Shown here: piece by piece, positions 1 through 64,000 of the stretch
How the letters are laid out: every line of letters starts with the position of its first letter
Numbering within the stretch: position 1 is the first letter of the stretch
Virus record (IMG/VR): IMGVR_UViG_3300025117_000031
Span: 1-64,000 of that record
DNA: 64,000 bases
Strand: one strand, 5' to 3'
Origin: a virus
The notes under the pieces: model-generated
What the model was told of the DNA's origin: nothing
What the model saw: the letters and a program-made list of their open reading frames with translations, nothing else
Database searches by the model: none
Position numbers and translations under genes: made by a program

Positions 1-363
1 ATTCTTCTTTCCGACAAGAGGGTTGATCCAACGGCCGATGACAACCATGCCATCCGATGGGCTTCGGCAAAAGGCCATGTTGAGGTCGTGAAGATTCTTC
101 TTTCCGACAAGAGGGTTGATCCAACGGCCGATAACAACTATGCCATCCTATGGGCTTCGGAAAGAGGCCATGTTGAGGTCGTGAAGATTCTTCTTTCCGA
201 CAAGAGGGTTGATCCAACGGCCGATGACAACCATGCCATCCGATGGGCTTCGGCAAAAGGCCATGTTGAGGTCGTGAAGATTCTTTACCAACACGACCCC
301 GACCACTATAACAAAGAAATGCCAGAAGTCGTCAAGAAATGGAATTTGGACAAGAAAGGATAA
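1..363 (+). CDS. Ankyrin-repeat protein, copy A (5' end outside window)
   Basis: 93-bp units start at 1, 94, 187 and 280, encoding ILLSDKRVDPTAD(D/N)NxAIxWASxxGHVEVVK. The C-cap YQHDPDHYNKEMPEVVKKW is shared with copies B and C. Confidence 0.9.
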   Translation: MLLSDKRVDPTADDNHAIRWASAKGHVEVVKILLSDKRVDPTADNNYAILWASERGHVEVVKILLSDKRVDPTADDNHAIRWASAKGHVEVVKILYQHDPDHYNKEMPEVVKKWNLDKKG

Positions 364-368
364 TTAAA

Positions 369-722
369 ATGTCTAACAGGATCTATTTCGAGTGTGGAGT
401 TGACAAGTATTTTAGTATGTCTCGGCCGCTTTATGCAATGAAGACGGAAGACAAGGATATCGGTTCTTGCATTGCGAAAGCTTTTGAAAGGGCCAATAAG
501 GGTAAGGCTTTCAAGGTTTTTTCGAAGGACGTTGGCAATTCTCGATATGAGCTTCTTTTCACCCGAGAGGCAAGAAAGAAGTTTGGTGGTGGGTATGTGG
601 TGATTGGTTCGATTCACGTTGAAGTGCTAAGAGAAGAAAAAGAAATTGTGAAACCAGTGAGGAGCCATTCTAACGGAGTTGGTCCGGTTGGGTTTATAAA
701 GCTGGGGGTTCTTCCCAAGTGA
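369..722 (+). CDS. Hypothetical protein
   Basis: ORF with AAAGGA RBS supplied by the ankyrin cassette tail; ATG at 369. Confidence 0.65.
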   Translation: MSNRIYFECGVDKYFSMSRPLYAMKTEDKDIGSCIAKAFERANKGKAFKVFSKDVGNSRYELLFTREARKKFGGGYVVIGSIHVEVLREEKEIVKPVRSHSNGVGPVGFIKLGVLPK

Positions 723-765
723 CAGAAGTGAAAGACGATACGGGAGGGTATGCTTTTTAATATTA

Positions 766-782
766 GCGCCCGTAGCTCAGTT
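766..782 (+). pseudogene. 5' fragment of a tRNA (acceptor strand and D-stem), cut by the TnpB element
   Basis: GCGCCCG-TA-GCTC-AGTT. GCGCCCG is exactly complementary to CGGGCGC at 2331-2337. Confidence 0.6.
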
Positions 783-2171
783 CCCATTTGAGACTTAAAC
801 CATGAACCCATTAGTTAACACAGTTGCTCAATTCCTGCCCATGAGGAAGTTTCGTTCTGGCCGTAGGGCCAGAACCAGAGCTTTCTTGACAGCAGGCTAT
901 CCCCGCCAGGGCGGCGGTTCTAAGATTAATGGCTGCGTTGATGTCTCGGTCGTGGACAACCCCACAAACCTCACAAACCCATTCTCGGATGGACAAAGGC
1001 AACGGTCCTTCTCGTCTTGTTCCACAGTCGGAACACAGCTTGGAAGAAGGGAACCAGCGGTCGGCAACAATGATTTCACTGCCGGCAAGCGGAGCTTTAT
1101 ACATAAGCTGACGCCTGATTTCCGACAAGGCAGCATCCGCAATCGACTTGGCAAGATGATGATTTGCCATCATCCCCTTGACGTTCAAGTCCTCGATTCC
1201 AATCCGACGAAAGTCTCGGACCAGCCGAGCGGTAAGCTTATGCGTTACGTCTTTGCGGATGTTGGAAATCCGTTCATGCAGCCGTCCAAGCTTCGTTTTA
1301 GTCTTCTGCCAATTTCTTCCTCCTATGACGCGACGAGACATTTCCTTGTTGAATCGTCGCAGTCTGGTTTCATGAGCACGCAGAATGCGTGGAGCCTCGA
1401 CCCGTTCTCCCGTAGAAAGCACGGCAAGGTCTCGGAGCCCGAGATCCACTCCAACCGCTTCTTGGGTTTCGCAGCGATGGGGATAGGACCAGGAGTCGGA
1501 GACTTGAATTTGGACCGAGACGTACCAATGACCGGCATGTTTCGTAAAGTGAGCGGACAGGATTTTACCAGGAAATCTTATCTCTTGTCGAGTGCGGACC
1601 CAACCAAGCTTGGGAATCTTAACTCTTCGGCCGTCAAAGCGAAGGGCTCGACCTTCAACGGCGAAGGACATTTTGCTTTGTTTCTTCGACTTGAAGCGGG
1701 GATAGCCGGGCTTTTGGCCAGATTTGATACGGCGAAAGAAGTTGGAGAAAGCATTGCCGAGGTTGGACAACGCCGTTGCAGCAACAGCCCACGGCAATTT
1801 TGCCATCCAAGGAAATTCGGTGTTTTTGCAGGCATTCAGCTCGGTGTTAAGACTGATCCAAGAGGGCTTTCCTTCGGCTTCGTATTGAGTTTTCCAACGG
1901 TCCAATCCCCAGTTGTAGACGAAGCGAGATGCACCAGCACAACGTTCGAAAAAGGTTGTTTGGATGTTATTTGGAACGAGTCGAATACGTTGACTGAGGA
2001 TAGTTATAGGGAGGCTTTTTTCAGAAGTTGTAGAAAGACGTTTCGACACATTATAAATATAGCACACGAAGTGAAATATGTTGACTTTTTTGTAAATTCA
2101 TTATTTTTAATAAGAGGAGAGAGCTTAAACTCATGTCGGCTGATGATTTCGTGGTTTAAATCTCGAACGGG
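783..2171 (-). mobile_element. TnpB-only element bounded by imperfect terminal inverted repeats
   Basis: Left end CCCATTTGAGACTTAAACCATGAA versus reverse complement of right end CCCGTTCGAGATTTAAACCACGAA. No tnpA inside. The same ends occur on four mini-copies. Confidence 0.85.
811..2049 (-). CDS. tnpB: TnpB RNA-guided endonuclease (IS607/IS605 OrfB type)
   Basis: N-terminal HTH (RFVYNWGL); RuvC motifs GVDLG, IEDLNV and HDRDINAA; zinc ribbon CSDCG/CEVCG. Start placed at GTG 2049 by analogy with the ATG of the mini-copies. Confidence 0.95.
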   Translation of the reverse strand: MSKRLSTTSEKSLPITILSQRIRLVPNNIQTTFFERCAGASRFVYNWGLDRWKTQYEAEGKPSWISLNTELNACKNTEFPWMAKLPWAVAATALSNLGNAFSNFFRRIKSGQKPGYPRFKSKKQSKMSFAVEGRALRFDGRRVKIPKLGWVRTRQEIRFPGKILSAHFTKHAGHWYVSVQIQVSDSWSYPHRCETQEAVGVDLGLRDLAVLSTGERVEAPRILRAHETRLRRFNKEMSRRVIGGRNWQKTKTKLGRLHERISNIRKDVTHKLTARLVRDFRRIGIEDLNVKGMMANHHLAKSIADAALSEIRRQLMYKAPLAGSEIIVADRWFPSSKLCSDCGTRREGPLPLSIREWVCEVCGVVHDRDINAAINLRTAALAGIACCQESSGSGPTARTKLPHGQELSNCVN

Positions 2172-2187
2172 ATGGTGTTCTCCTATT

Positions 2188-2263
2188 GCCCTGGTAACGG
2201 CCACGGCTTCTACCCGTGTGTACCGTAATTGGAATAATGCAGGTTCGAGCCCTGCCCAGGGCG
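2188..2263 (+). ncRNA. D-arm-less tRNA-like RNA with TCT in the anticodon-like loop
   Basis: Acceptor GCCCTGG/CCAGGGC; stem-loop CACGG-CTTCTAC-CCGTG; T-arm GCAGG-TTCGAGC-CCTGC; only 7 nt where the D arm should be. Confidence 0.6.
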
Positions 2264-2310
2264 TTATTATAAATAGTGGAGTCGAACTCGCTTTTGTATA
2301 AAAAATACAA

Positions 2311-2338
2311 GTCGGGAGTTCAAGCCTCTCCGGGCGCG
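2311..2338 (+). pseudogene. 3' fragment of a tRNA (T arm and acceptor strand)
   Basis: GTC-GGGAG-TTCAAGC-CTCTC-CGGGCGC-G; pairs with 766-772. Confidence 0.6.
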
Positions 2339-2356
2339 TAGGAAACGGAGGATAAA

Positions 2357-2553
2357 ATGTCTCTTTATGATTGGTTTGATCTCACAATTATGAGCATATA
2401 CGGGCATATGATATCGTGCAAAAGACAGGAGTGTGGCCAGAGGGTTTTCTTCCAGACTATATTGAAATTCCTGTCTTATGGTCTGTAATGTTGGCTGCCA
2501 AGATGGCGGATGCTTGGGTAGATTATATGTTACAGAAGCAGTCGGGCGCGTAG
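2357..2553 (+). pseudogene. Small gene with an apparent 1-nt frameshift, flanked by 15-bp direct repeats
   Basis: GGAGG RBS, then ATG 2357 (MSLYDWFD). It continues in another frame as HNYEHIRAYDIVQKTGVWPEGFLP...QSGA* ending at 2553. CGGGCGCGTAGGAAA occurs at 2331 and 2543. Confidence 0.5.
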
Positions 2554-2583
2554 GAAAAGAAGTGCGAGCAGAAAGAATTAAAA

Positions 2584-3594
2584 ATGGAAACAGAAAAACA
2601 AATTCTTGAGTTCACTGTTCCAGAGTCTTTGTTTCCAGGTGATCTTGCAGAAGCAAAAAAGAAATTTCACGAATTGGCTCTTTATTGGCATCCTGATAAA
2701 ACAACTGGTGATGCCAAGGTAATGTCACATATTACGGAGCTTTATAAAGAAGCAGTAAGGCTTCTAGAAACTGGGAAATGGAGAGGTTCTAGTTTTCTTG
2801 ATTTGAAAAAGAAGGGTGGTGGGAGTATTAGGTTCAAATACCTAGTTAGCAGAAGCTTCGAATTGGGGTACGTTTATATTGCGAATACCCACATTTCATA
2901 TTTAATTGATAAGAAGTTCGAACAATTTTCAAAAAGAGCAGAGAGAACTATAAAAAATCTTCATTATGCAGATGATAAAATGAAGAAAGAGATGTCGAAA
3001 ACCCTTCCAGAGTCAATAAAAGTATTTGAACTTGAAGATGATAAACTTCTTTTAACGATTCCAAAGTCAAAAAACCTTGTTCCGTTGCGAGAAGTTTTTA
3101 GCTATTACAAGGGAAAGATTGAACCAGTTCATGTAGCATGGATTGGGAGTGGATTGCACAACATAGCGTGTTATTTGGAGTGGGCTAAGATAGTTCATGG
3201 AGATATTTCTCTTGATTCCGTTTTTATTTCTCCTTCTGATCACAGCGTGTCTTTGTTGGGAAGTTGGTGGTTTGCTGTTCCAATAGATGAAAAGATTTCT
3301 ACGTTGCCAATTAGAACATACAAGTATCTGCCATGGGAGGTGAAATGTAACAAAATTGCTACACCTCTAGTAGATCTTGAGATAATTAGGGCTACTGTTC
3401 GAGAGTTGTTGGGAGATATTACAGGACGTTCTTTATCGTCAAGCCCCATGGTCGATCTGGTGCAGATTCCGGTGGACGACACGGCTCAGCGTGCTTACAA
3501 GTTGTGGCATGAGGCGTTGCAAAAAACATTTGGAAAACGCAAATTTGTCAAAATGGAGCTTCACGTCGATGAAGCTTACAAACAGGGAGAATAA
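2584..3594 (+). CDS. J-domain-like (HPD) plus protein-kinase-like fold protein
   Basis: AKKKFHELALYWHPDK N-terminal motif; VHGDISLDSVFI kinase-like catalytic loop. Confidence 0.7.
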   Translation: METEKQILEFTVPESLFPGDLAEAKKKFHELALYWHPDKTTGDAKVMSHITELYKEAVRLLETGKWRGSSFLDLKKKGGGSIRFKYLVSRSFELGYVYIANTHISYLIDKKFEQFSKRAERTIKNLHYADDKMKKEMSKTLPESIKVFELEDDKLLLTIPKSKNLVPLREVFSYYKGKIEPVHVAWIGSGLHNIACYLEWAKIVHGDISLDSVFISPSDHSVSLLGSWWFAVPIDEKISTLPIRTYKYLPWEVKCNKIATPLVDLEIIRATVRELLGDITGRSLSSSPMVDLVQIPVDDTAQRAYKLWHEALQKTFGKRKFVKMELHVDEAYKQGE

Positions 3595-3596
3595 TC

Positions 3597-4523
3597 ATGG
3601 GAAGCGGAAGATTTTCACCAACAGACTGGGCTTCTTATTCTAGCTCGCGTGGTTTGCACAAGGCTTCGACGACTGCGGCTCACATCTACAAGTCCTCTTC
3701 AATGAACGATGATTTAGATCCAAAGAAAATAAAGAATGGGCTGCGAGAATCTAGGGATTCCGCAGACAATCCCAACTCTACTCCAATTATCGTTGGACTA
3801 GACGTTACGGGTTCAATGTCTCGTATTTTGGAAATAATGGCAAAAAAGGGACTGAAAACCCTGTTCGAAGAGATTTATAATAGAAAGCCGGTGCGCGATC
3901 CTCATGTTCTTTGCGCTGCAATCGGCGATGCATACTGCGATAATTCTCCGCTTCAAGTTTCTCAATTTGAAGCAGATATTCGTATCGCAGAACAGCTTGA
4001 AAAGCTTTATCTTGAGGGCGGCGGCGGAGGAAATGATTCCGAAGGATATTCTCTCTTGCATTATTTTGCTGCGAAGCATACCTCGTGCGATGCCGTTGAA
4101 AAGAGAAACAGAAAGGGTTATTTATTTACTGTTGGCGATGACGGACCAACTCCAAAGATTCTTGTTGAGCATGCCCAATCAGTCTTCGGGGATACTATCG
4201 GCGAAGACATTTCCGGGAAACAGCTTTTGACAATGCTCACACGAAATTGGGAGGTTTTTCATTTGAATGTTGCTGAAGGTGGCTCATATGATAGTTGGGT
4301 TGTAGACCGCTGGAGAGCGTTGCTAGGAGAGCGTTCTTTGACTTTGACCGATCACACCAAGATGGCTGAAGTTATTGTTTCGGCAATTCAAGTTGTGGAA
4401 GGTTCTAAAGCAGACGACGTTGCTGATTCGTGGGATGGCAGTACGGCCATGGTTGTTCATAAAGCAATCTCTGGCCTAACAAGCTCCGCATCCTCAGACT
4501 CTCAAGGGCTGATTACTCTATAG
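3597..4523 (+). CDS. vWA-domain protein
   Basis: MIDAS-like DVTGSM, EGGGGGN and TVGDD. Confidence 0.8.
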   Translation: MGSGRFSPTDWASYSSSRGLHKASTTAAHIYKSSSMNDDLDPKKIKNGLRESRDSADNPNSTPIIVGLDVTGSMSRILEIMAKKGLKTLFEEIYNRKPVRDPHVLCAAIGDAYCDNSPLQVSQFEADIRIAEQLEKLYLEGGGGGNDSEGYSLLHYFAAKHTSCDAVEKRNRKGYLFTVGDDGPTPKILVEHAQSVFGDTIGEDISGKQLLTMLTRNWEVFHLNVAEGGSYDSWVVDRWRALLGERSLTLTDHTKMAEVIVSAIQVVEGSKADDVADSWDGSTAMVVHKAISGLTSSASSDSQGLITL

Positions 4524-4536
4524 AAAGAAGGGTGCA

Positions 4537-5676
4537 ATGCGACTGTCGGCTGTCATTGGAACTAATTATGGCGACGAAGGCAAGGGACACGTTGTTGATT
4601 GCTTGTCGGATAATAAAAGCCTTGTAATTAGATTCAACGGCGGGGCTCAAGCTGCTCATACTGTAATTAAATCTGATGGCAGCCGACACGTCTTTCATCA
4701 CTTTGGCTCAGGCACTTTTAATGGGGCTGCTACTTACTTCTCCAAGCATTTTATTGTAAATCCTGTTTTGTTTTCTCAAGAGCTTCTATCTCTGCCACCA
4801 GACCCAATTGTTTTGGCAGATCCACGATGTCTTGTAACCACACCAGTTGATATGATTTTAAACCAAACAATTGAAGCTTTAAGAGGCAAATATAAACACG
4901 GGAGTTGTGGCCTTGGTATCAACGAAACTGTTACCAGGAGCGAGGCAGGCTTTGCTATTGTTTTTAGGGATCTTTCAAACAGATCCCTTTTGAAGAAAAA
5001 GATCGAATTGATTGTTAATTTCTGGCTTCCCAGGAGGATGAGGGAGCTTAACATTATAGAAGATTTAGAGCAAGTTGACAATAAACAAATGTGGGAACAG
5101 TATTACGAAGACTGTGCCATTATGACTGCACGATGTGAATCTTTCTTATGGCCTCAATCTTCTACAAAACTACCAAATTACGAACACTTTATTTTTGAGG
5201 GGGCTCAGGGTCTTTTGTTAGATGAATACGGTAAAGACTTTCCCCACGTTACGAGGTCTAGGACGGGGTTGACAAACGTTTTGGCTATGTTAGAAGAAGC
5301 TAGAATTAAAGAGATGCTTGATATTTATTATGTTACGCGACCTTATCTTACAAGACATGGGGCGGGACCGTTAGAAAACGAATTAAAAGAAGCTCCATAT
5401 GGAATTGTTGATATTACAAACCAACCAAATATGCATCAAGACATATTAAGATATGCGTGGTTAGATATAACCAAAGTTGGAACAACTATTTCTCACGACT
5501 ATAAACAAACTACTTATCCGCTGAATGTGATTCTAGCCATTACTTGTCTTGACCAGATGCCGCAAGAGCTTCAGGCACTTTTGTATGGGAAAATGAAAAT
5601 GTTTACTCACGAAGCTTTTATACACAACCTAGAAGACGCTGTACAGGCAGACTGTGTAAGGGTTTTTAAGTATTGA
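4537..5676 (+). CDS. Adenylosuccinate synthetase-like protein (divergent copy)
   Basis: GTNYGDEGKG, RFNGGAQAAHT, FEGAQGLLLD, RPYLTRHGAGP. Confidence 0.85.
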   Translation: MRLSAVIGTNYGDEGKGHVVDCLSDNKSLVIRFNGGAQAAHTVIKSDGSRHVFHHFGSGTFNGAATYFSKHFIVNPVLFSQELLSLPPDPIVLADPRCLVTTPVDMILNQTIEALRGKYKHGSCGLGINETVTRSEAGFAIVFRDLSNRSLLKKKIELIVNFWLPRRMRELNIIEDLEQVDNKQMWEQYYEDCAIMTARCESFLWPQSSTKLPNYEHFIFEGAQGLLLDEYGKDFPHVTRSRTGLTNVLAMLEEARIKEMLDIYYVTRPYLTRHGAGPLENELKEAPYGIVDITNQPNMHQDILRYAWLDITKVGTTISHDYKQTTYPLNVILAITCLDQMPQELQALLYGKMKMFTHEAFIHNLEDAVQADCVRVFKY

Positions 5677-5726
5677 CATCTTTCGTTTTTCCCGGTAAGA
5701 TGGAGTTTTAGAAAGAAGGTTAGATA

Positions 5727-6425
5727 ATGCCAAGAAAGAATTCCGATCTCGCAATCCGCATGAAGGGATACGAAAATATCTCGAGACTTCATCTAACCCC
5801 CAGAATGCCGATGATTATTCGAATAGATGGAAAAGCTTTCCATAGCTATACAAGAGGTCTTGAGTTCCCTTGGGATATGAATCTTCATTTTGCCATGACG
5901 GAGACAGCCAAGGCATTAATTAAAAGTATTCAAGGTGCGAGCTTGGCCTATCTTCAAAGCGATGAAATCTCTGTTCTTTGCACAGATTACGAAACTTATA
6001 AAACTTGTTCTTGGTTTGATAAGAATGTGCAGAAGATAGCTTCTGTTTCGGCTTCTATTGCAACACTTGCCTTTAATAAAAACGCACCACACAAAAACAA
6101 AGACGCTCATTTTGATTCAAGGTGCTTTGTCTTGCCAAGAGAAGAAGTTGTGAATTATTTTATTTGGAGGCAACAGGACGCAACAAGGAATTCTATTGCC
6201 TCTCTTGCCCAATCAAAGTTTTCTTCAAAGGCTCTTCACGGAAAGAATACGGGAGAGATGCAAGAGATGTTGTTTTCTGGTTATGGAATTAACTGGAACG
6301 ACATTGAAACGTGGAAAAAGAGGGGCTGGTGTGTTGTGGAAAGCGGCGTATCAGATGAAGAAATCCCAATCTTTTCTCAAGAACGAGGATATATCCAAGA
6401 GCTTGTGGACGTCGAAGAAGAATAA
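5727..6425 (+). CDS. tRNA(His) guanylyltransferase Thg1-like 3'-5' polymerase
   Basis: IRIDGKAFHSYT, YLQSDEIS, FDSR, WRQQDATRNSI; TTGACA-N17-TAAGAT promoter upstream. Confidence 0.92.
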   Translation: MPRKNSDLAIRMKGYENISRLHLTPRMPMIIRIDGKAFHSYTRGLEFPWDMNLHFAMTETAKALIKSIQGASLAYLQSDEISVLCTDYETYKTCSWFDKNVQKIASVSASIATLAFNKNAPHKNKDAHFDSRCFVLPREEVVNYFIWRQQDATRNSIASLAQSKFSSKALHGKNTGEMQEMLFSGYGINWNDIETWKKRGWCVVESGVSDEEIPIFSQERGYIQELVDVEEE

Positions 6426-6443
6426 ATATATATAATTATATAT

Positions 6444-6803
6444 ATGTGTGTGTGCGCAATGAATTACTTCTTGCCAATAAGCTATTTTAATGAAGCAAAC
6501 GAAGGGTTGTATTGTGCCAAGAGACAGTTGAAAGGGTTTATTATTGGTACAGGAACGGCGAAAAAGATTTCTGATAAGTGTTACAGCGATTTTAAAGAAT
6601 GTAATCCTAACTTTGTTGGAGTATCCGAAGAGCAGGAGGAAATTGCAGATCTCTACGGTTGCCCCTATGGTCTTGCAATAGAAATGAACAAGCTCACATA
6701 CAAACTTTCCTCCGAAGGACATTATAATTATTTGGGACTAAAAGGAGAAGTAAAGAAAACATGGCCGTTTCTTTTGGACAAGGAAGAAGAAAATAAAGAT
6801 TGA
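6444..6803 (+). CDS. Hypothetical protein
   Basis: ORF track; start uncertain. Confidence 0.55.
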   Translation: MCVCAMNYFLPISYFNEANEGLYCAKRQLKGFIIGTGTAKKISDKCYSDFKECNPNFVGVSEEQEEIADLYGCPYGLAIEMNKLTYKLSSEGHYNYLGLKGEVKKTWPFLLDKEEENKD

Positions 6804-6834
6804 CAAGTCTCCTGTGCTCTGCTATTATTATCTT

Positions 6835-7045
6835 GTTCGCGACTAGGACCGATAAGCCGGGAGTAACGGCAAGAAGCGGTCCCCCCTGTCGGGAGACGCG
6901 GGAAGTCTCAGGGCAGTCTGCCTATACCAGGCTGTGTAAGTTCCTGAGCAGGCATGTGGTGTATCACATAGCACGCACGCTAGACATGAGGCATTGGGTT
7001 CCCATAGTTGCTAGCTGAAGAGCCGGGTGAAATTCCCGGCTTTTG
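6835..7045 (+). ncRNA. Putative structured non-coding RNA
   Basis: Promoter TTGACA-N17-TATTAT at 6800-6828. GC-rich nested hairpins (GGACCG/CGGTCC, GAGAC/GTCTC, ATGTG/CACAT, GCTAG/CTAGC) end in GCCGGG-TGAAATT-CCCGGC-TTTT. No credible ORF or RBS. Confidence 0.5.
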
Positions 7046-7116
7046 CCGTTTTAGGGGATTGACTTCTTTTTTTAAGTATGCTATTGTTATTTTATCTTCT
7101 TTCGGAGGAAGAAAAG

Positions 7117-7284
7117 ATGGAAAAGGTGATTGTTTATCGCAGTTCTCAGGAAGCAACACAAGATTTTTATCTTTGGGAGGAAGGTGGAATCGTTTGGGTT
7201 GGGGCAACGATGGTTTTTGTTTTCGTTGCTGTGATTGTTTGGGCAAAGATCTCAGAGTGGATGAACCGTCGAAAGCGGAAGTGA
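7117..7284 (+). CDS. Small membrane protein
   Basis: GGAGGA RBS; hydrophobic stretch. Confidence 0.55.
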   Translation: MEKVIVYRSSQEATQDFYLWEEGGIVWVGATMVFVFVAVIVWAKISEWMNRRKRK

Positions 7285-7434
7285 GGTTTAAGAAAGTGAG
7301 CACCAAGAAGAATCGGAAGATGGGGAAGATTCGCAATCAAATTGCGGTGGTTGCTCACTTTCGCAAGGCGGGTTCTTTTGTGGACAAGAAGAAGAATGAA
7401 AATAAAAACGCTTGCAGAAACTGGAGGGATTGAC

Positions 7435-7626
7435 ATGTTCGACAGCATCCTCTGGACGCAGATTATTTTTTTTGTTTCTTTCTTTGCTTCGATGTGGAGT
7501 TTTCTTTGGTTTGTTGTAAAGTTTGTTGACGCTGTGCTCTATAAAAAGCATGCCATTTTCAATGGCCTTAGTTATTTTCTTTGTCTGTCTACTGCTATTT
7601 GGTTCAGCATCCTTGTTTGGAAGTAA
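7435..7626 (+). CDS. Small membrane protein
   Basis: GGAGG RBS, MFDSILW start, two hydrophobic segments. Confidence 0.55.
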   Translation: MFDSILWTQIIFFVSFFASMWSFLWFVVKFVDAVLYKKHAIFNGLSYFLCLSTAIWFSILVWK

Positions 7627-7694
7627 TTTCTTTATTGACTTCTCCGCAAGTTTCTCATATAATGCTCGAAGAAATCGAGAACAAGGAGAAAAAG

Positions 7695-8060
7695 ATGAGC
7701 ATTCGAAACAATCCTCGTCGTTACACCATCCGAGAGACCGAGGAGACTCTCGTGGAGGTGACTTTCTTTTTCGAGGACTGCGATGGGAAGGACTATAAGA
7801 CCACGCAGGAGTGGTGGGCTCCGCCAGGTGGTGGCTACGTGCGAGAGGTGTCAGATCGTCGTCCGGGCACGCTTGGTCAGCAGCTTTACGACCAGATTTC
7901 TTCGGTTCGTGGGAGCACTTGGTATTGGCATGGACAGATTCCTCTTGTTGACGTCGCCCGTCTTCAGCTTCGGGCTCTTTTCCGCAAGCATCCGGACTAT
8001 TGTGAGCTTTTGAGTCTTGAGCACTACAACCAAGAAGATTTTCGTTGCGAGGAGAGATAA
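7695..8060 (+). CDS. Hypothetical protein
   Basis: Own TTGACT...TATAAT promoter and AAGGAG RBS. Confidence 0.7.
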   Translation: MSIRNNPRRYTIRETEETLVEVTFFFEDCDGKDYKTTQEWWAPPGGGYVREVSDRRPGTLGQQLYDQISSVRGSTWYWHGQIPLVDVARLQLRALFRKHPDYCELLSLEHYNQEDFRCEER

Positions 8061-8133
8061 TTTAATTGTTGACTCTTTGCACAAATTTCTGTTATAATCA
8101 GCTCATCAACTTCGGAAACTAAGGAGAAAGAAA

Positions 8134-8490
8134 ATGTCTCATAATCTCGATAGTCTCAAGTATCGTCTTCGCTACTTCAATTGCATCGAGAAGATTGCTG
8201 CAGCAACCAATAACGAGAAGACCGCAGCTTTCATGAAGCAGATTGCGGTTCGCCACCCCGAGATCTTCATGCGGACGGTGGAGGACATTTACGGGGCAAC
8301 GTCTTCATCGTCGCTTCTTTCCGAGAATGACCGGACTATTCTTGGCATGGCTACTAATGACCATGCTATCCAGGCCATTAAATATCGTCGCGAGAAGACG
8401 GGAGAGGGACTTCGAGAGGCGAAGGACTATGTTGTTCGTCTGTGCGAGCGCAACGGGATTGATTGCGGAATGAAGGTTTTTGTTGACTAA
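8134..8490 (+). CDS. Protein with ribosomal L7/L12 C-terminal-like domain
   Basis: IQAIKYRREKTGEGLREAKDYV motif; own promoter and RBS. Confidence 0.7.
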   Translation: MSHNLDSLKYRLRYFNCIEKIAAATNNEKTAAFMKQIAVRHPEIFMRTVEDIYGATSSSSLLSENDRTILGMATNDHAIQAIKYRREKTGEGLREAKDYVVRLCERNGIDCGMKVFVD

Positions 8491-8517
8491 AACGCTTTGC
8501 TCCAATAGGAGGATAAA

Positions 8518-8700
8518 ATGCGCTTTTTCTTGAGCAAGAACAAGGACATGGACAAGACCTACACGGCTTCTTGCAACGATAGCAATCTGCCGCAAGAGAG
8601 CTTCGAGGTGGTTACGATTGACGAGATGAAGCGGCTTGTGGAGCTTGCTTTTAATCGCGGATACGATAAGCGCATCGAGGATGAACAGCTTGCCCGATAA
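8518..8700 (+). CDS. Hypothetical protein
   Basis: GGAGG RBS, ORF. Confidence 0.6.
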   Translation: MRFFLSKNKDMDKTYTASCNDSNLPQESFEVVTIDEMKRLVELAFNRGYDKRIEDEQLAR

Positions 8701-8825
8701 TTGAGTTTAAGGGGCGGCTGTATTTTTACAGCCTACGTTTACGAACAGCGTGATTGTGGTAGTCGCCGAAGATCCCACAGCCTCTTAAGTTTTAAGTATC
8801 TTCCCAACAAAAGAAAGAAAACAAA

Positions 8826-9155
8826 ATGAAGAAGCTTTTTTTAGATGACGAAAGGCAATGTCCTTCTGGCTGGGAGCCGGTGAAGACAGCAGAGGACATG
8901 ATTTATCTTCTTAGAACCCTCCAAAACGTTTCAGAGGTTTCTTTTGATCATGATTTGGGCGATGGACTTAAGACGGGTATGGATGTTATCAACTGGATGG
9001 ACGAGTGGATGTTTTTTCATCGAGACTGGAATCCTCCGACTGTCAACATCCACAGTGCAAACCCAAAGGGCGTCGAGAATATGAAGCGCGCTCTCTTGAG
9101 AATGGAAGAGAGATACGGAAAGAAGATTTTTGGTAGAGTTTGGTCCACAACGTAA
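8826..9155 (+). CDS. Cyclic-phosphate-processing receiver-domain protein
   Basis: KLFLDDER, SFDHDLG, TGMD, IHSANP motifs. Confidence 0.8.
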   Translation: MKKLFLDDERQCPSGWEPVKTAEDMIYLLRTLQNVSEVSFDHDLGDGLKTGMDVINWMDEWMFFHRDWNPPTVNIHSANPKGVENMKRALLRMEERYGKKIFGRVWSTT

Positions 9156-9325
9156 TCAGAAAGAAAACAAAATGTCGTATTATCACAACGGATATAATTC
9201 CGAAAAGACTCTCGATTATGCAACAGGCTTTCTTGTTTTTTGTTTTGTTCTTGTTGTTCTTTTCGCTTGAGTTTTGTTCCCGCCGATTATAATGGGGAAA
9301 CTTTCAGACAAGAGGTAAAAAGAAA

Positions 9326-9550
9326 ATGGACACCATAACCACAGACTACGAAAAGAAGGCTTTGCTGCTTAGTGAGAGGATTAACGACCAGGCAAATGTT
9401 TTTTTTAAGATGGTTTCGCATCTTTCTTTCAAAGAAGAGGAAAGGAATTTGTTGTTGAGCATTCTGCATTCAGCGTACTCCAGCGGGTTTTTTGATGGTT
9501 CGATGGAAGCATCTTATCCTGGGGTTGTTCTCAAGGCAGAGGAAAAGTAA
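9326..9550 (+). CDS. Hypothetical protein
   Basis: ORF with GAGG RBS. Confidence 0.55.
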   Translation: MDTITTDYEKKALLLSERINDQANVFFKMVSHLSFKEEERNLLLSILHSAYSSGFFDGSMEASYPGVVLKAEEK

Positions 9551-9551
9551 A

Positions 9552-9857
9552 ATGAAAGCGATTTATTATATTGTGGCTGCGGCTATTGCCCTTTTCGTGT
9601 CTGTGCTTCAGGTGGCTTGGAATTCATGGGTGATCATGTGTATTTGGGATTGGTATAATCTTTCTTTTTTCTTTCCCTTTGTTTTGAATTTTTATACAAC
9701 GGCTGGAATTCTGATGATTGTTTATATTATTCGGCAAAAGCCATATAAGAAGCACAAGGAAGAAGAACTTCTTGCAGAGACGGCTCCGCTTTGGTGTCCA
9801 TTTCTTGTTGGGGCAAGCTTTCTGTCTATTGCTTGGCTTCTTCTGAAGATTTTTTAA
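9552..9857 (+). CDS. Membrane protein
   Basis: Three hydrophobic segments. Confidence 0.6.
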   Translation: MKAIYYIVAAAIALFVSVLQVAWNSWVIMCIWDWYNLSFFFPFVLNFYTTAGILMIVYIIRQKPYKKHKEEELLAETAPLWCPFLVGASFLSIAWLLLKIF

Positions 9858-9899
9858 TTGAAACTTTAAGCTAGAAGAAATCGTGAAAGGATATAAAAA

Positions 9900-11327
9900 A
9901 TGGGAAACGTTACAATTAAGAAATTTCAAATTCATAAGCCGATTGGACTTTCTTGGCAGGAGTTTGGGAAAAAGATTCGTTTACTGTCAGAACAATGTTC
10001 AGACATAAAAAACACTTATGCTGTAGAATATTATTTAGCAGATAGAAAGAATTTAGAAATAGAAAACAAGCTGCTCTCGTCTTTTGAATTTAAAAACGGC
10101 AAGTATGATAAATCTTCAAAGGAGGGGTGTCTTAAGTCTAAAACCTATCATACTCTGGTTAAACCAAAATATCTCTTGATTTCTACTCCGATTATGGAAG
10201 GACTTAAAATACAAGTTGGAGACTTTTATGTGAGACACAGGTTTGCAACTTTAGTAAAAAAAGAAGAGTCTGTTTTGTTCTTTAAAAGAACAAGCCCAGT
10301 TCCCTTCCCCAAGGGCAGTTATGAACTCTTTTTGTCCGAGGAGAAAGAATTTTGTGTTAGGCTTACAACAGGGTCAAAGAGTGTTCCCAAAGAGGAAAGA
10401 AAAATTAGCTTTGTTTTAAAAAGTTCAAAGCTTCCTGCTTTTCTCAAAAAAGAAATGAAGAGTATGTGGGAAGGGAGGCTTGGAACCGGAGAGTGCTATT
10501 TGCAGATAAAAGATAATAAGATTTTCTTTCTTGTGTCTTGCAAACACCCTCCGGTTGTCACAGAGCTAGACTCAAATGTTATTATGGGAATTGATTTGGG
10601 GATAGCGCATCCGTGGACTATTGCTTTTTCTAATTCCGAAAAGCGGGACTTTTCAATGGATGCTTCTTTAATACGAAAAAATCAAACCCAATTTCGGGAA
10701 AGAAGAAGAAGTATTCAAAGAGGATATAAAAACTATGAAGAGCGCAAAGGAAGAGGACGAAAGAAAGCCCTAGAGCCAACGCTTTCAATCGAAAACAGGG
10801 AGAGTAGTTGGGCAGATACAATGAACCACAAAATGTCTAAAGCATTGATTAACCGAGCAATAAAAGAAGGAGCTAAAACCATTCAAATGGAAAACCTTTC
10901 TGGCATTACTGCCGGGAAAAAGCCAAAGTTTCTTAAAAATTGGAGATATTTTGATCTTCAAACAAAGATAGAATATAAGGCAAAGATTGTGGGAATTAAG
11001 GTTGTGAAGATAAATCCTCAATACACGTCTCAAAGGTGTTCAGAGTGTGGAACGATCCACGAAGATAATCGCAAGACACAAGAAAAATTTGTTTGTGTTT
11101 CTTGTGGATATACTGCAAACGCAGATTATAATGCAGCAAAAAACATTGCTACAAAAGACATAGAAAATATGATTAAGGAATATTGCATAAAAAACAAACT
11201 TCCTTACCGTGGATTAAAGGATGATGAGTATGAATGTGAGGAGACTGGTACGTCGGAGACGGAAGAGTCTTCAACAAGACGAGAAGAAGAAAAAGCTGTT
11301 GACAAAAGCATAGAAGATGTGCTATAG
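9900..11327 (+). CDS. cas12f: Compact type V effector, Cas12f (Cas14/C2c10)-like
   Basis: 475 aa. RuvC MGIDLG, IQMENLSGI and NADYNAAKNIA; YFDLQTKIEYKA and YTSQRCSECG...CVSCG typical of Cas12f1/TnpB. Adjacent tracr-like RNA and CRISPR array. Confidence 0.85.
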   Translation: MGNVTIKKFQIHKPIGLSWQEFGKKIRLLSEQCSDIKNTYAVEYYLADRKNLEIENKLLSSFEFKNGKYDKSSKEGCLKSKTYHTLVKPKYLLISTPIMEGLKIQVGDFYVRHRFATLVKKEESVLFFKRTSPVPFPKGSYELFLSEEKEFCVRLTTGSKSVPKEERKISFVLKSSKLPAFLKKEMKSMWEGRLGTGECYLQIKDNKIFFLVSCKHPPVVTELDSNVIMGIDLGIAHPWTIAFSNSEKRDFSMDASLIRKNQTQFRERRRSIQRGYKNYEERKGRGRKKALEPTLSIENRESSWADTMNHKMSKALINRAIKEGAKTIQMENLSGITAGKKPKFLKNWRYFDLQTKIEYKAKIVGIKVVKINPQYTSQRCSECGTIHEDNRKTQEKFVCVSCGYTANADYNAAKNIATKDIENMIKEYCIKNKLPYRGLKDDEYECEETGTSETEESSTRREEEKAVDKSIEDVL

Positions 11328-11328
11328 T
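11299..11328 (+). promoter_or_regulatory. sigma70 promoter for the tracr/array transcript, inside the 3' end of cas12f
   Basis: TTGACA-N18-TATAGT with extended -10 TG. Confidence 0.65.
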
Positions 11329-11365
11329 TATGTCATTCTTGGGGCGGCAATAGCCACAAGATAAA

Positions 11366-11378
11366 GTTCTTTGAAAAA
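11366..11378 (+). promoter_or_regulatory. boxA-like antitermination element
   Basis: GTTCTTTGAAAAACTGAATA resembles rRNA-operon boxA (GTTCTTTGAAAAC). Confidence 0.5.
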
Positions 11379-11394
11379 CTGAATAAAGAATAAA

Positions 11395-11600
11395 TTTGGG
11401 AATAGAATACAGTTTTGTATTCTGGGCGTGGTCCCACGCCCTAATCTGAGAAAGTGGCCCAAGAAAGTCTTAATAAAATAAGACTGGTATGGCAATACTC
11501 TCGGAAAGCCGTGCGGAGTTTCCGCCTACAGAAGCATGTATAGCAAAGAATAAATTCTTTGACGGATATGCTATTCCCGCATGTGGCAGGGGAGCCACAG
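11395..11600 (+). ncRNA. Putative Cas12f tracrRNA
   Basis: Serial hairpins. Loop GGTCC (11430-11434) is complementary to the repeat 3' end GGACC. CCTAAT..GAGAAAGTGGCC core. Anti-repeat at 11571-11596. Confidence 0.7.
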
Positions 11601-11625
11601 TTGGGTATGACTTCGATGTCATAGA

Positions 11626-11897
11626 GTCTCCCCCGCGTGTGCGGGGATGGACCTGGCAAAAGCGTGGTCGAAGGCTAAAAAAAGATGTCTCCCCCGCGTG
11701 TGCGGGGATGGACCAGCCCCGGTGCCAACATTTTTCCCCCGTCCTACGTCTCCCCCGCGTGTGCGGGGATGGACCTTCTGCCAAGAGCACAGAAAAAAGA
11801 TCCTGAAAGTCTCCCCCGCGTGTGCGGGGATGGACCTTCTTCTAATGTGCAGCCTAATAGCGTCAACGTGTCTCCCCTGCGTGTGTGGGGATGGACC
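11626..11897 (+). CRISPR. CRISPR array: 5 repeats of 28 bp and 4 spacers of 33 bp; type I-E-like repeat
   Basis: GTCTCCCCCGCGTGTGCGGGGATGGACC at 11626, 11687, 11748 and 11809; degenerate trailer copy at 11870 (2 substitutions); constant 61-bp period. Confidence 0.97.
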
Positions 11898-11928
11898 CCG
11901 AAACTTCCGAACAAGAGAGAAAAAAGAA

Positions 11929-12156
11929 ATGCTAGCGACAACGGTTTCGATCCACGTCGACAAGACCTCGATGAAGATCGCCAAGACTCTTTCGACAATC
12001 AATCCTCCGGGGTCGGAGATTTTCGGGCTTGTGCGTCGAGGTGGGGCGATCAGTGGTGCGGCTCTCTCGCTTGCCAATGGAGTTCTGGTTGACGCAATCA
12101 ACGGATGTTTTCGTCGCCTTCCGTCGAGCTATCGTCTGACGGCAAAGGAGGGGTGA
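11929..12156 (+). CDS. Hypothetical protein
   Basis: ATG after the array, in frame with the ORF-track entry. Confidence 0.5.
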   Translation: MLATTVSIHVDKTSMKIAKTLSTINPPGSEIFGLVRRGGAISGAALSLANGVLVDAINGCFRRLPSSYRLTAKEG

Positions 12157-12157
12157 G

Positions 12158-12394
12158 ATGGACTTCACGAACTTTGACAGAGATTCTCAAAAAAAGAAGA
12201 TTGTTGAAAACGTAAAGAACAACTATGCAAAGGCGATTGTAGAATCCCTTCGACAAGCGGCAAATGCAATTGATTTTGCGAGAAAGAACAGTTCACTTCC
12301 GGCAGAAAGAATCATTTCTGTTTTGAGAAACTGTAACAATGATTGTTTGAGCCTCGTAGAGACATACTTGTCTGTGGACAACGGGAGGGATTAG
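12158..12394 (+). CDS. Hypothetical protein
   Basis: GGAGG RBS; operon spacing. Confidence 0.65.
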   Translation: MDFTNFDRDSQKKKIVENVKNNYAKAIVESLRQAANAIDFARKNSSLPAERIISVLRNCNNDCLSLVETYLSVDNGRD

Positions 12395-12395
12395 A

Positions 12396-12614
12396 ATGTT
12401 ACTGATTGAAGAAATCAAAAAGCTAAAGGAAATTATTTGTTTGCTTGCGAAAGCGCATCAGATTGTTTCCAATCTTTCTATAACAAATCAAAAAGCCTCC
12501 GACGAGATAACTTTTCACATTATTCAGATGTACATGAGTCTGTGTAGTAAGGAAGAAACCGAAGAGCTTTACAAGATGATTGTTGGGGTTTTGGGAGAGA
12601 AGAGGGAGAAGTAA
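12396..12614 (+). CDS. Hypothetical protein
   Basis: Operon spacing, RBS. Confidence 0.6.
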   Translation: MLLIEEIKKLKEIICLLAKAHQIVSNLSITNQKASDEITFHIIQMYMSLCSKEETEELYKMIVGVLGEKREK

Positions 12615-13106
12615 ATGTTTTTTGAACACAAACGTTCTTACCGACATGAATATAAGGGAGAACGCGAGTTTGAATCTTACAAAGATAAACAAGGAAATCA
12701 AGTTTACGCAAAGGTCGTGGAAATTAATCCTCGTTTTTGGAAGTCTGGCGGATACTTAGAATTCCGGTATCTGGAGAAGTTTCTTTCCAAAGAGGAACAA
12801 AAGGACGGTTCTTATCTTATTTCCGACCAAGAACGAGAAGTTACTCGTTTTACGATTTATGACACCGATTCCTTCCACAAAATAAAAAGAAGCAAACCCA
12901 ATCTTTTTTTCTTTATTCCTTCTGGGTTTCAATCAATGATGATTACGGGTATAGCAAAGGAAGAGATCACGGGGGAGGCTGCAGATTCTGCACTTTGGGA
13001 CATTTTTTATAGTAACATCGTGAAAACAAAGGCTTTTAAAGAGTTTCTACCCTTGGTCCACGAGTATTATATAGATTTTGAAAGAAAGGCAAAGAAGAAA
13101 GATTAA
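12615..13106 (+). CDS. Hypothetical protein
   Basis: Abuts previous ORF. Confidence 0.7.
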   Translation: MFFEHKRSYRHEYKGEREFESYKDKQGNQVYAKVVEINPRFWKSGGYLEFRYLEKFLSKEEQKDGSYLISDQEREVTRFTIYDTDSFHKIKRSKPNLFFFIPSGFQSMMITGIAKEEITGEAADSALWDIFYSNIVKTKAFKEFLPLVHEYYIDFERKAKKKD

Positions 13107-13163
13107 AAACAGCTTGCTTTAAAGAAAGAAATTTGATACTATTGGTTTTATAGGGAGGAACAA

Positions 13164-13358
13164 ATGGACAAGCAGAAGTATCAAATTCGAAATGTCTCGA
13201 AGGCCATTGTCAACGGACAGAACAGAAAGATGTTCCAGCTTTGGGCATTTATGTCCAAGAGCGGCTGCTGGGTCTACAGCGGGACCTTTACTGCGCCAGT
13301 GAGGACCGCAAAGAAGAACCTTTTTGATTTTGTGTGTCTCCATGGTTGCGAAGATTAA
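13164..13358 (+). CDS. Hypothetical protein
   Basis: GGAGGA RBS. Confidence 0.6.
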   Translation: MDKQKYQIRNVSKAIVNGQNRKMFQLWAFMSKSGCWVYSGTFTAPVRTAKKNLFDFVCLHGCED

Positions 13359-13427
13359 AAAGAAAACTTTCTTCTTGCTCTTTTATTCGGGTTTTGATAG
13401 TTAGGGTTAGAGAGCAAGGGGAAGGCG

Positions 13428-13685
13428 ATGTCACGCAGCTACAAGAAGACGCCAGTTTTTAACAATGCCCGTACCTCCAATCGCAAGGAGGATAGGACAG
13501 ATAACAACCGGAGCCGTCGGCACAAGGAAAAACAAATTATTAAGAGTGCCGATTTTGATCCCGAAGGGGATATTTTCCCGGAAGCCAATGAAATTTCCAC
13601 ACCTTGGGAATGGGGGTGCGACGGATGGAGGTGGGTTGATCTTGATAAGTGGGCTGAACCACACCACAAGAAGATGGGGAAGTAG
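13428..13685 (+). CDS. Small basic hypothetical protein (MSRSYKKTP type)
   Basis: Arg/Lys-rich N-terminus, Trp-rich C-terminus. Confidence 0.65.
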   Translation: MSRSYKKTPVFNNARTSNRKEDRTDNNRSRRHKEKQIIKSADFDPEGDIFPEANEISTPWEWGCDGWRWVDLDKWAEPHHKKMGK

Positions 13686-13756
13686 TTTTTTATTGACTCT
13701 TGGGGAAAACTCTTGTATAAAGAGAGATAACTTCCGAGCAAGAAAGAAAAAAGAAA

Positions 13757-14173
13757 ATGTCGAAGACGAACAGCACCACCGCTCTCATCAACTTCTGCAA
13801 CAACAACAACGGGGGGTTCAATAAGACTGAGCTTTCCATTTATGTTCAGAACAACGGAAACCCGGAAAGATTGGGGGTGTTTATTCGGGACATTATTGGA
13901 GAGTCGAGCTTCCCGAATTATCTAAACATTGAGGCGGGAGCACGATTTCTCGAAGATCTTTTGAATTCTGAGGAATACAGGGCTCATACTGTTAAGGCTT
14001 CTTGGAAGTCGAAGGCGGATTACATTTATAACATCTCAAGGACGTCCCGCTATTGGGCGATGGACGTCTCGCACGAGGGCGAGGAGGTGTACAACGGAAT
14101 GGTTTCGGAGTTTAAGGGAGAGGTGGAGATCGTTTCTGTTACGATCCCTCTCGATTCCTCTTCTTCGTTCTAG
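13757..14173 (+). CDS. Hypothetical protein
   Basis: Own TTGACT...TATAAA promoter. Confidence 0.65.
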   Translation: MSKTNSTTALINFCNNNNGGFNKTELSIYVQNNGNPERLGVFIRDIIGESSFPNYLNIEAGARFLEDLLNSEEYRAHTVKASWKSKADYIYNISRTSRYWAMDVSHEGEEVYNGMVSEFKGEVEIVSVTIPLDSSSSF

Positions 14174-14268
14174 ACAAAATCCTAAAAGCCTCAAGTTTTT
14201 TCTTATTGACCTTTCCAAAAAGTTGTGTTATTATTCTTTTGTTCAACACCACAAGAGAAAGAAAAACA

Positions 14269-14706
14269 ATGTCAAACACAAATCTTCGTGAATCTCCGGT
14301 TCTTTTCGAGTGTGCTCGTTACCTTAAAAGGGAGCTGGCAGATTATCCAGGACTTAATGTTCTTGCACAGAGCCTTTACGACGTTCTCTTGATTGCCCTA
14401 GAGGAGGAGAGGGCAAAGGCTGTCCCGGAGCTGCCCAAAACCGAGGAAATTAAGCCTGGGCCAACCTCAGCAACGGAGGAGATGTTTCTTGAAGGCAGGG
14501 ATACTAACGTGAATTGTTCCGATTCCGATTGGATTGCTGGTCGTTTGGGACACAATCCTTATTGGAGAAATTGTAAAGAAGGGAATCACAATTTGACGCA
14601 CGAGCCGGATGACCAGGGATTTTATCAGTGTGTAGATTGTGGACGGACTTTCTTCTTGGATGCAAACACAAGAAAAATCATAGAGAGACGAAGTTTCGAA
14701 AAGTAG
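14269..14706 (+). CDS. Hypothetical protein with C-terminal zinc ribbon
   Basis: C-x3-H...CVDCG; own promoter. Confidence 0.65.
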   Translation: MSNTNLRESPVLFECARYLKRELADYPGLNVLAQSLYDVLLIALEEERAKAVPELPKTEEIKPGPTSATEEMFLEGRDTNVNCSDSDWIAGRLGHNPYWRNCKEGNHNLTHEPDDQGFYQCVDCGRTFFLDANTRKIIERRSFEK

Positions 14707-14710
14707 AATT

Positions 14711-17700
14711 ATGTCCAACACACAAAAAAAAGAAGATCTCTACCCTTCCAGTGGTATTCTTGGATATCTTTTTTTTGAATTTTCTGGACATTATGCTTCA
14801 AACACCTGGAATAACAAACTAAGACGGTCTATTAATTCTTTTGTTCTTGATTATGAAAAGTCTATTGTAGAGTCAAAACTTTTTACTTCTGAATTCAATA
14901 AAAACTTTCATTTGGTTTCCGATAAACACAAAAGACGAAATAAAAGAAATCGAGCAAAGATTGTTCTTTGTCAAGTTTTATCCGTTAACAAGCTTTATTC
15001 CAAAATCAAAGAATATCGGCATGTTTCCAATTTGTGCAGCGATTTAGAGCACAATCTTTATCATTCTTCTTTAGGAGAACTTGACGTTAAAAATCCGGGT
15101 GTTATCTGTTTGGCAGAAGATAAAAGGTTTGGCATTTGCCTTCCGATGAATAAAGAGGTTTACGATTATTTCATTGTCAATAAAAACACAGACTATGCAG
15201 CAACAACGAAAAGAACTTTATCTTCGATTGGAACGGGAGGAGGTATTTTTTCGTCCACAAGGGATGTGGGATATATTCTAAAGCTTTCCGGGCATTTGAT
15301 TATCCCCGAGAGAGAAGAATAAAATGTTGTATTATTTCTTGGAAAGTAGGGAAGCTCCACACGTTCTAACCGAAGAAGCAAAAAAGAAGGTAGCAGAGTT
15401 TTTCTCGAAAGGGCCAAACCCCTATGGAAGTAGATTACCCATATATACCGATGAAATTGTGATTTTCTTTCTATCGCCAAAGAATTGGCCAGTAGACATA
15501 AAGTATTTTGCTCTTACAGGTTGGGCAAGAAAGGTCTCAGGTGTGAGGTTTATAGAGTGGAGAGAATACGAGTTGAAAGCTCCACTATCACAGGAAGGGC
15601 GTGACTGGTCTTTGGGAACTAAAATTCCAATCACAGAGGAAACTTACAGTGTAGTGAACAATAAAGAGATTTTCCTAAAGCCGCTTCCTTTTCTAATTGT
15701 TGAGGAAGAAAAAGATTGACAATGCAACTTAATTCTCGGCAAAGACGACAAAAAATGGAGAGAGAGCAGAAAGCCGAAACAATAGGGCATTTCTTTATTG
15801 AGTTCTCAGAAAGAGAATACAGCAAGTATCAGCCTGAAGATTCCCAATATTATTACTATAACAAAGACTTTCTTGAGTGTTTGTCGACAGTTAGAGATGT
15901 TATTTTGTTTCCAAAAGACTTTCCTCTTATTCCAAGAAAATATTATAGCAGAATGATGTTGATCAAAGTTAAAAAAATCGGGGTTAATCGGTATTTGTAC
16001 AGAGAAAATCTTGTTAAGCCGTGTTTTAACGAGTTCCGAAAGAAATACTTTGCCAAAACAAACGGCTTTTTCCATGTGGCGCACGATGAATTTCTTGGAT
16101 TGTCAATCCCAATCACAAGAGAGACTTACGATGTATTGTTGGGAAGAAGAAAAGAAAAAGAACCAGTGTTTGTGTTTAATAACAACGTATTGAATACTGG
16201 TCTTTTGATTTTACCAAGATAAACAAAATGCAAAGCCTAAAAACAGAAGACTTGACACAGACAGATTATTTCTTTTATGGTCCCTATTTTGGGAACAATA
16301 CAAAAAATTCAATAGTTGTAAATTATACTTTAAGTAACTCTAGCAGTTGGGAGTTTTTTGATCACTCGTTTGAATTTTTAAAGTGGAGTCGTGCTATTCT
16401 AGCTTTAGTGCCTCAAAACCCAATTCTTGATAGATCATGTGGTGGGTTTTCCCAAGACACAAGAAATAAAATTTGTCGAGGAGTCGTAGAGCAATTAACC
16501 GAAACGCACAAAACGTTCCTATTCAAGAGATTTTTTGAAGAGTCTGTGCAGAAGGACGGAATCGATAAGGAATACATAGAGTTAAACGCACAAGAGCACG
16601 TAGGTATTATAATTCCATTGACAGAAGAGACCTATAATGTATTCTATAAAGAGCCGGATTTAAGAAGAAGCGTATTTCCTCTTTTTATTCCAAAGCCATG
16701 GAGACTGTAAACTAACAGGTATATAAAATGGAAACCGATTATTTCTTTTATGGTCCGTTTTTTGGTGGTAGTCATGAATCTGGGCTACATAAGTTCCAAA
16801 GAAAATGTTATTACCACAATCACAGGGTTCAATGGGATTATCTCAATGAGACATGTTATATTTTAAAAGGCGAAAGTTTAGATAAAATGCGTTTTGATAA
16901 AGTAACAATTATAACAGATGCAGAATGGAAGATGAACTCTTTTTCCCAAGACACAAGAAATAAAATCGAAAAGATTATTGCCAAAAGAGTGTCAGAGACA
17001 AATAAAGTTTATGAGGCAATGAGAAACTTTGATATGTCAATTTACGAAAGAACTCCTTTTAGCGAAGAAAAGAATACAACAGTTAATCCTGTGGTCTTTC
17101 TATATGAAAACGAATGCACAGGAATAATGATACCTCTGGTAGAAGAGACTTACAATGTATTTTATAAAGACTCAAGGTTAAGAGAACCGATTGGAACTTT
17201 AATAGTTCCCGACCAGCAGCTATTAACGCATAGCGTTATGGAGCCACCAAGCAAATGACAGAAAACATCGCCAAGACAGAAAAAGAAAACGAAGAAAGCC
17301 TCGGCCACATATTTATTCCAATAGAAGAAAACAACGATAAAGCTAGAAGTTATATATTTCTTGACATTTTACAATACTTAATAAAATTCCTCCTCTTAAC
17401 ATCCTCCCAACAAGAAGAAGAAATAAGCGAAGGAATTAATCATCACCCAGTTGAATTGTGTTTAGACGTGGTGGATATTATTCTTTCCATTCAACAAAAA
17501 CAACTTCCCCAAGACATAAAAAATAAAATCGAACTAATCATAGCAACAAAGCTCTCAGAACAACATCCACTTTATAAAGAAAGCAATATCCCAATATCAG
17601 AAAGAACAGAAGAATTTAGAAACTCCAGTCATTCTAAAACAAAATCAATAGAACAACAGGTTTTTCTAAATTTCAATGAAGCCGTAGGTATTAAGATCCC

Positions 17701-18248
17701 ATTGGTAAAAGAAACATATGAAGTGCTCTATACTCTAAACAAAGAGTATGCGAAATATGTCGGCTTCTTGGTATAGAAAGGAGATAAATATGTCAGAAGA
17801 AACAGATTATCTATTTATCCCAATATTAACTAATTCTACTGCTGCTGCAGATTCAGTAAGCGCGGGCTTTATTTATTTTGTACTGTCTAATAAGCTGTAC
17901 GGATCAGTGTCGCAAAACTCAACATCTTCTTTTAAATGGGGTATAAAATCAAACAACGAAGATTATTATGACTTATTTTCACTGTTGTCCGTGGTTCTTT
18001 CCCAAGAAGAGAAAAATAAAATCAAATTAATCTCAGCCTTAAAACTATCAAAAATTCCTCCTCTTTATAAAGAAGACAAAGATTTAAACATTACAATACA
18101 TAATTGTCGTTCTCTAGAGAACTCTTCTTCCAACCTTAAATTAAAACCCTTTTCGTCTATAGGTTGTATGGTTCCCTTTACAGAATCTGTATATAGAATA
18201 TACACAACAAATAAAGAATATAAAAAGCATGTCGGCTTCCTGGTATAG
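14711..18248 (+). other. Tandem array of seven divergent paralogous CDSs (14711-15322, 15324-15719, 15716-16222, 16228-16710, 16728-17258, 17255-17776, 17790-18248)
   Basis: Shared C-terminal GxxxP[LIMF]x[KER]E[TVS]Y motif, N-terminal (D/G)[YH][FLI]F and, in the last four, SQ/PQ-[DE]xxNKI. Confidence 0.75.
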
Positions 18249-18486
18249 ACAAGACAATAAAACACAGAATAGATAATAGATAAAAATAATCAGATAAGCA
18301 CTCATTAGGATAGGGGGTACAGTATACAGCGTATACTACATATAATATCTTTTTAAATTTGGAAGAAGGCTGAGGAAAAGAAGAGAAGAATAAAAGAAAA
18401 CCTAAAGGATAAACGTGGGGGGGAGAAGGGAGCGGAGGTAGCGGGACGAATTAGCACCACGATACTGCCCAAAATTTGGCACCCCC

Positions 18487-18503
18487 TGTGACAAAATGTC
18501 ACA
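18487..18503. promoter_or_regulatory. Perfect inverted repeat (operator-like) in a promoter-rich intergenic region
   Basis: TGTGAC-AAAAT-GTCACA; TTGAC promoters at ~18525, 18648, 18764 and 18836. Confidence 0.4.
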
Positions 18504-18966
18504 CCATTCTCACCTTATTTTACTTGACAACTCCTTTTGGTTATGATATAGGGCCGATCCTTTAAAGTTGGCGAGTATATCACAAATAAATAGTAAGGTC
18601 AAGTGGTAATTTCTCGAAAAAGGTGAGAAAGGGATAAAAAATAATACTTGACATAGGATAAAAGTTAATGTACACTAGGTTGGTGGAGGGATATAGTAAA
18701 ACTGCTATATTGCAAAAACAAAGGGGTTTTATTCGATCTGTCCCTATTCAGAGATCATTTTTGTTGACTTGGGAAGATCCCATAGAGAAGTATAATAGTG
18801 GAGTATAGAATATTGGCAAGACAACAAAAAATAAGTTGACTTCTTGGGAAGAATCGTGGTATAAAGGCAGACATGGAACTGAGGTAAATGCGGAAAAAGA
18901 AGACAGACTATCTTCTTGCTAAAACCTCAGAACCTGCTTTAAGAGAACTAGTCATTCTTTTAAAGC

Positions 18967-19040
18967 TTCCCGGTAGCTCAGCGGTCTAGAGCGGCCCCTT
19001 TAAGGGGGGCAGGTCCCAGGTTCGAATCCTGGCCGGGGAA
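18967..19040 (+). tRNA. tRNA with TAA anticodon (Leu-reading) but a short variable loop
   Basis: TTCCCGG/CCGGGGA acceptor; GCTC/GAGC D-stem; GCCCC-TTTAAGG-GGGGC; AGGTC; CCAGG-TTCGAAT-CCTGG. Confidence 0.75.
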
Positions 19041-19136
19041 TTGTGGAGACTGGGATAAAAATCCCTTGGGATAAAGAAGGTGAAAGCCCTTTCCTAGACC
19101 ACAAACGTTTTAATTTTGTTTGTCTTGGAGGAATAG

Positions 19137-19544
19137 ATGCGCAAGTACACACGTCCAGTTTATAATGGCTGTTCTCTCCAGGATTTAAAGGGTCTTGTTT
19201 TTGACAAGGTATATAAACGAGAGGAGAATCCGGCTCCGGAGTTTTCTAACGAAGCAATTGTCTTTGAGAATAAAGATGAAAAGTTTATTCTAACCCATTG
19301 GCAAGATTGTTGCGAATCTGTGGTAATTGAAGAAATTCATGGGGATTTGGAGGATTTGGCTGGTGCTTCTATTGTCCAGGCAGAAGAGGAATATAAAAAC
19401 GGGTCACAGAACGGCGGCGATCTTACGGAAACCTGGAGTTTTTATAAGTTTGCGACAATCAAGGGGTACGTTACCATTCGCTTTTATGGAACTTCAAACG
19501 GATATTATAGTGAAAGTGCAGGTTTGTTCAAGTTGGTGAGGTGA
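19137..19544 (+). CDS. Conserved phage-type hypothetical protein
   Basis: HWQDCCESV, TWSFYKFATIKGYV and GTSNGYYSE motifs; GGAGG RBS. Confidence 0.8.
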   Translation: MRKYTRPVYNGCSLQDLKGLVFDKVYKREENPAPEFSNEAIVFENKDEKFILTHWQDCCESVVIEEIHGDLEDLAGASIVQAEEEYKNGSQNGGDLTETWSFYKFATIKGYVTIRFYGTSNGYYSESAGLFKLVR

Positions 19545-20269
19545 TTATTTTTGTTGACTTGTTTGGAAGAATCGTGGTATAAGGAAATATATTAACCCCT
19601 GGAGGTGTTAGGCACATAGAGAAGAACCACAGGAAACTACGCCTGGAGAAAACAACTGCCTTGATACATCGGGCACCTCCTTTCTATGTTGTTGTTTTCT
19701 CATGGGGATTCTCAGTTCTCCGTTCGATTCGGAGCCGGGGAATAGGGGGTAAGTCCTCGGGGAAATGCTGGCCTCTCAAAAAGGCAGATGCACCACGAGT
19801 TTACTGCCCCCGACTTTTTTATTTGTTTGTCTTGCGAGATATATAAAAAGGATCATAAAGGAGGGTCCTAAGCTTGATGGACAATTAAATTATTTGATAA
19901 TGTACTAAAAAAGATTTCAAGTAAGGATTATTATTAACTCATTATTTCGGAAGGGACGGCCTATATGGCTGTCCTCTTCCCATTTGTCTGCCAATATATA
20001 AAAATAATTATACACACATATATATATACATATACCCACATCCAAGCGCGCATATATAATATAGTCAGAATTCGGCCAAGACAGAAAAAAATATATCTTG
20101 ACTCTTGCCAAGATCTCAGGTATAGTCCTCTTAACACTTATTAGCAAGCTACGGCACGAGGAGGATAAGTAAAAAGAATGGAACCTTGGTAGAAAGCTTA
20201 AAGATTTCTTGGGGATTAGATCGTAAGGCATGAGGCTTACTTGTTAGGTTCTGGGGATTGTTTGGGTTG

Positions 20270-20450
20270 GATCTCGGCGGGAACGCGGCTCCACGGGGGT
20301 GCGTTAAGACGCTATCTCCCTGAGCGACAGCCCCCGCCGAATGGGCGAAAGACGCTGGCTTCCCCAGCCGGCCTCGGACGCCAAGTGCCGCCGCCCTCTT
20401 GTCGTCTGGCCTGACAGCCTAAGGACGACAATGGCGGCGGTTTCTTTTTC
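20270..20450 (+). ncRNA. Putative GC-rich structured RNA ending in a terminator-like stem
   Basis: TCGGCGGG/CCCGCCGA, CGCCGCC/GGCGGCG and TTGTCGTC/GACGACAA, followed by a T-run, in an otherwise AT-rich non-coding region. Confidence 0.4.
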
Positions 20451-20579
20451 TTCTCTTGGGATAACGGCTAATGGATTATCATGTATGGTACAAAATGTAC
20501 CATACATGATAACATATGGTCACTTATCTTGGACGGTCAAACAAAAGCACCCATATATTAGTAGTCAGAAAAAAAGACA

Positions 20580-20642
20580 GGCAAACAAAAAAAGAGATTG
20601 ACGCTTCAATTTAAACTTGTTAAGATGTCCAAAGAATCGAAC
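20580..20642 (+). promoter_or_regulatory. Repeated strong promoter module (near-identical copy at ~23009-23073, related copy at 23575)
   Basis: GGCAAAC-A(n)-GAGA-TTGAC(G/A)-CTTCAATTTA..-TA(A/G)A(T/C)..CCAAAGAATCGAAC; upstream ATATGGTCA motif at all three. Confidence 0.75.
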
Positions 20643-20662
20643 GAACCACCAGAGGAGAAAGC

Positions 20663-21406
20663 TTATATATTTTCTTCTTCAGTGCCCCAATGTAACTTCC
20701 TGTGGCAATTAGAGCAGAGAAGAATACATTTTTTTGTTTCTTCCATAAGTTCTTCCATTCTTTTGTTACGATTAGCACAGATAGAGAAGGTTTTCGTTTT
20801 GGGGTCTACATGATGAAAATCATAGATTGATACATGTGGATCGTTATTCCCGCAATGTTGACATTTTCCGCCAAGAAGAGAAATTAAAATTTGTTTCTTT
20901 TGTTTCCAGCGTTCCGATATTTCTTTTCTATAACAAGAAATACACTTCCTTTCGTTCTTATAAAAGAATTCTGGGCTATTAAGAGTTTTATTACAAAGAA
21001 CACAAGTTTTTTGTTTTGGTTCTGGGATGGATTCTTTTTGAATCCTCAAAAGACTAAGACGCTCTTTAAGACAGTCTGGACAATACTTTCTTTTTTTCTT
21101 GCTTGTTCGTTTGAATTTCTTTTGACAAGCAATACAAGTACAAAGCTTGAAGTCTTCAGGATATTGTTTGTTATTTAAAAACAAAGCTTTGCATCTTCTA
21201 GAACAGAAATGTTCTTCGCTTCTCTTTGCTTGAGAAGGAATAAGATAAAAAGTCTTTGTGCAATAACTGCAGGTGGTTCTTGGGGTTTTGTCTTTGTAGT
21301 AGTTGTTTCTACACTCATGCGAACAGAAAAAGTGTTTGTTATTATAGACACGAGAGTTCTTTCTAAGGAATTCCTTTGAGCAGTTATCACAAACTAATAA
21401 TTTCAT
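20663..21406 (-). CDS. HNH endonuclease with multiple zinc-finger repeats
   Basis: LLGGKCQHCG...DFHHVDP...KCILLCSNCHRKLH; repeated CxxC and FCS motifs. Confidence 0.88.
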   Translation of the reverse strand: MKLLVCDNCSKEFLRKNSRVYNNKHFFCSHECRNNYYKDKTPRTTCSYCTKTFYLIPSQAKRSEEHFCSRRCKALFLNNKQYPEDFKLCTCIACQKKFKRTSKKKRKYCPDCLKERLSLLRIQKESIPEPKQKTCVLCNKTLNSPEFFYKNERKCISCYRKEISERWKQKKQILISLLGGKCQHCGNNDPHVSIYDFHHVDPKTKTFSICANRNKRMEELMEETKKCILLCSNCHRKLHWGTEEENI

Positions 21407-21546
21407 TGTATTTATCTCTCCTGTCCTAACTAGTGCCACGGTTAACCAAAAACTTAAAAATCTTTGTTGACTTTCAAAACGGTTTGGTGTATTATCTGTT
21501 TTGTTGGGATGAAGAAAACCGAAAGAAAACAAAGGAGTACAAAGCA

Positions 21547-22563
21547 ATGGCACACGGAATTATGGCAGAAGATACACTTTTTTTTAATCTCCTCAACGGA
21601 AAGCCATGGCATGGCCTTGGCACCGGGGTCGATGGTCTGGTGACGGTCCAGGACGCGATCCGGCTGGCCAACCTCGGCTGGACGGTGAGCAAGCGGGATC
21701 TCTTCCTGGCCAGCGGCACCAAGCTCGAAAACAACTTCGCCATCGTTCGCGACGACATCAACCTGCCGCTCGGCGTTGTCAAGGGGCGTTACCAGATCTT
21801 GCAAAACACCGAGGCTTTCGGTGTGATCGATCAGATGATGTTGCAGGGCGAGGCCCGCATCGACACGGCCGGCTCGCTCTTCAACGGGGCGCGCACTTGG
21901 ATGCTGGTCGAGTTGTCCGAAGCCCTGAAGATCGGCGACGACAAGGTTCTGCCTCACATGATGGTGTCCACGACCCACGACGGGACCGGCGCGGTGTGGG
22001 CGCTTCTCACCGGGACGCGAGTTGTGTGCATGAATACGCTCCGGATGGCGGTCCACGGGGCCAAGCGGGAGCACAAGGTCCGGATTCCGCATGTCGGCAA
22101 CATGGAGGCCAAGATCCGCGAGGCTATGGTTACCCTGGGTGTGGCCAAGGACTACTTCGCGGCGCTCCAGGCCCAGGCCGAGAGCATGATGCGCAGCCCG
22201 ATCACTGAGATTCAGATGCAAGCCCTTGTCGAGGGGATTTTCCCCACGACCAAGGACGAGAGCGAGAAGGTCCCGACCCGCACCCTGAACATGCGGCAGA
22301 CTGTCACGGATCTGTTCCAGACTGGCGGCATGGGTCTCGACGCCTATCGCGGCACCGCCTGGGGAGCCTACCAGGCCGTGGTCGAGTACGTGGATCACCA
22401 CAGCACGCTCAAGGGCCAGGACGGACCCGAGGCCAATGATCGCCGCCTGGATCATATCTTCTTCTCTGGTCGGGGCCAGGATATGAAAGACAAGGCGCAG
22501 AGCATCCTGGAGAGCATCATGGATGCCAGCGTCAACGTCCACCCCGTCACCGTCCCCGCCTGA
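21547..22563 (+). CDS. DUF932 / phage-plasmid-like protein
   Basis: PWHGLG, LQNTEAF, AGSLFNG, THDGTG, RVVCMNTL, GTAWGAYQAVVEYVDH; markedly high GC. Confidence 0.9.
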   Translation: MAHGIMAEDTLFFNLLNGKPWHGLGTGVDGLVTVQDAIRLANLGWTVSKRDLFLASGTKLENNFAIVRDDINLPLGVVKGRYQILQNTEAFGVIDQMMLQGEARIDTAGSLFNGARTWMLVELSEALKIGDDKVLPHMMVSTTHDGTGAVWALLTGTRVVCMNTLRMAVHGAKREHKVRIPHVGNMEAKIREAMVTLGVAKDYFAALQAQAESMMRSPITEIQMQALVEGIFPTTKDESEKVPTRTLNMRQTVTDLFQTGGMGLDAYRGTAWGAYQAVVEYVDHHSTLKGQDGPEANDRRLDHIFFSGRGQDMKDKAQSILESIMDASVNVHPVTVPA

Positions 22564-22572
22564 TCTTCCTAA

Positions 22573-22853
22573 GCTACTTAAGACTTGAACTGTAAATTCG
22601 TTGGTCAACACGACTGCTGACAGATGAAACAACGAATTTGTAAAAAAAGTCAACATATTTCGCTTCGTGTGCTATATTTATAGCATGTCGAAGTTTCGTA
22701 CTACGACGTATGAAAGAACCGCCGCCTTGGCGGGGATAGCCTGCTGTCAAGAAAGCTCTGGCTCTAGTCGTAAGACCAGAACGAAACTTTCTCTTGGGCA
22801 GGAATCGAGCAGCCGTGTTAGCTAAAGAGTTCATGGTTTAAGTCTCGAATGGG
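22573..22853 (+). mobile_element. Mini TnpB element (MITE-like), copy 2
   Basis: Promoter end fused to the omegaRNA end of the 783-2171 element; ends ...TTAAGTCTCGAATGGG; left inverted repeat degenerate. Confidence 0.85.
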
Positions 22854-22915
22854 AAGATAAATAAAAAAACAACCTGCAAGACCGGGCGCCCAATGGCCCG
22901 GCATTTAAATATATA

Positions 22916-22969
22916 TAAAAATACATATACATAAATATACATTAAAAATACATATACATAAATATACAT
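22916..22969. repeat. 27-bp AT-rich tandem duplication
   Basis: TAAAAATACATATACATAAATATACAT x2. Confidence 0.8.
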
Positions 22970-23104
22970 ATATGGTCACGTATTGCATAGCATCGAATAA
23001 ATCGGCAAGGCAAACAAAAAAAAAGAGATTGACACTTCAATTTAGATTTGATAGACTGCCCAAAGAATCGAACAGACAAGGCAAGAAAAAGAAAAGAGGA
23101 CGCC

Positions 23105-23431
23105 ATGACAAAGACAGAAAAGCAAGAACAGCTCCAGGCATCTCGCAAGAGACTCGAAAGCCTTGTGTCACCTGGACAGCGCATTTTCGCAAGGTACGAG
23201 TCGCGGTCCCGTTCTGGAATGTATCGAACCGTGCGCCTGTATGTGATTCAAGGTGAGGATTTGATCAACATCACAGGAGCAGTGGCAACGGTTCTGGCAT
23301 GGCGCTACGACAGACGCCATGAGGCAATCGGTTATAAAGGTTGCGGGTTTTCTGCAACAGACGAAGCGGTCATGGACCTGAGTCTTGCGCTTTTTAATAA
23401 CGCATATGCTCTTCAATGCTGCACGTTCTGA
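23105..23431 (+). CDS. Hypothetical protein (SRSGM motif)
   Basis: Own promoter at 23029-23057; GAGG RBS. Confidence 0.7.
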   Translation: MTKTEKQEQLQASRKRLESLVSPGQRIFARYESRSRSGMYRTVRLYVIQGEDLINITGAVATVLAWRYDRRHEAIGYKGCGFSATDEAVMDLSLALFNNAYALQCCTF

Positions 23432-23657
23432 GCAAGGCAAAGAAAAAAACAAGGACTAGGACAAACCATAGGACAGAAGAGATGGCGTTGTAGTGCAACA
23501 TATGGTCATGGAGGCTAAACAAATAGACACATATATATAGAGACAATAAAAACATGTTGGTTGTCGGATTTTTATTGACTGTCAATTTAAATTCGTGTAG
23601 AGTGGTTTCATTGCACGAAGAAAACAAACAGTCAAACAACAGTAGGAGACACAGGCA

Positions 23658-24209
23658 ATGACAACCAACAATGCGCTTCAGGATAAGGTTTCTTCTCTTC
23701 AAGCACAGGCAGCAGAACTTCAGGCGAAGGCAAATGAAATTCAGGCATCATTGATGGTTTATACCTCGTCTGCCGCTTTTGTGGCAGCCGTCAAGAAGGA
23801 CAAGGAAATTAACGACATCTGCTGGAACGAAAAGATCGGCGTTCTTCATACCTACGGTGGCAACGATTTTTTGAACGCCACCCCAAAGGAGCTGTTTGGC
23901 AACAGGATTCCTGCGGTCCCTGCGGTTCCTTCCTGTCCTGCTGGAGCATGTTCCGATTGTCGGGAAGGGTACGAAGAGATTATTCTGAGCTTGGTGAAAG
24001 ATAAGGCCAATTGGATGATGGAAGAAGGATGGTGGACCGGCCATGTCCACTGTGTGAAGCTTCGCAGGCTTGTTGTTGAGAAAGTTGGAGGGGAGAGAAA
24101 TTTCTCGCAAGGTAGATATAGTGCGACTCTCCGTCGCTTGGTTAACCGGCAGTGTTTGGAACAGGATGGTCGCTCACTCAACACATCTTATAAGATCAAA
24201 AACGGCTAG
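23658..24209 (+). CDS. Hypothetical protein, possible C-terminal winged helix
   Basis: Own promoter at 23575; AGGAG RBS. Confidence 0.65.
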   Translation: MTTNNALQDKVSSLQAQAAELQAKANEIQASLMVYTSSAAFVAAVKKDKEINDICWNEKIGVLHTYGGNDFLNATPKELFGNRIPAVPAVPSCPAGACSDCREGYEEIILSLVKDKANWMMEEGWWTGHVHCVKLRRLVVEKVGGERNFSQGRYSATLRRLVNRQCLEQDGRSLNTSYKIKNG

Positions 24210-24428
24210 ATCTGTGTCTGTACCTCATCCTTCCTTCTGCCCTTCCCCGTTAGTCCCGTCTAGATCATGTGAGATAGCCTGATCTGATCTCGCCAAGAAA
24301 GAAAAAGAATTGAGAGATCTCGCGGAGTTAGGGCAAGAGAAGAAAAAAGATCTAGACCCTGGGCCACGAACCGATCTAAGTTTCCTGGACAGTCAAACAA
24401 CGGTTCTAACCAAGGGGAGAAAAAACAA

Positions 24429-24560
24429 ATGAACCGCAACGCTCTTCTCGCCTCGCTCCGTTCCCAGATCACTCCTCGTGCATTGGTCCTGGCTGGCGTC
24501 TTTGACACGCTGTGTCTGGTGGCAATCGTGGTGGCGATCCTGGTCTCGTGCCTGTCTTGA
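24429..24560 (+). CDS. Small membrane peptide
   Basis: GGGGAG RBS; MNRNALLASLRSQITPRALVLAGVFDTLCLVAIVVAILVSCLS*. Confidence 0.5.
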   Translation: MNRNALLASLRSQITPRALVLAGVFDTLCLVAIVVAILVSCLS

Positions 24561-24590
24561 CAAGACACAAAAAAAGAAAGAGGTATATAT

Positions 24591-24914
24591 ATGAACACCC
24601 AGATCAACGCTCAGCGACTTCTGCCCGCGCCTCGCCAGCCTAAGGCTCTGCTCTACCCTGCCCGGCAGCCCGTGTCCGTCCGCCTGGCCATGCGTCGACG
24701 CGAAGATAACAGCCGCGTCACATGGGCTGGCTTGCCTCTGGCTGAGCTGGCTTCCAGGGTCGGCCGCTACGCCATGGCACTGGACAGCGACGGCAGCTCA
24801 ACCGATCTGTGGCGCTTTTGCGATGGGAGCGCGATGACTCGCGACGTGTTGGGAGTGCTGGCGTTCTGGCGCAGCGCGTCGGACGTCGACGTCGAGATCC
24901 TGGCCAGCGAATAG
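24591..24914 (+). CDS. Hypothetical protein (GC-rich)
   Basis: GAGG RBS, ORF. Confidence 0.6.
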   Translation: MNTQINAQRLLPAPRQPKALLYPARQPVSVRLAMRRREDNSRVTWAGLPLAELASRVGRYAMALDSDGSSTDLWRFCDGSAMTRDVLGVLAFWRSASDVDVEILASE

Positions 24915-24946
24915 TCGCAAGGCAAGAAAAAGAAAATGGCGAGACA

Positions 24947-24988
24947 GGGGGGGGACCCCTCCCCCCTCCCCTCCCTCCCCCGCCCGGG
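24947..24988. other. G-run/C-run low-complexity tract (G-quadruplex-capable on the - strand)
   Basis: GGGGGGGGACCCCTCCCCCCTCCCCTCCCTCCCCCGCCCGGG. Confidence 0.6.
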
Positions 24989-25357
24989 ATCTATGTCTCC
25001 GGGGATCGGCCAAGCATCAGGAGGGAGCTATACCCGTTTCCCATACGGGGATAATTTTTACACAGATCCGTCCCCTTCTGCCGTCCTCTTCTGCCTTCTG
25101 GCTTCAGCAAAGTTCACAGCTAGCTCACAATAAGATTAAATAAAGTATCACATATCCCGCGCCCTCGCACCCACAATATCCCACATTGTCTTAAAAAAAA
25201 GATCATGTTCCGCCTTTTTTGAAGAATTCCGGAGGTTTCTTGGCGAATTTGAAAAAAAGATATGGATGTCATGGGACGGAAAAATCCGGGGGAATATTTT
25301 GGTATAGATTGCCCAAGGAGGGATGGCAAGGAAGAAAATATAAAAAAGAAGTATATT

Positions 25358-25551
25358 CCCCTTCGTATGTTATATTTATAGTATGTCGAAGTTTCGTACT
25401 ACGACCCATGAAAGAACCGCCGCCCTGGCGGGGATAGCCTGCTGTCAAGAAAGCTCTGGTTCTGGCCTTGCGGCGAGAACGAAACTTTCTCATGGGCAGG
25501 AATCGAGCAATCATGTTAACTAAGGAGTTCATGGTTTAAGTCTCGAAGGGG
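25358..25551 (+). mobile_element. Mini TnpB element, copy 3 (left end further deleted)
   Basis: CCCCTTCG joined directly to the promoter segment; intact omegaRNA end ...TTAAGTCTCGAAGGGG. Confidence 0.85.
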
Positions 25552-25603
25552 AAAAGAGCTATTTATTAGGGCAATGCCAAGAGAGGCAAAAGGAATAAAA
25601 TAA

Positions 25604-26170
25604 ATGAAGAATAAGGCTCTTTATAGATTAATAAAAGAAGAGTGCGAGGACGTATTCACAAATAAAAATAAAAAGGCTTCTCTTGCCCCTGTTTCGGAAG
25701 AGTTTGAGCCCGAGAGAAAGAAATCTTTTGATGAGAATCGTTGCAATGATGTTGCTTCGAAGGTTTTAAAGATTGCTCGAGATAAGCTTCCCAAGATTCA
25801 GGTTGGCCTGAAGAGGGAAAGCACCAGCAAGCCTTTGATGTCCAATGGCAGTCTTTCTTATTATTATCCTGTGAAAGATGGAACCGAAAACGATAACGAT
25901 TTCTTTTTGGATCTTTATTTGGGAGATTTTGAAGGAAGGCCAAATCCAAGAGTTTTATGGGTTTGTTTAACGCATGGGGACAAGAGCGTTGCTGCTGTGG
26001 ATAAGACAACTGCTCCAACGAGACTTGGAACGAAAGCTCCTGGTTCTAGTTATTCTCATGATGAAAAGACGGAAAAGGGTTGTTTAAAGTTTATCTCTTC
26101 GGAATCAAATTTTGAGATTGCAGCAAAGGTTGCCGAAGAAGTTATGAAAATTATTCCATTTGGGAAATAA
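25604..26170 (+). CDS. Hypothetical protein (LxRLIKEE N-terminus)
   Basis: Preceded by a CTATTTA motif; N-terminus resembles that of 38127. Confidence 0.7.
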   Translation: MKNKALYRLIKEECEDVFTNKNKKASLAPVSEEFEPERKKSFDENRCNDVASKVLKIARDKLPKIQVGLKRESTSKPLMSNGSLSYYYPVKDGTENDNDFFLDLYLGDFEGRPNPRVLWVCLTHGDKSVAAVDKTTAPTRLGTKAPGSSYSHDEKTEKGCLKFISSESNFEIAAKVAEEVMKIIPFGK

Positions 26171-26172
26171 AC

Positions 26173-26484
26173 CTAACCCAGCTTTGGCGGTTTGCTTCTT
26201 GGTTCGTCTTGATATGCTTTTGTTAAATCTTCTGCGCATTCTTTGCAAATATATCTCAGATAGAAATATTTATTCTTTTTTGTTTCTGGGATGTAGTTAA
26301 CTTCAAAAGAAAAGAATCTGATTATGAGTTTATTGCAAATTTCGCATCTTGGAAAAGCCTTTGTTGTAAGCACTCTGGGAATCGGACCAGGATTAAATTC
26401 ATCGCAGACGTATTCTGGACGCTCTTCTGTGCAGCGGTAGAAGCACCCGTCTTTCCCATCTTTGAATGGAGGCAAGGACTTCAT
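26173..26484 (-). CDS. Hypothetical Cys-rich protein
   Basis: ORF with CxxC pairs, overlapping operon. Confidence 0.6.
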   Translation of the reverse strand: MKSLPPFKDGKDGCFYRCTEERPEYVCDEFNPGPIPRVLTTKAFPRCEICNKLIIRFFSFEVNYIPETKKNKYFYLRYICKECAEDLTKAYQDEPRSKPPKLG

Positions 26485-26804
26485 TTTATCTTCCTATTTC
26501 GTCTCAAGAGCCAATCAAAACAATTGTCATAATCGTAGTATGACTTTTCGCCCTTTCCTTTACAGCTTGGATAGAAGTAACCGAAGCCGTTATAGCTATC
26601 TATCAAATCCCACAAAACTTTAAAATTAAAATATTTCATTCCTTCGGGAGGTAGCTCAATATCGTTTGGGGCTTCTTCCATTGGCTTTAATGCTATACGG
26701 CAAACAAGTCTTTTACGACTAATCTTTGCGTATGTTGTATAAGCGGTTTTTCCCTTTGCATCGGGTTCGTTTCCAAGAGGATAAATTTTTGTTGTCTTTG
26801 GCAT
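26481..26804 (-). CDS. Hypothetical protein
   Basis: GAGG RBS before MPKTT. Confidence 0.6.
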   Translation of the reverse strand: MPKTTKIYPLGNEPDAKGKTAYTTYAKISRKRLVCRIALKPMEEAPNDIELPPEGMKYFNFKVLWDLIDSYNGFGYFYPSCKGKGEKSYYDYDNCFDWLLRRNRKIK

Positions 26805-26805
26805 T

Positions 26806-27054
26806 TTATTCCTCTGAGAGCGGAGACCAAGAAAGTATAATAGAGTTGTTTGCAAAATCTTCTTTTAACACATATCCCAAAGTCTGAAGGTTTAGCAAAC
26901 AAGCTTTGAATTCATCATCTGATAGTCTACAATATTCGAAATGTTCAAGAACAATAAAATTCTTCCCACCTTTTGCAGCTTGCAGTATTCTTTCTTCCAT
27001 CATTTTTTCAATTGCAATATATGTTCTCTCGGCCGCTTGTTTTGCTGTAAACAT
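26806..27054 (-). CDS. Hypothetical protein
   Basis: Operon spacing. Confidence 0.6.
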   Translation of the reverse strand: MFTAKQAAERTYIAIEKMMEERILQAAKGGKNFIVLEHFEYCRLSDDEFKACLLNLQTLGYVLKEDFANNSIILSWSPLSEE

Positions 27055-27055
27055 T

Positions 27056-27697
27056 TTACAACCTCATTCCTTCGAATTCTTCTTCGCAGACAAGTTGTTC
27101 CAACATATAAAAAAATTCGGGGGAAGAACGAATCAGCTTAAAAAGTGGATTATCATCTAATTGTGAATAAAACTCCATGAAAGGATATTTTAGAGAGGGA
27201 TAAAGATAAAAAACGTCTTCTATATTTCTATTGTCTTCAAACTGAGACCAGTTAAAAGTTGGGCTTATTTCGTCAAAAAAATCTTTCCAAACTTTAACTT
27301 TATTTTTTGTTTCTACAGAAGGGTCAAATAAGTCTTCCGCAGAGATTGCTTTAAGTTTTTCGCTTTTGTTTTGGTAATAGGCTTCATATAGAAGGAAATC
27401 AATAAAAGAAGCGAGAGGAACGTTGCCTTTTCGTTGATTATTGTCGTCAAATATGGCTTCATAAACGGCAGAGTATAAAGAATCCAAATTTTCGTGTTTC
27501 TTTAGAAAAAACTGTTCTTTGAAGAGACAGAGAATTTCAAAGTTACTTACTTCTGTCTCACTGCAGTATCCTTCTTTCTTCAGAAGTTCAAACCACTTTT
27601 CGTTAACTTCTTTAGTATCGAATTCGAGCCACCGAAGATAATCATCAACAACACAGAACATTTTTCGAAGGTCTTCTAGAGCATAACTGTTTTTCAT
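27056..27697 (-). CDS. Hypothetical acidic protein
   Basis: RBS supplied by the ankyrin cassette tail; MKNSYAL start. Confidence 0.7.
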   Translation of the reverse strand: MKNSYALEDLRKMFCVVDDYLRWLEFDTKEVNEKWFELLKKEGYCSETEVSNFEILCLFKEQFFLKKHENLDSLYSAVYEAIFDDNNQRKGNVPLASFIDFLLYEAYYQNKSEKLKAISAEDLFDPSVETKNKVKVWKDFFDEISPTFNWSQFEDNRNIEDVFYLYPSLKYPFMEFYSQLDDNPLFKLIRSSPEFFYMLEQLVCEEEFEGMRL

Positions 27698-28233
27698 TTT
27701 GTTTCCTTTTTCTTGTCCAAATTCCATTTCTTGACGACTTCTGGCATTTCTTTGTTATAGTGGTCGGGGTTATGTTGATAAAGAATCTTCACGACCTCAA
27801 CATGGCCTTTTTCCGAAGCCCGTCGGATGGCAAGGTTGTTATCGGCCGTTGGATCAACCCTCTTGTCGGAAAGAAGAATCTTCACGACCTCAACATGGCC
27901 GTTTGCCGAAGCCCATCGGATGGCATAGTTGTCATCGGCCGTTGGATCAACCCTCTTGTCGGAAAGAAGAATCTTCACGACCTCAACATGGCCTTTTGCC
28001 GAAGCCAATTGGATGGCAGTGTTGTCATCGGCCGTTGGATCAATCCTCTTGTCGGAAAGAAGAATCTTCACGACCTCAACATGGCCGTTTGCCGAAGCCA
28101 CTCGGATGGCAGCGTTGTCATCGGCCGTTGGATCGAACACATCCATCGACAGAATTAAAGCCGCTTCCTTGTCTTTGCCTTTATTGCAAAGCTCCCAAAA
28201 AAGCCGCTCTCCTCTGTTTTGTTCTCTTTCCAT
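27694..28233 (-). CDS. Ankyrin-repeat protein, copy B (4 repeats)
   Basis: 93-bp units; promoter TTGACA-N17-TATCCT 8 nt before the ATG (leaderless). Confidence 0.92.
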   Translation of the reverse strand: MEREQNRGERLFWELCNKGKDKEAALILSMDVFDPTADDNAAIRVASANGHVEVVKILLSDKRIDPTADDNTAIQLASAKGHVEVVKILLSDKRVDPTADDNYAIRWASANGHVEVVKILLSDKRVDPTADNNLAIRRASEKGHVEVVKILYQHNPDHYNKEMPEVVKKWNLDKKKETK

Positions 28234-28315
28234 TTCGGCCGAGGATAACAAAAATAAAAGAAGATGTCAAGCTTTTTGTTATTTATGCTATATTTATTCC
28301 AAGGAGAGGAAAACA

Positions 28316-28960
28316 ATGACACTTATGCAATTTCTTTTTAAATTTGGTTGGGTTGTAAAATATTGGTATTCTTGGACGCAAACTTTGTCCCCAAAAGACA
28401 AAAGAACTCCGATCAGGAGCGATTATACTTCATTTAACGAAATCGAGCAAGAGTTTAATAAACTAAGATATCAACACGATCCAGAGTTGGGAGGAGTCAA
28501 GTTTGATAACATTCATCATCCCCAACATACCTATTGGCTTGCTCTAAACAGGCAAGGGAAAAACGATTTATCTTCCCACACTTTAAACGAAGAAACAACA
28601 GGTGGGGATTGCGACGATTCAACAAGCTTGTGGTGTGCGGCTTTGTTTAAAAATAAAGACAAGCTGGGGATTAAAGAAGTTTGGTTTGGGATAACTCATT
28701 ACAAAATGAAGAACGGACAAACTCCGTCTCATGCTGTGTGTGTGTTCCGAGACAGAGAAAATAAAGTTGCTCATGTGGGAAATTGGTACGGCAACTCTCC
28801 GCAATATGTTGATTCAGGAATGGATATTAAAGCCGGATTGAGATATTTTGCAATTCAGAATGAATACGAGTATCTTGCTGGTTCTTTGATTAAAATTGAT
28901 AAACTTACAAAAGATGATCGTCTTGTATTTGGGAAATTCCTCAACGTTCCTTTATTTTAA
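28316..28960 (+). CDS. Transglutaminase-like / Cys-His fold protein
   Basis: GGDCDDS and HAVC motifs; AAGGAG RBS. Confidence 0.6.
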   Translation: MTLMQFLFKFGWVVKYWYSWTQTLSPKDKRTPIRSDYTSFNEIEQEFNKLRYQHDPELGGVKFDNIHHPQHTYWLALNRQGKNDLSSHTLNEETTGGDCDDSTSLWCAALFKNKDKLGIKEVWFGITHYKMKNGQTPSHAVCVFRDRENKVAHVGNWYGNSPQYVDSGMDIKAGLRYFAIQNEYEYLAGSLIKIDKLTKDDRLVFGKFLNVPLF

Positions 28961-29006
28961 TAATGTATTTGGGAAGTTTAACAGTATTCTTCAACGTTCT
29001 TTTATT

Positions 29007-29402
29007 TTAATAATCCACTTCGTTTTCTTTTTTTATCTCTTCTCGATAAGACTGATAGACAAACTCTTTGATATATTCTTTTTCGTCTTCGGAGAAAGAA
29101 AACTCAAAATTGTTTTGAATTCTTTCTTCTATCTTGGGAAGAACTTCATCAAGATAAAAAGTAATATGTTCTTTGTTTTTAATGTCTTTTGCTGAAAGAT
29201 TTACAGTGTGTGTTAGATAAACAAATCCGACTTCAAATTCGCAAAAAGTTTCTTTACGATGCAGGTGTTTACGAGGATAAATAGTGACTGAGACTTTCTT
29301 TCCTTCCTCAGATATAAAGTCTAAACAAAAACGTCTTGTTCCCCATGCGGACCATTGAGAAAAACAATCCTTAATTATTATCTTATGAAAAAGAAGTCTC
29401 AT
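29007..29402 (-). CDS. Hypothetical protein, paralog of 29408-29860
   Basis: Shared LFHK and TFY(L/I)D..LP.IEE.I...F.FSFSEDE..YIKE.V.QSY. Confidence 0.75.
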   Translation of the reverse strand: MRLLFHKIIIKDCFSQWSAWGTRRFCLDFISEEGKKVSVTIYPRKHLHRKETFCEFEVGFVYLTHTVNLSAKDIKNKEHITFYLDEVLPKIEERIQNNFEFSFSEDEKEYIKEFVYQSYREEIKKENEVDY

Positions 29403-29407
29403 TTAGG

Positions 29408-29860
29408 TTATCCAATAATTGTATTCATGTTCTTTATAATCTTTAGTCTCTCTTCCATGTCTTTCCAGTGTTTGTCAATCTGTTCCGCCATTCCCACAAT
29501 TTCTAAATAAGACTGATGAACATACTCTTTAATGTAACATCTTTCGTCTTCGGAAAAGGAAAAATCAAAATCTCTTTTTATTTTTTCTTCTATTGTTGGA
29601 AGAATTTGATCTATATAAAATGTTACGTGCCCTCTTTTTTCGATGCTATTAACCTGCAGTTGGATTCCTGCGGGGACATAAGAAAACAAAACTTTAAATT
29701 CACTTTGGAATTTAGGATACTGGAGCTTCCTATAGGAAGACACTCCTATAGTTTTCCTATAGGAAGACACTCCTATAGTTATTTTTTCTTTATCTTCTCG
29801 GATAAAGTTTAAAGTATAAAGACCGTCCTGATATTCCATCTTATGGAAAAGAATATTCAT
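29408..29860 (-). CDS. Hypothetical protein with an in-frame 27-bp duplication (29727-29780)
   Basis: TIGVSSYRK x2; paralog of its neighbour. Confidence 0.75.
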   Translation of the reverse strand: MNILFHKMEYQDGLYTLNFIREDKEKITIGVSSYRKTIGVSSYRKLQYPKFQSEFKVLFSYVPAGIQLQVNSIEKRGHVTFYIDQILPTIEEKIKRDFDFSFSEDERCYIKEYVHQSYLEIVGMAEQIDKHWKDMEERLKIIKNMNTIIG

Positions 29861-30222
29861 TTTAGATTTTTCATAATGTTGTTGAAGTCTTTTTCGTCTT
29901 CTTTTGAAATTACAAGAACATATTGTTGCTGAGGTTCACTTAAACTATTGATCCTTTCTTCCAATTCTTTCTTGGAAAAAGAATTTGTGAAGAAAACAGA
30001 ACCTCTCGCAGTCGACGTTTCTGTAACATAAGGAATGGTATATGAGACAGAATATTTTTGTTCATTTGGGAGTCTGTTATCTGGTGAAACTGAAACTTTT
30101 GTTTTGTCAATCCTTATAAAGATTATTTCTTTATTTTCGGTTAGAAATAATAGGCGAAGACGTTCAACAAGATCCCACTTGTGCTCTCGAAGAGGACAAA
30201 TCTTTTTGAGGATAGCTTCCAT
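29857..30222 (-). CDS. Hypothetical protein
   Basis: Overlapping operon. Confidence 0.6.
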   Translation of the reverse strand: MEAILKKICPLREHKWDLVERLRLLFLTENKEIIFIRIDKTKVSVSPDNRLPNEQKYSVSYTIPYVTETSTARGSVFFTNSFSKKELEERINSLSEPQQQYVLVISKEDEKDFNNIMKNLK

Positions 30223-30482
30223 TAGTCAATATAAATCTTTATTGATTGGGTTGTCTTGGTTTTCGGAGCCCCCGTCTTGGGCTTTTTCTTCATCCGGAAT
30301 ACAGGTCTTTTTTTCAGGTTGGTGAATTTAAATTTAATGTATTCCTCAATATATTTCTTTATTGCGTCTTCCACAACAAGAGAAACGGAGGGGTTCCCCG
30401 TGCTTTCCTCTACGTCGTTGGCGACAACTCGAATTCGATGAGCAAGTCTTTTGTCAATTCGAACCGTTAGTTTTTCTTTCAT
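30222..30482 (-). CDS. Ribbon-helix-helix DNA-binding protein
   Basis: KLTVRIDKRLAHRI...SVSLVVEDAIKKYI. Confidence 0.65.
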   Translation of the reverse strand: MKEKLTVRIDKRLAHRIRVVANDVEESTGNPSVSLVVEDAIKKYIEEYIKFKFTNLKKRPVFRMKKKPKTGAPKTKTTQSIKIYID

Positions 30483-30714
30483 GGATTACCTTCCTCACTT
30501 CTTTTTCGGCCTTTTGATTAAAGGACTTCCAAGCCATGGCTCCACCGCCACCTCCTGAAATAAGGAGGGCTGTGACAAGATAAACAATCTTTCTTCGAAT
30601 GCTGCGGATTACACTCCGCACGGTTTCAATCAAGATAAGAAAAAAAACAACTCCCAAGACAATGGAGATTGTTTGCGGGGAAAGACCCGAGAAAGCATTA
30701 ATAATTTCTTGCAT
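30454..30714 (-). CDS. Small membrane protein
   Basis: Hydrophobic segments; GGAG RBS. Confidence 0.55.
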   Translation of the reverse strand: MQEIINAFSGLSPQTISIVLGVVFFLILIETVRSVIRSIRRKIVYLVTALLISGGGGGAMAWKSFNQKAEKEVRKVIHERKTNGSN

Positions 30715-30800
30715 GGTCGATTCTCCGAAAGGTTTATAGAACAATACCGTATTTTAAGAAAGAAGTCAAGTTCTTTCTCTCCTTGTGATAGTCTTGCAGC

Positions 30801-31082
30801 ATGCCGAAAAGATGTCAGTTTTATAAATTTGATGGATATTTTTGTCATTTTATCGGGGAAGACGGAAAGAAATATTCCGGAGAAAAAAGCTTTTTTGAAT
30901 TAAGAAGAGGTTCTGCGAAGAAGCCTTTAACACGATATGAAATAAGAGATCTTTCTGGAAACCAAATTCTTTCAACAGGAGATTCTTTTTCTATAGCTCT
31001 TAGTAAACTTGGATATCTTCTTGAGAACGGAGAAGACCCAGAGTTTTATCTGCAAGAAAAAGAAGCTAACGAATCCAAATAA
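30801..31082 (+). CDS. Hypothetical protein (convergent paralog of 31066-31386)
   Basis: Shared F..EDGKK(Y/F).G and LGY(L/I)L(E/D). Confidence 0.6.
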   Translation: MPKRCQFYKFDGYFCHFIGEDGKKYSGEKSFFELRRGSAKKPLTRYEIRDLSGNQILSTGDSFSIALSKLGYLLENGEDPEFYLQEKEANESK

Positions 31083-31386
31083 TGGGCACACCTTCGTCGT
31101 TTGATCTAAGTGGTTCTTCGTCAAGAATGTAACCCAGGAGAAGAAAGGCATATTTAAAAGTATTTCCTCCTCCACTTTCTAGCATATAACAAGTTTGAGT
31201 AGAGTTTTTATAGAGTTTACCTTCAAACTTTTTTCCATCTTCTGCCGAAAACTTGTATATATAATTGGAACTTAGGCTGTTATTTTTCTCTTTAATATGT
31301 TCCATTCCGGCAAAGATGCAGCTTGTTGGGACATTTTTCTTTTTCATTTTCAAATATAATTGAATTTGTATTATCTCCACAGTCAT
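31066..31386 (-). CDS. Hypothetical protein
   Basis: See paralog; start uncertain. Confidence 0.55.
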   Translation of the reverse strand: MTVEIIQIQLYLKMKKKNVPTSCIFAGMEHIKEKNNSLSSNYIYKFSAEDGKKFEGKLYKNSTQTCYMLESGGGNTFKYAFLLLGYILDEEPLRSNDEGVPIIWIR

Positions 31387-31573
31387 AACGAGTACAGTTA
31401 TAGCAATCTTGATAACCCTTTCGACACTTGGACAGAATTTCTTTATTTACCGGCTCTATTTCGGTAAGTTCAAGAAGAAGGGGGTTTGGTCCGGATCTAC
31501 TACAAAGAAGGCTTGAGCAGCCTTTGCAAGGTCCAACGGACTTTCTCGCTAGTTTGTAAATTATTTTAGACAT
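31292..31573 (-). CDS. Cys-rich hypothetical protein
   Basis: ORF directly after ankyrin copy C. Confidence 0.55.
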   Translation of the reverse strand: MSKIIYKLARKSVGPCKGCSSLLCSRSGPNPLLLELTEIEPVNKEILSKCRKGYQDCYNCTRYDCGDNTNSIIFENEKEKCPNKLHLCRNGTY

Positions 31574-31978
31574 TTAAACTCCACTTCTTGACGACTTCTG
31601 GTGTCTTTTTGTTATAGTGGTCGGGATCTTGTTGATAAAGAATCTTCACGACCTCAACATGGCCTTTTGCCGAAGCCCATCGGATGGCAAGGTTGTTACC
31701 GGCCGTTGGATCAACCCTCTTGTCGGAAAGAAGAATCTTCACGACCTCAACATGGCCTTTTGCCGAAGCCCATCGGATGGCAGTGTTGTCATCGGCCGTT
31801 GGATCAATCCTCTTGTCGGAAAGAAGAATCTTCACGACCTCAACATGGCCGTTTGCCGGTTGTCATCGGCCGTTGGGTCGAACACATCCATCGACAGAAT
31901 TAAAGCCGCTTCCTTGTCTTTGCCTTTGTTGCAAAGCTCCCAAAAAAGTCGTTCCCCTCTGTTCTGTTCTCTTCCCAT
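31566..31978 (-). pseudogene. Ankyrin-repeat protein, copy C, frameshifted
   Basis: Same promoter and N-cap as copies B and D. The first repeat lacks ~19 nt of the variable segment (GACAAC|CGGCAAAC at ~31858), breaking the frame. Confidence 0.85.
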
Positions 31979-32019
31979 TTCGGCCGAGGATAACAAAAAT
32001 AAAAGAAGATGTCAATCCC

Positions 32020-32733
32020 CTACTTTAGACATACTCGCCATGTTCGAAGGATTTCAATAAAAACCTCTCGGAACACAATAAGATGATTATCAAATTCTTC
32101 TTCTTCTTTGGCGATTTCAAATAAAGTCCTTGATGAGAACAAAAGCGACGAAATCATCGAGTTTCTTAGGTTAAATATGTTGTCCAAGTCTAACAACAAA
32201 GCCCAAACGATGTTATTAATAACAACTTTAAGTAATTGTTCGCTTTTTGCTGGACTGGAGGGGTATTTTAAAGCAACCGCATCCGCATTAACGTTGAAAT
32301 AAAAGTCTTCTATTTTTTGTTTCGAAGCACGACCAGCAAGCCAATCTCTCAATAATTCCGGGGCTTTAGTGTAATCTACATCTTTACTGATGTCTTTTAC
32401 GATATTCGTTCCAAATCTATGCGAGACATAAGAAAAAACACTTTCCAGGATTGTTATGCACATTGCAACCTGGAAATCGAATGGAATCAATTTCCCAGCA
32501 AAAACAATAGCTTCAAAACTATCTATTTTTTTGTTTTCCAAGATGTCCATAACCGATATCTTCTTATCTAGATAAGAAGAACAAACCTCATCTAGGGTTT
32601 CGTTATTAAACAGTTTTTTTAAGTATTCATCATTATTAGCCAGCTTTTTTAAGTATTCAGCAGTGTGTCTTTTCTGACTCACTTTTCTTTCCCTCTCGGT
32701 ACTTTCTCCCAGCAAAAATACCAATAATCCCAC
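32020..32733 (-). CDS. Hypothetical helical protein
   Basis: 237-aa ORF. Confidence 0.65.
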   Translation of the reverse strand: MGLLVFLLGESTERERKVSQKRHTAEYLKKLANNDEYLKKLFNNETLDEVCSSYLDKKISVMDILENKKIDSFEAIVFAGKLIPFDFQVAMCITILESVFSYVSHRFGTNIVKDISKDVDYTKAPELLRDWLAGRASKQKIEDFYFNVNADAVALKYPSSPAKSEQLLKVVINNIVWALLLDLDNIFNLRNSMISSLLFSSRTLFEIAKEEEEFDNHLIVFREVFIEILRTWRVCLK

Positions 32734-32828
32734 ATGCGACTACAAGTCCAACACCCATTATAATTAGGTTTGCTTTACAGAAACGAGAAATCATTGTATT
32801 CCCCTAGTTAGTATAGAGCCTATATAAC

Positions 32829-33116
32829 ATGACTGTAGTCATTTTGCAAGCAATATTTATATTTGTTGGTATTTTCTTTACAGACTTTTTAAACGCATTA
32901 TACGTTGCCGCAGTAGCAAAAAACAAAAAGTTCAGTGCAGCAACCTTATCTTTTGTTGTTGTCCTTGTTACTGGCTTGATAGTAATAGAATATACAAAGA
33001 ATCCGTGGTTTATTATACCAGCAGCGATTGGAGCTTTTTTTGGAACTCTTGCTTCGGGATATGTAAGAATCAACAAGCCAAAAGAAAAAGATTCTAAGGA
33101 GTCTGAGAATTCGTAG
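32829..33116 (+). CDS. Small multi-pass membrane protein
   Basis: Three hydrophobic segments; AIGAFFGT. Confidence 0.65.
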   Translation: MTVVILQAIFIFVGIFFTDFLNALYVAAVAKNKKFSAATLSFVVVLVTGLIVIEYTKNPWFIIPAAIGAFFGTLASGYVRINKPKEKDSKESENS

Positions 33117-33486
33117 GAAACAGCTTATCTAATCTTTTCTGCAGTTCGGACTTCTTTAAAACAAGACCATTCATAAGCCTCGCCTTTGCCTTTCCTTTTC
33201 TTTTTTGGTCCTCTTGCCACTCGTTGATGAAGTTTAATACTCCAACACAGCTCGGACCATCCTCAGTTAATACGAATGGCACAATTTCGCATGACTTATA
33301 AAGTTCCAAGTCTGTAATTGCAAGGTGGCACTTAAGAGAGCCTAGACTTCTCCAGAATTTTCCATTTTCTTCAAATCTAGGGGAGATTCCTCCATTGGAA
33401 TATAAGAGAGTTTTTAGGTCTCTTATCTTCCAAATGGTTTTTTCTTCTGGCTTGTGTTTTACTTTATAGCGGGGAGAGGACTTCAT
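33094..33486 (-). CDS. Hypothetical phage protein
   Basis: KIRD..T.LYS.GG..P.F...GK.W motif. Confidence 0.65.
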   Translation of the reverse strand: MKSSPRYKVKHKPEEKTIWKIRDLKTLLYSNGGISPRFEENGKFWRSLGSLKCHLAITDLELYKSCEIVPFVLTEDGPSCVGVLNFINEWQEDQKRKGKAKARLMNGLVLKKSELQKRLDKLFPTNSQTP

Positions 33487-33487
33487 C

Positions 33488-34702
33488 TTACTTCTTGTAG
33501 AGGAGGAGGGTGCCCTTCTTCAGCTTGCGATTAGCCGAAGTAGAAAGAATAAACAACTTGTAGTTCTTAAGGTTTCCAGGATGAACTTGAACTCTCTGAT
33601 GTTGCGGAATTCCAGCAAGAGTTCTTGCCTGGTCTCCACCATAAACCGCCCCTGTGGTTGAATCCATGATAAGAAAATCTTTTGTCTCTTGGACGGTTTC
33701 GCTCTTTGTCAGTTGATAGTAGCCTCGTCCCTTCGAGAAGCTGAGTCGGTGGGGAGTAAGCGAGAAGCTTTCTTCAACGAAATCCTTGATTGGCATATCC
33801 TTGTGAACGGCCCAACGATAGAAGTCTCCCGACAGATCGTCCAGTCTTTGGTTAAGAACCTTTGTGTTAACCTTGCTAAGGTCTGCTGAGAAGAAGTTTC
33901 TTACGCTATTGTTTCCCTTGCTGCGAGCCTCATAATAGTTGTCGTAACCTGTGGTGACGGACCTAGAAAGAACTTCCATCCCTCGTTCTGTTTGGTCCCA
34001 CTCTTGAATATTCCCCGGAAGGGCGCCAAACCGTTGAACGTAATGGGAATGACCACGAGGCACAGAAAAAACAAAGGTCCAGCGATCTGTTGCGTGTAGT
34101 TCGCCCATAAGCGAGGAGACTCTAGCAACAGAATATTGAGTTGAAGAGTTTTCTTCCCCGTCTGTAATAGTGATTACAAGAAAGCTATGATTTAGCTTGT
34201 CGGAGTAGAAAGAGTTTTTATATTCCTGGGCAACAAGACCCACCGCATCGCGAAGAGAAGTAGACGAACCGTTGGCGTCATAATCTCTTTGTGTAATGTG
34301 TTGAATCACTGAAGAATCAGAGGGAGGAACAAGAAGGCGAAGAGTCCGGTCAAAAGTATAGACCGACATAATCGTTCGCTGACCTGACTTTTGAGCTGAG
34401 CGCTTGATTGAATCAATTTGCTCATTAATTACTTGAATTGCCTTAAACCTCAAGCCTTGCATGGAACCAGAAGAATCCATCATAAGAGCAATGTGATTGA
34501 CGCATTCGGGCTTTGGAGGAGTTTTCTTCTTTGTGGGCTTGGCAGGCGTCTTTGCTGACGTCGCAAACGAAGCCTTTAGCTCTCGGTCTTTATGAAAACG
34601 CCTTGCGCGAATGCCAGTTGTTGAAATACAGCGATTCCCAGGCTCCGCTCCACAGACAGGACACTTAACGGACATGATTTCAGTTGCAGACAGACGTGAC
34701 AT
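33488..34702 (-). CDS. vWA-domain protein with N-terminal zinc finger
   Basis: CPVCGAEPGNRC...H; MDSSGSM, TSLRDA, ITDGEEN. Confidence 0.85.
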   Translation of the reverse strand: MSRLSATEIMSVKCPVCGAEPGNRCISTTGIRARRFHKDRELKASFATSAKTPAKPTKKKTPPKPECVNHIALMMDSSGSMQGLRFKAIQVINEQIDSIKRSAQKSGQRTIMSVYTFDRTLRLLVPPSDSSVIQHITQRDYDANGSSTSLRDAVGLVAQEYKNSFYSDKLNHSFLVITITDGEENSSTQYSVARVSSLMGELHATDRWTFVFSVPRGHSHYVQRFGALPGNIQEWDQTERGMEVLSRSVTTGYDNYYEARSKGNNSVRNFFSADLSKVNTKVLNQRLDDLSGDFYRWAVHKDMPIKDFVEESFSLTPHRLSFSKGRGYYQLTKSETVQETKDFLIMDSTTGAVYGGDQARTLAGIPQHQRVQVHPGNLKNYKLFILSTSANRKLKKGTLLLYKK

Positions 34703-34721
34703 TTTTTCTCTCTCCTTGTTG

Positions 34722-36053
34722 TTATAGCAGATCTTCGACGTCTTGATAGTTGTCGTTATCCTTGGCGATTCCTTCGAACAGCTTAAAAAGCCAACCCTTG
34801 TGCTTTAGAATATCTGTTCCACTTTGACTTTCATATCTAACACAAACGCCCTCTCGAATGTGACGAGGATCGAGGGGATCTGGGCCTTGAGTAAGCTTTT
34901 CGCACTTTTCCAAAAGAGCATCGAAATTCCCATCATAGAAAAATGTCTCATAGACGTGTACAGTTTCGAGTCCCATCTTGTTACAGCGCTCGACGACTTG
35001 GCCCCAAGGCAATTCATAAACATCTCCGTCTTCATTTGTCTGCGTAATACGATAAATAAAAAGACGGTTCTGCTTTAGTGGGTCTTCTGCGTTGCAACCA
35101 TAGGTGTAAAGAATTTGTTCCCCATACTTCTTTGCAACAGAAGGCTCCTTGGTTGTAGAATGAGGAGGCATAATGGAGGCGCCGGTATCGGTAAAGCCGA
35201 CGATTTCTCCATAAATTGTTTCTCCCTTGCGAACTCCACAAGAAGAAAGAAGCTTATGATACTTCTCGCGGTAATTACCACCATGGAAAGGGTCCTCGAA
35301 AGTTCGCTCTCCGTGATTTAGAATTGTACGACGAGTCCCCGAAACGTAAGAATATTCCCTCTCTTCAAACTTGGGACCGCCAATCTTTTCGGCAACTCGA
35401 TTCCAAATTAGCTTTGGAAGAGAAAGCTCCTTGCGAGAAAAAGTGTAAGAAAATCGCATACTTGTGCCGTGGCACTTGGAAGAGATATGGATCAACGCTC
35501 CGACTGGAATTTGCCCAGAGCAGAAGCGAATTTGCTTAGTCTCAAAGTGTTCCTTAAACAAGGGATACTTCTTTTCCTTGGCAAGGCGCTTCTTCCAAAG
35601 AGAAGAAATCTTATTCTTATGCTTCTCGCTAGAAAGACTTCGCCGAGAAGCCTTTGGAATATACTTGAAGCAAACAGACTTTCCGTTCAGCTCCGTAAAG
35701 GTGTAGTTCTCGGAAAGAACGTCGGTCTTGATTCCGGTCCATTCAACAAAAGAAAGAGGACACCAAAATCCTTCGGAGATTTCTCCTCGGAACTTTTGAT
35801 CTCGAACTCGGCCATTCTTATCAAAATAACCACCCATCTTTTCACCAGTATCAGGATGGGTTTGATAAAGACGATTAGTAACAAGCATGTCCTTCGACAA
35901 AGCACCGTCGGAAGGAAAGAAGATTCCCATCTGTCCTTCTGAATTATCAAGTCCCACAACAACCTGATTACCAACGACAGTTGCTAGCTGCACCCTATCG
36001 GCATTGGGATGCTTGCGGACATTCTTCAGCGGGGCAATAATTGCTTGATACAT
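34722..36053 (-). CDS. RNA ligase (N-terminal OB/tRNA-binding domain plus Rnl2-like nucleotidyltransferase)
   Basis: KHPNADRVQ; KCHGTS, YGEIVG, REGVCVR, LKHK. Confidence 0.85.
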   Translation of the reverse strand: MYQAIIAPLKNVRKHPNADRVQLATVVGNQVVVGLDNSEGQMGIFFPSDGALSKDMLVTNRLYQTHPDTGEKMGGYFDKNGRVRDQKFRGEISEGFWCPLSFVEWTGIKTDVLSENYTFTELNGKSVCFKYIPKASRRSLSSEKHKNKISSLWKKRLAKEKKYPLFKEHFETKQIRFCSGQIPVGALIHISSKCHGTSMRFSYTFSRKELSLPKLIWNRVAEKIGGPKFEEREYSYVSGTRRTILNHGERTFEDPFHGGNYREKYHKLLSSCGVRKGETIYGEIVGFTDTGASIMPPHSTTKEPSVAKKYGEQILYTYGCNAEDPLKQNRLFIYRITQTNEDGDVYELPWGQVVERCNKMGLETVHVYETFFYDGNFDALLEKCEKLTQGPDPLDPRHIREGVCVRYESQSGTDILKHKGWLFKLFEGIAKDNDNYQDVEDLL

Positions 36054-36067
36054 TTTATTCTCCAGTT

Positions 36068-36346
36068 CCCTTTCGAGACTTGAACCGTGAACTCCTTAGT
36101 TAACACAGCCGCTCGATTCCTGCCCAAGAGAAAGTTTCGTTTTGGCCGTAAGGCCAGAACCAGAGCTTTCTTGACAGCAGGCTATCCCCGCCAGGGCGAC
36201 GGTTCTTTTTATCGTCGTAGTATAAAACTTCGACATACTATTAAGATAGCACACGAAGTGGAATGTGTTGACTTTTTTGCAAATTCGTTGTTTCATCTGT
36301 CAGCATTCATGTTAACTAAGGAGTTCGTGGTTTAAGTCTCGAATGG
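36068..36346 (-). mobile_element. Mini TnpB element, copy 4
   Basis: At least 36-bp inverted repeat at both ends; in-frame mini-ORF MSKFYTTTIKRTVALAGIACCQESS. Confidence 0.9.
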
Positions 36347-36405
36347 TATGACAAAATTTACATGAGCATAACAGAAGTAAAAGAAGATGTCAACAAGAAA
36401 ACAAT

Positions 36406-36681
36406 TTATTCTTCTGCGAGAGTCTTTAAAACCTTCTTCATCTTATTAAAAACTTTCTTATACACTTCTAGTTGTTTCTCTAACTCTTTCTTTTCTCTTG
36501 TCAGCTCGGCAATTAAATCCAAAGCCTCCATTGGAGTTGGGGGATATTGAGAAACCGTAACTTGTGGAGTAAAATCAACTTCCGGATAAAAAGGAGTTGA
36601 TATCGCATATTTAGTAATTGGAGTGTGTGCGGCATATACAGCAGTAAAAAGACCAGTAGAATCAATATAACTTGACGACAT
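36406..36681 (-). CDS. Hypothetical coiled-coil protein
   Basis: GGAGG RBS. Confidence 0.6.
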   Translation of the reverse strand: MSSSYIDSTGLFTAVYAAHTPITKYAISTPFYPEVDFTPQVTVSQYPPTPMEALDLIAELTREKKELEKQLEVYKKVFNKMKKVLKTLAEE

Positions 36682-37096
36682 TTTTAAACCTCCGAAGCTA
36701 TTATATCAGAACCCGTTGAAAGTGTGAATAGAAAAACCGCTTGTCTTCTGTTTTTCCCTGTGGTAAGATTGGGGTTAAGAAACTCTATTTATTAGGGAGG
36801 GTTAATTCGTTGACTTGGTTGTTTTGTTTAATTTTATATCTTATCTTTGTGTATTTATTCAATTTTCTTCGTCTAGTCATAGACTGGAAGACTTGTTTAT
36901 CTTTTTATGACTTCTTGGAATATTCTCAAACTGCTATAAATTGGTGGGGCTTCATTATTTCTCCTTTGCTTTTCCCAGGTTGGGTTATAATTACTATTTT
37001 GGACGGTTTGTTTAACGATGCCGAAAAGTGAAAAAGTTGTTGAATTTGCTTCGGAAGTATGATAGAGTCGATTAAACTTTTGAACGGAGAAATAAA

Positions 37097-37288
37097 ATGA
37101 ATGAGAATGAGGTTAAGGAATGGCTGTCGGCTCTTGCGGATGCAACACTTTTCTCGAATTCTGGGATTGACATGGAGCGTCTTGCAACAAATTTTGTTGC
37201 TGGAACTCTGTTTTTCAATCCGACATACGGAGGCAAGAAGTACGATAACGTCTTCGATAAACACTTCTTTGAGGCTCCAGAGGCATGA
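37097..37288 (+). CDS. Hypothetical protein
   Basis: GGAG RBS, own promoter. Confidence 0.55.
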   Translation: MNENEVKEWLSALADATLFSNSGIDMERLATNFVAGTLFFNPTYGGKKYDNVFDKHFFEAPEA

Positions 37289-37312
37289 GCGAAGAACTAG
37301 AAAAGTTAATAT

Positions 37313-37590
37313 CCCCTTCGAGGCTTAAACCATGAACTCATTAGTTAACATGAATGCTCGATTCCTGCCCATGAGAAAGTTTCGTTCTCGCCGCAAGGCC
37401 AGGACCAGAGCTTTCTTGACAGCAGGCTATCCCCGCCAGGGCGACGGTTCTTTTTATCGTCGTAGTATAAAACTTCGACATACTATAAATAGAGCACACG
37501 AAGTGGAATGTGTTGACTTTTTTGCAAATTCGTTGTTTCATCTGTCAGCAGCCGTGTTAACTGATGAGTCTTGGTTAAAATCTCAAATGG
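37313..37590 (-). mobile_element. Mini TnpB element, copy 5
   Basis: Near-identical direct repeat of copy 4; appears to interrupt a small ORF beginning MSEELEKLI at 37285. Confidence 0.9.
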
Positions 37591-37885
37591 TTTGGGATTG
37601 TATTCTTTTCGAAGAAGAAAAGAAGAAATCCGAAGATAAGCGCGAACAACTTCAAGCTCCTTCTCCCGAAATACCCTATTGGCAGGAAAACGAGAATAAA
37701 TAATGGAAATTATTGCTCTTTTGTTTCTTTTTATATTAGCTTGCTGTCTTAATTACATTAAAATTAAGGCAGCAGCAATTGTTTTGTTTTGGGTTGTTAC
37801 GATAATTGGAGGAGTTTTTCTTCTTTTAACTCTTACCATGCCAGCAGAAAAAGAGGAAAAGCAGTAGGATTCGCCTATTTAGAGC

Positions 37886-38140
37886 ATGAACTATTCTTTC
37901 CATTGTCGCGATTGCCAACTATATTTTGAAAAAAGAGAATTTCCAGTTTCTTCCTGTCCTGTTTGCAAGGGGACAAACGGAATTCAAAGAAAAATAGATA
38001 AAAGTTTTCATTTTATGTGTCCCATATGTGGACAGTTGTATGAATCTAAAGAAGAACCGTTGTTTTGTACGTTGTGTAGGTCGGAAGTAAAAGAAGTCCT
38101 CATTGTAGCTCAGAGGAGAAAAATAGATGAAAATAACTAA
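37886..38140 (+). CDS. Double zinc-ribbon protein
   Basis: Four CxxC pairs; CTATTTA motif 4 nt before the ATG. Confidence 0.7.
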   Translation: MNYSFHCRDCQLYFEKREFPVSSCPVCKGTNGIQRKIDKSFHFMCPICGQLYESKEEPLFCTLCRSEVKEVLIVAQRRKIDENN

Positions 38141-38702
38141 ATCTAATCTTGAAAGGTTAGTAACAGAATCTGTCGAAAGACAACTAAAAGAAATTAGAGA
38201 ATTTAACAAAGAAATAACTAGTTTCTTATCGGAAAGAGCCCACGTTGGTGGAATGGCCGGTAGGTATTTGTTTTATCTATACAATCTCGACTGCCCGAAG
38301 CGAGGAGCAACGGGGGAACAAGCAAACGACGAAACCAACAAATATATTCCAGGCGGACACGATCTGGTTGGGACGTTGGATAATATTGATGAAGTTACTG
38401 CTTTTATGATGGATTACGCAAAGACAATGCAGAAAAAACACGGTGGCAAAGCAGAACATTATGTATACGATCATTGGTTTGCCATTGATAAAGAGTCGGG
38501 CAAAATATACGGACCCAGAAAGAACACAATAGGTGGAGACGAGAAGGGTGAAATAGGATTAGCTGTACAGTGTAAAAATAAGGGAACGGAAGCTACAGAT
38601 ACACAAAAAGAAAAAACAAACAAAGAAAAAACAAACAAAGAAAAAACAAACAAAGAAAAAACAAACGTAGCCAGACCTGTTCGACCCGTTACCGTAGCAT
38701 AA
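38127..38702 (+). CDS. Hypothetical protein (MKITKSNLERLVTE N-terminus) with KEKTN repeats
   Basis: ORF; 15-bp unit x4. Confidence 0.7.
   Translation: MKITKSNLERLVTESVERQLKEIREFNKEITSFLSERAHVGGMAGRYLFYLYNLDCPKRGATGEQANDETNKYIPGGHDLVGTLDNIDEVTAFMMDYAKTMQKKHGGKAEHYVYDHWFAIDKESGKIYGPRKNTIGGDEKGEIGLAVQCKNKGTEATDTQKEKTNKEKTNKEKTNKEKTNVARPVRPVTVA
38607..38666 (+). repeat. 15-bp tandem repeat x4
   Basis: AAAGAAAAAACAAAC x4, in frame. Confidence 0.9.
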
Positions 38703-38760
38703 TAAAGCTTGACTTTCTTTCTTATTTAAGTATAGTATAAAAATCATCTCGGAGGACTAA

Positions 38761-39018
38761 ATGTCCAAGACGCTTGAAGAACTGTGCAAAGAGGCCGAGC
38801 AAAAGCAAATGCTTAGCAACAAGCTCCACACAAAGGAAGAGTTCCAATCATATACAGAAGAAAAGACAGCTCTGGTCGAAACGTTTTTTGAGGAAAACGG
38901 CATTGAGGCCAATTACGACCTTCATTTCTCAAATTCTTCCGAAGATGATATCATTATTGATGTCGAGGACTTTGATCTAATTATGGAGCTTGTTAACAAC
39001 CTCAAGAAGCGAGGGTAA
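38761..39018 (+). CDS. Hypothetical protein
   Basis: GGAGG RBS; distant similarity to the next ORF (FFxxNG). Confidence 0.65.
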   Translation: MSKTLEELCKEAEQKQMLSNKLHTKEEFQSYTEEKTALVETFFEENGIEANYDLHFSNSSEDDIIIDVEDFDLIMELVNNLKKRG

Positions 39019-39019
39019 G

Positions 39020-39274
39020 ATGTTTAATCCATCGAAAATCTTTGAGCGTGTGCAGTCAAGACTAGATAAGTTCCCGACCAGGGAAGCATGGGATAAGTAC
39101 GAGGAAGACAAGCAAAAGGAAATTATCAACTTCTTTGCGAAAAACGGATTTAATTTGGATTTTCCTGAACTCCAAACATGTTTGAATCTGTTTGGTAGAA
39201 ATACAGTTAGGCTTCCACTCCCGGAGTTTGAGAAGCTAATTAATTTGGTTAAGGAACTTAAAAAGAATTCGTAG
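39020..39274 (+). CDS. Hypothetical protein
   Basis: GAGG RBS, MFNPSK start. Confidence 0.6.
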   Translation: MFNPSKIFERVQSRLDKFPTREAWDKYEEDKQKEIINFFAKNGFNLDFPELQTCLNLFGRNTVRLPLPEFEKLINLVKELKKNS

Positions 39275-39589
39275 CTATTTTTTCTTCGGCTGTGAAGAAG
39301 CTTCCAAGATAGCTTTGATGTCACATATCGAAGTTTCGATGTTGCTTAGTTTAACGTTTATTACCGCATAATTCGTCTCAAGACTGCTTGTTCTTTTTTC
39401 TATATTCTCTATATCTTCAATGTTCTTTGATACGTCTTGGAGAGTTCTTTCTTGAAGGGTTGATGCTTTCGCTTGAAACGCTGGAACCCCAACAATTATT
39501 CCCAAAGCAAGCCCTACGATCGTAAAAATCGCTGGGAATATATAGTGTTTATGCCAACTTGGTAGAGAATCTAAAAATTTCATGAGCAT
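39275..39589 (-). CDS. Single-TM coiled-coil protein
   Basis: Transmembrane segment followed by heptads. Confidence 0.6.
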   Translation of the reverse strand: MLMKFLDSLPSWHKHYIFPAIFTIVGLALGIIVGVPAFQAKASTLQERTLQDVSKNIEDIENIEKRTSSLETNYAVINVKLSNIETSICDIKAILEASSQPKKK

Positions 39590-39647
39590 TCTCCCTATAA
39601 AGAAAACCCACTCATAATAAATAGTTTATCTTATTTGTTTTTTGAAG

Positions 39648-39995
39648 TTATTCTAAACAGTGATTTTCTATAAGACAACCCAAAACGCACTTTAAGGATG
39701 GATTTTGTTCACACTCGACCCAAAAGCAACGATGTAGGCAAACTATTGCAATATCCGGAAGAGAATTTTCCACAGAAGAAAAGGTATAATCTACGTTGTT
39801 ATAGCTGTAGTAAAATGCTACAGACATTGAAGGTTGTGATTCTTTTTTCTCTTCTTGCACATCTTTTATAAGACAAGCAGCATCGGAATGTCCCGAAGCA
39901 TCTAGAACATCTTCTTTATAGTCTGTAGAACAAGAGGAAAGAAACCAAATTAAACAAAGCAGCAACAATATTGCTGCTAGCAAGAACCTTTGCAT
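39648..39995 (-). CDS. Putative lipoprotein
   Basis: Signal peptide with LSSC lipobox. Confidence 0.55.
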   Translation of the reverse strand: MQRFLLAAILLLLCLIWFLSSCSTDYKEDVLDASGHSDAACLIKDVQEEKKESQPSMSVAFYYSYNNVDYTFSSVENSLPDIAIVCLHRCFWVECEQNPSLKCVLGCLIENHCLE

Positions 39996-40146
39996 TTATA
40001 TTCGTCCTTCGCACAATCGGCTGGAGTTTTTATTTTTGACTCCTTGGAACAGTCGTACCTTGCGCTTTCGCAAGAATCAAAACACTTCCTATCCATGAAG
40101 CATAGGCAAGAAGAGCTAAAAAGAAAGAAGACAACAGCTATTACTT

Positions 40147-40947
40147 TCAAAACTCTACCACCAGATCCCCGGAAAATCCGGTTCTCTCGTCAGGATAGCC
40201 ATAAGGATTACAAACAAATCTTGTGTTAGCTAGTTTAAAATCTCTATAGGTGTGGGTATGACCAAAAACCCACAGTTTAGGCTGATTTCTGAGAACTAAA
40301 TCGTTAAGGGGTCTAGATGTATTGTAGAAGAACAGATTTAAAGGGTGATTTGCATAAAGAGCATGAGAACAATCAGAATTGGGCATGTGATGGGTAACGA
40401 CAACGTCCCCCGGCTGCACAGTAGAGGTTAAAAACTTAACGGCAGTTTGGTTTTCTCTAGTGATCTCATCCAAAGAGTTGCGAATTTGACCAAAATCATT
40501 AAACTGCTGGCAAAGCAGAATGTGCTGCGGAACATCATAAAAGTTAGTCCACAGGGTGGAGCCAACATACCTTTGTCCGTTAATTGTTACAGTTTTATTG
40601 TCCAACAGGAAATATCTGTCCTTTGGGAGGTTGTTAAATACATTTTCAAGCTTCTTTCTTGTCTCTCGAATTGAAAGCTTGCCAGACGAATAATATTCGT
40701 GGTTCCCAGGAACAAAAATCACATACTTAAATACAGTTCCAAACGATTGCAAAGCATAAAGCATTTCCACCTCGCCGTGGACCACTCCATTAAAATTCAT
40801 CAAATCCCCTGAGATAATAACCGTATCAGGGGTAGAGCGAAAGACACCAGAATTAAGAGTGTTTAGAATGCCTTTAATCCTATTTGCCCTTGCTGTCGGG
40901 TTTAGAAACTCAAGATGCAGATCAGAAACAACAGATAAACTTTTCAT
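40147..40947 (-). CDS. Calcineurin-like metallophosphoesterase
   Basis: SDLHLE, SGD, PGNHEYY, THH, GHTH. Confidence 0.92.
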   Translation of the reverse strand: MKSLSVVSDLHLEFLNPTARANRIKGILNTLNSGVFRSTPDTVIISGDLMNFNGVVHGEVEMLYALQSFGTVFKYVIFVPGNHEYYSSGKLSIRETRKKLENVFNNLPKDRYFLLDNKTVTINGQRYVGSTLWTNFYDVPQHILLCQQFNDFGQIRNSLDEITRENQTAVKFLTSTVQPGDVVVTHHMPNSDCSHALYANHPLNLFFYNTSRPLNDLVLRNQPKLWVFGHTHTYRDFKLANTRFVCNPYGYPDERTGFSGDLVVEF

Positions 40948-41333
40948 TTTTTTGCCTTTGTTGGGCACCCAATGTCATTGCTACAAGAACAAGCATACTT
41001 TCTTGAGCCTGTCTCTGTTGAGCCCATTTCTACAGAGACCCAATAGGGTTCTTCTGCTTTTTTATCTTCTTCTTTTGCTAAAGAGAGAAGAGCATATCCC
41101 AAAACATCTTTCCAGGGCGATTCGCCAAAAGCGTCTTTTTTTGTGGCAATACGAAACAATTTATCTATCACCCTTACAACCGTTAGAGCATCGCCATACG
41201 CCTCAACGGGAATTCCAGAGGGATACAAAACCTTAATTATCTCTTTTGCTTTGCCAAAAGAGTCGCCATACGCAAGTTGTTTTTCTTTTACTAAGTTGGC
41301 AATTTCAAGGGCAATCTTTTCGAAATCTTTCAC
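40944..41333 (-). CDS. Nucleotide-modification-associated (MazG/DUF1599-like) helical protein
   Basis: EKQLAYGDSF, RVIDKLFRI, DVLGYALL. Confidence 0.65.
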   Translation of the reverse strand: MKDFEKIALEIANLVKEKQLAYGDSFGKAKEIIKVLYPSGIPVEAYGDALTVVRVIDKLFRIATKKDAFGESPWKDVLGYALLSLAKEEDKKAEEPYWVSVEMGSTETGSRKYACSCSNDIGCPTKAKK

Positions 41334-41473
41334 TCATCACCTCTTTTTTGTTCTCTTCAGTACAAGCACACGATATTACAACTCCTCGATTTGTGTGCAT
41401 GATTCTTCTCTTTTTGTTACAAACTTTACAATATCCTTTTGTTGAATACGATTGCTGGATAACGACGGTAGCT

Positions 41474-41896
41474 TCACTCATGGATTTTCCTCATTGTGAT
41501 GTTTGTTTTTTTCCAAGCCTCTTGAACTAGTTCATCTTCATACGGTTCTTTGAAGACAATATGTTTAATTCCGGCGTTGGCTAAAAGCTTAAAACACCCG
41601 AAACACGGACTTGCCGTAATATAAATAGTAGAGTTATTTAAAGAAATCCCATTTTTTGCAGCTTGTGCGATAGCGTTTGCTTCAGCGTGTATGGTCCTAA
41701 TGCAATGTCCGTCCCGAAGAATGCACCCGTCTTGTTCACAATGCGGCAGCTTAGAGATAGAACCGTTATAGCCGGTAGTGAGAATTGCGTTGTCTCGAAC
41801 AATAACCGCTCCAACCTTTTTTCTGCAGCAGGTAGAGCGCTCCGCAACCATTTCGGCAAGAGAGATAAAATAATTATCCCAACTCTTTCTTTCCAT
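41474..41896 (-). CDS. dCMP deaminase
   Basis: HAEANAI, SPCFGC, TGYNG. Confidence 0.92.
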   Translation of the reverse strand: MERKSWDNYFISLAEMVAERSTCCRKKVGAVIVRDNAILTTGYNGSISKLPHCEQDGCILRDGHCIRTIHAEANAIAQAAKNGISLNNSTIYITASPCFGCFKLLANAGIKHIVFKEPYEDELVQEAWKKTNITMRKIHE

Positions 41897-42984
41897 TAAA
41901 GTCTAACCTGTTTCTTTGACCAGCCGGTTGCCATAATCGAAGCCTTTGCAAAATGCTGTACATAGGCCAAAAGCTCTTCAAAATTAACTTCACTATAAAA
42001 TGGCTTAAATTCCTTAATGGAATCTTTGTCCATGAGGTTTGAAAGAAATCGCGGTTCTCCTTCGACACTTTTGTGAGCAACACAAACTTTAATTGTTTCT
42101 TCTGGCAGCAACACGTCGCATTTGGTGACAAAAAGGTCGGTGCAGCCGTTAACACGAGCCGCATGCGCCAGAAGAGGCAGGTCAAGCCAGCCAACCCGTC
42201 GGGGTCGTCCTGTCGTAGTGCCGTATTCTCCGCCTCTTTCTCTAATACGCTTGGCAGTTGTTTCTTCTTCTCCAACCATCTCTGTTGGAAAGGGTCCATC
42301 TCCAACCTTGGTCATGTACGGCTTTAATACCCCCACAACGCTGGTAACGTGTCCTGGGCCAAAGCCACAGGAGACACAAGCCGCAGCAGCAACATTGCTC
42401 GTTGTAGAAATATAAGGGTAGAACCCGTGGTCGATGTCCAAAAGGGCTCCCTGCGAACCCTCAAACAAAACCTTTTGTCCGTTTTGCAGATGTTGATTAA
42501 TTTCTGCGGAAATGTCACAAATATAGGGCTTTAGGGCAGGAACCGTAATGGCCTTTATCGCGCGTCGAGAATATTTAGCTTCTGCAGCAGGTGACATTCC
42601 TCTCTTGGTCGAACCAACACCGGACCCCGAATTCTCTCTTTGAGCGTCGAGTTCTTTGTGAGAAGCAGTAATAATATTTGCGTCTGCTGAGATTTTTAAC
42701 AGATTTTCTACATCAAACCCCAGTTGTTTATATGCTTTGATTTCTTCTAGAAGAATTTCGGGGTCAATATACATTTGACTGCCCATATAACAAAGCTTTT
42801 CATGTATAATACCAACCGGAAGATGATGAAATTTATATAGTTTGTCTCCAATCCAAACAGAAGCCCCTGTGTTTGGACCTCCAGAATAGCGAACACAGAC
42901 ATCGTGTGTGGTCATTAGCTGAGAAGAGACTTTTCCCTTACCCTCATCTCCGAACTGAAGTCCTACTACAATTGTTGCTGGCAT
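41896..42984 (-). CDS. purA: Adenylosuccinate synthetase
   Basis: GLQFGDEGKG, FEGSQGALLDIDHGFYPY, EYGTTTGRPRRVGWLD, TKCD. Confidence 0.93.
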   Translation of the reverse strand: MPATIVVGLQFGDEGKGKVSSQLMTTHDVCVRYSGGPNTGASVWIGDKLYKFHHLPVGIIHEKLCYMGSQMYIDPEILLEEIKAYKQLGFDVENLLKISADANIITASHKELDAQRENSGSGVGSTKRGMSPAAEAKYSRRAIKAITVPALKPYICDISAEINQHLQNGQKVLFEGSQGALLDIDHGFYPYISTTSNVAAAACVSCGFGPGHVTSVVGVLKPYMTKVGDGPFPTEMVGEEETTAKRIRERGGEYGTTTGRPRRVGWLDLPLLAHAARVNGCTDLFVTKCDVLLPEETIKVCVAHKSVEGEPRFLSNLMDKDSIKEFKPFYSEVNFEELLAYVQHFAKASIMATGWSKKQVRL

Positions 42985-43523
42985 TTATTTTCCCTTTGTC
43001 TAACATATTCCGCAAGAAGAATACTTGCGCAGACTGCTGTGTTTAAACAATACGCCGAACCTGGCATTTTAATAAAAACCACATCTGAGTTCACGAGAAT
43101 GTCCACCGGAACGCCAATTGTCTCATGTCCTGTAATTATACAACACCTTTGCTCGTTGTTTGTCGGAAACTTGTAATCCCACAAAGATTGCGAGCCTTCA
43201 CAAAACTCTGCGCTAATTAGCTTGATATTGTTCTGCCGAGAGTAAGAAAGAAATTCATAAGGGTTTGCAAACTGGTTGATCTTTACTAAGTCTTGAGTGG
43301 AACCAGAAGTCGCAACAATTGTTCTATGATCTGGAATTGTTCCAATAATATTTACAACCGGCACTCCAAAGCAGGCAGCACTTCGAATAAGCATTCCAAC
43401 ATTTTCGGAATGTTCAAAATTTAAAGCTGCAAGTTCAATTGGATATTGAGTTGCAATCTTCTTCTTTTGCTCATATCGAGAACGACGGGTTTCAACGCGA
43501 GAAGACAAAAGAGAAGTGTTCAT
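42966..43523 (-). CDS. SpoU/TrmH-family RNA methyltransferase
   Basis: NVGMLIRSA, GHETIG, MPG...LN. Confidence 0.88.
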   Translation of the reverse strand: MNTSLLSSRVETRRSRYEQKKKIATQYPIELAALNFEHSENVGMLIRSAACFGVPVVNIIGTIPDHRTIVATSGSTQDLVKINQFANPYEFLSYSRQNNIKLISAEFCEGSQSLWDYKFPTNNEQRCCIITGHETIGVPVDILVNSDVVFIKMPGSAYCLNTAVCASILLAEYVRQRENKCQQQL

Positions 43524-43554
43524 GAAATTATGATAACAGATTTTATTCTTTAAG

Positions 43555-44316
43555 TCAAGCGGGAAATTTACATCCGGCATCTTTTAAAAGCTTCACGACC
43601 TCAACATGGCCGTTTCCCGAAGCCCATAGGATGGCACGGTTGTCACCGGCCGTTGGATCAACCCTTTTGTCGGAAAGAAGAATCTTCAAGACCTCAACAT
43701 GGCCTCTTTCCGAAGCCCATCGGATGGCATAGTTGTCACTGGCCGTTGGATCAACCCTTTTGTCGGAAAGAAGAATCTTCACGACCTCAACATGGCCGTT
43801 TCCCGAAGCCCATTGGATGGCACGGTTGTCACCGGCCGTTGGATCAACCCTTTTGTCGGAAAGAAGAATCTTCACGACCTCAACATGGCCGTTTTCCGAA
43901 GCCCATCGGATGGCATAGTTGTTGTTGGCCGTTGGATCAACCCTCTTGTCGGAAAGAAGAATCTTCAAGACCTCAACATGGCCGTTTCCCGAAGCCCATT
44001 GGATGGCAAGATTGTCACCGGCCGAGGGATCAACCCTCTTGTCGGAAAGAAGAATCTTCACGACCTCAACATGGCCGTTTCCCGAAGCCCATTGGATGGC
44101 ACGGTTGTCACCGGCCGTTGGATCAACCCTCTTGTCGGAAAGAAGAATCTTCACGACCTCAACATGGCCGTTTCCCGAAGCCCATTGGATGGCACAGTTG
44201 TCATCGGCCGAGGGATCGAACACATCCATCGACAAAATTAAAGCCGCTTCCTTATCTTTGCCTTTGTTGCAAAGCTCCCAAAAAAGCCGCTCTCCTCTGT
44301 TGTGTTCTCTTTCCAT
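43555..44316 (-). CDS. Ankyrin-repeat protein, copy D (7 repeats)
   Basis: 93-bp units; same promoter and N-cap as B and C; different C-terminus. Confidence 0.92.
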   Translation of the reverse strand: MEREHNRGERLFWELCNKGKDKEAALILSMDVFDPSADDNCAIQWASGNGHVEVVKILLSDKRVDPTAGDNRAIQWASGNGHVEVVKILLSDKRVDPSAGDNLAIQWASGNGHVEVLKILLSDKRVDPTANNNYAIRWASENGHVEVVKILLSDKRVDPTAGDNRAIQWASGNGHVEVVKILLSDKRVDPTASDNYAIRWASERGHVEVLKILLSDKRVDPTAGDNRAILWASGNGHVEVVKLLKDAGCKFPA

Positions 44317-44387
44317 TTCGGCCGAGGATAACAAAAATAAAAGAAGATGTCAATCCCCTACTGTATATTTTGAAAATGTTTCGTTAA

Positions 44388-44490
44388 GCTGTTAAGTTCG
44401 CTCTTTAATCCAGTTTAATTTATCTTTCTTTTGAAGATTTTCTATTTGCCACAAAGGTTGAAGGTTTGTATAATGAAAGCATTTTTTTGA
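44388..44490 (-). pseudogene. C-terminal remnant of an HNH endonuclease
   Basis: Translates to KCFHYTNLQPLWQIENLQKKDKL, matching ECFHFTNLQPLWAKENLFKKDKL of the 60037 HNH. Confidence 0.7.
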
Positions 44491-44500
44491 AACTTGTATT

Positions 44501-45631
44501 TTAGTAGTCATTATCTTCTATTTCATATCCCCTTAAAGAGTCGTTTAGTTGTCTGTTTACTTTAATAAAAGTAGTTCTCCTGGAGGCCTCTTTTATATTT
44601 TCAGAACCGATATAGCTTAGATAGCTTCTTAAACCACCAAAAATATCTTGTAAAGTGTTTTTAAGATCCCCTTTATAGGGGATTAAACTACATTTTCCTT
44701 CTGCTGTTTTATATGAAGCATTTGTGCCAAATTTATTCATGGCAGTTTTAGAAGCCATGCCATAAGTTTTTTTATATTTTTTCCCGTCTTTAATAATAAG
44801 TTCACCGCCAGACTGTTCGTGTGCAGCCAAAAAAGAACCAAGCATAACCATATCTGCTCCTGCTCCAAAAGCCTTACAAATACTTCCTACAGAGTTCGCT
44901 CCTCCATCGCTGCACAAATAAGCCCCGCGTTGTCTAGCCGCGTCTGAAGATTCCAAAACTGCTGTTAACTGCGGATAGCCGACTCCCGTTATAAGTCTTG
45001 TCACACAATTTGATCCGCTGCCAATTCCGCACTTAACAATATCGGCACCGGCTTGTACTAATTGAGTCGTAATTTCTGGAGTTACCACATTGCCTGCCAT
45101 AACTATTGGCGGCAGAAGGTTGTTAAGTTGAAAGAAAGAATTTTCTTTAACACTATTAACAAAATCAATAAAACTTTCTTGATATCCGTTAGCAACATCA
45201 CATATAATTTTTAGTCTTAGATTAAAATTTGTTTCTGCTATTAACCGAAATAAGTTTAATAGTTCGGTTTTTGAACGACCAATAGAAAACCAAATATAGT
45301 TTAACTCTTCTGGCGAAGAGGAACTAATAAAATTAACAAGAGAGTTCCACTCTTCCGAATTTGGGATTAGATAATATTTATGCAAAGCTGTAAAACATTT
45401 GTATTTCCCCATAACTTTCGCAGTCTCAATATTCCCTGTTTGGTCAGAGTTGCTAGAAATAATACCAATCCCGGAAAAAGCAGGCGAACGAACATCAGAT
45501 TTGTTTTTTGTTTTAAACGTCCGGATTAAATCTTCTTCTGTGATTTCCGATCTTGTTTTAAGATGAGAGATTTTTGGCTTGATTAGAACATCACAGAAAT
45601 CTAACTTAACATCCGTTTCTACGTTGCTCAT
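44501..45631 (-). CDS. guaC: GMP reductase
   Basis: KLDFCDVLIKPK, DVANGY, GIGSGSNCVTR, GVGYPQL, SDGG. Confidence 0.9.
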   Translation of the reverse strand: MSNVETDVKLDFCDVLIKPKISHLKTRSEITEEDLIRTFKTKNKSDVRSPAFSGIGIISSNSDQTGNIETAKVMGKYKCFTALHKYYLIPNSEEWNSLVNFISSSSPEELNYIWFSIGRSKTELLNLFRLIAETNFNLRLKIICDVANGYQESFIDFVNSVKENSFFQLNNLLPPIVMAGNVVTPEITTQLVQAGADIVKCGIGSGSNCVTRLITGVGYPQLTAVLESSDAARQRGAYLCSDGGANSVGSICKAFGAGADMVMLGSFLAAHEQSGGELIIKDGKKYKKTYGMASKTAMNKFGTNASYKTAEGKCSLIPYKGDLKNTLQDIFGGLRSYLSYIGSENIKEASRRTTFIKVNRQLNDSLRGYEIEDNDY

Positions 45632-45870
45632 TTAATTCCTTTTAAAAGTTTCATGCCTTCTTCCGAGACATAAAAATATTGAGAAGCCGAAATACCTTCA
45701 TTGATTTGTTTGCCTTCGTACATAAGTCCAAATTTACACAAAATGCAACAAGAAAAATAGTCATCCGAATCAATACCCGCACAAAACATATTTCTATAAA
45801 ACTTCGGATAACCTACAGAGTGTTTTAAGATGTGGAGGTGTTCTTCGGGAAGAGACATGCTTTCAGACAC
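45628..45870 (-). CDS. Hypothetical protein
   Basis: H..G....YRN.F motif; overlap with the guaC start. Confidence 0.6.
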   Translation of the reverse strand: MSESMSLPEEHLHILKHSVGYPKFYRNMFCAGIDSDDYFSCCILCKFGLMYEGKQINEGISASQYFYVSEEGMKLLKGIK

Positions 45871-45882
45871 TTAGTACCTCTT

Positions 45883-46995
45883 TTAAATTAACGGAATCGT
45901 TGAGATATCTTCGAGATGAGCAAGAAGAAGATTAATATTTCTTTTTGCATTTTCTTCGTACATTTGTTTGAACCCTGGCAAATAGAAAATATCTTTTGAA
46001 AGTAAAGACTTTAGGAACTGGAGTCTACCAGTAATATATTCCTTGTCGGTCAAGAAAACGTATTCTAATCTAATTTTATTTTCATAATCTAGGATTTCTT
46101 CTGCGGATTTGCCGAATACAGAATAATCTAAATCATGTAAAAGCTTTTTTGGATGTGTATTAATTATTGCTCCCATTTTAGTAGATAAAATAAGCTCCTT
46201 CGTTATTGAAGAATTTACTTCCAAACTACTTTGAAATTCATTATCGTCTTTATGAGGATCATAAATATAATCGTGGTATAAAATTGCTTCAATTAATGCC
46301 TCAGATATAGCATTAAGACTTGCAATATCACAAATATTTTCAATTTCTTCTTTTGTTGGTTGGTAGTTCTGATATTCTACGAGCATATTTGTAATGTGAG
46401 TTAAGTTATGGTATGCTCTTTCTGGTTGAGTATATTCCCAAACGTACTTAGAAACATCTCGGACTTTCTGCAAATATGCTCCACGCGCAAGTTTATTTAG
46501 TTTTTCTAGAGAGTTTTTGTTTTGAAGTAAAATTGCTATGTTCAAAGGAACAAACTTCTTCACCAAGAAATACCAATTTTCATCGGCTTGGTATAAAGAA
46601 CGTACAAGAGAAGAACTTACATTTTCAAGTTCTGCGGGAGAATCAATAAAAATTGTGTTTGCCTTAAGACCCAAAGAGAGATTAATTTTAGCCATTGTGT
46701 GTTCATATTCAAAATCAGAAGAATTTCTGGCACCTCGAATGATAATATCTGCTTTAAAACTATTCGCAAATTGCGTGAGTAGTCCTTCAAAAGACAGAAC
46801 TACAACATTTTTGAATTGGCGACAACAAAACATAACAGATTGCTGCCGTTCCGCTGGGGTTAAAAAATTCTTTTTGTCTGCATTCTGCCCAATCGCCACA
46901 AAAACCTTGTCAAACAACTTGCTGGCCTGCTCAACAATAAACAAATGTCCATTTGTGAATGGGTCAAATGATCCTGGATAAATGGCGGTTGTCAT
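45883..46995 (-). CDS. coaD: Phosphopantetheine adenylyltransferase fused to an HD-like phosphohydrolase
   Basis: YPGSFDPFTNGH, RGAR, SSSLVR; then RAYHNLTHI, YHDYIYDP...DNE, DLD. Confidence 0.88.
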   Translation of the reverse strand: MTTAIYPGSFDPFTNGHLFIVEQASKLFDKVFVAIGQNADKKNFLTPAERQQSVMFCCRQFKNVVVLSFEGLLTQFANSFKADIIIRGARNSSDFEYEHTMAKINLSLGLKANTIFIDSPAELENVSSSLVRSLYQADENWYFLVKKFVPLNIAILLQNKNSLEKLNKLARGAYLQKVRDVSKYVWEYTQPERAYHNLTHITNMLVEYQNYQPTKEEIENICDIASLNAISEALIEAILYHDYIYDPHKDDNEFQSSLEVNSSITKELILSTKMGAIINTHPKKLLHDLDYSVFGKSAEEILDYENKIRLEYVFLTDKEYITGRLQFLKSLLSKDIFYLPGFKQMYEENAKRNINLLLAHLEDISTIPLI

Positions 46996-47795
46996 CCAAT
47001 AGCCTCTTTTAAGTTGCAATACAGTATGTTTGGATCGTTTTCCGACAGGCCAGACATTTGTCCATCATTTAACTCGATTATAATCCATTTGTTTTCCGTT
47101 GTCAATCCCACATCAACAACAAAAAAACAATCTCCGTTGCATTCCGTAATTCTTTTAGCCGCTTCTTCAACTAAAGAAGAAGCTTTTGCCAAGTCAAAAG
47201 AAACTAATTTGTCTTTAACATCGTCATAATAATTTGACCAATAAAATCCACTTGATAAAATCTTTGTTCCATAGACAAAAAATCTATATTCAACAGTAAT
47301 AGGTAAGCCGTGCGTCCCTTCTGCTAGTTGAATCAAAGGAACATATTCTCTTGCATAAATATTTTGTGAAGAGATGAAAGAGTCGTCAAGCAGTTTAGTA
47401 TAGGTTTGTATTGCTTCTTTTTTATTCTTGGCATACATGTGAGTATTCCAAAGAAACTTTTTGGAATTTGTTTCGCCCTTTAAAATCACGGGAATGTCTG
47501 GGATAGCAGAAATGTCAAACCAAGTCTTTGGAGTTAAGTCTTCTAGGGTATAATACCAATTTTGTAAATCTGCGATATATCTGTGTTGTTTGAAAGTATT
47601 TACAAGCCTAGACCTTTGACTCAAAAGATCGTTTTCTAGCTCTTTATAAAAGGGTAAAACAGAATATCTTCCTATAACGAGCTTTTCTCCAACGTAAGTT
47701 CTGCTTTCTGTGACATCAAAATGCTTCTTGCAAACTGCTAGCTCTTCTTCTGTTTCGCGAGAGTTACGAAATAAAACAACTGAGCTTTCAGACAT
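46992..47795 (-). CDS. ATP-grasp fold protein
   Basis: EYRFFV, FVVDVG, WIIIELNDGQMSGL. Confidence 0.8.
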   Translation of the reverse strand: MSESSVVLFRNSRETEEELAVCKKHFDVTESRTYVGEKLVIGRYSVLPFYKELENDLLSQRSRLVNTFKQHRYIADLQNWYYTLEDLTPKTWFDISAIPDIPVILKGETNSKKFLWNTHMYAKNKKEAIQTYTKLLDDSFISSQNIYAREYVPLIQLAEGTHGLPITVEYRFFVYGTKILSSGFYWSNYYDDVKDKLVSFDLAKASSLVEEAAKRITECNGDCFFVVDVGLTTENKWIIIELNDGQMSGLSENDPNILYCNLKEAIG

Positions 47796-47803
47796 TACAT
47801 TCC

Positions 47804-48190
47804 TCACAGAAGTTTTAAATGACCCGTAACTTTGTCTATATCTTCCGATTTATTTGGTCCTATTGCAATACAAGTTGAAGTAGGAACCCCGTGGAATTCT
47901 GTTGCTCCCGAGTCAACAATTAAAGAAACAGTTAAATTTGCTAGTCTTGCGTAATCATATATTTTCATTAGTTCTTCTTCTGAGTCTACAGATACAACAA
48001 TTTTCGTAAAAGAGCCATAAATCCACGCTCTTTCTTCTTCGGTCCATTGAATCCAATGAAGAGACGATTTGGTGTTTTGGATTTTGTCTGTCAAAAACTT
48101 AATAGAAGCGTGAGCGCCTTGCGCAATCATTTTACCGGCGCGCATGTGTAAATCTTTACGCATTACAATAACTTGTTTGATATCAGACAT
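47804..48190 (-). CDS. Peptidyl-tRNA hydrolase, Pth2 type
   Basis: KQVIVMRKDL, GKMIAQGAHAS, DSGATEF, IGP, VTGHLKLL. Confidence 0.92.
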   Translation of the reverse strand: MSDIKQVIVMRKDLHMRAGKMIAQGAHASIKFLTDKIQNTKSSLHWIQWTEEERAWIYGSFTKIVVSVDSEEELMKIYDYARLANLTVSLIVDSGATEFHGVPTSTCIAIGPNKSEDIDKVTGHLKLL

Positions 48191-49073
48191 TGTATTTCCC
48201 AATTATAGCTTTTATTTCGTCAATTGCCAGTTTCGCCGCATCTTGACGAACAATTGCGTTTTCCATTGTACCATAATGATGTTCGAGACAAGACAGAAGA
48301 AGAGTTTTAATTTTCTCTTCATCCGGCTCATAGGGAAGAGCTGTACTTTCTTCATATAGCTTTCGAAGATGGATTTCTCTATCAGAGAAGTATTTATCAA
48401 AATCTCCGTAATTCCACTCCCCTCTTCGAATAGACTTCAGTATTTCTTTGTCTCTTTGGATGTCCATCGTTCCTGTGGAAAGAAGCTGTTCACTTTCTCC
48501 AAGCAAACGAGTTAAATGATACATGTATTTTGGATCATATCCGTTCTCTTTAACCACAGAAGCCCTTTTTCCAGTCGGAGTTTTTGTTTGCATCTTGTGC
48601 AGTTGAGACTTGGCGTATCCTGTAAACTTATGATAAAGACCTTTGTGAATAAATAATTCTCTATTGTCTCGAATCATATTGCCGACAGAAGAAATATGCC
48701 TTATACAAGAGAGAGGTGTAAAGACCGAATCCAAAATGTTTGGGTTGCATTCGCTAAGCAGTTGAAAATATTTAACAATATTGAAAATAGATAGGTCATA
48801 TTCTTGTTTCTTTGCTTCATCGAAGATATGATATTCCTGGTATTGTTCAAATCTCTGGATTTGTTTCCCAAACCCATGAATTTCCCCAGCAAGATGAGGA
48901 AAAATCATTTCTTTTCTTGGGATACAAACACCATAAATATCCAAGTCCGAAGACTCTCCTGCAACTCCATAAGCAACAGAACCCATTTCGGTTTCATAAA
49001 TAATATTGTTTGGAAGCCAAGAGGGAGGGTTAATTAAGTTTTTGTCTTTTAGGATTTTAACGACGGATGACAT
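48183..49073 (-). CDS. Pol-beta superfamily nucleotidyltransferase (RlaP-like)
   Basis: GSVAYG...SDLDIYG, NPNILD, YDPKYMYHLTRL. Confidence 0.85.
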   Translation of the reverse strand: MSSVVKILKDKNLINPPSWLPNNIIYETEMGSVAYGVAGESSDLDIYGVCIPRKEMIFPHLAGEIHGFGKQIQRFEQYQEYHIFDEAKKQEYDLSIFNIVKYFQLLSECNPNILDSVFTPLSCIRHISSVGNMIRDNRELFIHKGLYHKFTGYAKSQLHKMQTKTPTGKRASVVKENGYDPKYMYHLTRLLGESEQLLSTGTMDIQRDKEILKSIRRGEWNYGDFDKYFSDREIHLRKLYEESTALPYEPDEEKIKTLLLSCLEHHYGTMENAIVRQDAAKLAIDEIKAIIGKYNV

Positions 49074-49117
49074 TTCTCCTCCAAGAGAAAATATTATTTA
49101 TTTTGTATTGAGAAGTT

Positions 49118-49190
49118 ACCTGCCCGTTGGATTCGAACCAACATCTTCCGCCCTGACTGCGGCTGTCCTACCACTTAGACGACGACAGGT
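49118..49190 (-). tRNA. Atypical tRNA-like gene, TCA in the anticodon position
   Basis: CCTGTC/GGCAGG acceptor with a mismatch; D arm; CCGC-AGTCAGG-GCGG; GTTGG-TTCGAAT-CCAAC; no U33. Confidence 0.55.
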
Positions 49191-49192
49191 TT

Positions 49193-49254
49193 TTGAGCAA
49201 GTTAATGTAGATGCGTCTTATATGGTTGGTGAGAACACATCCACTACGGCCCAA
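49193..49254 (-). ncRNA. Y RNA-like 4
   Basis: TTGGGC-CGTAG...GCTCAA terminal stem, internal loop, second stem GATGTGT/ACGCATC; directly after the Ro60 stop. Confidence 0.65.
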
Positions 49255-49261
49255 GGTTTTA

Positions 49262-50881
49262 TTACTCTCTTGCAAACCCCGAAATAACAGCCGGGGTATC
49301 AGCATCAAACCCAACGACATCCATCATACCAGAATCGTTGGGATCGGCAATTGTAAACCCAGTTGTAGACATACCGACAACAATTAGCTTTGCAGGAATT
49401 CCGCTCTTTCTACGGTAATCCCTCAGAGCTTGAACGGGTTGAATATTTCCTGCCCAAGTCTCGTTGTCTGTATACACAACAAACGTGTCGATCTCGAGAT
49501 TATTCTTCATCGCATAAATCATCGGCAGAGAACAGTCAGTTCCTCCAAAGTTTTGATTTCTAACTTTCGTGATAGCCGATTCCAAAGTGTCTCGCTTGCG
49601 AATATCGAGATCTTTAAAGCTATTAGCAAAGCCTCGGATAATCGACTCCCCTTCTGTTCTGCGAGTAACCATAGCCATAACGGCTGAAGCTACAGCACAG
49701 GAGACACTTGGAGCACCAGAAATAGGGCTGCTCATGGAGCCAGACACATCAATACCAAGCAAGAACCGTTTGTTTGCAGGCTCAATTGCCGAGAAAGAAA
49801 GATAAAAAGCGTCATCCAAAGAGTCCATGATGTCTTCGACAGTCTTCCAAGTCAAAGAGCCCTTTAGACCATGGCCAGTCTTATAGGTTTCGTGAGCAAT
49901 AAGAATAGCAAGAGGATGTAGCTTTGCCTTTCTAATTGCGTCTTCATTATGAAGAGCCTCAACAACCTTTTTAAGATTGTTCTTGTTCTTAAACAACTCC
50001 AAGCTAGACATCTTGCCAAGATTTCGGACCATAGCATTCAGAGGCATATTCTGTAGAAGTGCTTCCCAAACTGGGATTCTATTCAACATAGAAGTATTAA
50101 TTACTTCTCTTGGCAGAGAGAATTGCTCGATTAGGTCGACGATTTGGTCTTCGTTTGTGCTCGTTGAACACAGCTCTGCTGCAGCCAGACGGGCTAGCTC
50201 ACCATGCTGTTCAAGACGCACTTCGTCGGGCGAGACAATCCACTTGAACAAAGTGGAAATTGTATCCGACGAAGGAAGTGGATGCGACAAGCGGAGCAGA
50301 TCGCGATGCGACCAGCCGTCTCTTTGCTTATACTTCATAACTTGATACATCAGAGAATCAAGGTCTTTCTCCGAATACCACTTTGCAACTGCCTCGCGTA
50401 GCCCTCGACCCCAACCTCGGAAAGCTTCAACAAATTGCGCATAATGGAACAGATGCGTTCCAATACGGCAAACGTCGGGAATAGCCTGTAGAGCGGCCTT
50501 ACGCACAGAATTGTGTTTTGCAGCAGAAGCCATAGCAAGAGCAAAAATAGCAGGATCGTTTTTATGTGCCCTTCCTGCCGCACTGATTTCGACAATCTTC
50601 CGGACAACATTTAGACCATCGACTTCCTTTTTAAGAAGTCTTTCAACGCACTTGGCGTTTTTCTTAGTTAGCTGCTTTTCCGAGGCGTAAAAAGTACCAC
50701 CTTCGGAACCAAGAATAAGAAACCGTTCCAGACGATCCCAATCTGAAAGCTCAAAGCTGTATCCACCCGCAGAGTTCTGCACCATATTCTTACCAGGAAT
50801 AGGCTGCGATTGCGGGGTAACTAGTGTGGCATTCTTCTTTTCAACGGTTCTATTCGTCTTGACGTGAGCTGTGTAATCCAT
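49262..50881 (-). CDS. rsr: Ro60/Rsr TROVE-domain RNA-binding protein
   Basis: NSAGGY, RFLILGSEGGTFY, RGWGR, KYKQRDGWSHRDLLRLSHP, DVSGSM, GGTDCSLP, TDNET, GFD. Confidence 0.95.
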   Translation of the reverse strand: MDYTAHVKTNRTVEKKNATLVTPQSQPIPGKNMVQNSAGGYSFELSDWDRLERFLILGSEGGTFYASEKQLTKKNAKCVERLLKKEVDGLNVVRKIVEISAAGRAHKNDPAIFALAMASAAKHNSVRKAALQAIPDVCRIGTHLFHYAQFVEAFRGWGRGLREAVAKWYSEKDLDSLMYQVMKYKQRDGWSHRDLLRLSHPLPSSDTISTLFKWIVSPDEVRLEQHGELARLAAAELCSTSTNEDQIVDLIEQFSLPREVINTSMLNRIPVWEALLQNMPLNAMVRNLGKMSSLELFKNKNNLKKVVEALHNEDAIRKAKLHPLAILIAHETYKTGHGLKGSLTWKTVEDIMDSLDDAFYLSFSAIEPANKRFLLGIDVSGSMSSPISGAPSVSCAVASAVMAMVTRRTEGESIIRGFANSFKDLDIRKRDTLESAITKVRNQNFGGTDCSLPMIYAMKNNLEIDTFVVYTDNETWAGNIQPVQALRDYRRKSGIPAKLIVVGMSTTGFTIADPNDSGMMDVVGFDADTPAVISGFARE

Positions 50882-50913
50882 TTGTTCCTCCGGTTCGTTA
50901 TCGAACAAAACAC

Positions 50914-51043
50914 GCTCGTGGATAAAAATCGTCCTGGTTTAAAACCCGCTGCCTTACCACTTGGCCACAACCCGATTTCAGGTTGGCAGGAATCGAACCT
51001 GCGATCGCGGAACCAAGATAAACCAAAACTACGACCCACGAGC
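50914..51043 (-). ncRNA. YrlA-like Y RNA with a circularly permuted tRNA domain
   Basis: GCTCGTGG/CCACGAGC terminal stem; T arm GCAGG-TTCGATT-CCTGC, loop-closed acceptor CAACCTG-AAAT-CGGGTTG, then D arm GCC-AAGTGGTAA-GGC. Confidence 0.85.
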
Positions 51044-51052
51044 ACAATTTAA

Positions 51053-51167
51053 TCGGGCAAATTTAGGAGAGGAAGATTGTCCGCCTGGGCCACCGGGACA
51101 CGTCGGAATCGAACCGACTGGGCTTTTTTGCATTAGTAAAAAGATAATCCTCTTCCTTCCGGCCCGA
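51053..51167 (-). ncRNA. Y RNA-like 2 (with a T-arm)
   Basis: TCGGGC-CGGAAG...GCCCGA; GTCGG-TTCGATT-CCGAC. Confidence 0.65.
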
Positions 51168-51180
51168 AAATTAATAGCAT

Positions 51181-51240
51181 TAGGGCAAAAAATGAATTGG
51201 GTGTTTTTTCCAATAAAATAACCCAAGTTCTACGGCCCTA
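51181..51240 (-). ncRNA. Y RNA-like 3 (short)
   Basis: TAGGGC-CGTAG...GCCCTA; TTGGGT/ACCCAA; promoter TTGACA-N18-TAAGAT at 51295-51266. Confidence 0.65.
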
Positions 51241-51321
51241 AGTTCTTCGTTCGTTCTAGAAAAGCATCTTAGCACATTTCCGAAGCCCTTGTCAACTTTT
51301 TTTCATCGATCTGTTCTTTTT

Positions 51322-51394
51322 CTCCGGGGGCAGGGGTCGAACCTGCGACCAACGGTTTAACGGACCGCTGCTACCGCCTCTGAGCTACCCCGGA
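51322..51394 (-). tRNA. tRNA-Asn(GTT)
   Basis: TCCGGGG/CCCCGGA, GCGGT-CCGTTAA-ACCGT, GCAGG-TTCGACC-CCTGC; C at position 33. Confidence 0.8.
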
Positions 51395-51777
51395 CCATTT
51401 TCCCCTTCGCACCTACTATGTAGTTCACGATGGCAATTAGAACACAACAAAATGCACTTGTCAAGCTCTTTTAGAATCTTTTCCCAAGAAGCCCCAAGAT
51501 GTTTGGCCCCAAGCTCCATTACTTTTGTTGATTCATCTATATGATGGATGTCTAAAGCGGCTTGGCACTTATCATATCCACAGTTCGTGCACTTTCCGCC
51601 CAGCATCTTTATTATTTTTTTTCTTCTGTTGGCTCTAAAATTAGAATAGATATTAACAAGACACTTTTTACATCTGTATGTTTGCCCATGTCCATTAGAG
51701 CGCAATACAAAAGTTGTCATTCCATGACGCTTACATTCTTTTTCGGATTCTTTTGGAAGTTCTGTTACTTCAGCCAC
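51385..51777 (-). CDS. HNH endonuclease whose stop codon lies inside tRNA-Asn
   Basis: LGGKCTNCG, DIHHID, KCILLCSNCHRELH. Confidence 0.85.
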   Translation of the reverse strand: MAEVTELPKESEKECKRHGMTTFVLRSNGHGQTYRCKKCLVNIYSNFRANRRKKIIKMLGGKCTNCGYDKCQAALDIHHIDESTKVMELGAKHLGASWEKILKELDKCILLCSNCHRELHSRCEGENGPG

Positions 51778-52258
51778 AACACATCCGCGCAAGAACAAAA
51801 AATACAACAGAAATTATAATGGCTGCAAAGTTCATTGCTCTAAACAACCAAGGGTTTATCTTCAAATAAAATACAACTCTTGAAAAATCAGATAAACGAG
51901 AAACTCCAAGAGAATTTACGAACAAGTCTACAAAACCCGCACCCAATAAAATTGAAAAAACAATAAATGGATACCCAGACATAAATCCGGTCAGAGGGAA
52001 GAAAACAATAGCTATACAGTCCATAAAACGAGGAGCCATGGAGATTAAAAACTTTTCTCTCTCTGTCGGTTGCATCTTAAGATCATAAAAAACAGAAGCA
52101 TAACGAAATTGATTCATATATCTGTGTGGGAAAATCTTTAATCTATATCGTTCCACGCCAACAAGAACATGAGCCACCGCGATGTGACTCATCTCATGAA
52201 TATAAATCCACAAGAAATAAGAAAAAATACTACTTAACAATATCACAAAGATTTGCAT
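51770..52258 (-). CDS. Membrane zinc metallopeptidase-like protein
   Basis: IHEMSH, SMAP, transmembrane segments. Confidence 0.7.
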   Translation of the reverse strand: MQIFVILLSSIFSYFLWIYIHEMSHIAVAHVLVGVERYRLKIFPHRYMNQFRYASVFYDLKMQPTEREKFLISMAPRFMDCIAIVFFPLTGFMSGYPFIVFSILLGAGFVDLFVNSLGVSRLSDFSRVVFYLKINPWLFRAMNFAAIIISVVFFVLARMCCG

Positions 52259-53075
52259 TTTCTTTTCTTGGGTTTAAATAAAGCTGTTCTTCTGCTGCTT
52301 TATAACCCATTTGATAAAGAGCAACAACATCATTGATTTCAAGTCCAAAATCAAAAGGTTCATACGGAACGTTAATGTTTACAATAAGATCCGCATATTT
52401 GGGCTCTTCGTAAAGCATGGAAGAAACAGTATTTAAAATGTAGTCAAGACGAGAAGAAACTTTTTTTGGAATGCCTTCTCCAGAAAAGCGAATTCCTATT
52501 ACATCGTCTTCTTCATTAAAAATATCTGTGGCAAGATTTTGAGAAACCCCACCATCATTTAGAAGAAGTTTCTTTCCAGTTGGGTATTTTCCAGTTGGGT
52601 ATAAGGGGACTTCTACGGGAGCGAATAAAAAAGGAACAGCCGAAGACGCTTTAATCGCTGTAGAGATTTTAACTTCTGGAGAAGAGCCTTCAGAGAAGTA
52701 AAAAGGACGCTTTCCTTCTACATCATTTGCTACGATTATTAAGTTTTTCAATGACTTTCTAAACGTTTGAGCTGAAACTTTTGTCTTCTTTTCGATAATA
52801 TCTGCCATTTTATCAAGTGAAAGAAGACCAATACTTCGAGCAGGTTGCCAAAACTTTCTATTAAGAGCTAGAGTGTTCTTAGGAAGAACTTGTGTCGCTA
52901 GGGAAAGACATTCCGGTGTGGTCATCCCAGAAGCAAGGCAAGCTGCTACAATGGAGCCGCCAGACGTCCCAACAAAAGTGTCTGGAATAAACCGAAGTTT
53001 ATTCATGATATACTCCGCCGCCCCCAAATGAGCGGGGAACAACACACCAGAACCAGAAAAAACTAATCGCTTCAT
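52230..53075 (-). CDS. Patatin-like phospholipase
   Basis: FSGSG, GTSGG, ASSAVP, DGG. Confidence 0.9.
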   Translation of the reverse strand: MKRLVFSGSGVLFPAHLGAAEYIMNKLRFIPDTFVGTSGGSIVAACLASGMTTPECLSLATQVLPKNTLALNRKFWQPARSIGLLSLDKMADIIEKKTKVSAQTFRKSLKNLIIVANDVEGKRPFYFSEGSSPEVKISTAIKASSAVPFLFAPVEVPLYPTGKYPTGKKLLLNDGGVSQNLATDIFNEEDDVIGIRFSGEGIPKKVSSRLDYILNTVSSMLYEEPKYADLIVNINVPYEPFDFGLEINDVVALYQMGYKAAEEQLYLNPRKENANLCDIVK

Positions 53076-53087
53076 GTTAACTCCTGT

Positions 53088-53171
53088 GGCCAAGAGAGGG
53101 ATTCGAACCCCCGACGAGATTGCTCTTCCTGATTACGATTCAGGTGCCTTCGTCCACTAGGCTATCTTGGC
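53088..53171 (-). tRNA. tRNA-Thr(CGT) with a long variable arm
   Basis: GCCAAGA/TCTTGGC, CCTGA-ATCGTAA-TCAGG, variable stem GAG-CAAT-CTC, GGGGG-TTCGAAT-CCCTC. Confidence 0.8.
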
Positions 53172-53176
53172 GTACT

Positions 53177-53815
53177 TTAAATCTGTCTTTTCGTAAAATT
53201 ATTTGTACTCTCCGACCACTTCTTATGATGTTCGCTTGTTTCTGCTGTCCATCCATAAAGAAACCCAATTGATAAATTTGACATCTCGTAAAGAAAAGCA
53301 TTTCCTTTTACTTTGTTTCCGTACCAAGTAACGTCACTAGAAAGAAAACTTGTCCTTGTTAGTCCGTTAACATAAAATCTTCCAGTCGAACTATCGTATT
53401 CTCCCCTTGCTTCTTTTTCCAAGAGAATAGCTTTTTGTTCCTCTGGTGTTCTTTTAATCCCATAGACGTCAAGTCTTCTGTAATAATCTGGATCTTCAAT
53501 TGAAGGCCAGCTCTCCTGCTTTGGCCCCATCCTCGGAGTGTACCAGAAAACTCCGACACCTTTGTAATGTTCTTTTAGCTTTTCTTTTTGCAAAGAAGTT
53601 ATTACTTTGTCCAAATAAAGAGAGGCTATCCAGTTGTGTATTAAAGTTTCCCAGAACTCCGGCTTACAATCGTTTTTAATTTCTATCTTGTCGAAAACAA
53701 AAGTTATTCCGTTTTTTAACTGTACTGTTCTTTTAGACTTTAAATATCCTCTTAAGAGCGGAATTCCTAAAGTTAATGCCAAGACAACAAAGAAAAAAAT
53801 GATTGCTGGATGCAC
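53177..53815 (-). CDS. Hypothetical protein with an N-terminal TM segment
   Basis: 212-aa ORF. Confidence 0.65.
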   Translation of the reverse strand: MHPAIIFFFVVLALTLGIPLLRGYLKSKRTVQLKNGITFVFDKIEIKNDCKPEFWETLIHNWIASLYLDKVITSLQKEKLKEHYKGVGVFWYTPRMGPKQESWPSIEDPDYYRRLDVYGIKRTPEEQKAILLEKEARGEYDSSTGRFYVNGLTRTSFLSSDVTWYGNKVKGNAFLYEMSNLSIGFLYGWTAETSEHHKKWSESTNNFTKRQI

Positions 53816-53826
53816 ATAAGTCCCTC

Positions 53827-54672
53827 CTATTCTTTAATCCTTTCTTCTGCCACAAAGGGCAAACTGTCGCATTTAAACCCTGCAGCTCCTTTGTGACCGC
53901 CACCTCCATAAAAAGAAGCGACTTTGCTTACGTCAACATCTTTTTTTGGAGTGTACAAAGAAACATACCATTTGTTGTCCGCAGTATAAACAAAGTTACA
54001 CATTGCATCAAACTTTTCTTCATCCCAAACACTGTCAAAAAGTTGAGAAGTGTCTCGTCTATTACAAGCCACAAGACGAAGATTATTTAACGTTGTTGCA
54101 AAAGCATATTGTTTAATCATATCGAGTCGTTCTAAATCTTTATACGTCTGAATTAATTTACCTGTTTTATGAGCTTCTCTGAAATATTGGTTATCTTTGG
54201 ACGCTCTATATGTAAACAAGGCGTGCCAATCCTTCCTTTCATACTTATCAGCTTTGATAAAGTATTGAAATAATTCTACATCTTCGTGCCAAGAAAGGTC
54301 AAAAACATCGTAACGTCCGAGCAGACTTACACCGTAGGGAGTTTCTTCACCAGGAAAGAAATATTCCCAAGCTAATTCGCAAGCAGCTTTTCCGTTCATG
54401 CGAAGACCAAAGAAAGGACAATTCTTATATTTCTCTATTGCCGAAGAGTGATGGTCTATCCAAATAAAGTTTGTATTCTCTCTCAGCCAAAACATGTCTT
54501 CTTCGGGGAAGGAAAGGTCGACAAGAACAAAAGTTTCATTAGGAGTAACAGTATTTCTGTCGAAAGAATCCCCATAGTTCCAAGGAAATAACTCACAATC
54601 TGGATATCTGTACTTAACGATTTCAGACGAACAAATGCCATCAAAATCTACACCATGATAAAAACACTTCAT
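53827..54672 (-). CDS. DHH/DHHA1 phosphoesterase
   Basis: YH..DFDG, VDLS, IDHH, GGGGHKGAAGF. Confidence 0.92.
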   Translation of the reverse strand: MKCFYHGVDFDGICSSEIVKYRYPDCELFPWNYGDSFDRNTVTPNETFVLVDLSFPEEDMFWLRENTNFIWIDHHSSAIEKYKNCPFFGLRMNGKAACELAWEYFFPGEETPYGVSLLGRYDVFDLSWHEDVELFQYFIKADKYERKDWHALFTYRASKDNQYFREAHKTGKLIQTYKDLERLDMIKQYAFATTLNNLRLVACNRRDTSQLFDSVWDEEKFDAMCNFVYTADNKWYVSLYTPKKDVDVSKVASFYGGGGHKGAAGFKCDSLPFVAEERIKE

Positions 54673-54683
54673 TTTGCTATCCT

Positions 54684-55286
54684 TTACTCAGAAAAATAAA
54701 CGTCAAAGAATGTCTTTGCTTTTTTAGGAATTTCGAAAGAAGAAATAAACTTAGAAGGCATTGCATCAATTAAAGCTTTTGGATAATGTTTTTTAAGCGG
54801 AAACCCTACCTTATGCTCCATCATGTAAGTATAAGATAAAATATAGGCATTTGCTTCTTTTATATACTTCTCTAAATTCATATCTAGATTTCGTTCTATA
54901 AATATGTCTACAGTCATTTTTTCTGCGTCTAATTCAAGTTTTTGTATTAAGCATATGGCCTGTAAAAGTTTTCTTTTTGATAGCTTCTTTTCGTCATACA
55001 ACCACGCATAGAAGTCTATCAGACTTTGGTCTGCTCTTTCTAAAAATTTTGTATATTCTTTATTGGAAAACTCATATTGTAGAAAGTGAGAATATTCGTG
55101 TATAAAGCAAGACCTCCAAGAGAGCTTGGACGTTACAATTACTTTATCTTCTTGACAAAAATAAGCAGAAACTGGGGATTTATCCACGTAAATAAAGGTA
55201 GAATTCTTTTTTACGTGTTGGTAGCCTTTGCTTGCCAATACCTCCAGAGATTCGTTGTAGAAGTCATTAAATTTTCTATAATTCAC
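54684..55286 (-). CDS. HEXXH zincin-like protein
   Basis: IHEYSHFLQ, ELDAE. Confidence 0.65.
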   Translation of the reverse strand: MNYRKFNDFYNESLEVLASKGYQHVKKNSTFIYVDKSPVSAYFCQEDKVIVTSKLSWRSCFIHEYSHFLQYEFSNKEYTKFLERADQSLIDFYAWLYDEKKLSKRKLLQAICLIQKLELDAEKMTVDIFIERNLDMNLEKYIKEANAYILSYTYMMEHKVGFPLKKHYPKALIDAMPSKFISSFEIPKKAKTFFDVYFSE

Positions 55287-55382
55287 CCTCGTTTATGTCC
55301 TTAGAACGGCAGGCGTTACGAGATTTCTCCTTTCTTTTATCTTTAAACGATCCCGTTCTACGAAAATGGGCGTCAACAGCAA

Positions 55383-55982
55383 TTAAATTACGAGTTTTTC
55401 TAATCTTTCTCTTTCGCATTGAATTACGTCTACGATCTTTTTTCTTTCGTCCCACCCTAATCTAATTAGACCTTTGGAGGGACTATTGTACGTAGCAGCT
55501 AAAAGAATTCCTATTCCATTAGGATTCTTCGCTTTCCACTTAATAAGATTAGATTCTTTGTCGTCTATTAAAATATGGCAATTTGCATACTCTTTGTTTT
55601 CAGTTGGCAAGTATGCATGTTTAAAGGGAAAATTCTTTTTGAGCCATTCTCGTCTTACTGCTTCCCAATTTTTACAGCTAGTCCACGGAGAAGTAACCCA
55701 AACAATATTAGAGAACCCCTTGATTTCATTTATAAACTTAATAGATTCTGGGATGGCTGGAATGGTCTTCCAAAACTCCGGGGAAGACAAAAGATGAAAA
55801 AACCTCTTTTTTACGGTAGGGAGAAAATACTTCTCCATATGGAAGTCTTTAATATCTTCTCTTTTGGGGAGAACAGAAAACTCTTTGGAGAGTAGGTTTA
55901 AAGTGTGGCCGACAAAATCGCCAACTACCCCATCGACATCAACTCCTACGTCAATCATAAAAACCTCGATTTTTGGCATCAT
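55383..55982 (-). CDS. 5'(3')-deoxyribonucleotidase (HAD family)
   Basis: DVDGVVGDF, VTSP, LIDDK. Confidence 0.88.
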   Translation of the reverse strand: MMPKIEVFMIDVGVDVDGVVGDFVGHTLNLLSKEFSVLPKREDIKDFHMEKYFLPTVKKRFFHLLSSPEFWKTIPAIPESIKFINEIKGFSNIVWVTSPWTSCKNWEAVRREWLKKNFPFKHAYLPTENKEYANCHILIDDKESNLIKWKAKNPNGIGILLAATYNSPSKGLIRLGWDERKKIVDVIQCERERLEKLVI

Positions 55983-56001
55983 ATCATAGAAAGAGGAAAA
56001 G

Positions 56002-56913
56002 TCAAGAAGAAAGTTGATTTACTACCGGATAGGACATGGCTGTTTTTACAATTCCTTCTTCGAAGGGAGTGAAATCAAAATGTCCCAATAAATCAAGAAG
56101 TCTTTTATTACTTCCATCTTTTCTATATTGGCCATCTAGTTTTCGATTGAAAAAATACTTCTTTTCTCCAATGTGCTTGCCAAGTTGTTTCATAGCTATT
56201 TCGATCATTTCATGAATGTGAAAATTTTCTTTTGGGGCAACAATAATGGGAGAGTTAGAGTTGTGTTTTTCCAAAAGAATGGGGATAATTTTAACTAAGT
56301 CCTCAACATAAAGGAATTGTCTCATTGGTCGACCTGTTCCCCAGAACTCTAAATTCTTTTCCTTTGAAAACAGTTTTGTTATTAATGCAGCAACAAAGTG
56401 TGAATCTTCTTTGTTAAAATGGTCGCCAGGACCATAAAGATTCGAAGGACAAAAGGTAGAATAATTTAAACCATATTGGTTCCTGTAGGCCACACATTGA
56501 ACGTGAAGCAACCTTTTGGAATACCCATAAGAAAAGTTTGTTTCTGCAGGAGGACCAGAGAAAATGTCCTCTTCTTTAAAGGGATATTTCTCTAGAACAT
56601 CAGGAAAGGCACAGGTGGAAAGAGAACACAACATTCTTTTAATTCCATGCGTATGGGCAGAATGCACAAGATTTGTGTTCATTGTTACGTTTTTGTAGAA
56701 ATATTCGGCTTGTTTTTCGGAATTGTCTTTAATTCCGCCCACTTTGGCGGCAAGATGCAAGATCGCGTCTGGCTTCTTTTCTTCTATCATCCTGTCACAT
56801 TCGCTCAAAGAGACAAGATTATACTCGGAGGAGGAAACATAATCCCATTCCGGACGAGAAAGACGAAGGTTTTTGCCAAGAAACCCAGAACCACCTGTTA
56901 CTAAAACTTTCAT
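56002..56913 (-). CDS. GDP-L-fucose synthase-like epimerase/reductase
   Basis: TGGSGFLG, LAAKVGGI, YGYSK, NLYGPGD, WGTGRPMRQFLYVEDL. Confidence 0.9.
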   Translation of the reverse strand: MKVLVTGGSGFLGKNLRLSRPEWDYVSSSEYNLVSLSECDRMIEEKKPDAILHLAAKVGGIKDNSEKQAEYFYKNVTMNTNLVHSAHTHGIKRMLCSLSTCAFPDVLEKYPFKEEDIFSGPPAETNFSYGYSKRLLHVQCVAYRNQYGLNYSTFCPSNLYGPGDHFNKEDSHFVAALITKLFSKEKNLEFWGTGRPMRQFLYVEDLVKIIPILLEKHNSNSPIIVAPKENFHIHEMIEIAMKQLGKHIGEKKYFFNRKLDGQYRKDGSNKRLLDLLGHFDFTPFEEGIVKTAMSYPVVNQLSS

Positions 56914-56921
56914 TTGAACCT

Positions 56922-57746
56922 CTAATCAATTGTAAATTTCTTCTCGAAAAAATCTCCACAATTACATTTCTCTTTGAAGTATTTTTTTGCATCCTCATTA
57001 AACCAATCAAAAATCCAATTATTAATAAGCTTTTCAAAAGTAGATTTGTCTAATCCGCCAAGACCTTCACAGTAATGCCACACTCTAATTTCCTTATTAT
57101 CAAAAGTAAAAAGTCTGTCATCGGACACAAACATTTTCTTTGTATATTGCCCCCAAGGTTTCTGTCCAGGCGCTGCTACAACGTTACCCTTTGCCCTTGC
57201 GTTATAAACGATTTTAGAGTCTTGATAGGGATGTTCTACAATGTTATATGCAAACCCATATTCTTTTTTCCAAACAACTTCATTTAATGCTCCTTGCTCG
57301 TTATATTCTTTATGCAAAGGTGCTAATTCTATTATTTTTCTTACGGCTTCTGGTGAAGTAAAACAAACGACATCGGCATTTAGGTGAGTTTCTTTGTCAG
57401 GAGAACAAACTCTAGGAGAAACATATTGATAAGGGTAACATAGTGTTGGTAAAATGTCAAAATTATCTTTTTCTAAAAACTCCTCTAATCTGCTGCAAGT
57501 TATTGTATCCGCACCAAGAAGAATAATTTTTTCATACCCCTTTTCAAAAAGTTGCAAAGCAATACTTAGCCTTGAAACATTTGCTCCGCCCGAAACATTC
57601 CAAAGAGACAAATCTGTTACATAAAACAAATCTATATCAGAATGAAAAGCAAGAAAGCTGTTTTTAGCGCATTCACCAAGTTTTTCATAGTTTTTACCGG
57701 AAGCTACAATTAGACAACAAGTCTTCAACACTTTGCTACCCACCAA
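56922..57746 (-). CDS. Glycosyltransferase-like protein
   Basis: LGADT, NADVV, EQGALN; located in the sugar cluster. Confidence 0.6.
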   Translation of the reverse strand: MVGSKVLKTCCLIVASGKNYEKLGECAKNSFLAFHSDIDLFYVTDLSLWNVSGGANVSRLSIALQLFEKGYEKIILLGADTITCSRLEEFLEKDNFDILPTLCYPYQYVSPRVCSPDKETHLNADVVCFTSPEAVRKIIELAPLHKEYNEQGALNEVVWKKEYGFAYNIVEHPYQDSKIVYNARAKGNVVAAPGQKPWGQYTKKMFVSDDRLFTFDNKEIRVWHYCEGLGGLDKSTFEKLINNWIFDWFNEDAKKYFKEKCNCGDFFEKKFTID

Positions 57747-58702
57747 TTAAACTTAGATTTATAAAAAGAGACTATATGTTTAATTTCCTTTGAAAACTCT
57801 TTTTTGGGGGTCCACCCCAAAGCCCTAAGTTTTTCATCGTTTAAAGAATATCTCATATCTTGTCCTTGACGCATTAAAGAATCGTCAATATAATCAGAAA
57901 AATTAATTTGTCCTTTCGATAAGTTAAAATAACAAGAAAGTATATTTTCTACTGTTGTTAAGTTGGACAATTCGCAACTTCCGGCGATGTTGTATATTTG
58001 ATTTTTTATGTCTGAGCTAAGAATTGTAAATATTGCGTCAGCAGTATCTTGTACATGAAGCCAGCTTCGTATAGGAGTTCCCTTATTGTGAAGTTTTGTT
58101 TTACGTCCTCTAACTAGGTTATAAACAGTAATCGGAATAAGTTTTTCCGGATATTGATGAGTGCCGTAATTATTTGTCGGACGAACGATTACATAATTTA
58201 GATTATAGGTTCTAGACCAAGCCAGAACAAGCATATCTGCTGCTGCTTTAGCTGCTGAATAAGGATTCGAAGGTTTTAACAAATCCGTCTCTACGTGTTT
58301 ACCTTCGGCTATATCTCCATAAACCTCGTCACTCGAAACGTGACAAAAAAGAGGGACATCTACACAATTCGAGTTTTTATATCTCAGCACTTCAAGTAAG
58401 TTCCTAACTCCTAAAATGTTACTGTTGATGAAATTGTCACTATTTGCTATAGAATTTTCCACATGGCTTTCTGCTGCAAAATTAACAATATAGTCGCAAT
58501 CTGGTATAAACGTAATATCTTTAATGTCTTTTTGCTCAAAGACAAAATTTTGGTAATTTAGAAATTCTTGCAAAACATCTAAATTTGCAGCATAAGTTTT
58601 CTTGTCTATACCATACACAAGCCATCCGAGATTTAGACATTTCCTAGTGAAGTGAGAACCAATAAAACCAAGACATCCAGTTACATATACTATTTTTTTC
58701 AT
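57725..58702 (-). CDS. rmlB: dTDP-glucose 4,6-dehydratase
   Basis: TGCLGFIGS, FAAESHV, SDEVYG, NPYSAAKA, NNYG..QYPEKLIP. Confidence 0.9.
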   Translation of the reverse strand: MKKIVYVTGCLGFIGSHFTRKCLNLGWLVYGIDKKTYAANLDVLQEFLNYQNFVFEQKDIKDITFIPDCDYIVNFAAESHVENSIANSDNFINSNILGVRNLLEVLRYKNSNCVDVPLFCHVSSDEVYGDIAEGKHVETDLLKPSNPYSAAKAAADMLVLAWSRTYNLNYVIVRPTNNYGTHQYPEKLIPITVYNLVRGRKTKLHNKGTPIRSWLHVQDTADAIFTILSSDIKNQIYNIAGSCELSNLTTVENILSCYFNLSKGQINFSDYIDDSLMRQGQDMRYSLNDEKLRALGWTPKKEFSKEIKHIVSFYKSKFNWWVAKC

Positions 58703-58715
58703 TTTTTCAAATTTC

Positions 58716-60053
58716 CTATATCGTATACTCTTTTTCAAAGAAGAACTCATTAACACATTTGGAAATATACTTTAGTTTTTCCTCATTAATACCAGCAAAT
58801 GTGCCCAAGAAGAAAGAATCTTTCGTTGCTTTGTAGGCGTTAGGAAATTCACCTTTTAAGTCATTGCCTTCATATAAATGATTGTATCCAGGGTGTGCTA
58901 AGATATTGCCGCTAAAGTAACTTCTTGTTTGAATTTTCTTACTTTCTAGGAATTGGACAAATTCTTCTTTTGTAAAGAGTTTATTGTCTTTAACCGTAAG
59001 CAAAAAGGCGAACCAACAAGGGTCAGAATTTGGTTCTGCAACAGGAAGCATGAAATAATCTTGATATTTTGAAAAAATATTATACAAAGACTTATGGTTG
59101 TCTCTTCTTGCTTGGTCTAAAAGCGGAAGCTTTTTAATTTGTTCTAACAACAAAGCTCCTTGTACTTCTATTGGCTTTAGGTTATAACCTATTTCTTCGA
59201 AAACATATCTGTGGTCATAAGTAAGCTCTGGGAATCCGGGCAACCAGTTTCTATGTCTATTTTTGCAAGCAGCTCCGGAGGTAACGTTCCCAGGGGTTTT
59301 TGTATTGCAAAAACAGCCTCGTCCCCAGTCTCGTAAAGAAGTAACAACTTTTTGTATATTTATATCATCTGTTGCAACAAAGCCACCCTCTCCTCCGGAA
59401 CAGTGGTGCGCTGGAAACAAAGAACACGTCGACATAATCCCAAAACTACCTAAAAGGCGTCCATCATAAGTTCCACCCAAAGCATCGCAGGAATCTTCGA
59501 AGAATAATAAATTATATTTATTTACTAATTCCATTACTCTTTTCATATTTGGTGGATTTCCCAAAACATGAGCAAACATAAAAGCTTTAATAGACGGGTC
59601 TTTCTTTAATAGTTCTTCTGTTTGGTCTAGATTCAAATTTAGACTTGGCAAATCAACATCCACAAAGACGGGGATAAATCCGTTTTGTATAATGGGGTTA
59701 AGAGTTGTTGGGAAACATACAACAGGAGTAAGAATTTTATCTCCTTCTTGTAGAAGATTTAGACTTTTTGACTTTGCTGCCACTAACATCAATAGATTAG
59801 CGGAGCTTCCGCTATTAACAAGTGTACCAAGCCTTTTGCCCAGAAAGGCAGGAAAGATTTTTTCAAACTCTCTTGCTTTGGGTCCGAAAATAAGCCATTC
59901 GTCTAACAGTGTATCAACTGCAGCTACATACTCTTTTTCGTCATATTGAGGGCCAGAATAAGAAATCCAATCCCCTTCTTTCCAAGCTTCGTTTGCGTGC
60001 TTTTCTTTAATATATTTTGCAACTAAATCTAAGATTTCATTTTTTGTTGTCAT
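58716..60053 (-). CDS. rfbH: CDP-4-keto-6-deoxyglucose 3-dehydratase (RfbH/DdhC-like)
   Basis: NSGSSANL, EDSCDALG, FPAHH (His in place of the PLP Lys), RDWGRGCFC, YDHRY..GYNLK. Confidence 0.88.
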   Translation of the reverse strand: MTTKNEILDLVAKYIKEKHANEAWKEGDWISYSGPQYDEKEYVAAVDTLLDEWLIFGPKAREFEKIFPAFLGKRLGTLVNSGSSANLLMLVAAKSKSLNLLQEGDKILTPVVCFPTTLNPIIQNGFIPVFVDVDLPSLNLNLDQTEELLKKDPSIKAFMFAHVLGNPPNMKRVMELVNKYNLLFFEDSCDALGGTYDGRLLGSFGIMSTCSLFPAHHCSGGEGGFVATDDINIQKVVTSLRDWGRGCFCNTKTPGNVTSGAACKNRHRNWLPGFPELTYDHRYVFEEIGYNLKPIEVQGALLLEQIKKLPLLDQARRDNHKSLYNIFSKYQDYFMLPVAEPNSDPCWFAFLLTVKDNKLFTKEEFVQFLESKKIQTRSYFSGNILAHPGYNHLYEGNDLKGEFPNAYKATKDSFFLGTFAGINEEKLKYISKCVNEFFFEKEYTI

Positions 60054-60708
60054 TGTTGTTCTCATAATAAGATAATAGCTTATCTTTTTTAAATAAATTT
60101 TCTTTTGCCCACAAAGGTTGTAGGTTAGTAAAGTGAAAACATTCTTTTTGTTGTTCTGGAATAGTTAAATCAAAAGCGGCACACGGTTTAATGTGGTCGA
60201 TGTGCCACCCATATAAACCATGATTATCCCAAGACATTCCTTCTTTAAATTGAGACTCAAGGTGTTGGCGCAAGTATTCTATAGAACAACCCAAAAGTTC
60301 TATGGACTTAAAGGCTTTTTTTGCATATTTATAATAAAGTGCGCTATTAATTCTATTTCGTAAAATTTGTTGGATTTTAAAATTTAAGGAAGATATTCTT
60401 TGTTGTTTTTGGTATTGCTTCTTGTATTCGCGTCTTTCTTCTTTGTGTAGTTCTCTCCATTCTTTTGAAGATGCTAATTCCTTTGCACGATGTTTCCAAT
60501 ATTGTTGTTTTCTGTATTCTCGACTTTTCTCAGGACTTTTCTGTCTTGCTATTTTTCTTGTATTGTTTATGTGTTCACGGTTGTTTCTGGCATATTCTAA
60601 TTGACATGCCTTGCATTTAGATATTCTTCCGCAGGGTCTGTCTTTTCTTTTAGAAAAACTATCAATTGGTTTTGTTTGTTTACATTTAGAACAAATTTTA
60701 TTCATCAT
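60037..60708 (-). CDS. HNH endonuclease inserted in the sugar operon
   Basis: CSKCK..CKAC; GMSWDNHG..GWHIDHIKP..NLQPLWAKEN. Confidence 0.88.
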   Translation of the reverse strand: MMNKICSKCKQTKPIDSFSKRKDRPCGRISKCKACQLEYARNNREHINNTRKIARQKSPEKSREYRKQQYWKHRAKELASSKEWRELHKEERREYKKQYQKQQRISSLNFKIQQILRNRINSALYYKYAKKAFKSIELLGCSIEYLRQHLESQFKEGMSWDNHGLYGWHIDHIKPCAAFDLTIPEQQKECFHFTNLQPLWAKENLFKKDKLLSYYENNNDNKK

Positions 60709-61765
60709 TTAAAAATATTTCCTTGTAGGGGACTGGAATTTTCTTATTGTATGTCTTTATAAGAACTTTTTTGATGAATTTTTTGTTAGAAGCACATAAA
60801 CATCCAAATTTTTTTTCATAATTAAACCATTTATTTTTAAGAATACGATTAAGAATAATTTTTAATGATTCTTCTCGCAAGTTTCCAAAAGAAATGTGTA
60901 AATACGGACAACATTGGACATCACCAAATTGTGTCACACTAATTATGCGCTTGCCCGCAATACATCCAACGTCTAGACCATAAGAAGGAGTTAGATGTGT
61001 AAAAACGTCATATTTTTTACCCAATTCCTCTAAATATTTTTCATCATCTTCGTTGATCAATAAATCAAATCTTCCTTCGTATGCCCCCACTGGTTTAGCA
61101 AAAGAAACATATGTTCCAACTTCTTTTTGTTTTGCAAATTCTAGAAAATCAATCAGCTCTTGTGAGTGCACTCTTTCTTTCCACACAACGGTCGAAAGAA
61201 TGACGTGCAAATCAGCTTTTTTACATGCTTCGATGGCATCAACGGCTCGTTGCCAAGAACCCGGTTGTCGACGAAATTCATCATGACTTTTCGAGTCAGC
61301 CCCATCTAAGCTTAATTGTATTTTATCTACACCGATGGACTTTAAGTGTTTAGCCCTTTCGTAATCTAAAAACCATCCGTTTGTATCTGAGACGATAAAA
61401 AATTTATTAGGATCAACAGCTTCCACAATTTGATCAAAATCTTTAAAAGTTAAAGGCTCCCCTCCTGTAATAACAAAATTAGCTAAACCTAGTTCGTGAG
61501 CCTGTTTTGAAAGTTCTTTTATATCTGGAATGGTGAATTTTCTTTTTCCTAAATTATTCTCTTTGTGTTGAAATTTTTCTATACAACAATGTTCACATCT
61601 AAAATTACAAGCGTAATTGTATTGAAATTGAATTATTGCGATACTTTCACCTTTCGCTACCTTTTCTGGGTATTTCATTACCTTTTCATAAACCAAAGGT
61701 TTATGTTCTTTAAGCCAATTTTGTCTTTCTTGCTCGTTGTTTTTTGTTTTACCGAATTGTGTCAT
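60698..61765 (-). CDS. Radical SAM protein with a SPASM/twitch-like tail
   Basis: CNFRCEHC, TGGEP, GCIAG...GDVQCCP. Confidence 0.9.
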   Translation of the reverse strand: MTQFGKTKNNEQERQNWLKEHKPLVYEKVMKYPEKVAKGESIAIIQFQYNYACNFRCEHCCIEKFQHKENNLGKRKFTIPDIKELSKQAHELGLANFVITGGEPLTFKDFDQIVEAVDPNKFFIVSDTNGWFLDYERAKHLKSIGVDKIQLSLDGADSKSHDEFRRQPGSWQRAVDAIEACKKADLHVILSTVVWKERVHSQELIDFLEFAKQKEVGTYVSFAKPVGAYEGRFDLLINEDDEKYLEELGKKYDVFTHLTPSYGLDVGCIAGKRIISVTQFGDVQCCPYLHISFGNLREESLKIILNRILKNKWFNYEKKFGCLCASNKKFIKKVLIKTYNKKIPVPYKEIFLNDE

Positions 61766-63416
61766 AAACTTCCCTCAAGGTTGGCATTAAATAACCATAT
61801 GTACTATATAAATGTTGAGACTCGGAGTTGTTGTTTAACAACTCTTGAATCTTTGTTTTTAGTTTTTCTTCTTCTAAGATGTTTCTTTCTTTAATTGCGA
61901 TTTGTCTTAGATTTTCTAAGGCAAAAATCTGCGCAGGATATAGCTCAGATACCCTACTGTAGAGTTTTTTTGCTTTTTCGTTTTCACCGTCAACTATGCA
62001 TTTATTTTTTATAAAGTTACAATATAAGTTGGCATACTCTCTTAGAGCATTAATCTCTTCCGAAGTCGTCCACGGAGTATCAAAATTTCTATGATTGAGC
62101 AAATTTTGACCCCAAAACTCTGGGCTAGATTTAATAAATCCCAAATTAGAAAATTGTTCGTACATATTTGAACCAACTACAGGCAAAGCTATTGCAAACT
62201 GTGTCCAATCGGGTCTTAGAACATTGTTTATTGTTTCGATAGTTTTCTTCATTTCATCTAAAGTTTCATTTGGAAATCCAAAAATTATATTGATTGTAAC
62301 AATTAAGCCCCGATTTTGGGAATAGCGAATTAATTTTTGTGCCTTTTCTAAACTAATTTTCTTTTTTATTGTTTGTTGTGTTTTTCGCTCGGTTGCCTCT
62401 ACTGGGAAAGAGATAACTGCTGGTTTTGTATATTTAATTATATCGTCAATCATTTTTGTTGTAGTTGCATTTATATTTACTGCTTGGGAAAAAGAGGTTC
62501 TAAGTTCTGGGATTTCTAGCTTTGAAATTGCAGATAAAAGTTCTTTTGTCCTTTTTTCTGTCGGCAGCGCCAAATCATCGAAAATACTCAAGTAATTGAT
62601 ATTATATTTTTTGTATAGTTCTAATACTTCTTCTGTTATTTTTTCTGTTTTCCGTAATCTCATTTTTCTACCACTAATGTTATTAGCAGCGCAAAAAATA
62701 CACTGGAAAGGACAGCCACGAGAGGTCAAAATCGTAGCAGCTTTAGTTTTACCCTCTGTTTGATTATTAAATCCGTCCCAAAAAAGTTGGGAACCATCGG
62801 TATCTAAATAAAACTCGGTGTCAATTAAACCCCAATCCGGAAACGGTAAAGAATCTAAATCTTGAATTGGATTAGTACGAGAAAAAGTCTTATCTATTTT
62901 GTCTGAAAAATGGATACCTTTTAAAGTCTCTAAGTATTCTTTTTTATTTAAATTAGTAATTAGGCTGTAAAAAGCTTCCTCACCCTCTCCTGCAATCACA
63001 TAATCAACATGTTTGTTTTTTAAAACCTCTTCTATTGCGTTTGTCGCAGTATGTCCTCCGACAACAACAGTTGTTGTTGGCCAAAGCTTTTTTAAAATCG
63101 GTAGCATTAGATTAAAAAATTCGTAAGAGGTTGTCATTGTTAGCGAAATGGCTAAAACATCTGGTTCTATTCCACAGGCGGTTGATACTGCAACTGAGGA
63201 AATTATTTCCTCTATCGGTTTGCTTTGTTTAAAGTTTGTTGCAAAATAATCTATACAACGTACAACGTTGGCACAGCCTTGCTTTTTTAAAAAAGAAGAA
63301 AGATATAAAATACCAAAGGGGAAAACTTTGATTAAACGATTTCTATCTTTTTGGTCTTGTAGTTTCTGAAGCGGGATACTTGGCAGATTAACAAAGAAAA
63401 CATTTAATTTTTTCAT
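61749..63416 (-). CDS. Cobalamin-binding radical SAM protein
   Basis: PFGILYL, VGGHTAT, GEGE, SRGCPFQCIFC, GFPNET. Confidence 0.9.
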   Translation of the reverse strand: MKKLNVFFVNLPSIPLQKLQDQKDRNRLIKVFPFGILYLSSFLKKQGCANVVRCIDYFATNFKQSKPIEEIISSVAVSTACGIEPDVLAISLTMTTSYEFFNLMLPILKKLWPTTTVVVGGHTATNAIEEVLKNKHVDYVIAGEGEEAFYSLITNLNKKEYLETLKGIHFSDKIDKTFSRTNPIQDLDSLPFPDWGLIDTEFYLDTDGSQLFWDGFNNQTEGKTKAATILTSRGCPFQCIFCAANNISGRKMRLRKTEKITEEVLELYKKYNINYLSIFDDLALPTEKRTKELLSAISKLEIPELRTSFSQAVNINATTTKMIDDIIKYTKPAVISFPVEATERKTQQTIKKKISLEKAQKLIRYSQNRGLIVTINIIFGFPNETLDEMKKTIETINNVLRPDWTQFAIALPVVGSNMYEQFSNLGFIKSSPEFWGQNLLNHRNFDTPWTTSEEINALREYANLYCNFIKNKCIVDGENEKAKKLYSRVSELYPAQIFALENLRQIAIKERNILEEEKLKTKIQELLNNNSESQHLYSTYGYLMPTLREVYDTIR

Positions 63417-64000
63417 TTAATCCTCTTTAGTTCGTTTTTTTCTATTTGTAGCAATACACAACTAAAATCTTTCCAGTGCTTTTGTAATCTATTTACCATT
63501 TCTTGGTTGTAGCTTCCGCCAATAAAAACAAGGTAATCAACTTCGTGTAAAGGTGTTGTTAAAAACTGCTCAAAAGAAACAATAGGAATATTCGTTACTG
63601 GTGTATGATTTCCTTGTTTAGAGGGTGCATCGTCTATGACACAAACGATTTTGTTTTTTTCCTCTTCTGGTAAGAAGGAGAGAAAAGAAAACGATTGATG
63701 TCCCGCACCATAAACTGCCACTTTCGTATTAGTATATTTGGTTTTTTCTTTAAAGGAATCAATGAATTTTTCTTTTTCTTGTTCGAACTCTTCCTGCAAA
63801 GAAACAGTCTTGTTTTTTTTCACAATAAAGGAGAGAACATAGCCATCTTTTATAACACTTTTTTCTAAAACATCCCATCCGTGTAACTTTAGTAAATAAC
63901 TAAACGTTTCTTTGGTAAAATAAAATATATGTTCATTCATAAATTCAGAATACAATTTGTTTTTTAAAATCATGTCAAAATTTGGAACTTCTATAATCCC
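63413..64000 (-). CDS. Sugar C-methyltransferase-like protein (C-terminal part; runs off the window)
   Basis: EVPNF..EHIFYFT, YGAGHQ, IDD.PSKQG..TP. Confidence 0.7.
   Translation of the reverse strand, partial: GIIEVPNFDMILKNKLYSEFMNEHIFYFTKETFSYLLKLHGWDVLEKSVIKDGYVLSFIVKKNKTVSLQEEFEQEKEKFIDSFKEKTKYTNTKVAVYGAGHQSFSFLSFLPEEEKNKIVCVIDDAPSKQGNHTPVTNIPIVSFEQFLTTPLHEVDYLVFIGGSYNQEMVNRLQKHWKDFSCVLLQIEKNELKRIK

Follow-up and report, generated by a model that had tools for sequence, protein, structure and literature searches.

Variation concentrated in seven codons of near-identical ankyrin units encoded by small genes of a large tailed phage

Introduction

The closest described parallel comes from fungi. 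[quoted passage not shown] 2014, PMC4986451; Podospora hnwd, PMC2873952). In the HiC ANK repeats, about five positions per repeat, located on the inner helix of the concave face and in the loop, are positively selected, and the N-terminal domains are combinatorial (PMC4986451, PMC2873952). Among phages, 418 IMG/VR contigs with ANK domains were reported in the sponge "Ankyphage" preprint; two of three ANKs carried signal peptides, and ANKp acts on eukaryotic cells (bioRxiv 10.1101/608950). Phage ankyrins and such an evolutionary mode are both already known. The mode itself (near-identical repeats, few selected binding positions, shuffling) is known from fungal immune receptors, but is not known to have been reported from bacteriophages.

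The window analyzed here comprises the first 64,000 nucleotides of IMG/VR record IMGVR_UViG_3300025117_000031. We consider it probable that this phage carries a recently expanded family of at least five small ankyrin genes, which would have diversified by mutation, selection and recombination, with no retroelement involved.

Ankyrin Loci on the Phage Contig

The phage contig has 153,920 bases and codes for terminase, portal and baseplate proteins, which assigns it to a tailed phage. Its TerL is only 41% identical to the terminase of a Flavobacterium phage and 39% to that of a Microcystis phage. The contig covers all but ~15% of the phage genome; the genome hosting the ankyrin loci is that of a large tailed phage (>154 kb).

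A preliminary description had claimed four loci built from 93-bp (31-aa) units in the window. Tandem Repeats Finder returned 93-bp arrays at 1-285, 27781-28134, 31638-31858 and 43591-44217 (matches 91-95%, indels 0). Translation showed that all four encode 31-aa ankyrin units, and the Pfam profile Ank_2 matched D (E=4e-49) and B (E=6e-21), both passing the cut-offs. A fifth fragment was added. The loci are:

Locus A, 1..363, plus strand: 3' portion of an ankyrin gene interrupted by the contig start; three 93-bp units (1-279), C-cap type 1, stop codon
Locus B, 27694..28233, minus strand: intact 179-aa ankyrin gene with N-cap1, 4 units and C-cap1
Locus C, 31566..31978, minus strand: frameshifted copy; two intact units and C-cap1, out of frame after a deletion
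Locus D, 43555..44316, minus strand: intact 253-aa ankyrin gene with N-cap1, 7 units and C-cap type 2 (LLKDAGCKFPA)
Fifth copy, contig bases 153796-153920, at the 3' end of the 153.9-kb contig: promoter and N-cap fragment

Locus A does consist of ankyrin units, as had been described, but its gene is truncated by the contig start. Over 120 aa, the encoded protein shows 100% identity with the C-terminal part of P0009, a protein with a different N-terminal domain of ~105 aa (N-dom2) that is missing from this contig. N-dom2 has no Pfam family and no relative in IMG/VR, and its only leads are sub-threshold Atlas matches to giant-virus clusters (score 0.85). Pfam profiles run on B, D, P0009, P0114 and P0124 returned nothing beyond Ank families. 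The fragment at the contig 3' end is 100% identical to B over 125 nt. Circular closure through locus A was considered and rejected, because the contig ends lack an overlap and P0009 joins A-type units to another N-domain. For the same two reasons, the N-cap at the 3' end probably belongs to a fifth gene.

Locus C carries the deletion that had been noted in its variable segment. With its junction at about 31858/31859, it removes 19 nt across codons 16-22 of unit 1; the resulting frameshift limits the product to 48 aa. Locus C is either a pseudogene or an assembly error.

The dispersed copies, or the arrangement of units in them, might be artefacts of short-read metagenome assembly, given that this contig and the relatives G001 and L023 all end in or at a cassette. 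Around a shared unit, the identical stretch may be longer than the k-mers in common use; most length variants are from contigs of 1-4 kb, and some mosaic variants on short contigs could be assembly chimeras. We nevertheless consider such an origin very unlikely: B, C and D are internal to the contig and have unique sequence on either side; a single read can span each 36-nt variable segment, and 14 distinct segments occur among 16 units; the three-unit order of A recurs in P0009, on another contig; and contigs from two different metagenomes carry the four-unit fusion gene in identical form. Copies and unit variants are therefore real, and the risk is confined to unit order and number, which come from short-read assemblies that break at these repeats. 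That at least one array is mis-ordered or mis-counted is possible, if rather unlikely.

Seven Hypervariable Codons in an Otherwise Invariant Unit

The units differ from the canonical 33-residue ankyrin unit with TPLH and a beta-hairpin. They have 31 aa, and xAIxxAS stands where the canonical TPLHLAA would be. The 31-aa subtype is common in giant-virus MAGs and chytrids, where a period of 31 was found in 179 of about 220 spacings.

Codons and sites were counted over the 16 intact units of the window. Seven codons are hypervariable: codon 13 (GAT/GGT/AGT/AAC), codon 14 (GAC/AAC), codon 16 (CAT/TAT/GCT/ACT/CTT/TGT/CGT), codon 19 (CGA/CTA/CAA), codon 20 (TGG/GTG/TTG/CGG), codon 23 (GCA/GAA/GGA) and codon 24 (AAA/AGA/AAC). 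Each codon set given in the preliminary description is exactly right. Variation affects 18 of the 93 columns, and only three synonymous sites vary. Counted over the 16 units, pN is 0.30 and pS 0.03 in the hypervariable codons (pN/pS about 9), compared to 0.013 and 0.029 in the other codons (pN/pS 0.4). Of 25 minimal substitution steps, 19 fall into the 21 of 93 sites that belong to the seven codons (binomial P=2e-8). The per-site allele counts and the selection ratio that had been suggested as a check thus place the non-synonymous variation in these codons, with few silent changes. This evidence for selection consists of pN/pS counts on only 16-26 units.

The framework is 98.2% identical at the DNA level, and entire units are 93% identical. 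Codons 15, 17, 18, 21 and 22, which are interleaved within the variable segment, show a single silent change across the 16 units. Because these codons are conserved, the differences are in-place point substitutions rather than imports from diverged donors. We suggest that the seven-codon pattern reflects diversifying selection on what the proteins bind.

That copy C is broken could speak for variable codons that are merely hot spots of neutral mutation, or positions under relaxed constraint in genes that are decaying. This is very improbable, however, as pN/pS is high at the seven codons and low elsewhere, and the frames are intact in A, B, D and all relatives. In addition, the variable positions are multi-allelic, avoid proline and stop codons, and lie on one structural element. 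Finally, in the wider 31-aa family (337 units), positions 4, 6, 27 and 1 are as variable as the binding-face positions, whereas they are frozen in the cassettes.

A diversity-generating retroelement (DGR), which rewrites variable codons from an adenine-rich template, was one of two mechanisms put forward in the preliminary description. Codon 16 is indeed NNT with a fixed third base, variation is limited to a few codons, and a reverse transcriptase (RT) could be encoded off-contig, in the about 15% of the genome that is missing. Nevertheless, the search for an RT and an adenine-rich template found neither in the 153,920 bases. There was no RVT_1 match at E<=1, while positive controls were detected; RVT_1 was also absent from the 55.6-kb relative G001, and Avd (PF05635) had no match in 154 kb. 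No diverged template copy was found, since a sensitive blastn search with the unit returned only the four arrays, all other hits having E>0.1. The adenine spectrum is also wrong for a DGR. Among the 23 consensus adenines, 17 never vary and 6 do; 12 of the 18 variable columns have a non-A consensus, and 5 variable columns lack A in any unit. Codon 15 (AAC, a classic target) and the third-position A of CNA/GNA are fixed. The same finite codon set recurs in ten further units, taken from three other genomes, and the target consists of tandem ankyrin units, not of a single C-terminal lectin- or Ig-type variable region. We therefore regard a DGR as hardly credible. The very low pS already predicts a fixed third base, so that a special mechanism is unnecessary. 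For DGR calling, the family is a clear negative case: where silent divergence is very low, NNT-type codon variation with a fixed third base can arise in the absence of a retroelement.

Predicted Location on the Inner Helix

The structure was assessed with an alignment-based AlphaFold model of B (pLDDT 91.7). It was used instead of a single-sequence model of D, which was discarded for its pLDDT of 70 and odd helix placement. In the model of B, each unit forms paired helices in a helix-turn-helix solenoid that has neither a strand nor a beta-hairpin. A Foldseek search retrieved ankyrins and DARPins at probability 1.00, and the best PDB matches were consensus ankyrins and DARPins (TM 0.71-0.75). 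Together with the size and the architecture (N-cap, 2-7 units, C-cap), this fold agrees with the earlier characterization as DARPin-like.

Helix 1 covers unit codons 12-23/24 in the model and contains all seven hypervariable codons. These codons are thus predicted to be on the inner helix, the usual ankyrin binding surface, which is where the variable positions had been placed before. On a helical wheel, the separation of variable and conserved faces is suggestive only (permutation P=0.059). The N-terminus (MEREQNRGERLFWELCNKGKDKE) is charged and helical (H2-18 in the model of B). Inspection of the protein sequences revealed no signal peptide, and the products may be cytoplasmic binders.

Promoter-Equipped Cassettes in Unrelated Viral Backbones

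An identical promoter had been described for B-D. The following promoters were annotated:

Promoter of B, 28242..28270, minus strand: TTGACA, 17 nt with extended -10 TG, TATCCT; ATG 8 nt downstream; Shine-Dalgarno sequence absent
Promoter of C, 31987..32015, minus strand: identical 29/29
Promoter of D, 44325..44353, minus strand: identical 29/29
Second promoter of like layout, 43530..43558, minus strand: TTGACT-17-TATCAT, ATG 6 nt later; overlaps the stop codon of D
Closest non-cassette relative, 36365..36393, minus strand: 26/29 identical; upstream of a repeated mini-element, not of an ankyrin gene

The 29-nt promoter (TTGACA-N17-TATCCT, with ATG 8 nt on and no Shine-Dalgarno sequence) also occurs, unchanged, at the contig 3' end. 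It resembles a strong sigma-70-type promoter and, abutting the ATG, would give rise to a leaderless or near-leaderless mRNA; the cassettes may thus be expressed early and leaderless. The cassette begins exactly at the -35 hexamer and ends at or just past the stop codon, and no terminator-like site was found after the cassette genes. The second promoter, next to locus D, adjoins a gene for a SpoU-type methylase (42966-43580); homology of the cassette with the relative L007 reaches its 3' limit there. The promoter-ATG layout followed by an ORF of at least 50 aa occurs four times genome-wide (0.13 expected). A genome-wide habit of leaderless promoter-ATG arrangements was rejected, as all four cases are at or next to cassettes. 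The cassettes have a GC content of 48-51%, compared to 39.2% for the genome.

Cassette DNA is 92-97% identical in L007/G001, L023 and L024 (the latter carrying the P0114 gene), where the flanks have nothing else in common with the present genome but TnpB-type elements. Promoter-plus-gene cassettes are thus present in unrelated viral backbones. Judged by this distribution, the cassettes are probably mobile. With their own promoter, their unrelated backbones and their mixed units and caps, they match the earlier picture of mobile, dispersed, repeat-shuffling cassettes. Hitch-hiking on TnpB/IS elements was not adopted as an explanation, as B, C and D are at least 2-4 kb from any such element. Locus A is about 420 bp from a TnpB-like element, and the cassette of L024 abuts a mini-element.

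Combinations of Units, N-Modules and C-Caps

Units are as similar within genes (identity 0.933) as between genes (0.930), which points to family-wide concerted evolution. The four-gamete pattern was found in 32 of 78 informative site pairs, some of which are only 1-3 nt apart. The 40 units from 12 genes represent 25 unit types, and identical units recur across genes, orders and genomes. Two N-modules and two C-caps exist in all four combinations. In G001, four units are fused to a third N-terminal body, and the identical fusion occurs in L045, which is from another metagenome; this body is that of a phage protein, and its N-terminus is shared with a PARP/ART-like phage protein. Close relatives have 2-7 units per gene, although some of these may be assembly variants.

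These patterns suggest that recombination is the shuffling mechanism. The units would share a recent common ancestry, with silent sites almost untouched, and amino-acid changes would have accumulated repeatedly at the seven inner-helix codons under diversifying selection. The invariant framework, 57 nt of which separate the variable segments, would allow homologous recombination, which could alter the unit number, swap unit blocks, N-modules and C-caps between paralogs, and transfer entire cassettes from one co-occurring phage genome to another. The other mechanism considered previously, gene conversion together with strong diversifying selection, fits the unit mixing, the pN/pS values and the concerted evolution.

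Possible Targets

The proteins would bind variable partners, which could belong to the bacterial host, in takeover or counter-defence, or to a eukaryote in which this host lives. We consider it possible, but rather doubtful, that they act as effectors on a eukaryote, namely a protist or an animal harbouring the bacterial host or grazing on it, and not on the bacterial cell. The nearest kin of the 31-aa subtype is found in giant-virus MAGs, in chytrid fungi and in F-box fusions; within the prokaryotes, genomes of Legionella, Francisellaceae, Chlamydiales and Pirellulales come closest. N-dom2 resembles giant-virus proteins, which is only a lead, and sponge Ankyphage ANKp as well as Wolbachia phage WO ankyrins have been linked to interaction with eukaryotes. 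However, in contrast to ANKp, no signal peptide is apparent; neighbouring phage genes use promoters of this type as well, and one relative fuses the array to a phage protein body, as described above.

It is tempting to speculate that co-occurring phages share a mobile, promoter-equipped cassette, the units, caps and N-modules of which are constantly recombined, both inside a genome and across genomes, into a heritable combinatorial binder repertoire that serves the viral side in an arms race. This would be a viral counterpart of the fungal NLR HiC repeats, in which broken copies like C might act as donors of units. Should the proteins bind factors of host defence or takeover, the family would offer a compact natural model of how binding specificities evolve in viruses. 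It could also supply stable 31-aa scaffolds with naturally validated variable positions.

Comparison with Known Systems

Designed ankyrin repeat proteins (DARPins) and the phage family are alike in N-cap, consensus units, C-cap and fold. Five of the seven variable codons align with the published DARPin library positions 2, 3, 5/6, 13 and 14. The phage proteins differ in being natural, in their 31-aa unit with a long helix 1, and in having no beta-hairpin in the model. Two extra helix-1 positions vary (the equivalents of His and Leu in TPLHL), and a small allele set is used instead of full randomization.

The TAL effector repeats of Xanthomonas are tandem units of ~100 bp with near-identical DNA and few specificity codons, which are reshuffled by recombination. 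The phage units resemble them in combining near-identical units with specificity codons, whereas fold and ligand differ: TAL effectors are bacterial type III effectors that bind DNA and have two variable residues.

In phage morons and T4-type mobile promoter cassettes, a gene equipped with its own promoter is placed among genes unrelated to it; the GC is atypical, and homology starts from the promoter, such promoters being plausible recombination joints. The ankyrin cassettes may be of this kind: they have a promoter consensus that is identical in all copies and an atypical GC, and no terminator-like site was found after them. With DGRs, the family shares variation in a few codons of a binding surface, but the defining parts are absent and the spectrum is wrong.

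The Ankyphage and phage WO ankyrins and those described here are all accessory genes on tailed phages. The Wolbachia phage WO ankyrins are only about 31-41% identical to the present proteins, and multi-copy, DNA-identical units with codon-specific variation were not described in the Ankyphage preprint (bioRxiv 10.1101/608950).

The fungal HiC repeats are the closest known parallel. The likeness extends to DNA identity, variation in unit number, inner-helix selection and mixing of N-modules. HiC repeats are defined by >85% identity over at least 100 aa; the mean internal amino-acid identity of D is 86.7% over 217 aa, and that of all 14 internal units is 84%. Selection and repeat-number polymorphism, which also characterize HiC repeats, are seen here as well, again with the reservation that some length variants among relatives are perhaps due to assembly. 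In contrast to the fungal receptors, no NACHT or NB-ARC NOD and no effector domain was found by Pfam in B, D, P0009, P0114 and P0124. The phage genes are stand-alone and have their own promoter, their unit has 31 aa rather than 33, and their cassettes appear to move between viral genomes.

Cassette anatomy

The preliminary description had proposed four loci of 93-bp (31-aa) ankyrin units. Tandem Repeats Finder detects arrays at 1-285, 27781-28134, 31638-31858 and 43591-44217 (91-95% matches, zero indels; copies A to D), and all four translate into 31-residue ankyrin units with strong Pfam matches. Copies B, C and D do share the identical promoter that had been claimed (29 nt: TTGACA, 17 nt with a TG extension, TATCCT), and ATG follows after 8 nt, without a Shine-Dalgarno sequence. 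We infer both expression and the transcription start of these cassettes (promoter plus ankyrin gene). The -35 hexamer is the exact starting point of homology among the copies, and the homology fades at the stop codon or shortly past it; for D, the 3' limit falls within another promoter laid out in the same way, which serves the next gene. One similar promoter does not precede an ankyrin gene:

36365-36393, minus strand: promoter 26/29 identical to the cassette promoter, upstream of a repeated mini-element

The deletion noticed in the variable segment of copy C is real: 19 nt are missing (codons 16-22 of the first unit), and the remaining product has 48 residues. Locus A is cut off by the contig start. 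The 3' end of the contig (153796-153920 of 153,920 bp) carries a cassette promoter and N-cap, with 125 nt 100% identical to B, and the two contig ends do not overlap. Locus A is 100% identical across all 120 residues to a database protein (P0009), the N-terminus of which is an unrelated domain (N-dom2) not found on this contig. Because this protein carries the A sequence behind N-dom2, and the contig ends do not overlap, locus A is likely to be the 3' part of an N-dom2 gene and the fragment at the contig end to be a fifth gene.

P0009 residues 1-108, and 3082-3789 and 5971-6603 of another viral contig (L024): N-dom2 (motif GLNVDVLPFNPxGxCxxGGxYFSD), ~105 aa, joined to the same ankyrin units

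N-dom2 has no Pfam family; its language-model look-alikes, which are under a reliable score, are mostly giant-virus proteins.

Variation within the unit

Sixteen intact units were excised in register and tabulated codon by codon, and the codon lists compiled earlier turned out to be exact. Only 18 of the 93 columns vary, and only three variable sites are silent (AAG/AAA in codon 6, CCA/CCC in codon 10, AAC/AAT in codon 15). Nearly all differences are carried by codons 13, 14, 16, 19, 20, 23 and 24, so that 19 of 25 minimal substitution steps fall within 21 of 93 sites (P=2e-8). The dN/dS comparison suggested earlier (Nei-Gojobori) gives pN 0.30 and pS 0.03 for these seven hypervariable codons, versus pN 0.013 and pS 0.029 for the other codons within 9-31. 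Framework DNA identity is 98.2%.

Such a pattern might arise by drift, or by import of diverged segments. The interleaved conserved codons (15, 17, 18, 21, 22) show, however, a single silent change across the 16 units. In the wider 31-aa family (337 units from 114 homologues), positions 4, 6, 27 and 1 are no less variable than those of the binding face, yet they are frozen in the cassettes, where variation is restricted to the helix-1 face. The alleles are chemically diverse, while proline and stop codons are avoided. For these reasons, the sequences argue for diversifying selection.

An AlphaFold model of copy B, built with an alignment of 66 homologues, is confident (pLDDT 91.7). The modelled unit consists of a long helix 1 (codons 12-23/24), a short G-H turn, helix 2 and a loop of seven residues (DKRVDPT), and has no beta-hairpin. 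Helix 1 is predicted to hold all seven hypervariable codons, which face ~189 degrees on a helical wheel, versus ~14 degrees for the conserved A/I/A/S/N residues, with a permutation value of only 0.059. The best PDB matches (Foldseek) are consensus-designed ankyrins and many designed ankyrin repeat proteins (DARPins; TM 0.71-0.75, RMSD ~2.5 Å). In a HMMER alignment to ankyrin-R/B, codons 23/24 are the two variable positions ahead of the G-H turn, codon 16 coincides with or adjoins the TPLH Thr, and codons 19/20 match the His and Leu positions. From this alignment and the published DARPin design, we take DARPin library positions 2, 3, 5/6, 13 and 14 to coincide with five of the seven variable codons.

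Shuffling and probable mobility

Units are no closer within genes (identity 0.933) than between genes (0.930), and all four gametes occur in 32 of 78 informative site pairs. Twelve closely related genes contain 40 units of 25 types, identical ones being found again in different genes, orders and genomes. The N-modules (N-cap1 or N-dom2) and C-terminal caps (C-cap1 or C-cap2) exist in all four combinations. Members of the same 90% cluster differ by entire units, and in one, D units 5-7 keep their order yet are followed by the alternative C-cap. In a 55.6-kb relative (G001), the array is joined to a ~380-aa body, and residues 1 to ~130 of that body match a PARP/ART-like protein encoded by this phage; the identical four-unit fusion gene is present on a contig from another metagenome.

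125542-126876 of the whole contig (L015:1542-2876), plus strand: 444-aa PARP/ART-like protein (weak match, 27.8 bits, cut-off 26.7)
L041:6823-8430: relative's protein ending in four ankyrin units, its first ~130 residues common with the 444-aa protein

The two proteins could have this N-terminus in common as a module for targeting or packaging.

At 92-97% identity, the cassette also occurs in L007/G001, L023 and L024, viral contigs whose flanks have nothing in common with this genome save TnpB-type elements and one short segment. Its GC content is 48-51%, versus 39% for the genome. Only two further contigs in IMG/VR match the promoter or framework exactly, so the family is local and rare. Three contigs break at cassette repeats, which means that some arrays may have a wrong order or number of units and that some of the variants on short contigs may be chimeric; unit variants fit inside single reads, and two arrays recur in independent contigs.

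Origin of the diversity

First- and second-position variation with a fixed third base had been read as a possible trace of a diversity-generating retroelement (DGR). Neither a reverse transcriptase nor Avd was found in the 154 kb, and G001 also lacks a reverse transcriptase; low-stringency blastn with the unit returned no template copy. Only 6 of 23 consensus adenines vary, and in five of the variable columns A is absent from every unit. Codon 15 is fixed as AAC, the typical substrate of a DGR, and CNA/GNA codons keep the A in third position, although changes at these sites would often be silent. The fixed third base is as predicted by the pS of 0.03. When ten units from three additional genomes are added, the seven NNT codons and the CGA/CTA/CAA, GCA/GAA/GGA and AAA/AGA/AAC sets recur, and the hypervariable codons gain only two new alleles. 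Given this reuse, the alleles are a shared finite pool and not a sign of ongoing hypermutation. We thus confirm the observation and reject its DGR version; the alternative offered with it, recombination plus diversifying selection, is supported by the low pS and high pN at the seven codons and by the shuffled units.

Phage and genome context

The record, of which the window covers the first 64 kb, is linear according to IMG/VR and 85% complete according to CheckV. PHROGs recognises a large terminase, portal, baseplate wedge, tail protein and SbcC-like nuclease, which identify a tailed phage. Its lineage is new, because the terminase is just 41% identical to that of Flavobacterium phage immuto and 39% to that of Microcystis phage Mel-JY01. 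Elsewhere, the window codes for sugar-nucleotide enzymes, a Ro60-like protein, TnpB-type elements and two PurA-like proteins:

802-2301: TnpB/Cas12f-like gene (further copies at 74684-76024, 95690-97030 and 146635-147978 of the whole contig)
4537-5676, plus strand: adenylosuccinate-synthetase-like gene, far under the NCBIfam cut-offs for PurA and PurZ
9900-11327, plus strand: TnpB/Cas12f-like gene (Cas12f1-like TNB domain, OrfB_IS605)
~22.6, 25.4, 36.1 and 37.4 kb: shorter mini-elements related to the TnpB/Cas12f-like genes
29727-29780, plus strand: perfect 27-bp tandem duplication, each copy with an 8-bp hairpin (CTATAGGA...TCCTATAG), then T-rich sequence
41896-42984, minus strand: second adenylosuccinate-synthetase-like gene, also far under the PurA and PurZ NCBIfam cut-offs (118.6 bits versus 300)
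44501-64000, minus strand: same-strand block of sugar-nucleotide and modification enzymes
49117-49190, minus strand: tRNA-SeC, anticodon TCA (ARAGORN), adjoining the Ro60-like gene
49262-50908: Ro60-like gene (phrog_850)

The second PurA-like gene is two genes downstream of cassette D; a tie of both to modified-purine DNA is possible. The tRNA-SeC call may represent a suppressor tRNA or a tRNA-like RNA. The block at 44501-64000 holds a dehydrogenase, an aminotransferase, two epimerase-like genes, a radical SAM enzyme and nucleotidyltransferases, an unusual ballast for a phage. TnpB-type elements also occur in the cassette-carrying contigs L024 and G001 (84-94% identity).

Relatives and comparison with known systems

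The 31-aa subtype is abundant (757 matches). Its named members are from chytrid fungi and F-box fusions, and arrays of several genes are found in giant-virus MAGs and in further viral contigs. An independent array is present on one viral contig:

1-5200 of IMGVR_UViG_3300020577_005304: four or more adjacent ankyrin genes built of 30-aa units

These genes vary at the equivalent helix-1 positions, with higher silent divergence than in the cassettes, and seem to represent an earlier, independent case of this pattern. The closest prokaryote genomes (at most 58% identity) are from Pirellulales, Legionella tunisiensis, Francisellaceae and Chlamydiales. A comparison with 50,697 isolate phage records yields matches, all weak, to Wolbachia WO phages alone. 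Bacterial (host) proteins are tentatively favoured as the targets, at slightly under even odds; eukaryotic proteins are less likely, and some of the probability is assigned to neither.

Phage ankyrins themselves are known: a preprint on the sponge Ankyphage counted 418 IMG/VR contigs with ANK domains. Its ankyrin (ANKp) modulated eukaryotic immune cells, and two of three Ankyphage ANKs have signal peptides (bioRxiv 10.1101/608950), whereas the cassette proteins, judged by sequence, have none. The evolutionary mode of the cassettes matches that of the highly internally conserved ANK/TPR/WD repeats of fungal NLRs, in which repeat number is polymorphic, evolution is concerted both within loci and between them, N-domains are combinatorial and ~5 ANK positions, on the concave face, are positively selected (PMC4986451; PMC2873952). 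The novelty lies in finding this mode in a bacteriophage, in stand-alone, DARPin-sized genes behind a private promoter, and in the apparent movement of cassettes across unrelated phage backbones.

Follow-up and report, generated by a model that had tools for sequence, protein, structure and literature searches.

The window, i.e. the whole 64-kb stretch of DNA that was analysed, belongs to the 154-kb record of a groundwater phage (IMGVR_UViG_3300025117_000031, here phage A). It contains one intact TnpB element on the minus strand (F1, 783-2171) and four dispersed miniatures of approximately 280 nt (M1 to M4), at or close to the positions given in the initial annotation. That annotation counted a single intact copy, which is correct for the window, but three further intact copies (F2 to F4) lie outside it, at approximately 74.7, 95.7 and 146.6 kb of the record. 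The whole record thus has eight copies, four intact elements and four miniatures, an unusual density for 154 kb of phage when compared to TnpB-only elements of the IS1341 group. F1 is 90-93% identical to the other three intact copies. A second, otherwise unrelated phage (phage B), which has only ankyrin cassettes and the TnpB element in common with phage A, carries one intact copy and three miniatures. Together the two phages, both with incomplete records (85% and 28%), provide 12 distinct copies, whose ends are defined to the base and whose flanks are unrelated. The features of the window are as follows:

783..2171, minus strand: F1, intact TnpB-only element; left end at 2171 and right end at 783, read from the comparison of copies
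811..2049, minus strand: tnpB coding sequence, 412 codons, GTG start; Pfam OrfB_IS605, Cas12f1-like zinc ribbon and HTH
783..921, minus strand: predicted 139-nt omegaRNA scaffold of F1, overlapping the last 36 tnpB codons
783..820, minus strand: right inverted repeat, most of the last hairpin; the tnpB stop codon falls within it, as does the antisense-frame ATG on the opposite strand
763..782, minus strand: right flank of F1, predicted guide, adjoining the right end
2135..2171, minus strand: left inverted repeat of F1, a decayed hairpin form
2172..2177, minus strand: left-flank motif, candidate TAM; in F1 a looser form ending in CAT
802..2301, plus strand: stop-free antisense frame in the tnpB codon register, reaching from the right end past the left end
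22573..22853, plus strand: M1, 281-nt miniature with both ends; scaffold 22715-22853, predicted guide from 22854
25339..25551, plus strand: M2, miniature without the left inverted repeat, start approximate; scaffold 25413-25551, predicted guide from 25552
36068..36347, minus strand: M3, 280-nt miniature; scaffold 36068-36206, predicted guide from 36067 downward, TGTCAT at 36348-36353
37313..37591, minus strand: M4, 279-nt miniature; scaffold 37313-37451, predicted guide from 37312 downward

The intact element and its predicted omegaRNA

The encoded protein matched the ISDra2 TnpB structures at E=4e-73, and the RuvC D-E-D triad and the zinc finger are intact in all four phage A copies. The dN/dS values among these copies (0.12-0.21) indicate purifying selection on tnpB. 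A transposase gene (tnpA) is absent, as is typical of the IS1341 group. The element also resembles this group, with ISDra2 TnpB as the structural reference, in protein architecture, in the catalytic triad and in a predicted omegaRNA that overlaps the 3' part of tnpB. The TnpB lineage is nearest to the IS607-associated TnpBs. Relatives at 60-73% identity are all TnpB-only, are all found in phage contigs and have an identical right-end motif. As judged from these sequences, the copies probably represent a family of non-autonomous TnpB-only insertion sequences of phage genomes, of which the intact members encode an active-looking RNA-guided nuclease. The system as such is not of a new kind, the element being an uncommon version of a selfish element already known.

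The last 139 nt of the element are read as a predicted omegaRNA scaffold with three hairpins. In the consensus fold these are at 5-19, 26-88 and 91-134 and are followed by a G-rich tail; compensatory changes were found at 19 of the 39 base pairs, a number reached in none of 500 shuffles in the covariation test. The synonymous rate in the part of tnpB overlapping the scaffold was 0.09, compared to 0.29 in the remaining gene. The block diverges by 7.4% among the miniatures and by 5.8% among the intact copies (synonymous divergence 0.21-0.37), i.e. it is conserved to the same degree in both. The compensatory hairpin change noticed earlier in one copy is real: M1 (22573) has U-A in place of C-G in its second hairpin, and the replacement has arisen independently in the intact copy F2. 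Changes in the stems preserve pairing, including G-U wobble pairs, which are relevant only in RNA. No Rfam family matched the predicted omegaRNA. The reRNA scaffold of IS607 is 144 nt according to the literature.

As the omegaRNA would overlap the last 36 codons of tnpB and end at the right end, the adjoining flank would become its guide. The first base of this flank is A in all 12 copies, and in five relatives the flank begins with AT. The five right flanks originally listed for the window read as stated, but the proposal of five guides for one TnpB has to be replaced by eight predicted guides and four TnpB genes in the phage. The predicted guide of M3 overlaps the ribosome-binding site and the start codon of an RNA ligase gene. 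A promoter-like site (9/12 matches, with a TG extension) is present in M1 at 22650-22678; this was the only miniature in which the scan threshold was reached, and such sites were not enriched over shuffled sequences. Whether the left inverted repeat might give a second guide RNA had also been raised; this is unlikely, since only the last hairpin is present there.

Ends of the element and origin of the miniatures

The inverted ends, first described as 24-45 bp, are real. Within M3 (36068) they match over 37 nt at 89% identity, and those of different copies match over as many as 48 nt at 90%; the left one is absent from M2 and decayed in F1. The right end carries a hairpin and finishes in GGG or GGGG. 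The left end has two forms. One is a near-perfect subterminal hairpin, present in F1, F2, F3 and two phage B copies and not in F4, M1, M3 and M4; as DNA it folds strongly (−16.6 kcal/mol, z=−8.3), and where copies differ in it the changes are compensatory. The other, found in five copies, repeats 48 nt of the right end in inverted orientation and has no fold on the top strand. The earlier idea that the right end has been duplicated as an inverted repeat fits this second form only, whereas the first belongs with the subterminal palindromes of IS200/IS605 elements and of PATEs (palindrome-associated transposable elements). An outward-facing ribosome-binding site in the repeats was considered and dropped, as the left end does not conserve it.

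On the same strand, GG is missing at the left junction. The flank there follows the pattern T-[G/C]-[T/C]-C-A-[T/A] in all nine scorable copies, four of which have TGTCAT, and TGTCAT, or loosely YCAW, is proposed as the TAM; this motif and the exact ends are deduced from 9 to 12 junctions, with a comparison of gene order at one site. The initial annotation saw no clear target duplication, and indeed neither a duplication nor flank repeats were found in the nine copies: left and right flanks taken from one copy resembled each other no more than flanks taken from different copies, and a 2-bp A[AT] match, seen in five of the nine, is at chance level. The element is inserted 3' of a short specific motif without target duplication, as in the IS200/IS605 family.

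It is possible, and no more than tentatively proposed, that a Y1 TnpA of the host mobilises the element in trans, acting on single-stranded hairpins near both ends and inserting 3' of the motif, in which case the inverted repeat would be a by-product of similar subterminal palindromes. The conserved 4-6-nt motif 5' of the left end, the lack of duplication and the strong, compensated fold of the hairpin-form left end are what would be expected, and PATEs show exactly such properties. The five copies in which an unfolded, inverted right end replaces the hairpin do not suit this mechanism. In addition, no Y1 transposase was found in the phage A record, and the nearest cellular TnpB is accompanied by a serine TnpA.

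All seven miniatures of the two phages have the same in-frame deletion junction. They retain the left end, the leader and the last 139 nt, with a fusion ORF of 46 codons in the four miniatures of the window, which bears out the earlier description of one equivalent internal deletion keeping the omegaRNA region. The deletion ends 4 nt before the first hairpin, so that the whole scaffold is retained, well beyond the 37-48-nt end. As had been supposed, the miniatures derive from the element by deletion and still have the complete structured RNA beside the right end, each with a potential guide flank of its own. A single deletion would have produced the ~280-nt form with both ends, leader and scaffold, and this lineage appears, from the identical junctions, to have spread as a unit to at least seven sites in the two phages.

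Such elements have precedents. The PATEs are short and protein-less (Dyall-Smith et al. 2011), and a homing role of TnpB, with PATEs as minimal omegaRNA-only elements that donate omegaRNA and are served by TnpB in trans, has already been proposed (Meers et al. 2023). The idea of an omegaRNA-only element is therefore not new, and the miniatures fit the published concept. Like the PATEs of Haloquadratum, the ISGst elements of Geobacillus and other IS605- or IS1341-derived forms, they are protein-less internal-deletion derivatives of an IS605-type element, too short for a transposase and present in several homogeneous copies; there is no target duplication, the 5' target motif is short, and the omegaRNA, which PATEs often still encode, would need TnpB in trans. 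They differ from the PATEs, which lack terminal inverted repeats, in the inverted-repeat ends of most copies, in residing in a phage, in having a TnpB nearest to IS607-linked ones and in that no Y1 transposase is seen.

The miniatures might instead be inert relics, in which the right-end block is kept for its transposition signals only and is conserved through youth or gene conversion. Any deletion of a TnpB element that retains the ends preserves part of the omegaRNA; sequence variants are shared mosaically between different copies, and the low divergence of the miniatures could reflect gene conversion among them. Two miniatures without a left end are apparently immobile (M2 is one of those lacking the left repeat), and the promoter evidence is weak. 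We nevertheless regard this as unlikely, considering that the deletion spares the entire scaffold, that the 90 nt outside the repeat diverge by 7% compared to 12% for the repeat itself, and that the stem changes retain pairing of a kind meaningful only in RNA. The lineage also persists in two phages, and in phage B it outnumbers the intact copies.

Candidate mobilising enzymes

The absence of a transposase noted in the window extends to the phage A record, where no recombinase was found from any of the six families searched. This includes the serine recombinase or DDE transposase that the initial annotation proposed to look for in the rest of the genome: serine recombinase (PF00239) gave no match in phage A or phage B, and no rve, DDE_Tnp_1 or IS110-type genes were found in the phage A record. 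Movement to new sites would need an enzyme that is not phage-encoded and has the hairpin or inverted-repeat ends as its recognition sites.

Mobilisation by a serine TnpA of the IS607 type, acting in trans, appears improbable. The closest cellular relative (47% identity) has a MerR-resolvase TnpA directly upstream. Relatedness of TnpB, a reRNA scaffold of ~140 nt, the lack of target duplication, a right end finishing in G residues and a fixed first flank base, as reported for ISXfa1, are also features of the IS607 family (ISXfa1, CboIStron, the Alicyclobacillaceae element in locus L039). However, this family has a serine TnpA (MerR HTH and resolvase), seen in neither phage, ends without inverted repeats or palindromes, a GG core at both junctions and a published (T)GGG target. 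Here the ends carry 37-48-nt repeats and a left-end hairpin, GG is missing from the left junction, the motif is TGTCAT/YCAW, and inverted sites would give inversion and not excision.

Capture by a DDE-type inverted-repeat transposon, with the miniatures as true MITEs, is highly improbable: the 37-48-nt repeats, the precedent of Fanzor2 among eukaryotic Fanzors, some of which have been so captured, and a perfect 13-bp direct repeat at the borders of one relative (L060) speak for it, but none of the nine copies has the target-site duplication of such elements, the DDE-type genes are missing from the record, and the repeat coincides with an RNA hairpin conserved across the whole clade.

The antisense frame and the proposed role of the element

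F3 occupies a gap between two baseplate genes which abut in 29 related phages, and the CAT of its left-flank motif is, in the target DNA, the start codon of the neighbouring baseplate gene. The search for empty sites in related phages gave no empty allele at the DNA level: the only other carrier, phage B, shares just the ankyrin cassettes and the element, and the relatives traced by way of the baseplate gene are only ~47% identical in protein, so that gene order was the sole usable comparison.

On the strand opposite to tnpB the reading frame is free of stop codons. F1 tnpB contains no TTA, CTA or TCA codons, compared to 9-15 expected, and in the TnpB clade one antisense stop was seen compared to 41 expected; the three codons are also missing in seven relatives and not in 16 outgroups. 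Codon usage was rejected as the cause, since the phage uses these codons freely in its own genes (16 times per 412 codons) and the 16 outgroup TnpBs have them as expected. A hidden antisense transposase was likewise rejected: there was no Pfam hit and no constraint at the amino-acid level, the AlphaFold mean pLDDT was 28, and no Atlas neighbour was found. In F3 the frame opens 28 nt beyond the upstream stop codon, and 27 nt separate its end from the downstream ATG. The codon counts suggest that the frame is kept open by selection, probably so that ribosomes can cross the insert. Ribosomes of a phage operon would in this way translate across a backwards insert between tightly coupled genes, which would limit the harm to the phage. 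Not every site requires the antisense frame, given that F4 is oriented with its neighbouring genes.

MIRUs (mycobacterial interspersed repetitive units), an example of translational coupling, are mobile inserts at start codons, with an ORF coupled to the flanking gene and little disturbance of expression (reviewed in PMC12548453). The present element differs in that the bridging frame is 445-500 codons long and antisense to a real gene, and the spacings in F3 are ~27-28 nt and not −4.

We anticipate that each copy, intact or miniature, would yield an omegaRNA that loads onto the TnpB made from the intact copies. The complex would cut the empty site, in which the right flank comes after the left-flank motif, either in a co-infecting genome or in one that has lost the element, and repair from the occupied allele would restore or spread it. 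Since the last three bases of the left-flank motif are the reverse complement of ATG, the element might also target the junction just upstream of start codons. Whether such targeting, the stop-free antisense relay and the site-multiplying miniatures form a stealth design for packed phage operons is doubtful; if they do, the miniatures would multiply the sites that one TnpB can defend.

With its stop-free antisense frame the element suggests a way in which coupled essential genes could stay active around a backwards insert. The 12 copies, including a lineage of miniatures that has clearly moved as one unit, are clear substrates for assays of excision, TAM and guide activity in trans, and the eight predicted guides and four TnpB genes of one phage provide a natural setting in which to test RNA-guided homing from one co-infecting virus to another. 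Most tnpB genes are without a transposase, and the copies bear on the persistence and movement of such elements; if the inverted ends permit movement without a classical TnpA, they would represent a new mode of spread for TnpB-only elements.

Copies of the element and their phage hosts

The initial annotation of a TnpB element accompanied by omegaRNA miniatures (omegaRNA, or reRNA, is the guide-RNA scaffold of TnpB) is confirmed. Its count of one full element holds for the window but not for the whole genome, where a search with the element found four intact copies and recovered all four miniatures described before.

Copies of the element in phage A
783-2171, minus strand: intact copy F1, inside the window
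~74.7-76.04 kb: intact copy
95,671-97,057: intact copy
146,623-147,997: intact copy
22573-22853, plus strand: miniature M1
25339-25551, plus strand: miniature M2
36068-36347, minus strand: miniature M3
37313-37591, minus strand: miniature M4

The intact copies are 90-93 % identical and the tnpB frame is open in all of them. The TnpB protein encoded at 811-2049 (minus strand) combines OrfB_IS605, zinc-ribbon and HTH domains, matches ISDra2 TnpB structures (E=4e-73) and retains the RuvC triad and zinc finger. In two relatives a small ORF with a faint ribbon-helix-helix match lies inside the element directly upstream of tnpB (L060:2265-2504 and L059:676-837); it is absent from the phage A copies.

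The phage A record in IMG/VR is a single contig of 153,920 bp (39 % GC, CheckV completeness 85 %), of which the window covers the first 64 kb. Its phage nature was confirmed by genes for the baseplate wedge, for an RNA ligase and for sugar-nucleotide enzymes. Close homologues of the TnpB come mainly from groundwater metagenomes. The GC content of tnpB (51-53 % in 811-2049 and the other three copies) exceeds that of the phage, while the relatives have 59-68 %, which suggests a fairly recent arrival from GC-richer phages. Exact-pattern and protein scans revealed a second carrier, one other phage (phage B, IMGVR_UViG_3300025073_000058 = Ga0208958_1000265), with one intact copy and three miniatures.

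Phage A also contains dispersed ankyrin-repeat cassettes of 93-bp period (1-380, 27687-28134, 31576-31869 and 43588-44222), 90-95 % identical to those of the otherwise unrelated phage B; these cassettes, the TnpB element and one ~340-bp match (87 %, outside the window) are all the DNA common to the two. A 475-codon ORF (9900-11327) has downstream of it a CRISPR-like array of five repeats (11626-11906), which recur every 61 nt. A tRNA-like gene at 2188-2263 (plus strand), separated from the F1 left end by 17 nt, scored 32.5 bits with Rfam, above the gathering score, and has the anticodon UCU, an almost absent D arm and an extra arm of 17 nt; ARAGORN did not call it. Conversely, an ARAGORN tRNA at 49117-49190 (minus strand), whose anticodon TCA would read UGA, is below the Rfam gathering threshold.

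Ends, target motif and relation to known families

Ends are named along the tnpB strand, the right end adjoining the predicted guide flank. The inverted ends were verified: a single miniature contains a 37-nt pair matching at 89 %, and comparison between copies gives 48 nt at 90 %. Most copies have the repeat at both ends as claimed; M2 is without the left one. The left end occurs in two forms: a near-perfect subterminal hairpin (in the intact copy F3 -16.6 kcal/mol, z=-8.3, where it differs from that of the phage B copy by compensatory changes), or an inverted 48-nt copy of the right end, and this second form does not fold on the top strand.

In line with the initial annotation, there is no target duplication, the two flanks of a copy being no more similar than flanks of different copies. 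The left junction reads T-[G/C]-[T/C]-C-A-[T/A] in all nine scorable copies (TGTCAT in four), and the first base of the right flank is A in 12 of 12. F3 sits between two baseplate wedge genes which abut in 29 related phages. Read on the opposite strand, the CAT of its motif is the native ATG start of the downstream gene, the N-terminus of which aligns with homologues, and thus the motif is target DNA. We propose the left-flank motif as a candidate target-adjacent motif. L060, a relative at 73 % identity, has an exact repeat of its right flank in the 13 nt just within the left border (2227-2239 and 3723-3735), with a similar repeat in L071 (~17/20) and a weaker one in L061 (~10/15); this repeat, which could be a duplication of the translation start region of the target gene, is absent from the phage A/B family.

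Family searches of the phage A record (85 % complete) gave no resolvase (serine recombinase), Y1 transposase, rve, DDE_Tnp_1, tyrosine integrase or IS110-type transposase, and the phage B record contained no resolvase. The relatives at 60-73 % identity are all TnpB-only and all in phage contigs. Among cellular TnpBs the nearest (47 % identity, Alicyclobacillaceae) has a MerR-resolvase TnpA directly upstream and no inverted ends. According to the literature, IS607 elements have neither inverted nor palindromic ends, their target is (T)GGG and GG stands at each junction; the present element differs in end structure, target and junctions. The rules of IS200/IS605 and of palindrome-associated transposable elements (PATEs) fit better (5' target motif, no duplication, hairpins), although the inverted-copy left end does not agree with them.

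The miniatures and their scaffold

Every miniature has, as first described, an equivalent internal deletion, by which codon 11 is fused in frame to the last 36 codons, always at one and the same position, and the junction is identical in all three phage B miniatures. Since this junction is shared by two phages that otherwise have only the ankyrin cassettes and one short match in common, a single deletion founded a miniature lineage, which then spread as one unit and occupies at least seven sites in the two genomes. A TGTCAT at 25268-25273 lies 139 nt upstream of the M2 junction (the M3 spacing is 140 nt), and the intervening sequence bears no relation to the left end; this may be a coincidence or the trace of a replaced left end.

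The block kept in the miniatures is, judged from its sequence, the omegaRNA scaffold. The 139 nt ending at the right end, close to the 144 nt of the published IS607 reRNA scaffold, adopt a consensus fold with three hairpins and then a G-rich tail, the first hairpin starting 4 nt past the deletion junction. In an alignment of the family copies with five relatives at 60-73 % TnpB identity, 19 of 39 pairs showed compensatory changes. The one noticed initially in a miniature is real (pair 54/61). Pairing was possible in 95.6 % of cells, compared to at most 46 % after a shift of the partners by one to three columns; none of 500 shuffles attained the observed values. Many one-sided changes kept a G-U pair, indicating RNA rather than DNA structure. 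The synonymous rate in intact copies was 0.29 in the rest of the gene but 0.09 where the last 36 codons overlap the scaffold, and divergence over its first 90 nt (7.4 % among miniatures, 5.8 % among intact copies) was far below the synonymous divergence of 0.21-0.37.

The proposal that the miniatures serve TnpB as guide cassettes draws support from the whole scaffold, the RNA-type constraint and the persistence of the lineage, but it is not new: for PATEs, it has been argued that they encode omegaRNAs and that these need TnpB in trans (Meers et al. 2023). Trans use of the predicted miniature omegaRNAs would fit well. Promoter evidence for the miniatures is weak, and gene conversion is visible among the copies.

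An open antisense frame

All four copies and six of seven relatives have, opposite tnpB and in its codon register, a frame of 445-500 codons that is open from an ATG in the right repeat as far as the left end; the miniatures too are open from one end to the other. For this tnpB must never use TTA, CTA or TCA; these occurred once against 41 expected in eight independent lineages, under a context-specific codon model that correctly predicted 16 outgroup TnpBs (35-49 % identity). Codon usage was rejected as the cause, since the phage's own large genes use these codons 16 times per 412. That the antisense product is a functional protein seems unlikely: no Pfam match and no amino-acid-level constraint were found, and the mean AlphaFold pLDDT is 28.

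A backward tnpB flanked by two phage genes that share one direction is seen in F3, the intact copy of phage B, L057, L061 and L071; 1-13 nt separate the right end from the stop codon upstream, and the ATG downstream abuts the left end. The most economical reading is that ribosomes would continue translating over the insert and then pass to the next gene, similar to what has been proposed for MIRUs (review PMC12548453).

In sum, this is a TnpB-only insertion sequence, unusual for its kind and accompanied by PATE-like omegaRNA miniatures; it is distinctive in its inverted or hairpin ends, a target motif beside a start codon, dense copies in a phage and a selected antisense frame.

Follow-up and report, generated by a model that had tools for sequence, protein, structure and literature searches.

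The window analyzed here, a 64,000-nucleotide stretch of a phage record of 153,920 bp (~85% complete, 40% GC), carries a cas12f gene followed on the same strand by a predicted promoter, a long structured RNA and the only CRISPR-like array of the whole record. A first-pass annotation, made from the sequence alone, had described a 475-aa RuvC effector with an intact D-E-D triad, then a promoter, a multi-hairpin RNA and five 28-bp repeats with uniform 33-bp spacers, and all of these elements were recovered in the following arrangement:

9900-11327, plus strand: cas12f gene, 475 aa, type V-F1-like effector (profile, sequence and structure matches)
11299-11328, plus strand: predicted sigma-70-type promoter, TTGACA-18 nt-TATAGT, 11 of 12 matches, with a TG extension
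11337-11422, plus strand: three additional hairpins, lying after the promoter and before stem 1 of the tracrRNA (from the fold)
11424-11441, plus strand: tracrRNA stem 1, whose loop (11430-11435, GGUCCC) holds the short anti-repeat GGUCC (R:AR-2 pseudoknot)
11442-11511, plus strand: conserved tracrRNA core, with the UAA..GAGAAAGUG motif and stem 2 (alignment and covariance model)
11512-11569, plus strand: distal tracrRNA stems, with stem 3 at ~11511-11526 and stem 4 at ~11533-11571 (MFE and cofold structures)
11570-11597, plus strand: long anti-repeat (R:AR-1), pairing with repeat nt 1 to ~26 and including several G-U pairs
11598-11625, plus strand: short leader, with a 6-bp palindrome (11606-11623) and AGA at the leader-repeat junction
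11626-11897, plus strand: CRISPR array of five 28-nt I-E-type repeats and four 33-nt spacers
11626, 11687, 11748, 11809 and 11870 (degenerate), plus strand: repeat starts, 61-bp period in 4 of 4 units
11654-11686, 11715-11747, 11776-11808 and 11837-11869, plus strand: spacers, 33 nt each

The effector is a full-length Cas12f1

The open reading frame at 9900-11327 is a full-length Cas12f1 with its D-E-D triad intact. It matched the Pfam family Cas12f1-like_TNB (PF07282; 1e-23) and the NCBIfam family guided_TnpB (NF040570; 2e-49), and its top solved match was AsCas12f1, aligned over the full length (E 3e-60). The RuvC residues D232, E331 and D409, together with the CxxC...CxxC zinc ribbon, occupy invariant columns in an alignment of 18 sequences, and the triad falls on the AsCas12f motifs GIDLG, QME(D/N)L and NADYNAA. 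With an AlphaFold model of the protein (pLDDT 79), the top Foldseek matches were again AsCas12f chains (TM 0.71/0.78-0.81). Its size, split RuvC and TNB zinc ribbon are those of a V-F1 effector, i.e., a compact (400-700 aa) TnpB-derived protein, and an acidic C-terminal tail (~aa 430-475) extends past the end of the AsCas12f1 alignment (aa 427).

Approximately 20 distinct relatives, mostly located on viral contigs, were examined. The window protein is at most ~35% identical to any relative found, and with the protein as a single query, neither viral nor metagenome contigs yielded a close relative above 25% identity. A phylogeny placed the window protein on a long unresolved branch for which no sister group can be named. 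The phage also has four TnpB genes, but these were ruled out as the source of cas12f (23% identity).

The tracrRNA core resembles that of related loci

The predicted promoter sits within the last codons of cas12f and is directed at the tracrRNA and the array. The RNA region 11335-11625 folds with an energy of -101 kcal/mol (z = -5.95), a stability that none of 200 shuffles equalled. An alignment with the tracrRNAs of 10 relatives (RNAalifold) revealed stems 1 and 2 with compensatory changes in 13 of the 18 pairs; moreover, a covariance model built from the relatives, with the window left out, returned 11422-11511 as its sole match in the 64 kb (24.5 bits, E 1.4e-5). Judging from this alignment and model, the core of the window tracrRNA is homologous to that of the relatives; the sequence of the distal stems is not conserved with them. 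Stem 1 begins 12-25 nt past the stop codon in the relatives, whereas the window has ~70-85 nt more before it, and the segment running from stem 1 through the long anti-repeat measures 174 nt. A search of Rfam returned no family for the window RNA.

The tracrRNA is complementary to the repeat at two sites

The guide architecture described in the first-pass annotation, in which the repeat end pairs with a tracrRNA hairpin loop just before the core, agrees with published descriptions of Cas12f guides, which combine a short repeat/anti-repeat pseudoknot directly 5' of the conserved core with a long anti-repeat (10.1101/2023.07.03.547593; PMC11246509). By computation, the window RNA comprises the parts of a V-F1 guide, i.e., a long tracrRNA, a conserved core, a long anti-repeat and a short pseudoknot anti-repeat. 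The complementarity that had been noticed in the hairpin at 11424-11441 is exact: GGUCC in the stem-1 loop is the complement of the terminal 5 nt of the repeat, GGACC. Covariation of this loop with repeat ends, a check that had been suggested, was found throughout. In every locus compared (n = 9) the stem-1 loop is complementary to the 3' end of the locus's own repeat, and the observed pairing total was reached in none of 20,000 permutations. Six distinct pairings occur, namely GGUCC:GGACC in the window and GUUUU:AAAAC, CUCG:CGAG, CUCU:AGAG, UUCA:UGAA and ACUCAC:GUGAGU in the other loci, and the window loop pairs over 5 nt with its own repeat end but over only 2 nt with that of any other locus.

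The antiparallel pairing of 11571-11596 with the repeat was likewise confirmed. The duplex between long anti-repeat and repeat (RNAduplex) has an energy of -36.4 kcal/mol, which was reached by none of 300 shuffles and was equalled or bettered in only three windows of the 154-kb genome, one of which (-69.4 kcal/mol) would fit the reverse strand of the array itself. On cofolding, the dimer reached -97.0 kcal/mol vs. -86.3 kcal/mol for two monomers, i.e., the intermolecular duplex is favored by ~11 kcal/mol. However, at the DNA level 11570-11597 aligns equally well to the repeat in both orientations, also as a degenerate direct repeat, and since the repeat is palindromic, part of the long-duplex signal comes free; a description of this segment as a purely antisense copy was dropped. 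[quoted passage not shown]

The array is of I-E type

Four of the repeats are identical, while the fifth differs by two C-to-T changes, which leave the stem intact as G-U pairs. The array is thus polar, with the identical repeats beside the tracrRNA/leader and the degenerate one distal, and it has AGA at its leader-repeat junction, where AGA or AGT is frequent among the I-E leaders collected. The earlier assignment of the repeat and its 61-bp period to type I-E held: the repeat is 27/28 identical, in the same orientation, to that of the Sphingomonas locus L057, a canonical cas5-cas6e-cas1-cas2-leader-array locus, and bacterial arrays of this repeat family show the 61-bp period in 904 of 932 units (97%). 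The array has the 28-29-nt repeat, the family stem-loop with 3' handle and the 61-bp units of I-E arrays, and its repeat falls short of the V-F type (~30-43 nt in the relatives). Wherever a relative was found to carry an array, it consists of such 30-43-nt V-F-type repeats with a 65-75-bp period and occupies the same position as in the window; an I-E-type repeat was found in none of the Cas12f relatives examined. In the related phage Cas12f loci L128-L130, the spacers differ between samples.

The base that follows the repeat is T, A, T and T in the window, whereas in bacterial arrays of the family it is C in 65%, G in 27%, T in 6% and A in 1%. The PAM-derived C or G, found in 92% of the bacterial units, is therefore missing from every unit of the window, which argues that its spacers were not acquired by the usual rule of those arrays.

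Of the other viral contigs, at least 117 contain I-E-type repeats; almost all of them lack a Cas12f neighbor, and the architecture of the window was not repeated among the 117. One locus (L316) has two I-E repeats only 7 nt apart beside a TnpB-like gene, which gives it a decoy-like look. The exact repeat core had no match in viral contigs, nor did a 25-nt version of the repeat in metagenome contigs.

Adaptation genes, host and spacer targets

The first-pass annotation had found no cas1, cas2, cas4 or cas6 in the window. This is correct, and a search of the full 153,920-bp record (~85% complete) likewise gave no Cas1, Cas4 or Cas6e and no member of either Cas2 family. The search of bacterial I-E loci that had been proposed for finding the host yielded the near-identical L057 repeat but not the phage host. 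Among the matches listed, bacterial genomes with the repeat family belong mostly to high-GC Actinomycetota, Vicinamibacterales and others, a poor fit to a phage of 40% GC. Five lower-GC genomes contained no near-exact repeat; in the phylum to which one of these five belongs, a single genome of the 401 screened had a 25/28 repeat, and 401 genomes of a second phylum had no such repeat. The spacers had no self-match in the 154-kb genome and no significant match to GenBank phages, their matches to plasmids concerned only the repeats of other I-E arrays, and exact 20-mers of spacers 1, 2 and 4 gave no match in IMG/VR.

Discussion

The central reading of the first-pass annotation, a phage Cas12f with a tracrRNA fitted to an I-E-type repeat, is upheld by tracrRNA homology, loop covariation and repeat identity. 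Given the homology of the tracrRNA core, the stem-1 loop matched to its own repeat and the long anti-repeat, Cas12f, tracrRNA and array very probably form a single unit. We consider it likely that this unit is functional, i.e., a phage-borne type V-F1 interference module that reads an I-E-type array. Against the one-unit reading stand the short anti-repeat, which measures just 5 nt, the palindromic repeat, to which 11570-11597 aligns in both orientations, the T or A that follows the repeat, the long branch without a nameable sister group, and the searches described above, which gave no protospacer, hence no target or PAM, no exact repeat in viral contigs or 25-nt version in metagenome contigs, and no close relative in which spacer turnover might be seen.

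From these features we infer how transcription, processing, dimerization, PAM-dependent cleavage and spacer insertion might proceed. The promoter at the end of cas12f would drive the tracrRNA and probably the array too. The tracrRNA would meet each repeat twice, with 11570-11597 pairing to repeat nt 1-25 and the GGUCC loop to the terminal GGACC in a Cas12f-type pseudoknot. Cas12f, presumably dimeric like its solved relatives, would bind this tracrRNA/repeat scaffold, and in the processed guide ~20 nt at the start of the 33-nt spacer would direct RuvC cutting of PAM-flanked DNA in competing mobile elements; typical V-F1 effectors work as a homodimer on one guide RNA and cleave dsDNA next to a 5' PAM. 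The 28 + 33 = 61-bp units bear the length signature of I-E Cas1-Cas2, and as adaptation genes are missing from the phage record, a bacterial I-E adaptation module probably built the array. The re-matching of the tracrRNA to the I-E repeat at both docking sites suggests that the phage borrows the spacer-acquisition machinery of a host. That spacers are added in trans by host I-E Cas1-Cas2, in infection or lysogeny, is a more tentative proposal, to which we would give slightly less than even credence.

It may instead be that recombination once brought in a piece of a bacterial I-E array, to which the tracrRNA adapted, no new spacers being added, so that the phage would hold a fixed four-guide weapon. 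The record without adaptation genes, the four spacers only, the lack of a related phage showing turnover (the searches gave no close relative) and the exact repeat and its 25-nt version, not found in viral and metagenome contigs, respectively, would all fit such a relic. However, a plain copy of an array in which 92% of units have C or G after the repeat would not give T, A, T, T, the spacers of L128-L130 show that related phage loci do vary across samples, and array polarity and the AGA leader junction have been retained; hence, we regard a static relic as possible, though on the unlikely side. The array could also serve only host Cas6e, Cascade and Cas3, like those viral mini-arrays with host repeats that are aimed at competing viruses, next to a Cas12f that lost its own array and ignores these crRNAs. 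Viral mini-arrays with host-identical repeats are indeed common (PMC11656645), Cas12f is missing beside nearly all of the I-E-type repeats counted on other viral contigs (at least 117), and both repeat and unit are wholly I-E-like here. What renders this explanation quite improbable is that both tracrRNA docking sites suit this repeat and the loop position co-varies in every relative, while a tracrRNA inherited from a former V-F array should pair with a V-F repeat end (e.g., CGAG), which that of the window does not; moreover, the array lies exactly where the relatives carry theirs.

Solitary phage repeats have been discussed as inhibitors (PMC11656645), and with the closely spaced repeats of L316 in mind one might take the repeats of the window for an RNA anti-CRISPR that soaks up host Cas6e or Cascade subunits, with meaningless spacers. 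With its four canonical 33-nt spacers, its degenerate last repeat and its matching tracrRNA, the locus nevertheless has the anatomy of a working array and not of a solitary repeat, and a decoy seems scarcely credible. The long branch of Cas12f would also suit a decayed, non-functional locus, silent and with a tracrRNA-repeat similarity that is only a trace of its history, but the open reading frame is intact with all catalytic residues and zinc ligands, the promoter is near consensus, four repeats are identical and the RNA fold is strong, all of which makes decay highly improbable.

The single functional unit favored here might be extended to a bilingual array, in which one pre-crRNA would serve both the phage Cas12f and host Cas6e/Cascade; host Cas1-Cas2 would provide the spacers, the host I-E system would be armed against competitors and Cas12f might load host crRNAs. 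On this view, flanks that also satisfy the Cas12f PAM would have been selected, which would account for the T or A after the repeat. We consider this extension unlikely. The locus also makes testable the long-standing question of whether one array can serve two unrelated interference machines.

CRISPR systems of class 1 and class 2 are commonly regarded as distinct in their arrays and guide-RNA rules, and the locus appears to be a rare natural splice of the two. With the V-F1 Cas12f1 systems (AsCas12f1, SpCas12f1, OsCas12f1 and Un1Cas12f1) it shares effector sequence and fold, the D-E-D RuvC and the zinc ribbon, as well as a tracrRNA between gene and array with conserved core, long anti-repeat and 5-nt pseudoknot to the repeat 3' end, and a repeat-then-spacer crRNA. 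In AsCas12f1 and SpCas12f1, the tracrRNA (153-169 nt) lies between gene and array (PMC8548392), and the window has the same layout of cas12f, tracrRNA and array on one strand. It differs from V-F1 systems in its 28-nt palindromic I-E-type repeat in 61-bp units, compared with 30-43 nt and 65-75 bp, and in being phage-borne, with no cas1, cas2 or cas4, ~70-85 nt of extra hairpins and an acidic C-terminal tail. Conversely, the array resembles I-E arrays (Sphingomonas L057, E. coli K-12) in its repeat (27/28 to L057), stem-loop, 3' handle, 61-bp unit, leader orientation and degenerate terminal repeat, but it is without Cas6e, Cas1 and Cas2, its "leader" is the tracrRNA, and T or A takes the place of C or G after the repeat.

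Phage type V effectors with I-E-like repeats and proposed in-trans adaptation are already known from the Lalka Cas12r, with type IV-A3 as a precedent. The Thermus phage Lalka encodes Cas12r, a type V effector of compact size, together with a short array but without adaptation genes; the 29-bp repeat has elements in common with that of the host I-E system, the spacers are 32-33 bp, and the authors tentatively propose spacer acquisition through the host I-E module (10.64898/2026.04.20.719267). According to the description in that paper, Cas12r belongs to another TnpB branch, needs no tracrRNA and has the spacer 5' of the repeat in its crRNA, whereas in the window the link to type I-E goes through the re-matched tracrRNA of a Cas12f1. 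For plasmid type IV-A3, spacer acquisition in trans by host I-E Cas1-Cas2 was demonstrated experimentally (Benz et al., 2024, as cited in PMC11656645). As far as that account goes, there, too, a mobile element carries the interference module but no adaptation genes, and the array is compatible with the host I-E integrase; the difference is that a class 1 system on plasmids draws, by experiment, on class 1, while the window would combine, as we infer, a class 2 effector with a class 1 repeat on a phage. If confirmed, the locus would add the tracrRNA-dependent Cas12f family to the systems with in-trans adaptation, which was demonstrated for plasmid type IV-A3 and put forward for phage Cas12r, and would point to a simple evolutionary route by which phage nucleases without adaptation genes enter host spacer acquisition. 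It would also provide a natural Cas12f scaffold that takes a 28-nt hairpin repeat. A parallel to such a change is engineered AsCas12f1, in which both anti-repeats were swapped and a foreign 28-nt "repeat" was accepted (PMC11246509). There the exchange was laboratory work, whereas the window looks like evolution's version of it: a class 2 effector appears to have been moved to a class 1 repeat by altering two short tracrRNA stretches, much as engineers reprogram tracrRNAs.

Results

All the elements listed in the first-pass annotation were found in the window (GC ~40%), namely the ORF, the promoter, the folded RNA and the five repeats. The cREC_REC ORF lies just upstream of this locus, amid small unknown ORFs.

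Features of the Cas12f region (window coordinates)
8826-9155, + strand, cREC_REC protein (cyclic-phosphate processing receiver), 109 aa; PF20274 2e-26, phrog_1479
9900-11327, + strand, cas12f ORF, 475 aa
11299-11328, + strand, predicted near-consensus promoter, TTGACA-18-TATAGT with TG extension (sequence match)

The 475-aa protein matched the Pfam Cas12f1-like_TNB (1e-23) and NCBIfam guided_TnpB (2e-49) profiles, and its full-length match among solved structures was to the AsCas12f1 chains (E 3e-60), followed by SpCas12f1, OsCas12f, CnCas12f1 and Un1Cas12f1. The AlphaFold model (pLDDT 79) superposed on AsCas12f with a TM-score of 0.71 when normalised to the query and 0.78-0.81 when normalised to the target. 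Moreover, in an alignment with 17 homologues the RuvC residues D232, E331 and D409 do not vary, nor do the four cysteines of the zinc ribbon. A maximum-likelihood tree placed the protein, on a long branch, inside the group of its relatives and gave it no supported sister.

The 290 nt following the promoter fold far more stably than shuffled sequence (z -5.95). In the relatives, the non-coding stretch by the gene begins with a short hairpin, continues with UAA..GAGAAGUG and then forms a second stem closing with ..CUCG.UAAGGUA; the same layout is found at 11424-11511. In the 11-locus alignment, 13 of the 18 consensus pairs of stems 1 and 2 show compensatory changes, and a covariance model built from ten relatives only, with the window left out, returned a single match in the 64 kb, at 11422-11511 (+; 24.5 bits, E 1.4e-5). 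From stem 1 through the end of the anti-repeat the RNA measures 174 nt, close to the 169 nt of the AsCas12f1 tracrRNA (PMC8548392). Three extra hairpins occupy 11337-11422, between promoter and stem 1, where the relatives have almost nothing, and a 6-bp palindrome (11606-11623) lies directly 5' of the first repeat.

The array comprises five 28-nt repeats in 61-bp steps, the last one degenerate with two changes that both keep G-U pairing. A scan with the repeat stem and 3' handle, covering prokaryotes at one genome per species, matched at least 120 loci, mostly long arrays. The claimed type I-E identity of the repeat held: among the matches listed, a Sphingomonas locus carries 73 repeat copies identical to the phage repeat at 27 of 28 positions, and adjacent upstream, in the same orientation, are Cas5, Cas6e (PF08798), Cas1 and E. 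coli-type Cas2 (PF09707), which is a canonical I-E operon end. Since, in addition, 904 of 932 bacterial units of this repeat family (among the matches listed) are 61 bp long, as are 4/4 phage units, the repeat and its unit length are both characteristic of type I-E, and the latter suggests that an I-E integrase built the array. No host was found among the matches listed in the prokaryotic scan or in further genomes of two phyla.

According to structural studies, Cas12f guides combine a long repeat/anti-repeat duplex with a pseudoknot of 5-7 bp, in which a tracrRNA loop pairs with the 3' end of the repeat (10.1101/2023.07.03.547593; PMC11246509). When stem-1 loops were tabulated against repeat 3' ends, the loop at each of the nine loci included a sequence complementary to the end of its own repeat, through six different sequence pairs. 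When loops were permuted against repeats, none of 20,000 permutations attained the summed match of 42; this covariation upheld the loop pairing noted in the first-pass annotation. Against its own repeat end the window loop pairs over 5 nt, and no other repeat end gave it more than 2 nt. For the long anti-repeat (11570-11597), the predicted duplex with repeat nt 1-25 has an energy of -36.4 kcal/mol, a value reached by 0/300 shuffles, and in cofolding the intermolecular duplex was better than two self-hairpins by ~11 kcal/mol. Because the I-E repeat is palindromic, 11570-11597 can be aligned with it just as well in direct orientation, as a degenerate copy; therefore, a decayed leader-proximal repeat could have become the long anti-repeat with little change.

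The closest homologues of the protein share only ~35% identity with it, and no near relative of the locus was found in the viral and metagenome collections searched. Within the comparison set (80 viral loci plus several assembly contigs), the relatives' arrays, where present, have 30-43-nt repeats with a 65-75-bp period, typically ending in GCGAG, GUGAAG or GAAAC, and none of those examined has an I-E-like repeat. One prophage-like Cas12f locus was recovered from three samples (L128:5324-5560, L129:5324-5560, L130:2053-2290) with identical tracrRNA and repeats and a different single spacer in each, which indicates spacer turnover in phage Cas12f loci devoid of adaptation genes.

At least 117 viral contigs carry I-E-type repeats; among the matches listed, 3 encode a TnpB/Cas12f-like protein as well, and the Cas12f1-tracrRNA-array layout occurs on none. 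On one viral contig (L316:1-1340), a TnpB-like ORF ends at 1231 and is followed, 40 nt on, by two I-E-type repeats (1271-1335) 7 nt apart, which may represent either a decoy formed by the repeats or a guide site that has degenerated. Another (L247:430-520, -) has an I-E-type mini-array of two repeats around a single 33-nt spacer, ~1.5 kb from an ordinary TnpB-like ORF in the opposite orientation and with no tracrRNA motif.

Other elements of the record
window 811-1806, - strand, TnpB-like copy 1 (sequence similarity)
genome 75020-76015, + strand, TnpB-like copy 2 (sequence similarity)
genome 95699-96694, - strand, TnpB-like copy 3 (sequence similarity)
genome 146974-147969, + strand, TnpB-like copy 4 (sequence similarity)
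window 49117-49190, - strand, tRNA, anticodon UCA ("tRNA-SeC"), 74 nt (ARAGORN)

The TnpB-like copies are 92-93% identical to one another, with open frames of 428-431 aa, and by sequence resemble an active family of IS200/605-type elements within the phage. They were rejected as the source of the Cas12f, being unrelated paralogues (only 23% identity, comparing the ATG-initiated ORFs of 331 aa). The tRNA, which the Rfam tRNA model did not report at gathering score, may be a TGA suppressor or aberrant. The 93-bp tandem units flagged by the array finder (1-363, 27694-28233, 31566-31978) are ankyrin-type repeats, not CRISPR.

Discussion

The first-pass interpretation is largely right: given the homology of the tracrRNA core and the fit of both anti-repeats to the I-E-type repeat, the window contains a tracrRNA-dependent Cas12f1 linked to a class 1 repeat via re-matched anti-repeats. 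Cas12f, tracrRNA and array probably form one unit.

The reported absence of cas1, cas2, cas4 and cas6 (searched as cas6e) from the window holds, and the whole IMG/VR virus record (153,920 bp, estimated to be ~85% complete, the window being its initial 64 kb) contains neither Cas1, Cas2 of either family, Cas4 or Cas6e nor a second CRISPR array. The array is polarised, with identical repeats proximal to the tracrRNA/leader and the degenerate one distal, and its leader-repeat junction is AGA, frequent among the I-E leaders collected; judged from sequence, both features are compatible with an array receiving spacers from an I-E integrase. The first base after the repeat, which may be a PAM signature, is T, A, T and T (11654, 11715, 11776, 11837), whereas 92% of the 932 bacterial units (among the matches listed) have C or G there (C 65%, G 27%, T 6%, A 1%). 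Either the host I-E system uses a different PAM, or only spacers with a Cas12f-compatible flank survive. Protospacers were found neither in the phage's own 154-kb genome, GenBank phages and plasmids nor, by exact 20-mers of spacers 1, 2 and 4, in IMG/VR. We propose acquisition in trans via a host I-E module only tentatively, as a possibility a little short of probable, and consider joint use of the array with Cascade unlikely.

Both anti-repeats of AsCas12f1, which is the closest relative with a solved structure, have been exchanged experimentally for arbitrary complementary sequences with activity kept, and its docking footprint of 28 nt (PMC11246509) equals the window repeat length; by analogy, the window looks like a natural counterpart of this laboratory reprogramming. 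The concept is not entirely new. Plasmid type IV-A3 systems draw on host I-E adaptation in trans (PMC11656645). Lalka Thermus phages encode Cas12r with 32-33-bp spacers and a 29-bp repeat that has elements in common with the host I-E repeat, and adaptation via the host I-E module was tentatively proposed by the authors (10.64898/2026.04.20.719267). Like the present locus, the Lalka system is phage-borne with an I-E-related repeat, but Cas12r acts without a tracrRNA, whereas the Cas12f1 described here is tracrRNA-dependent.
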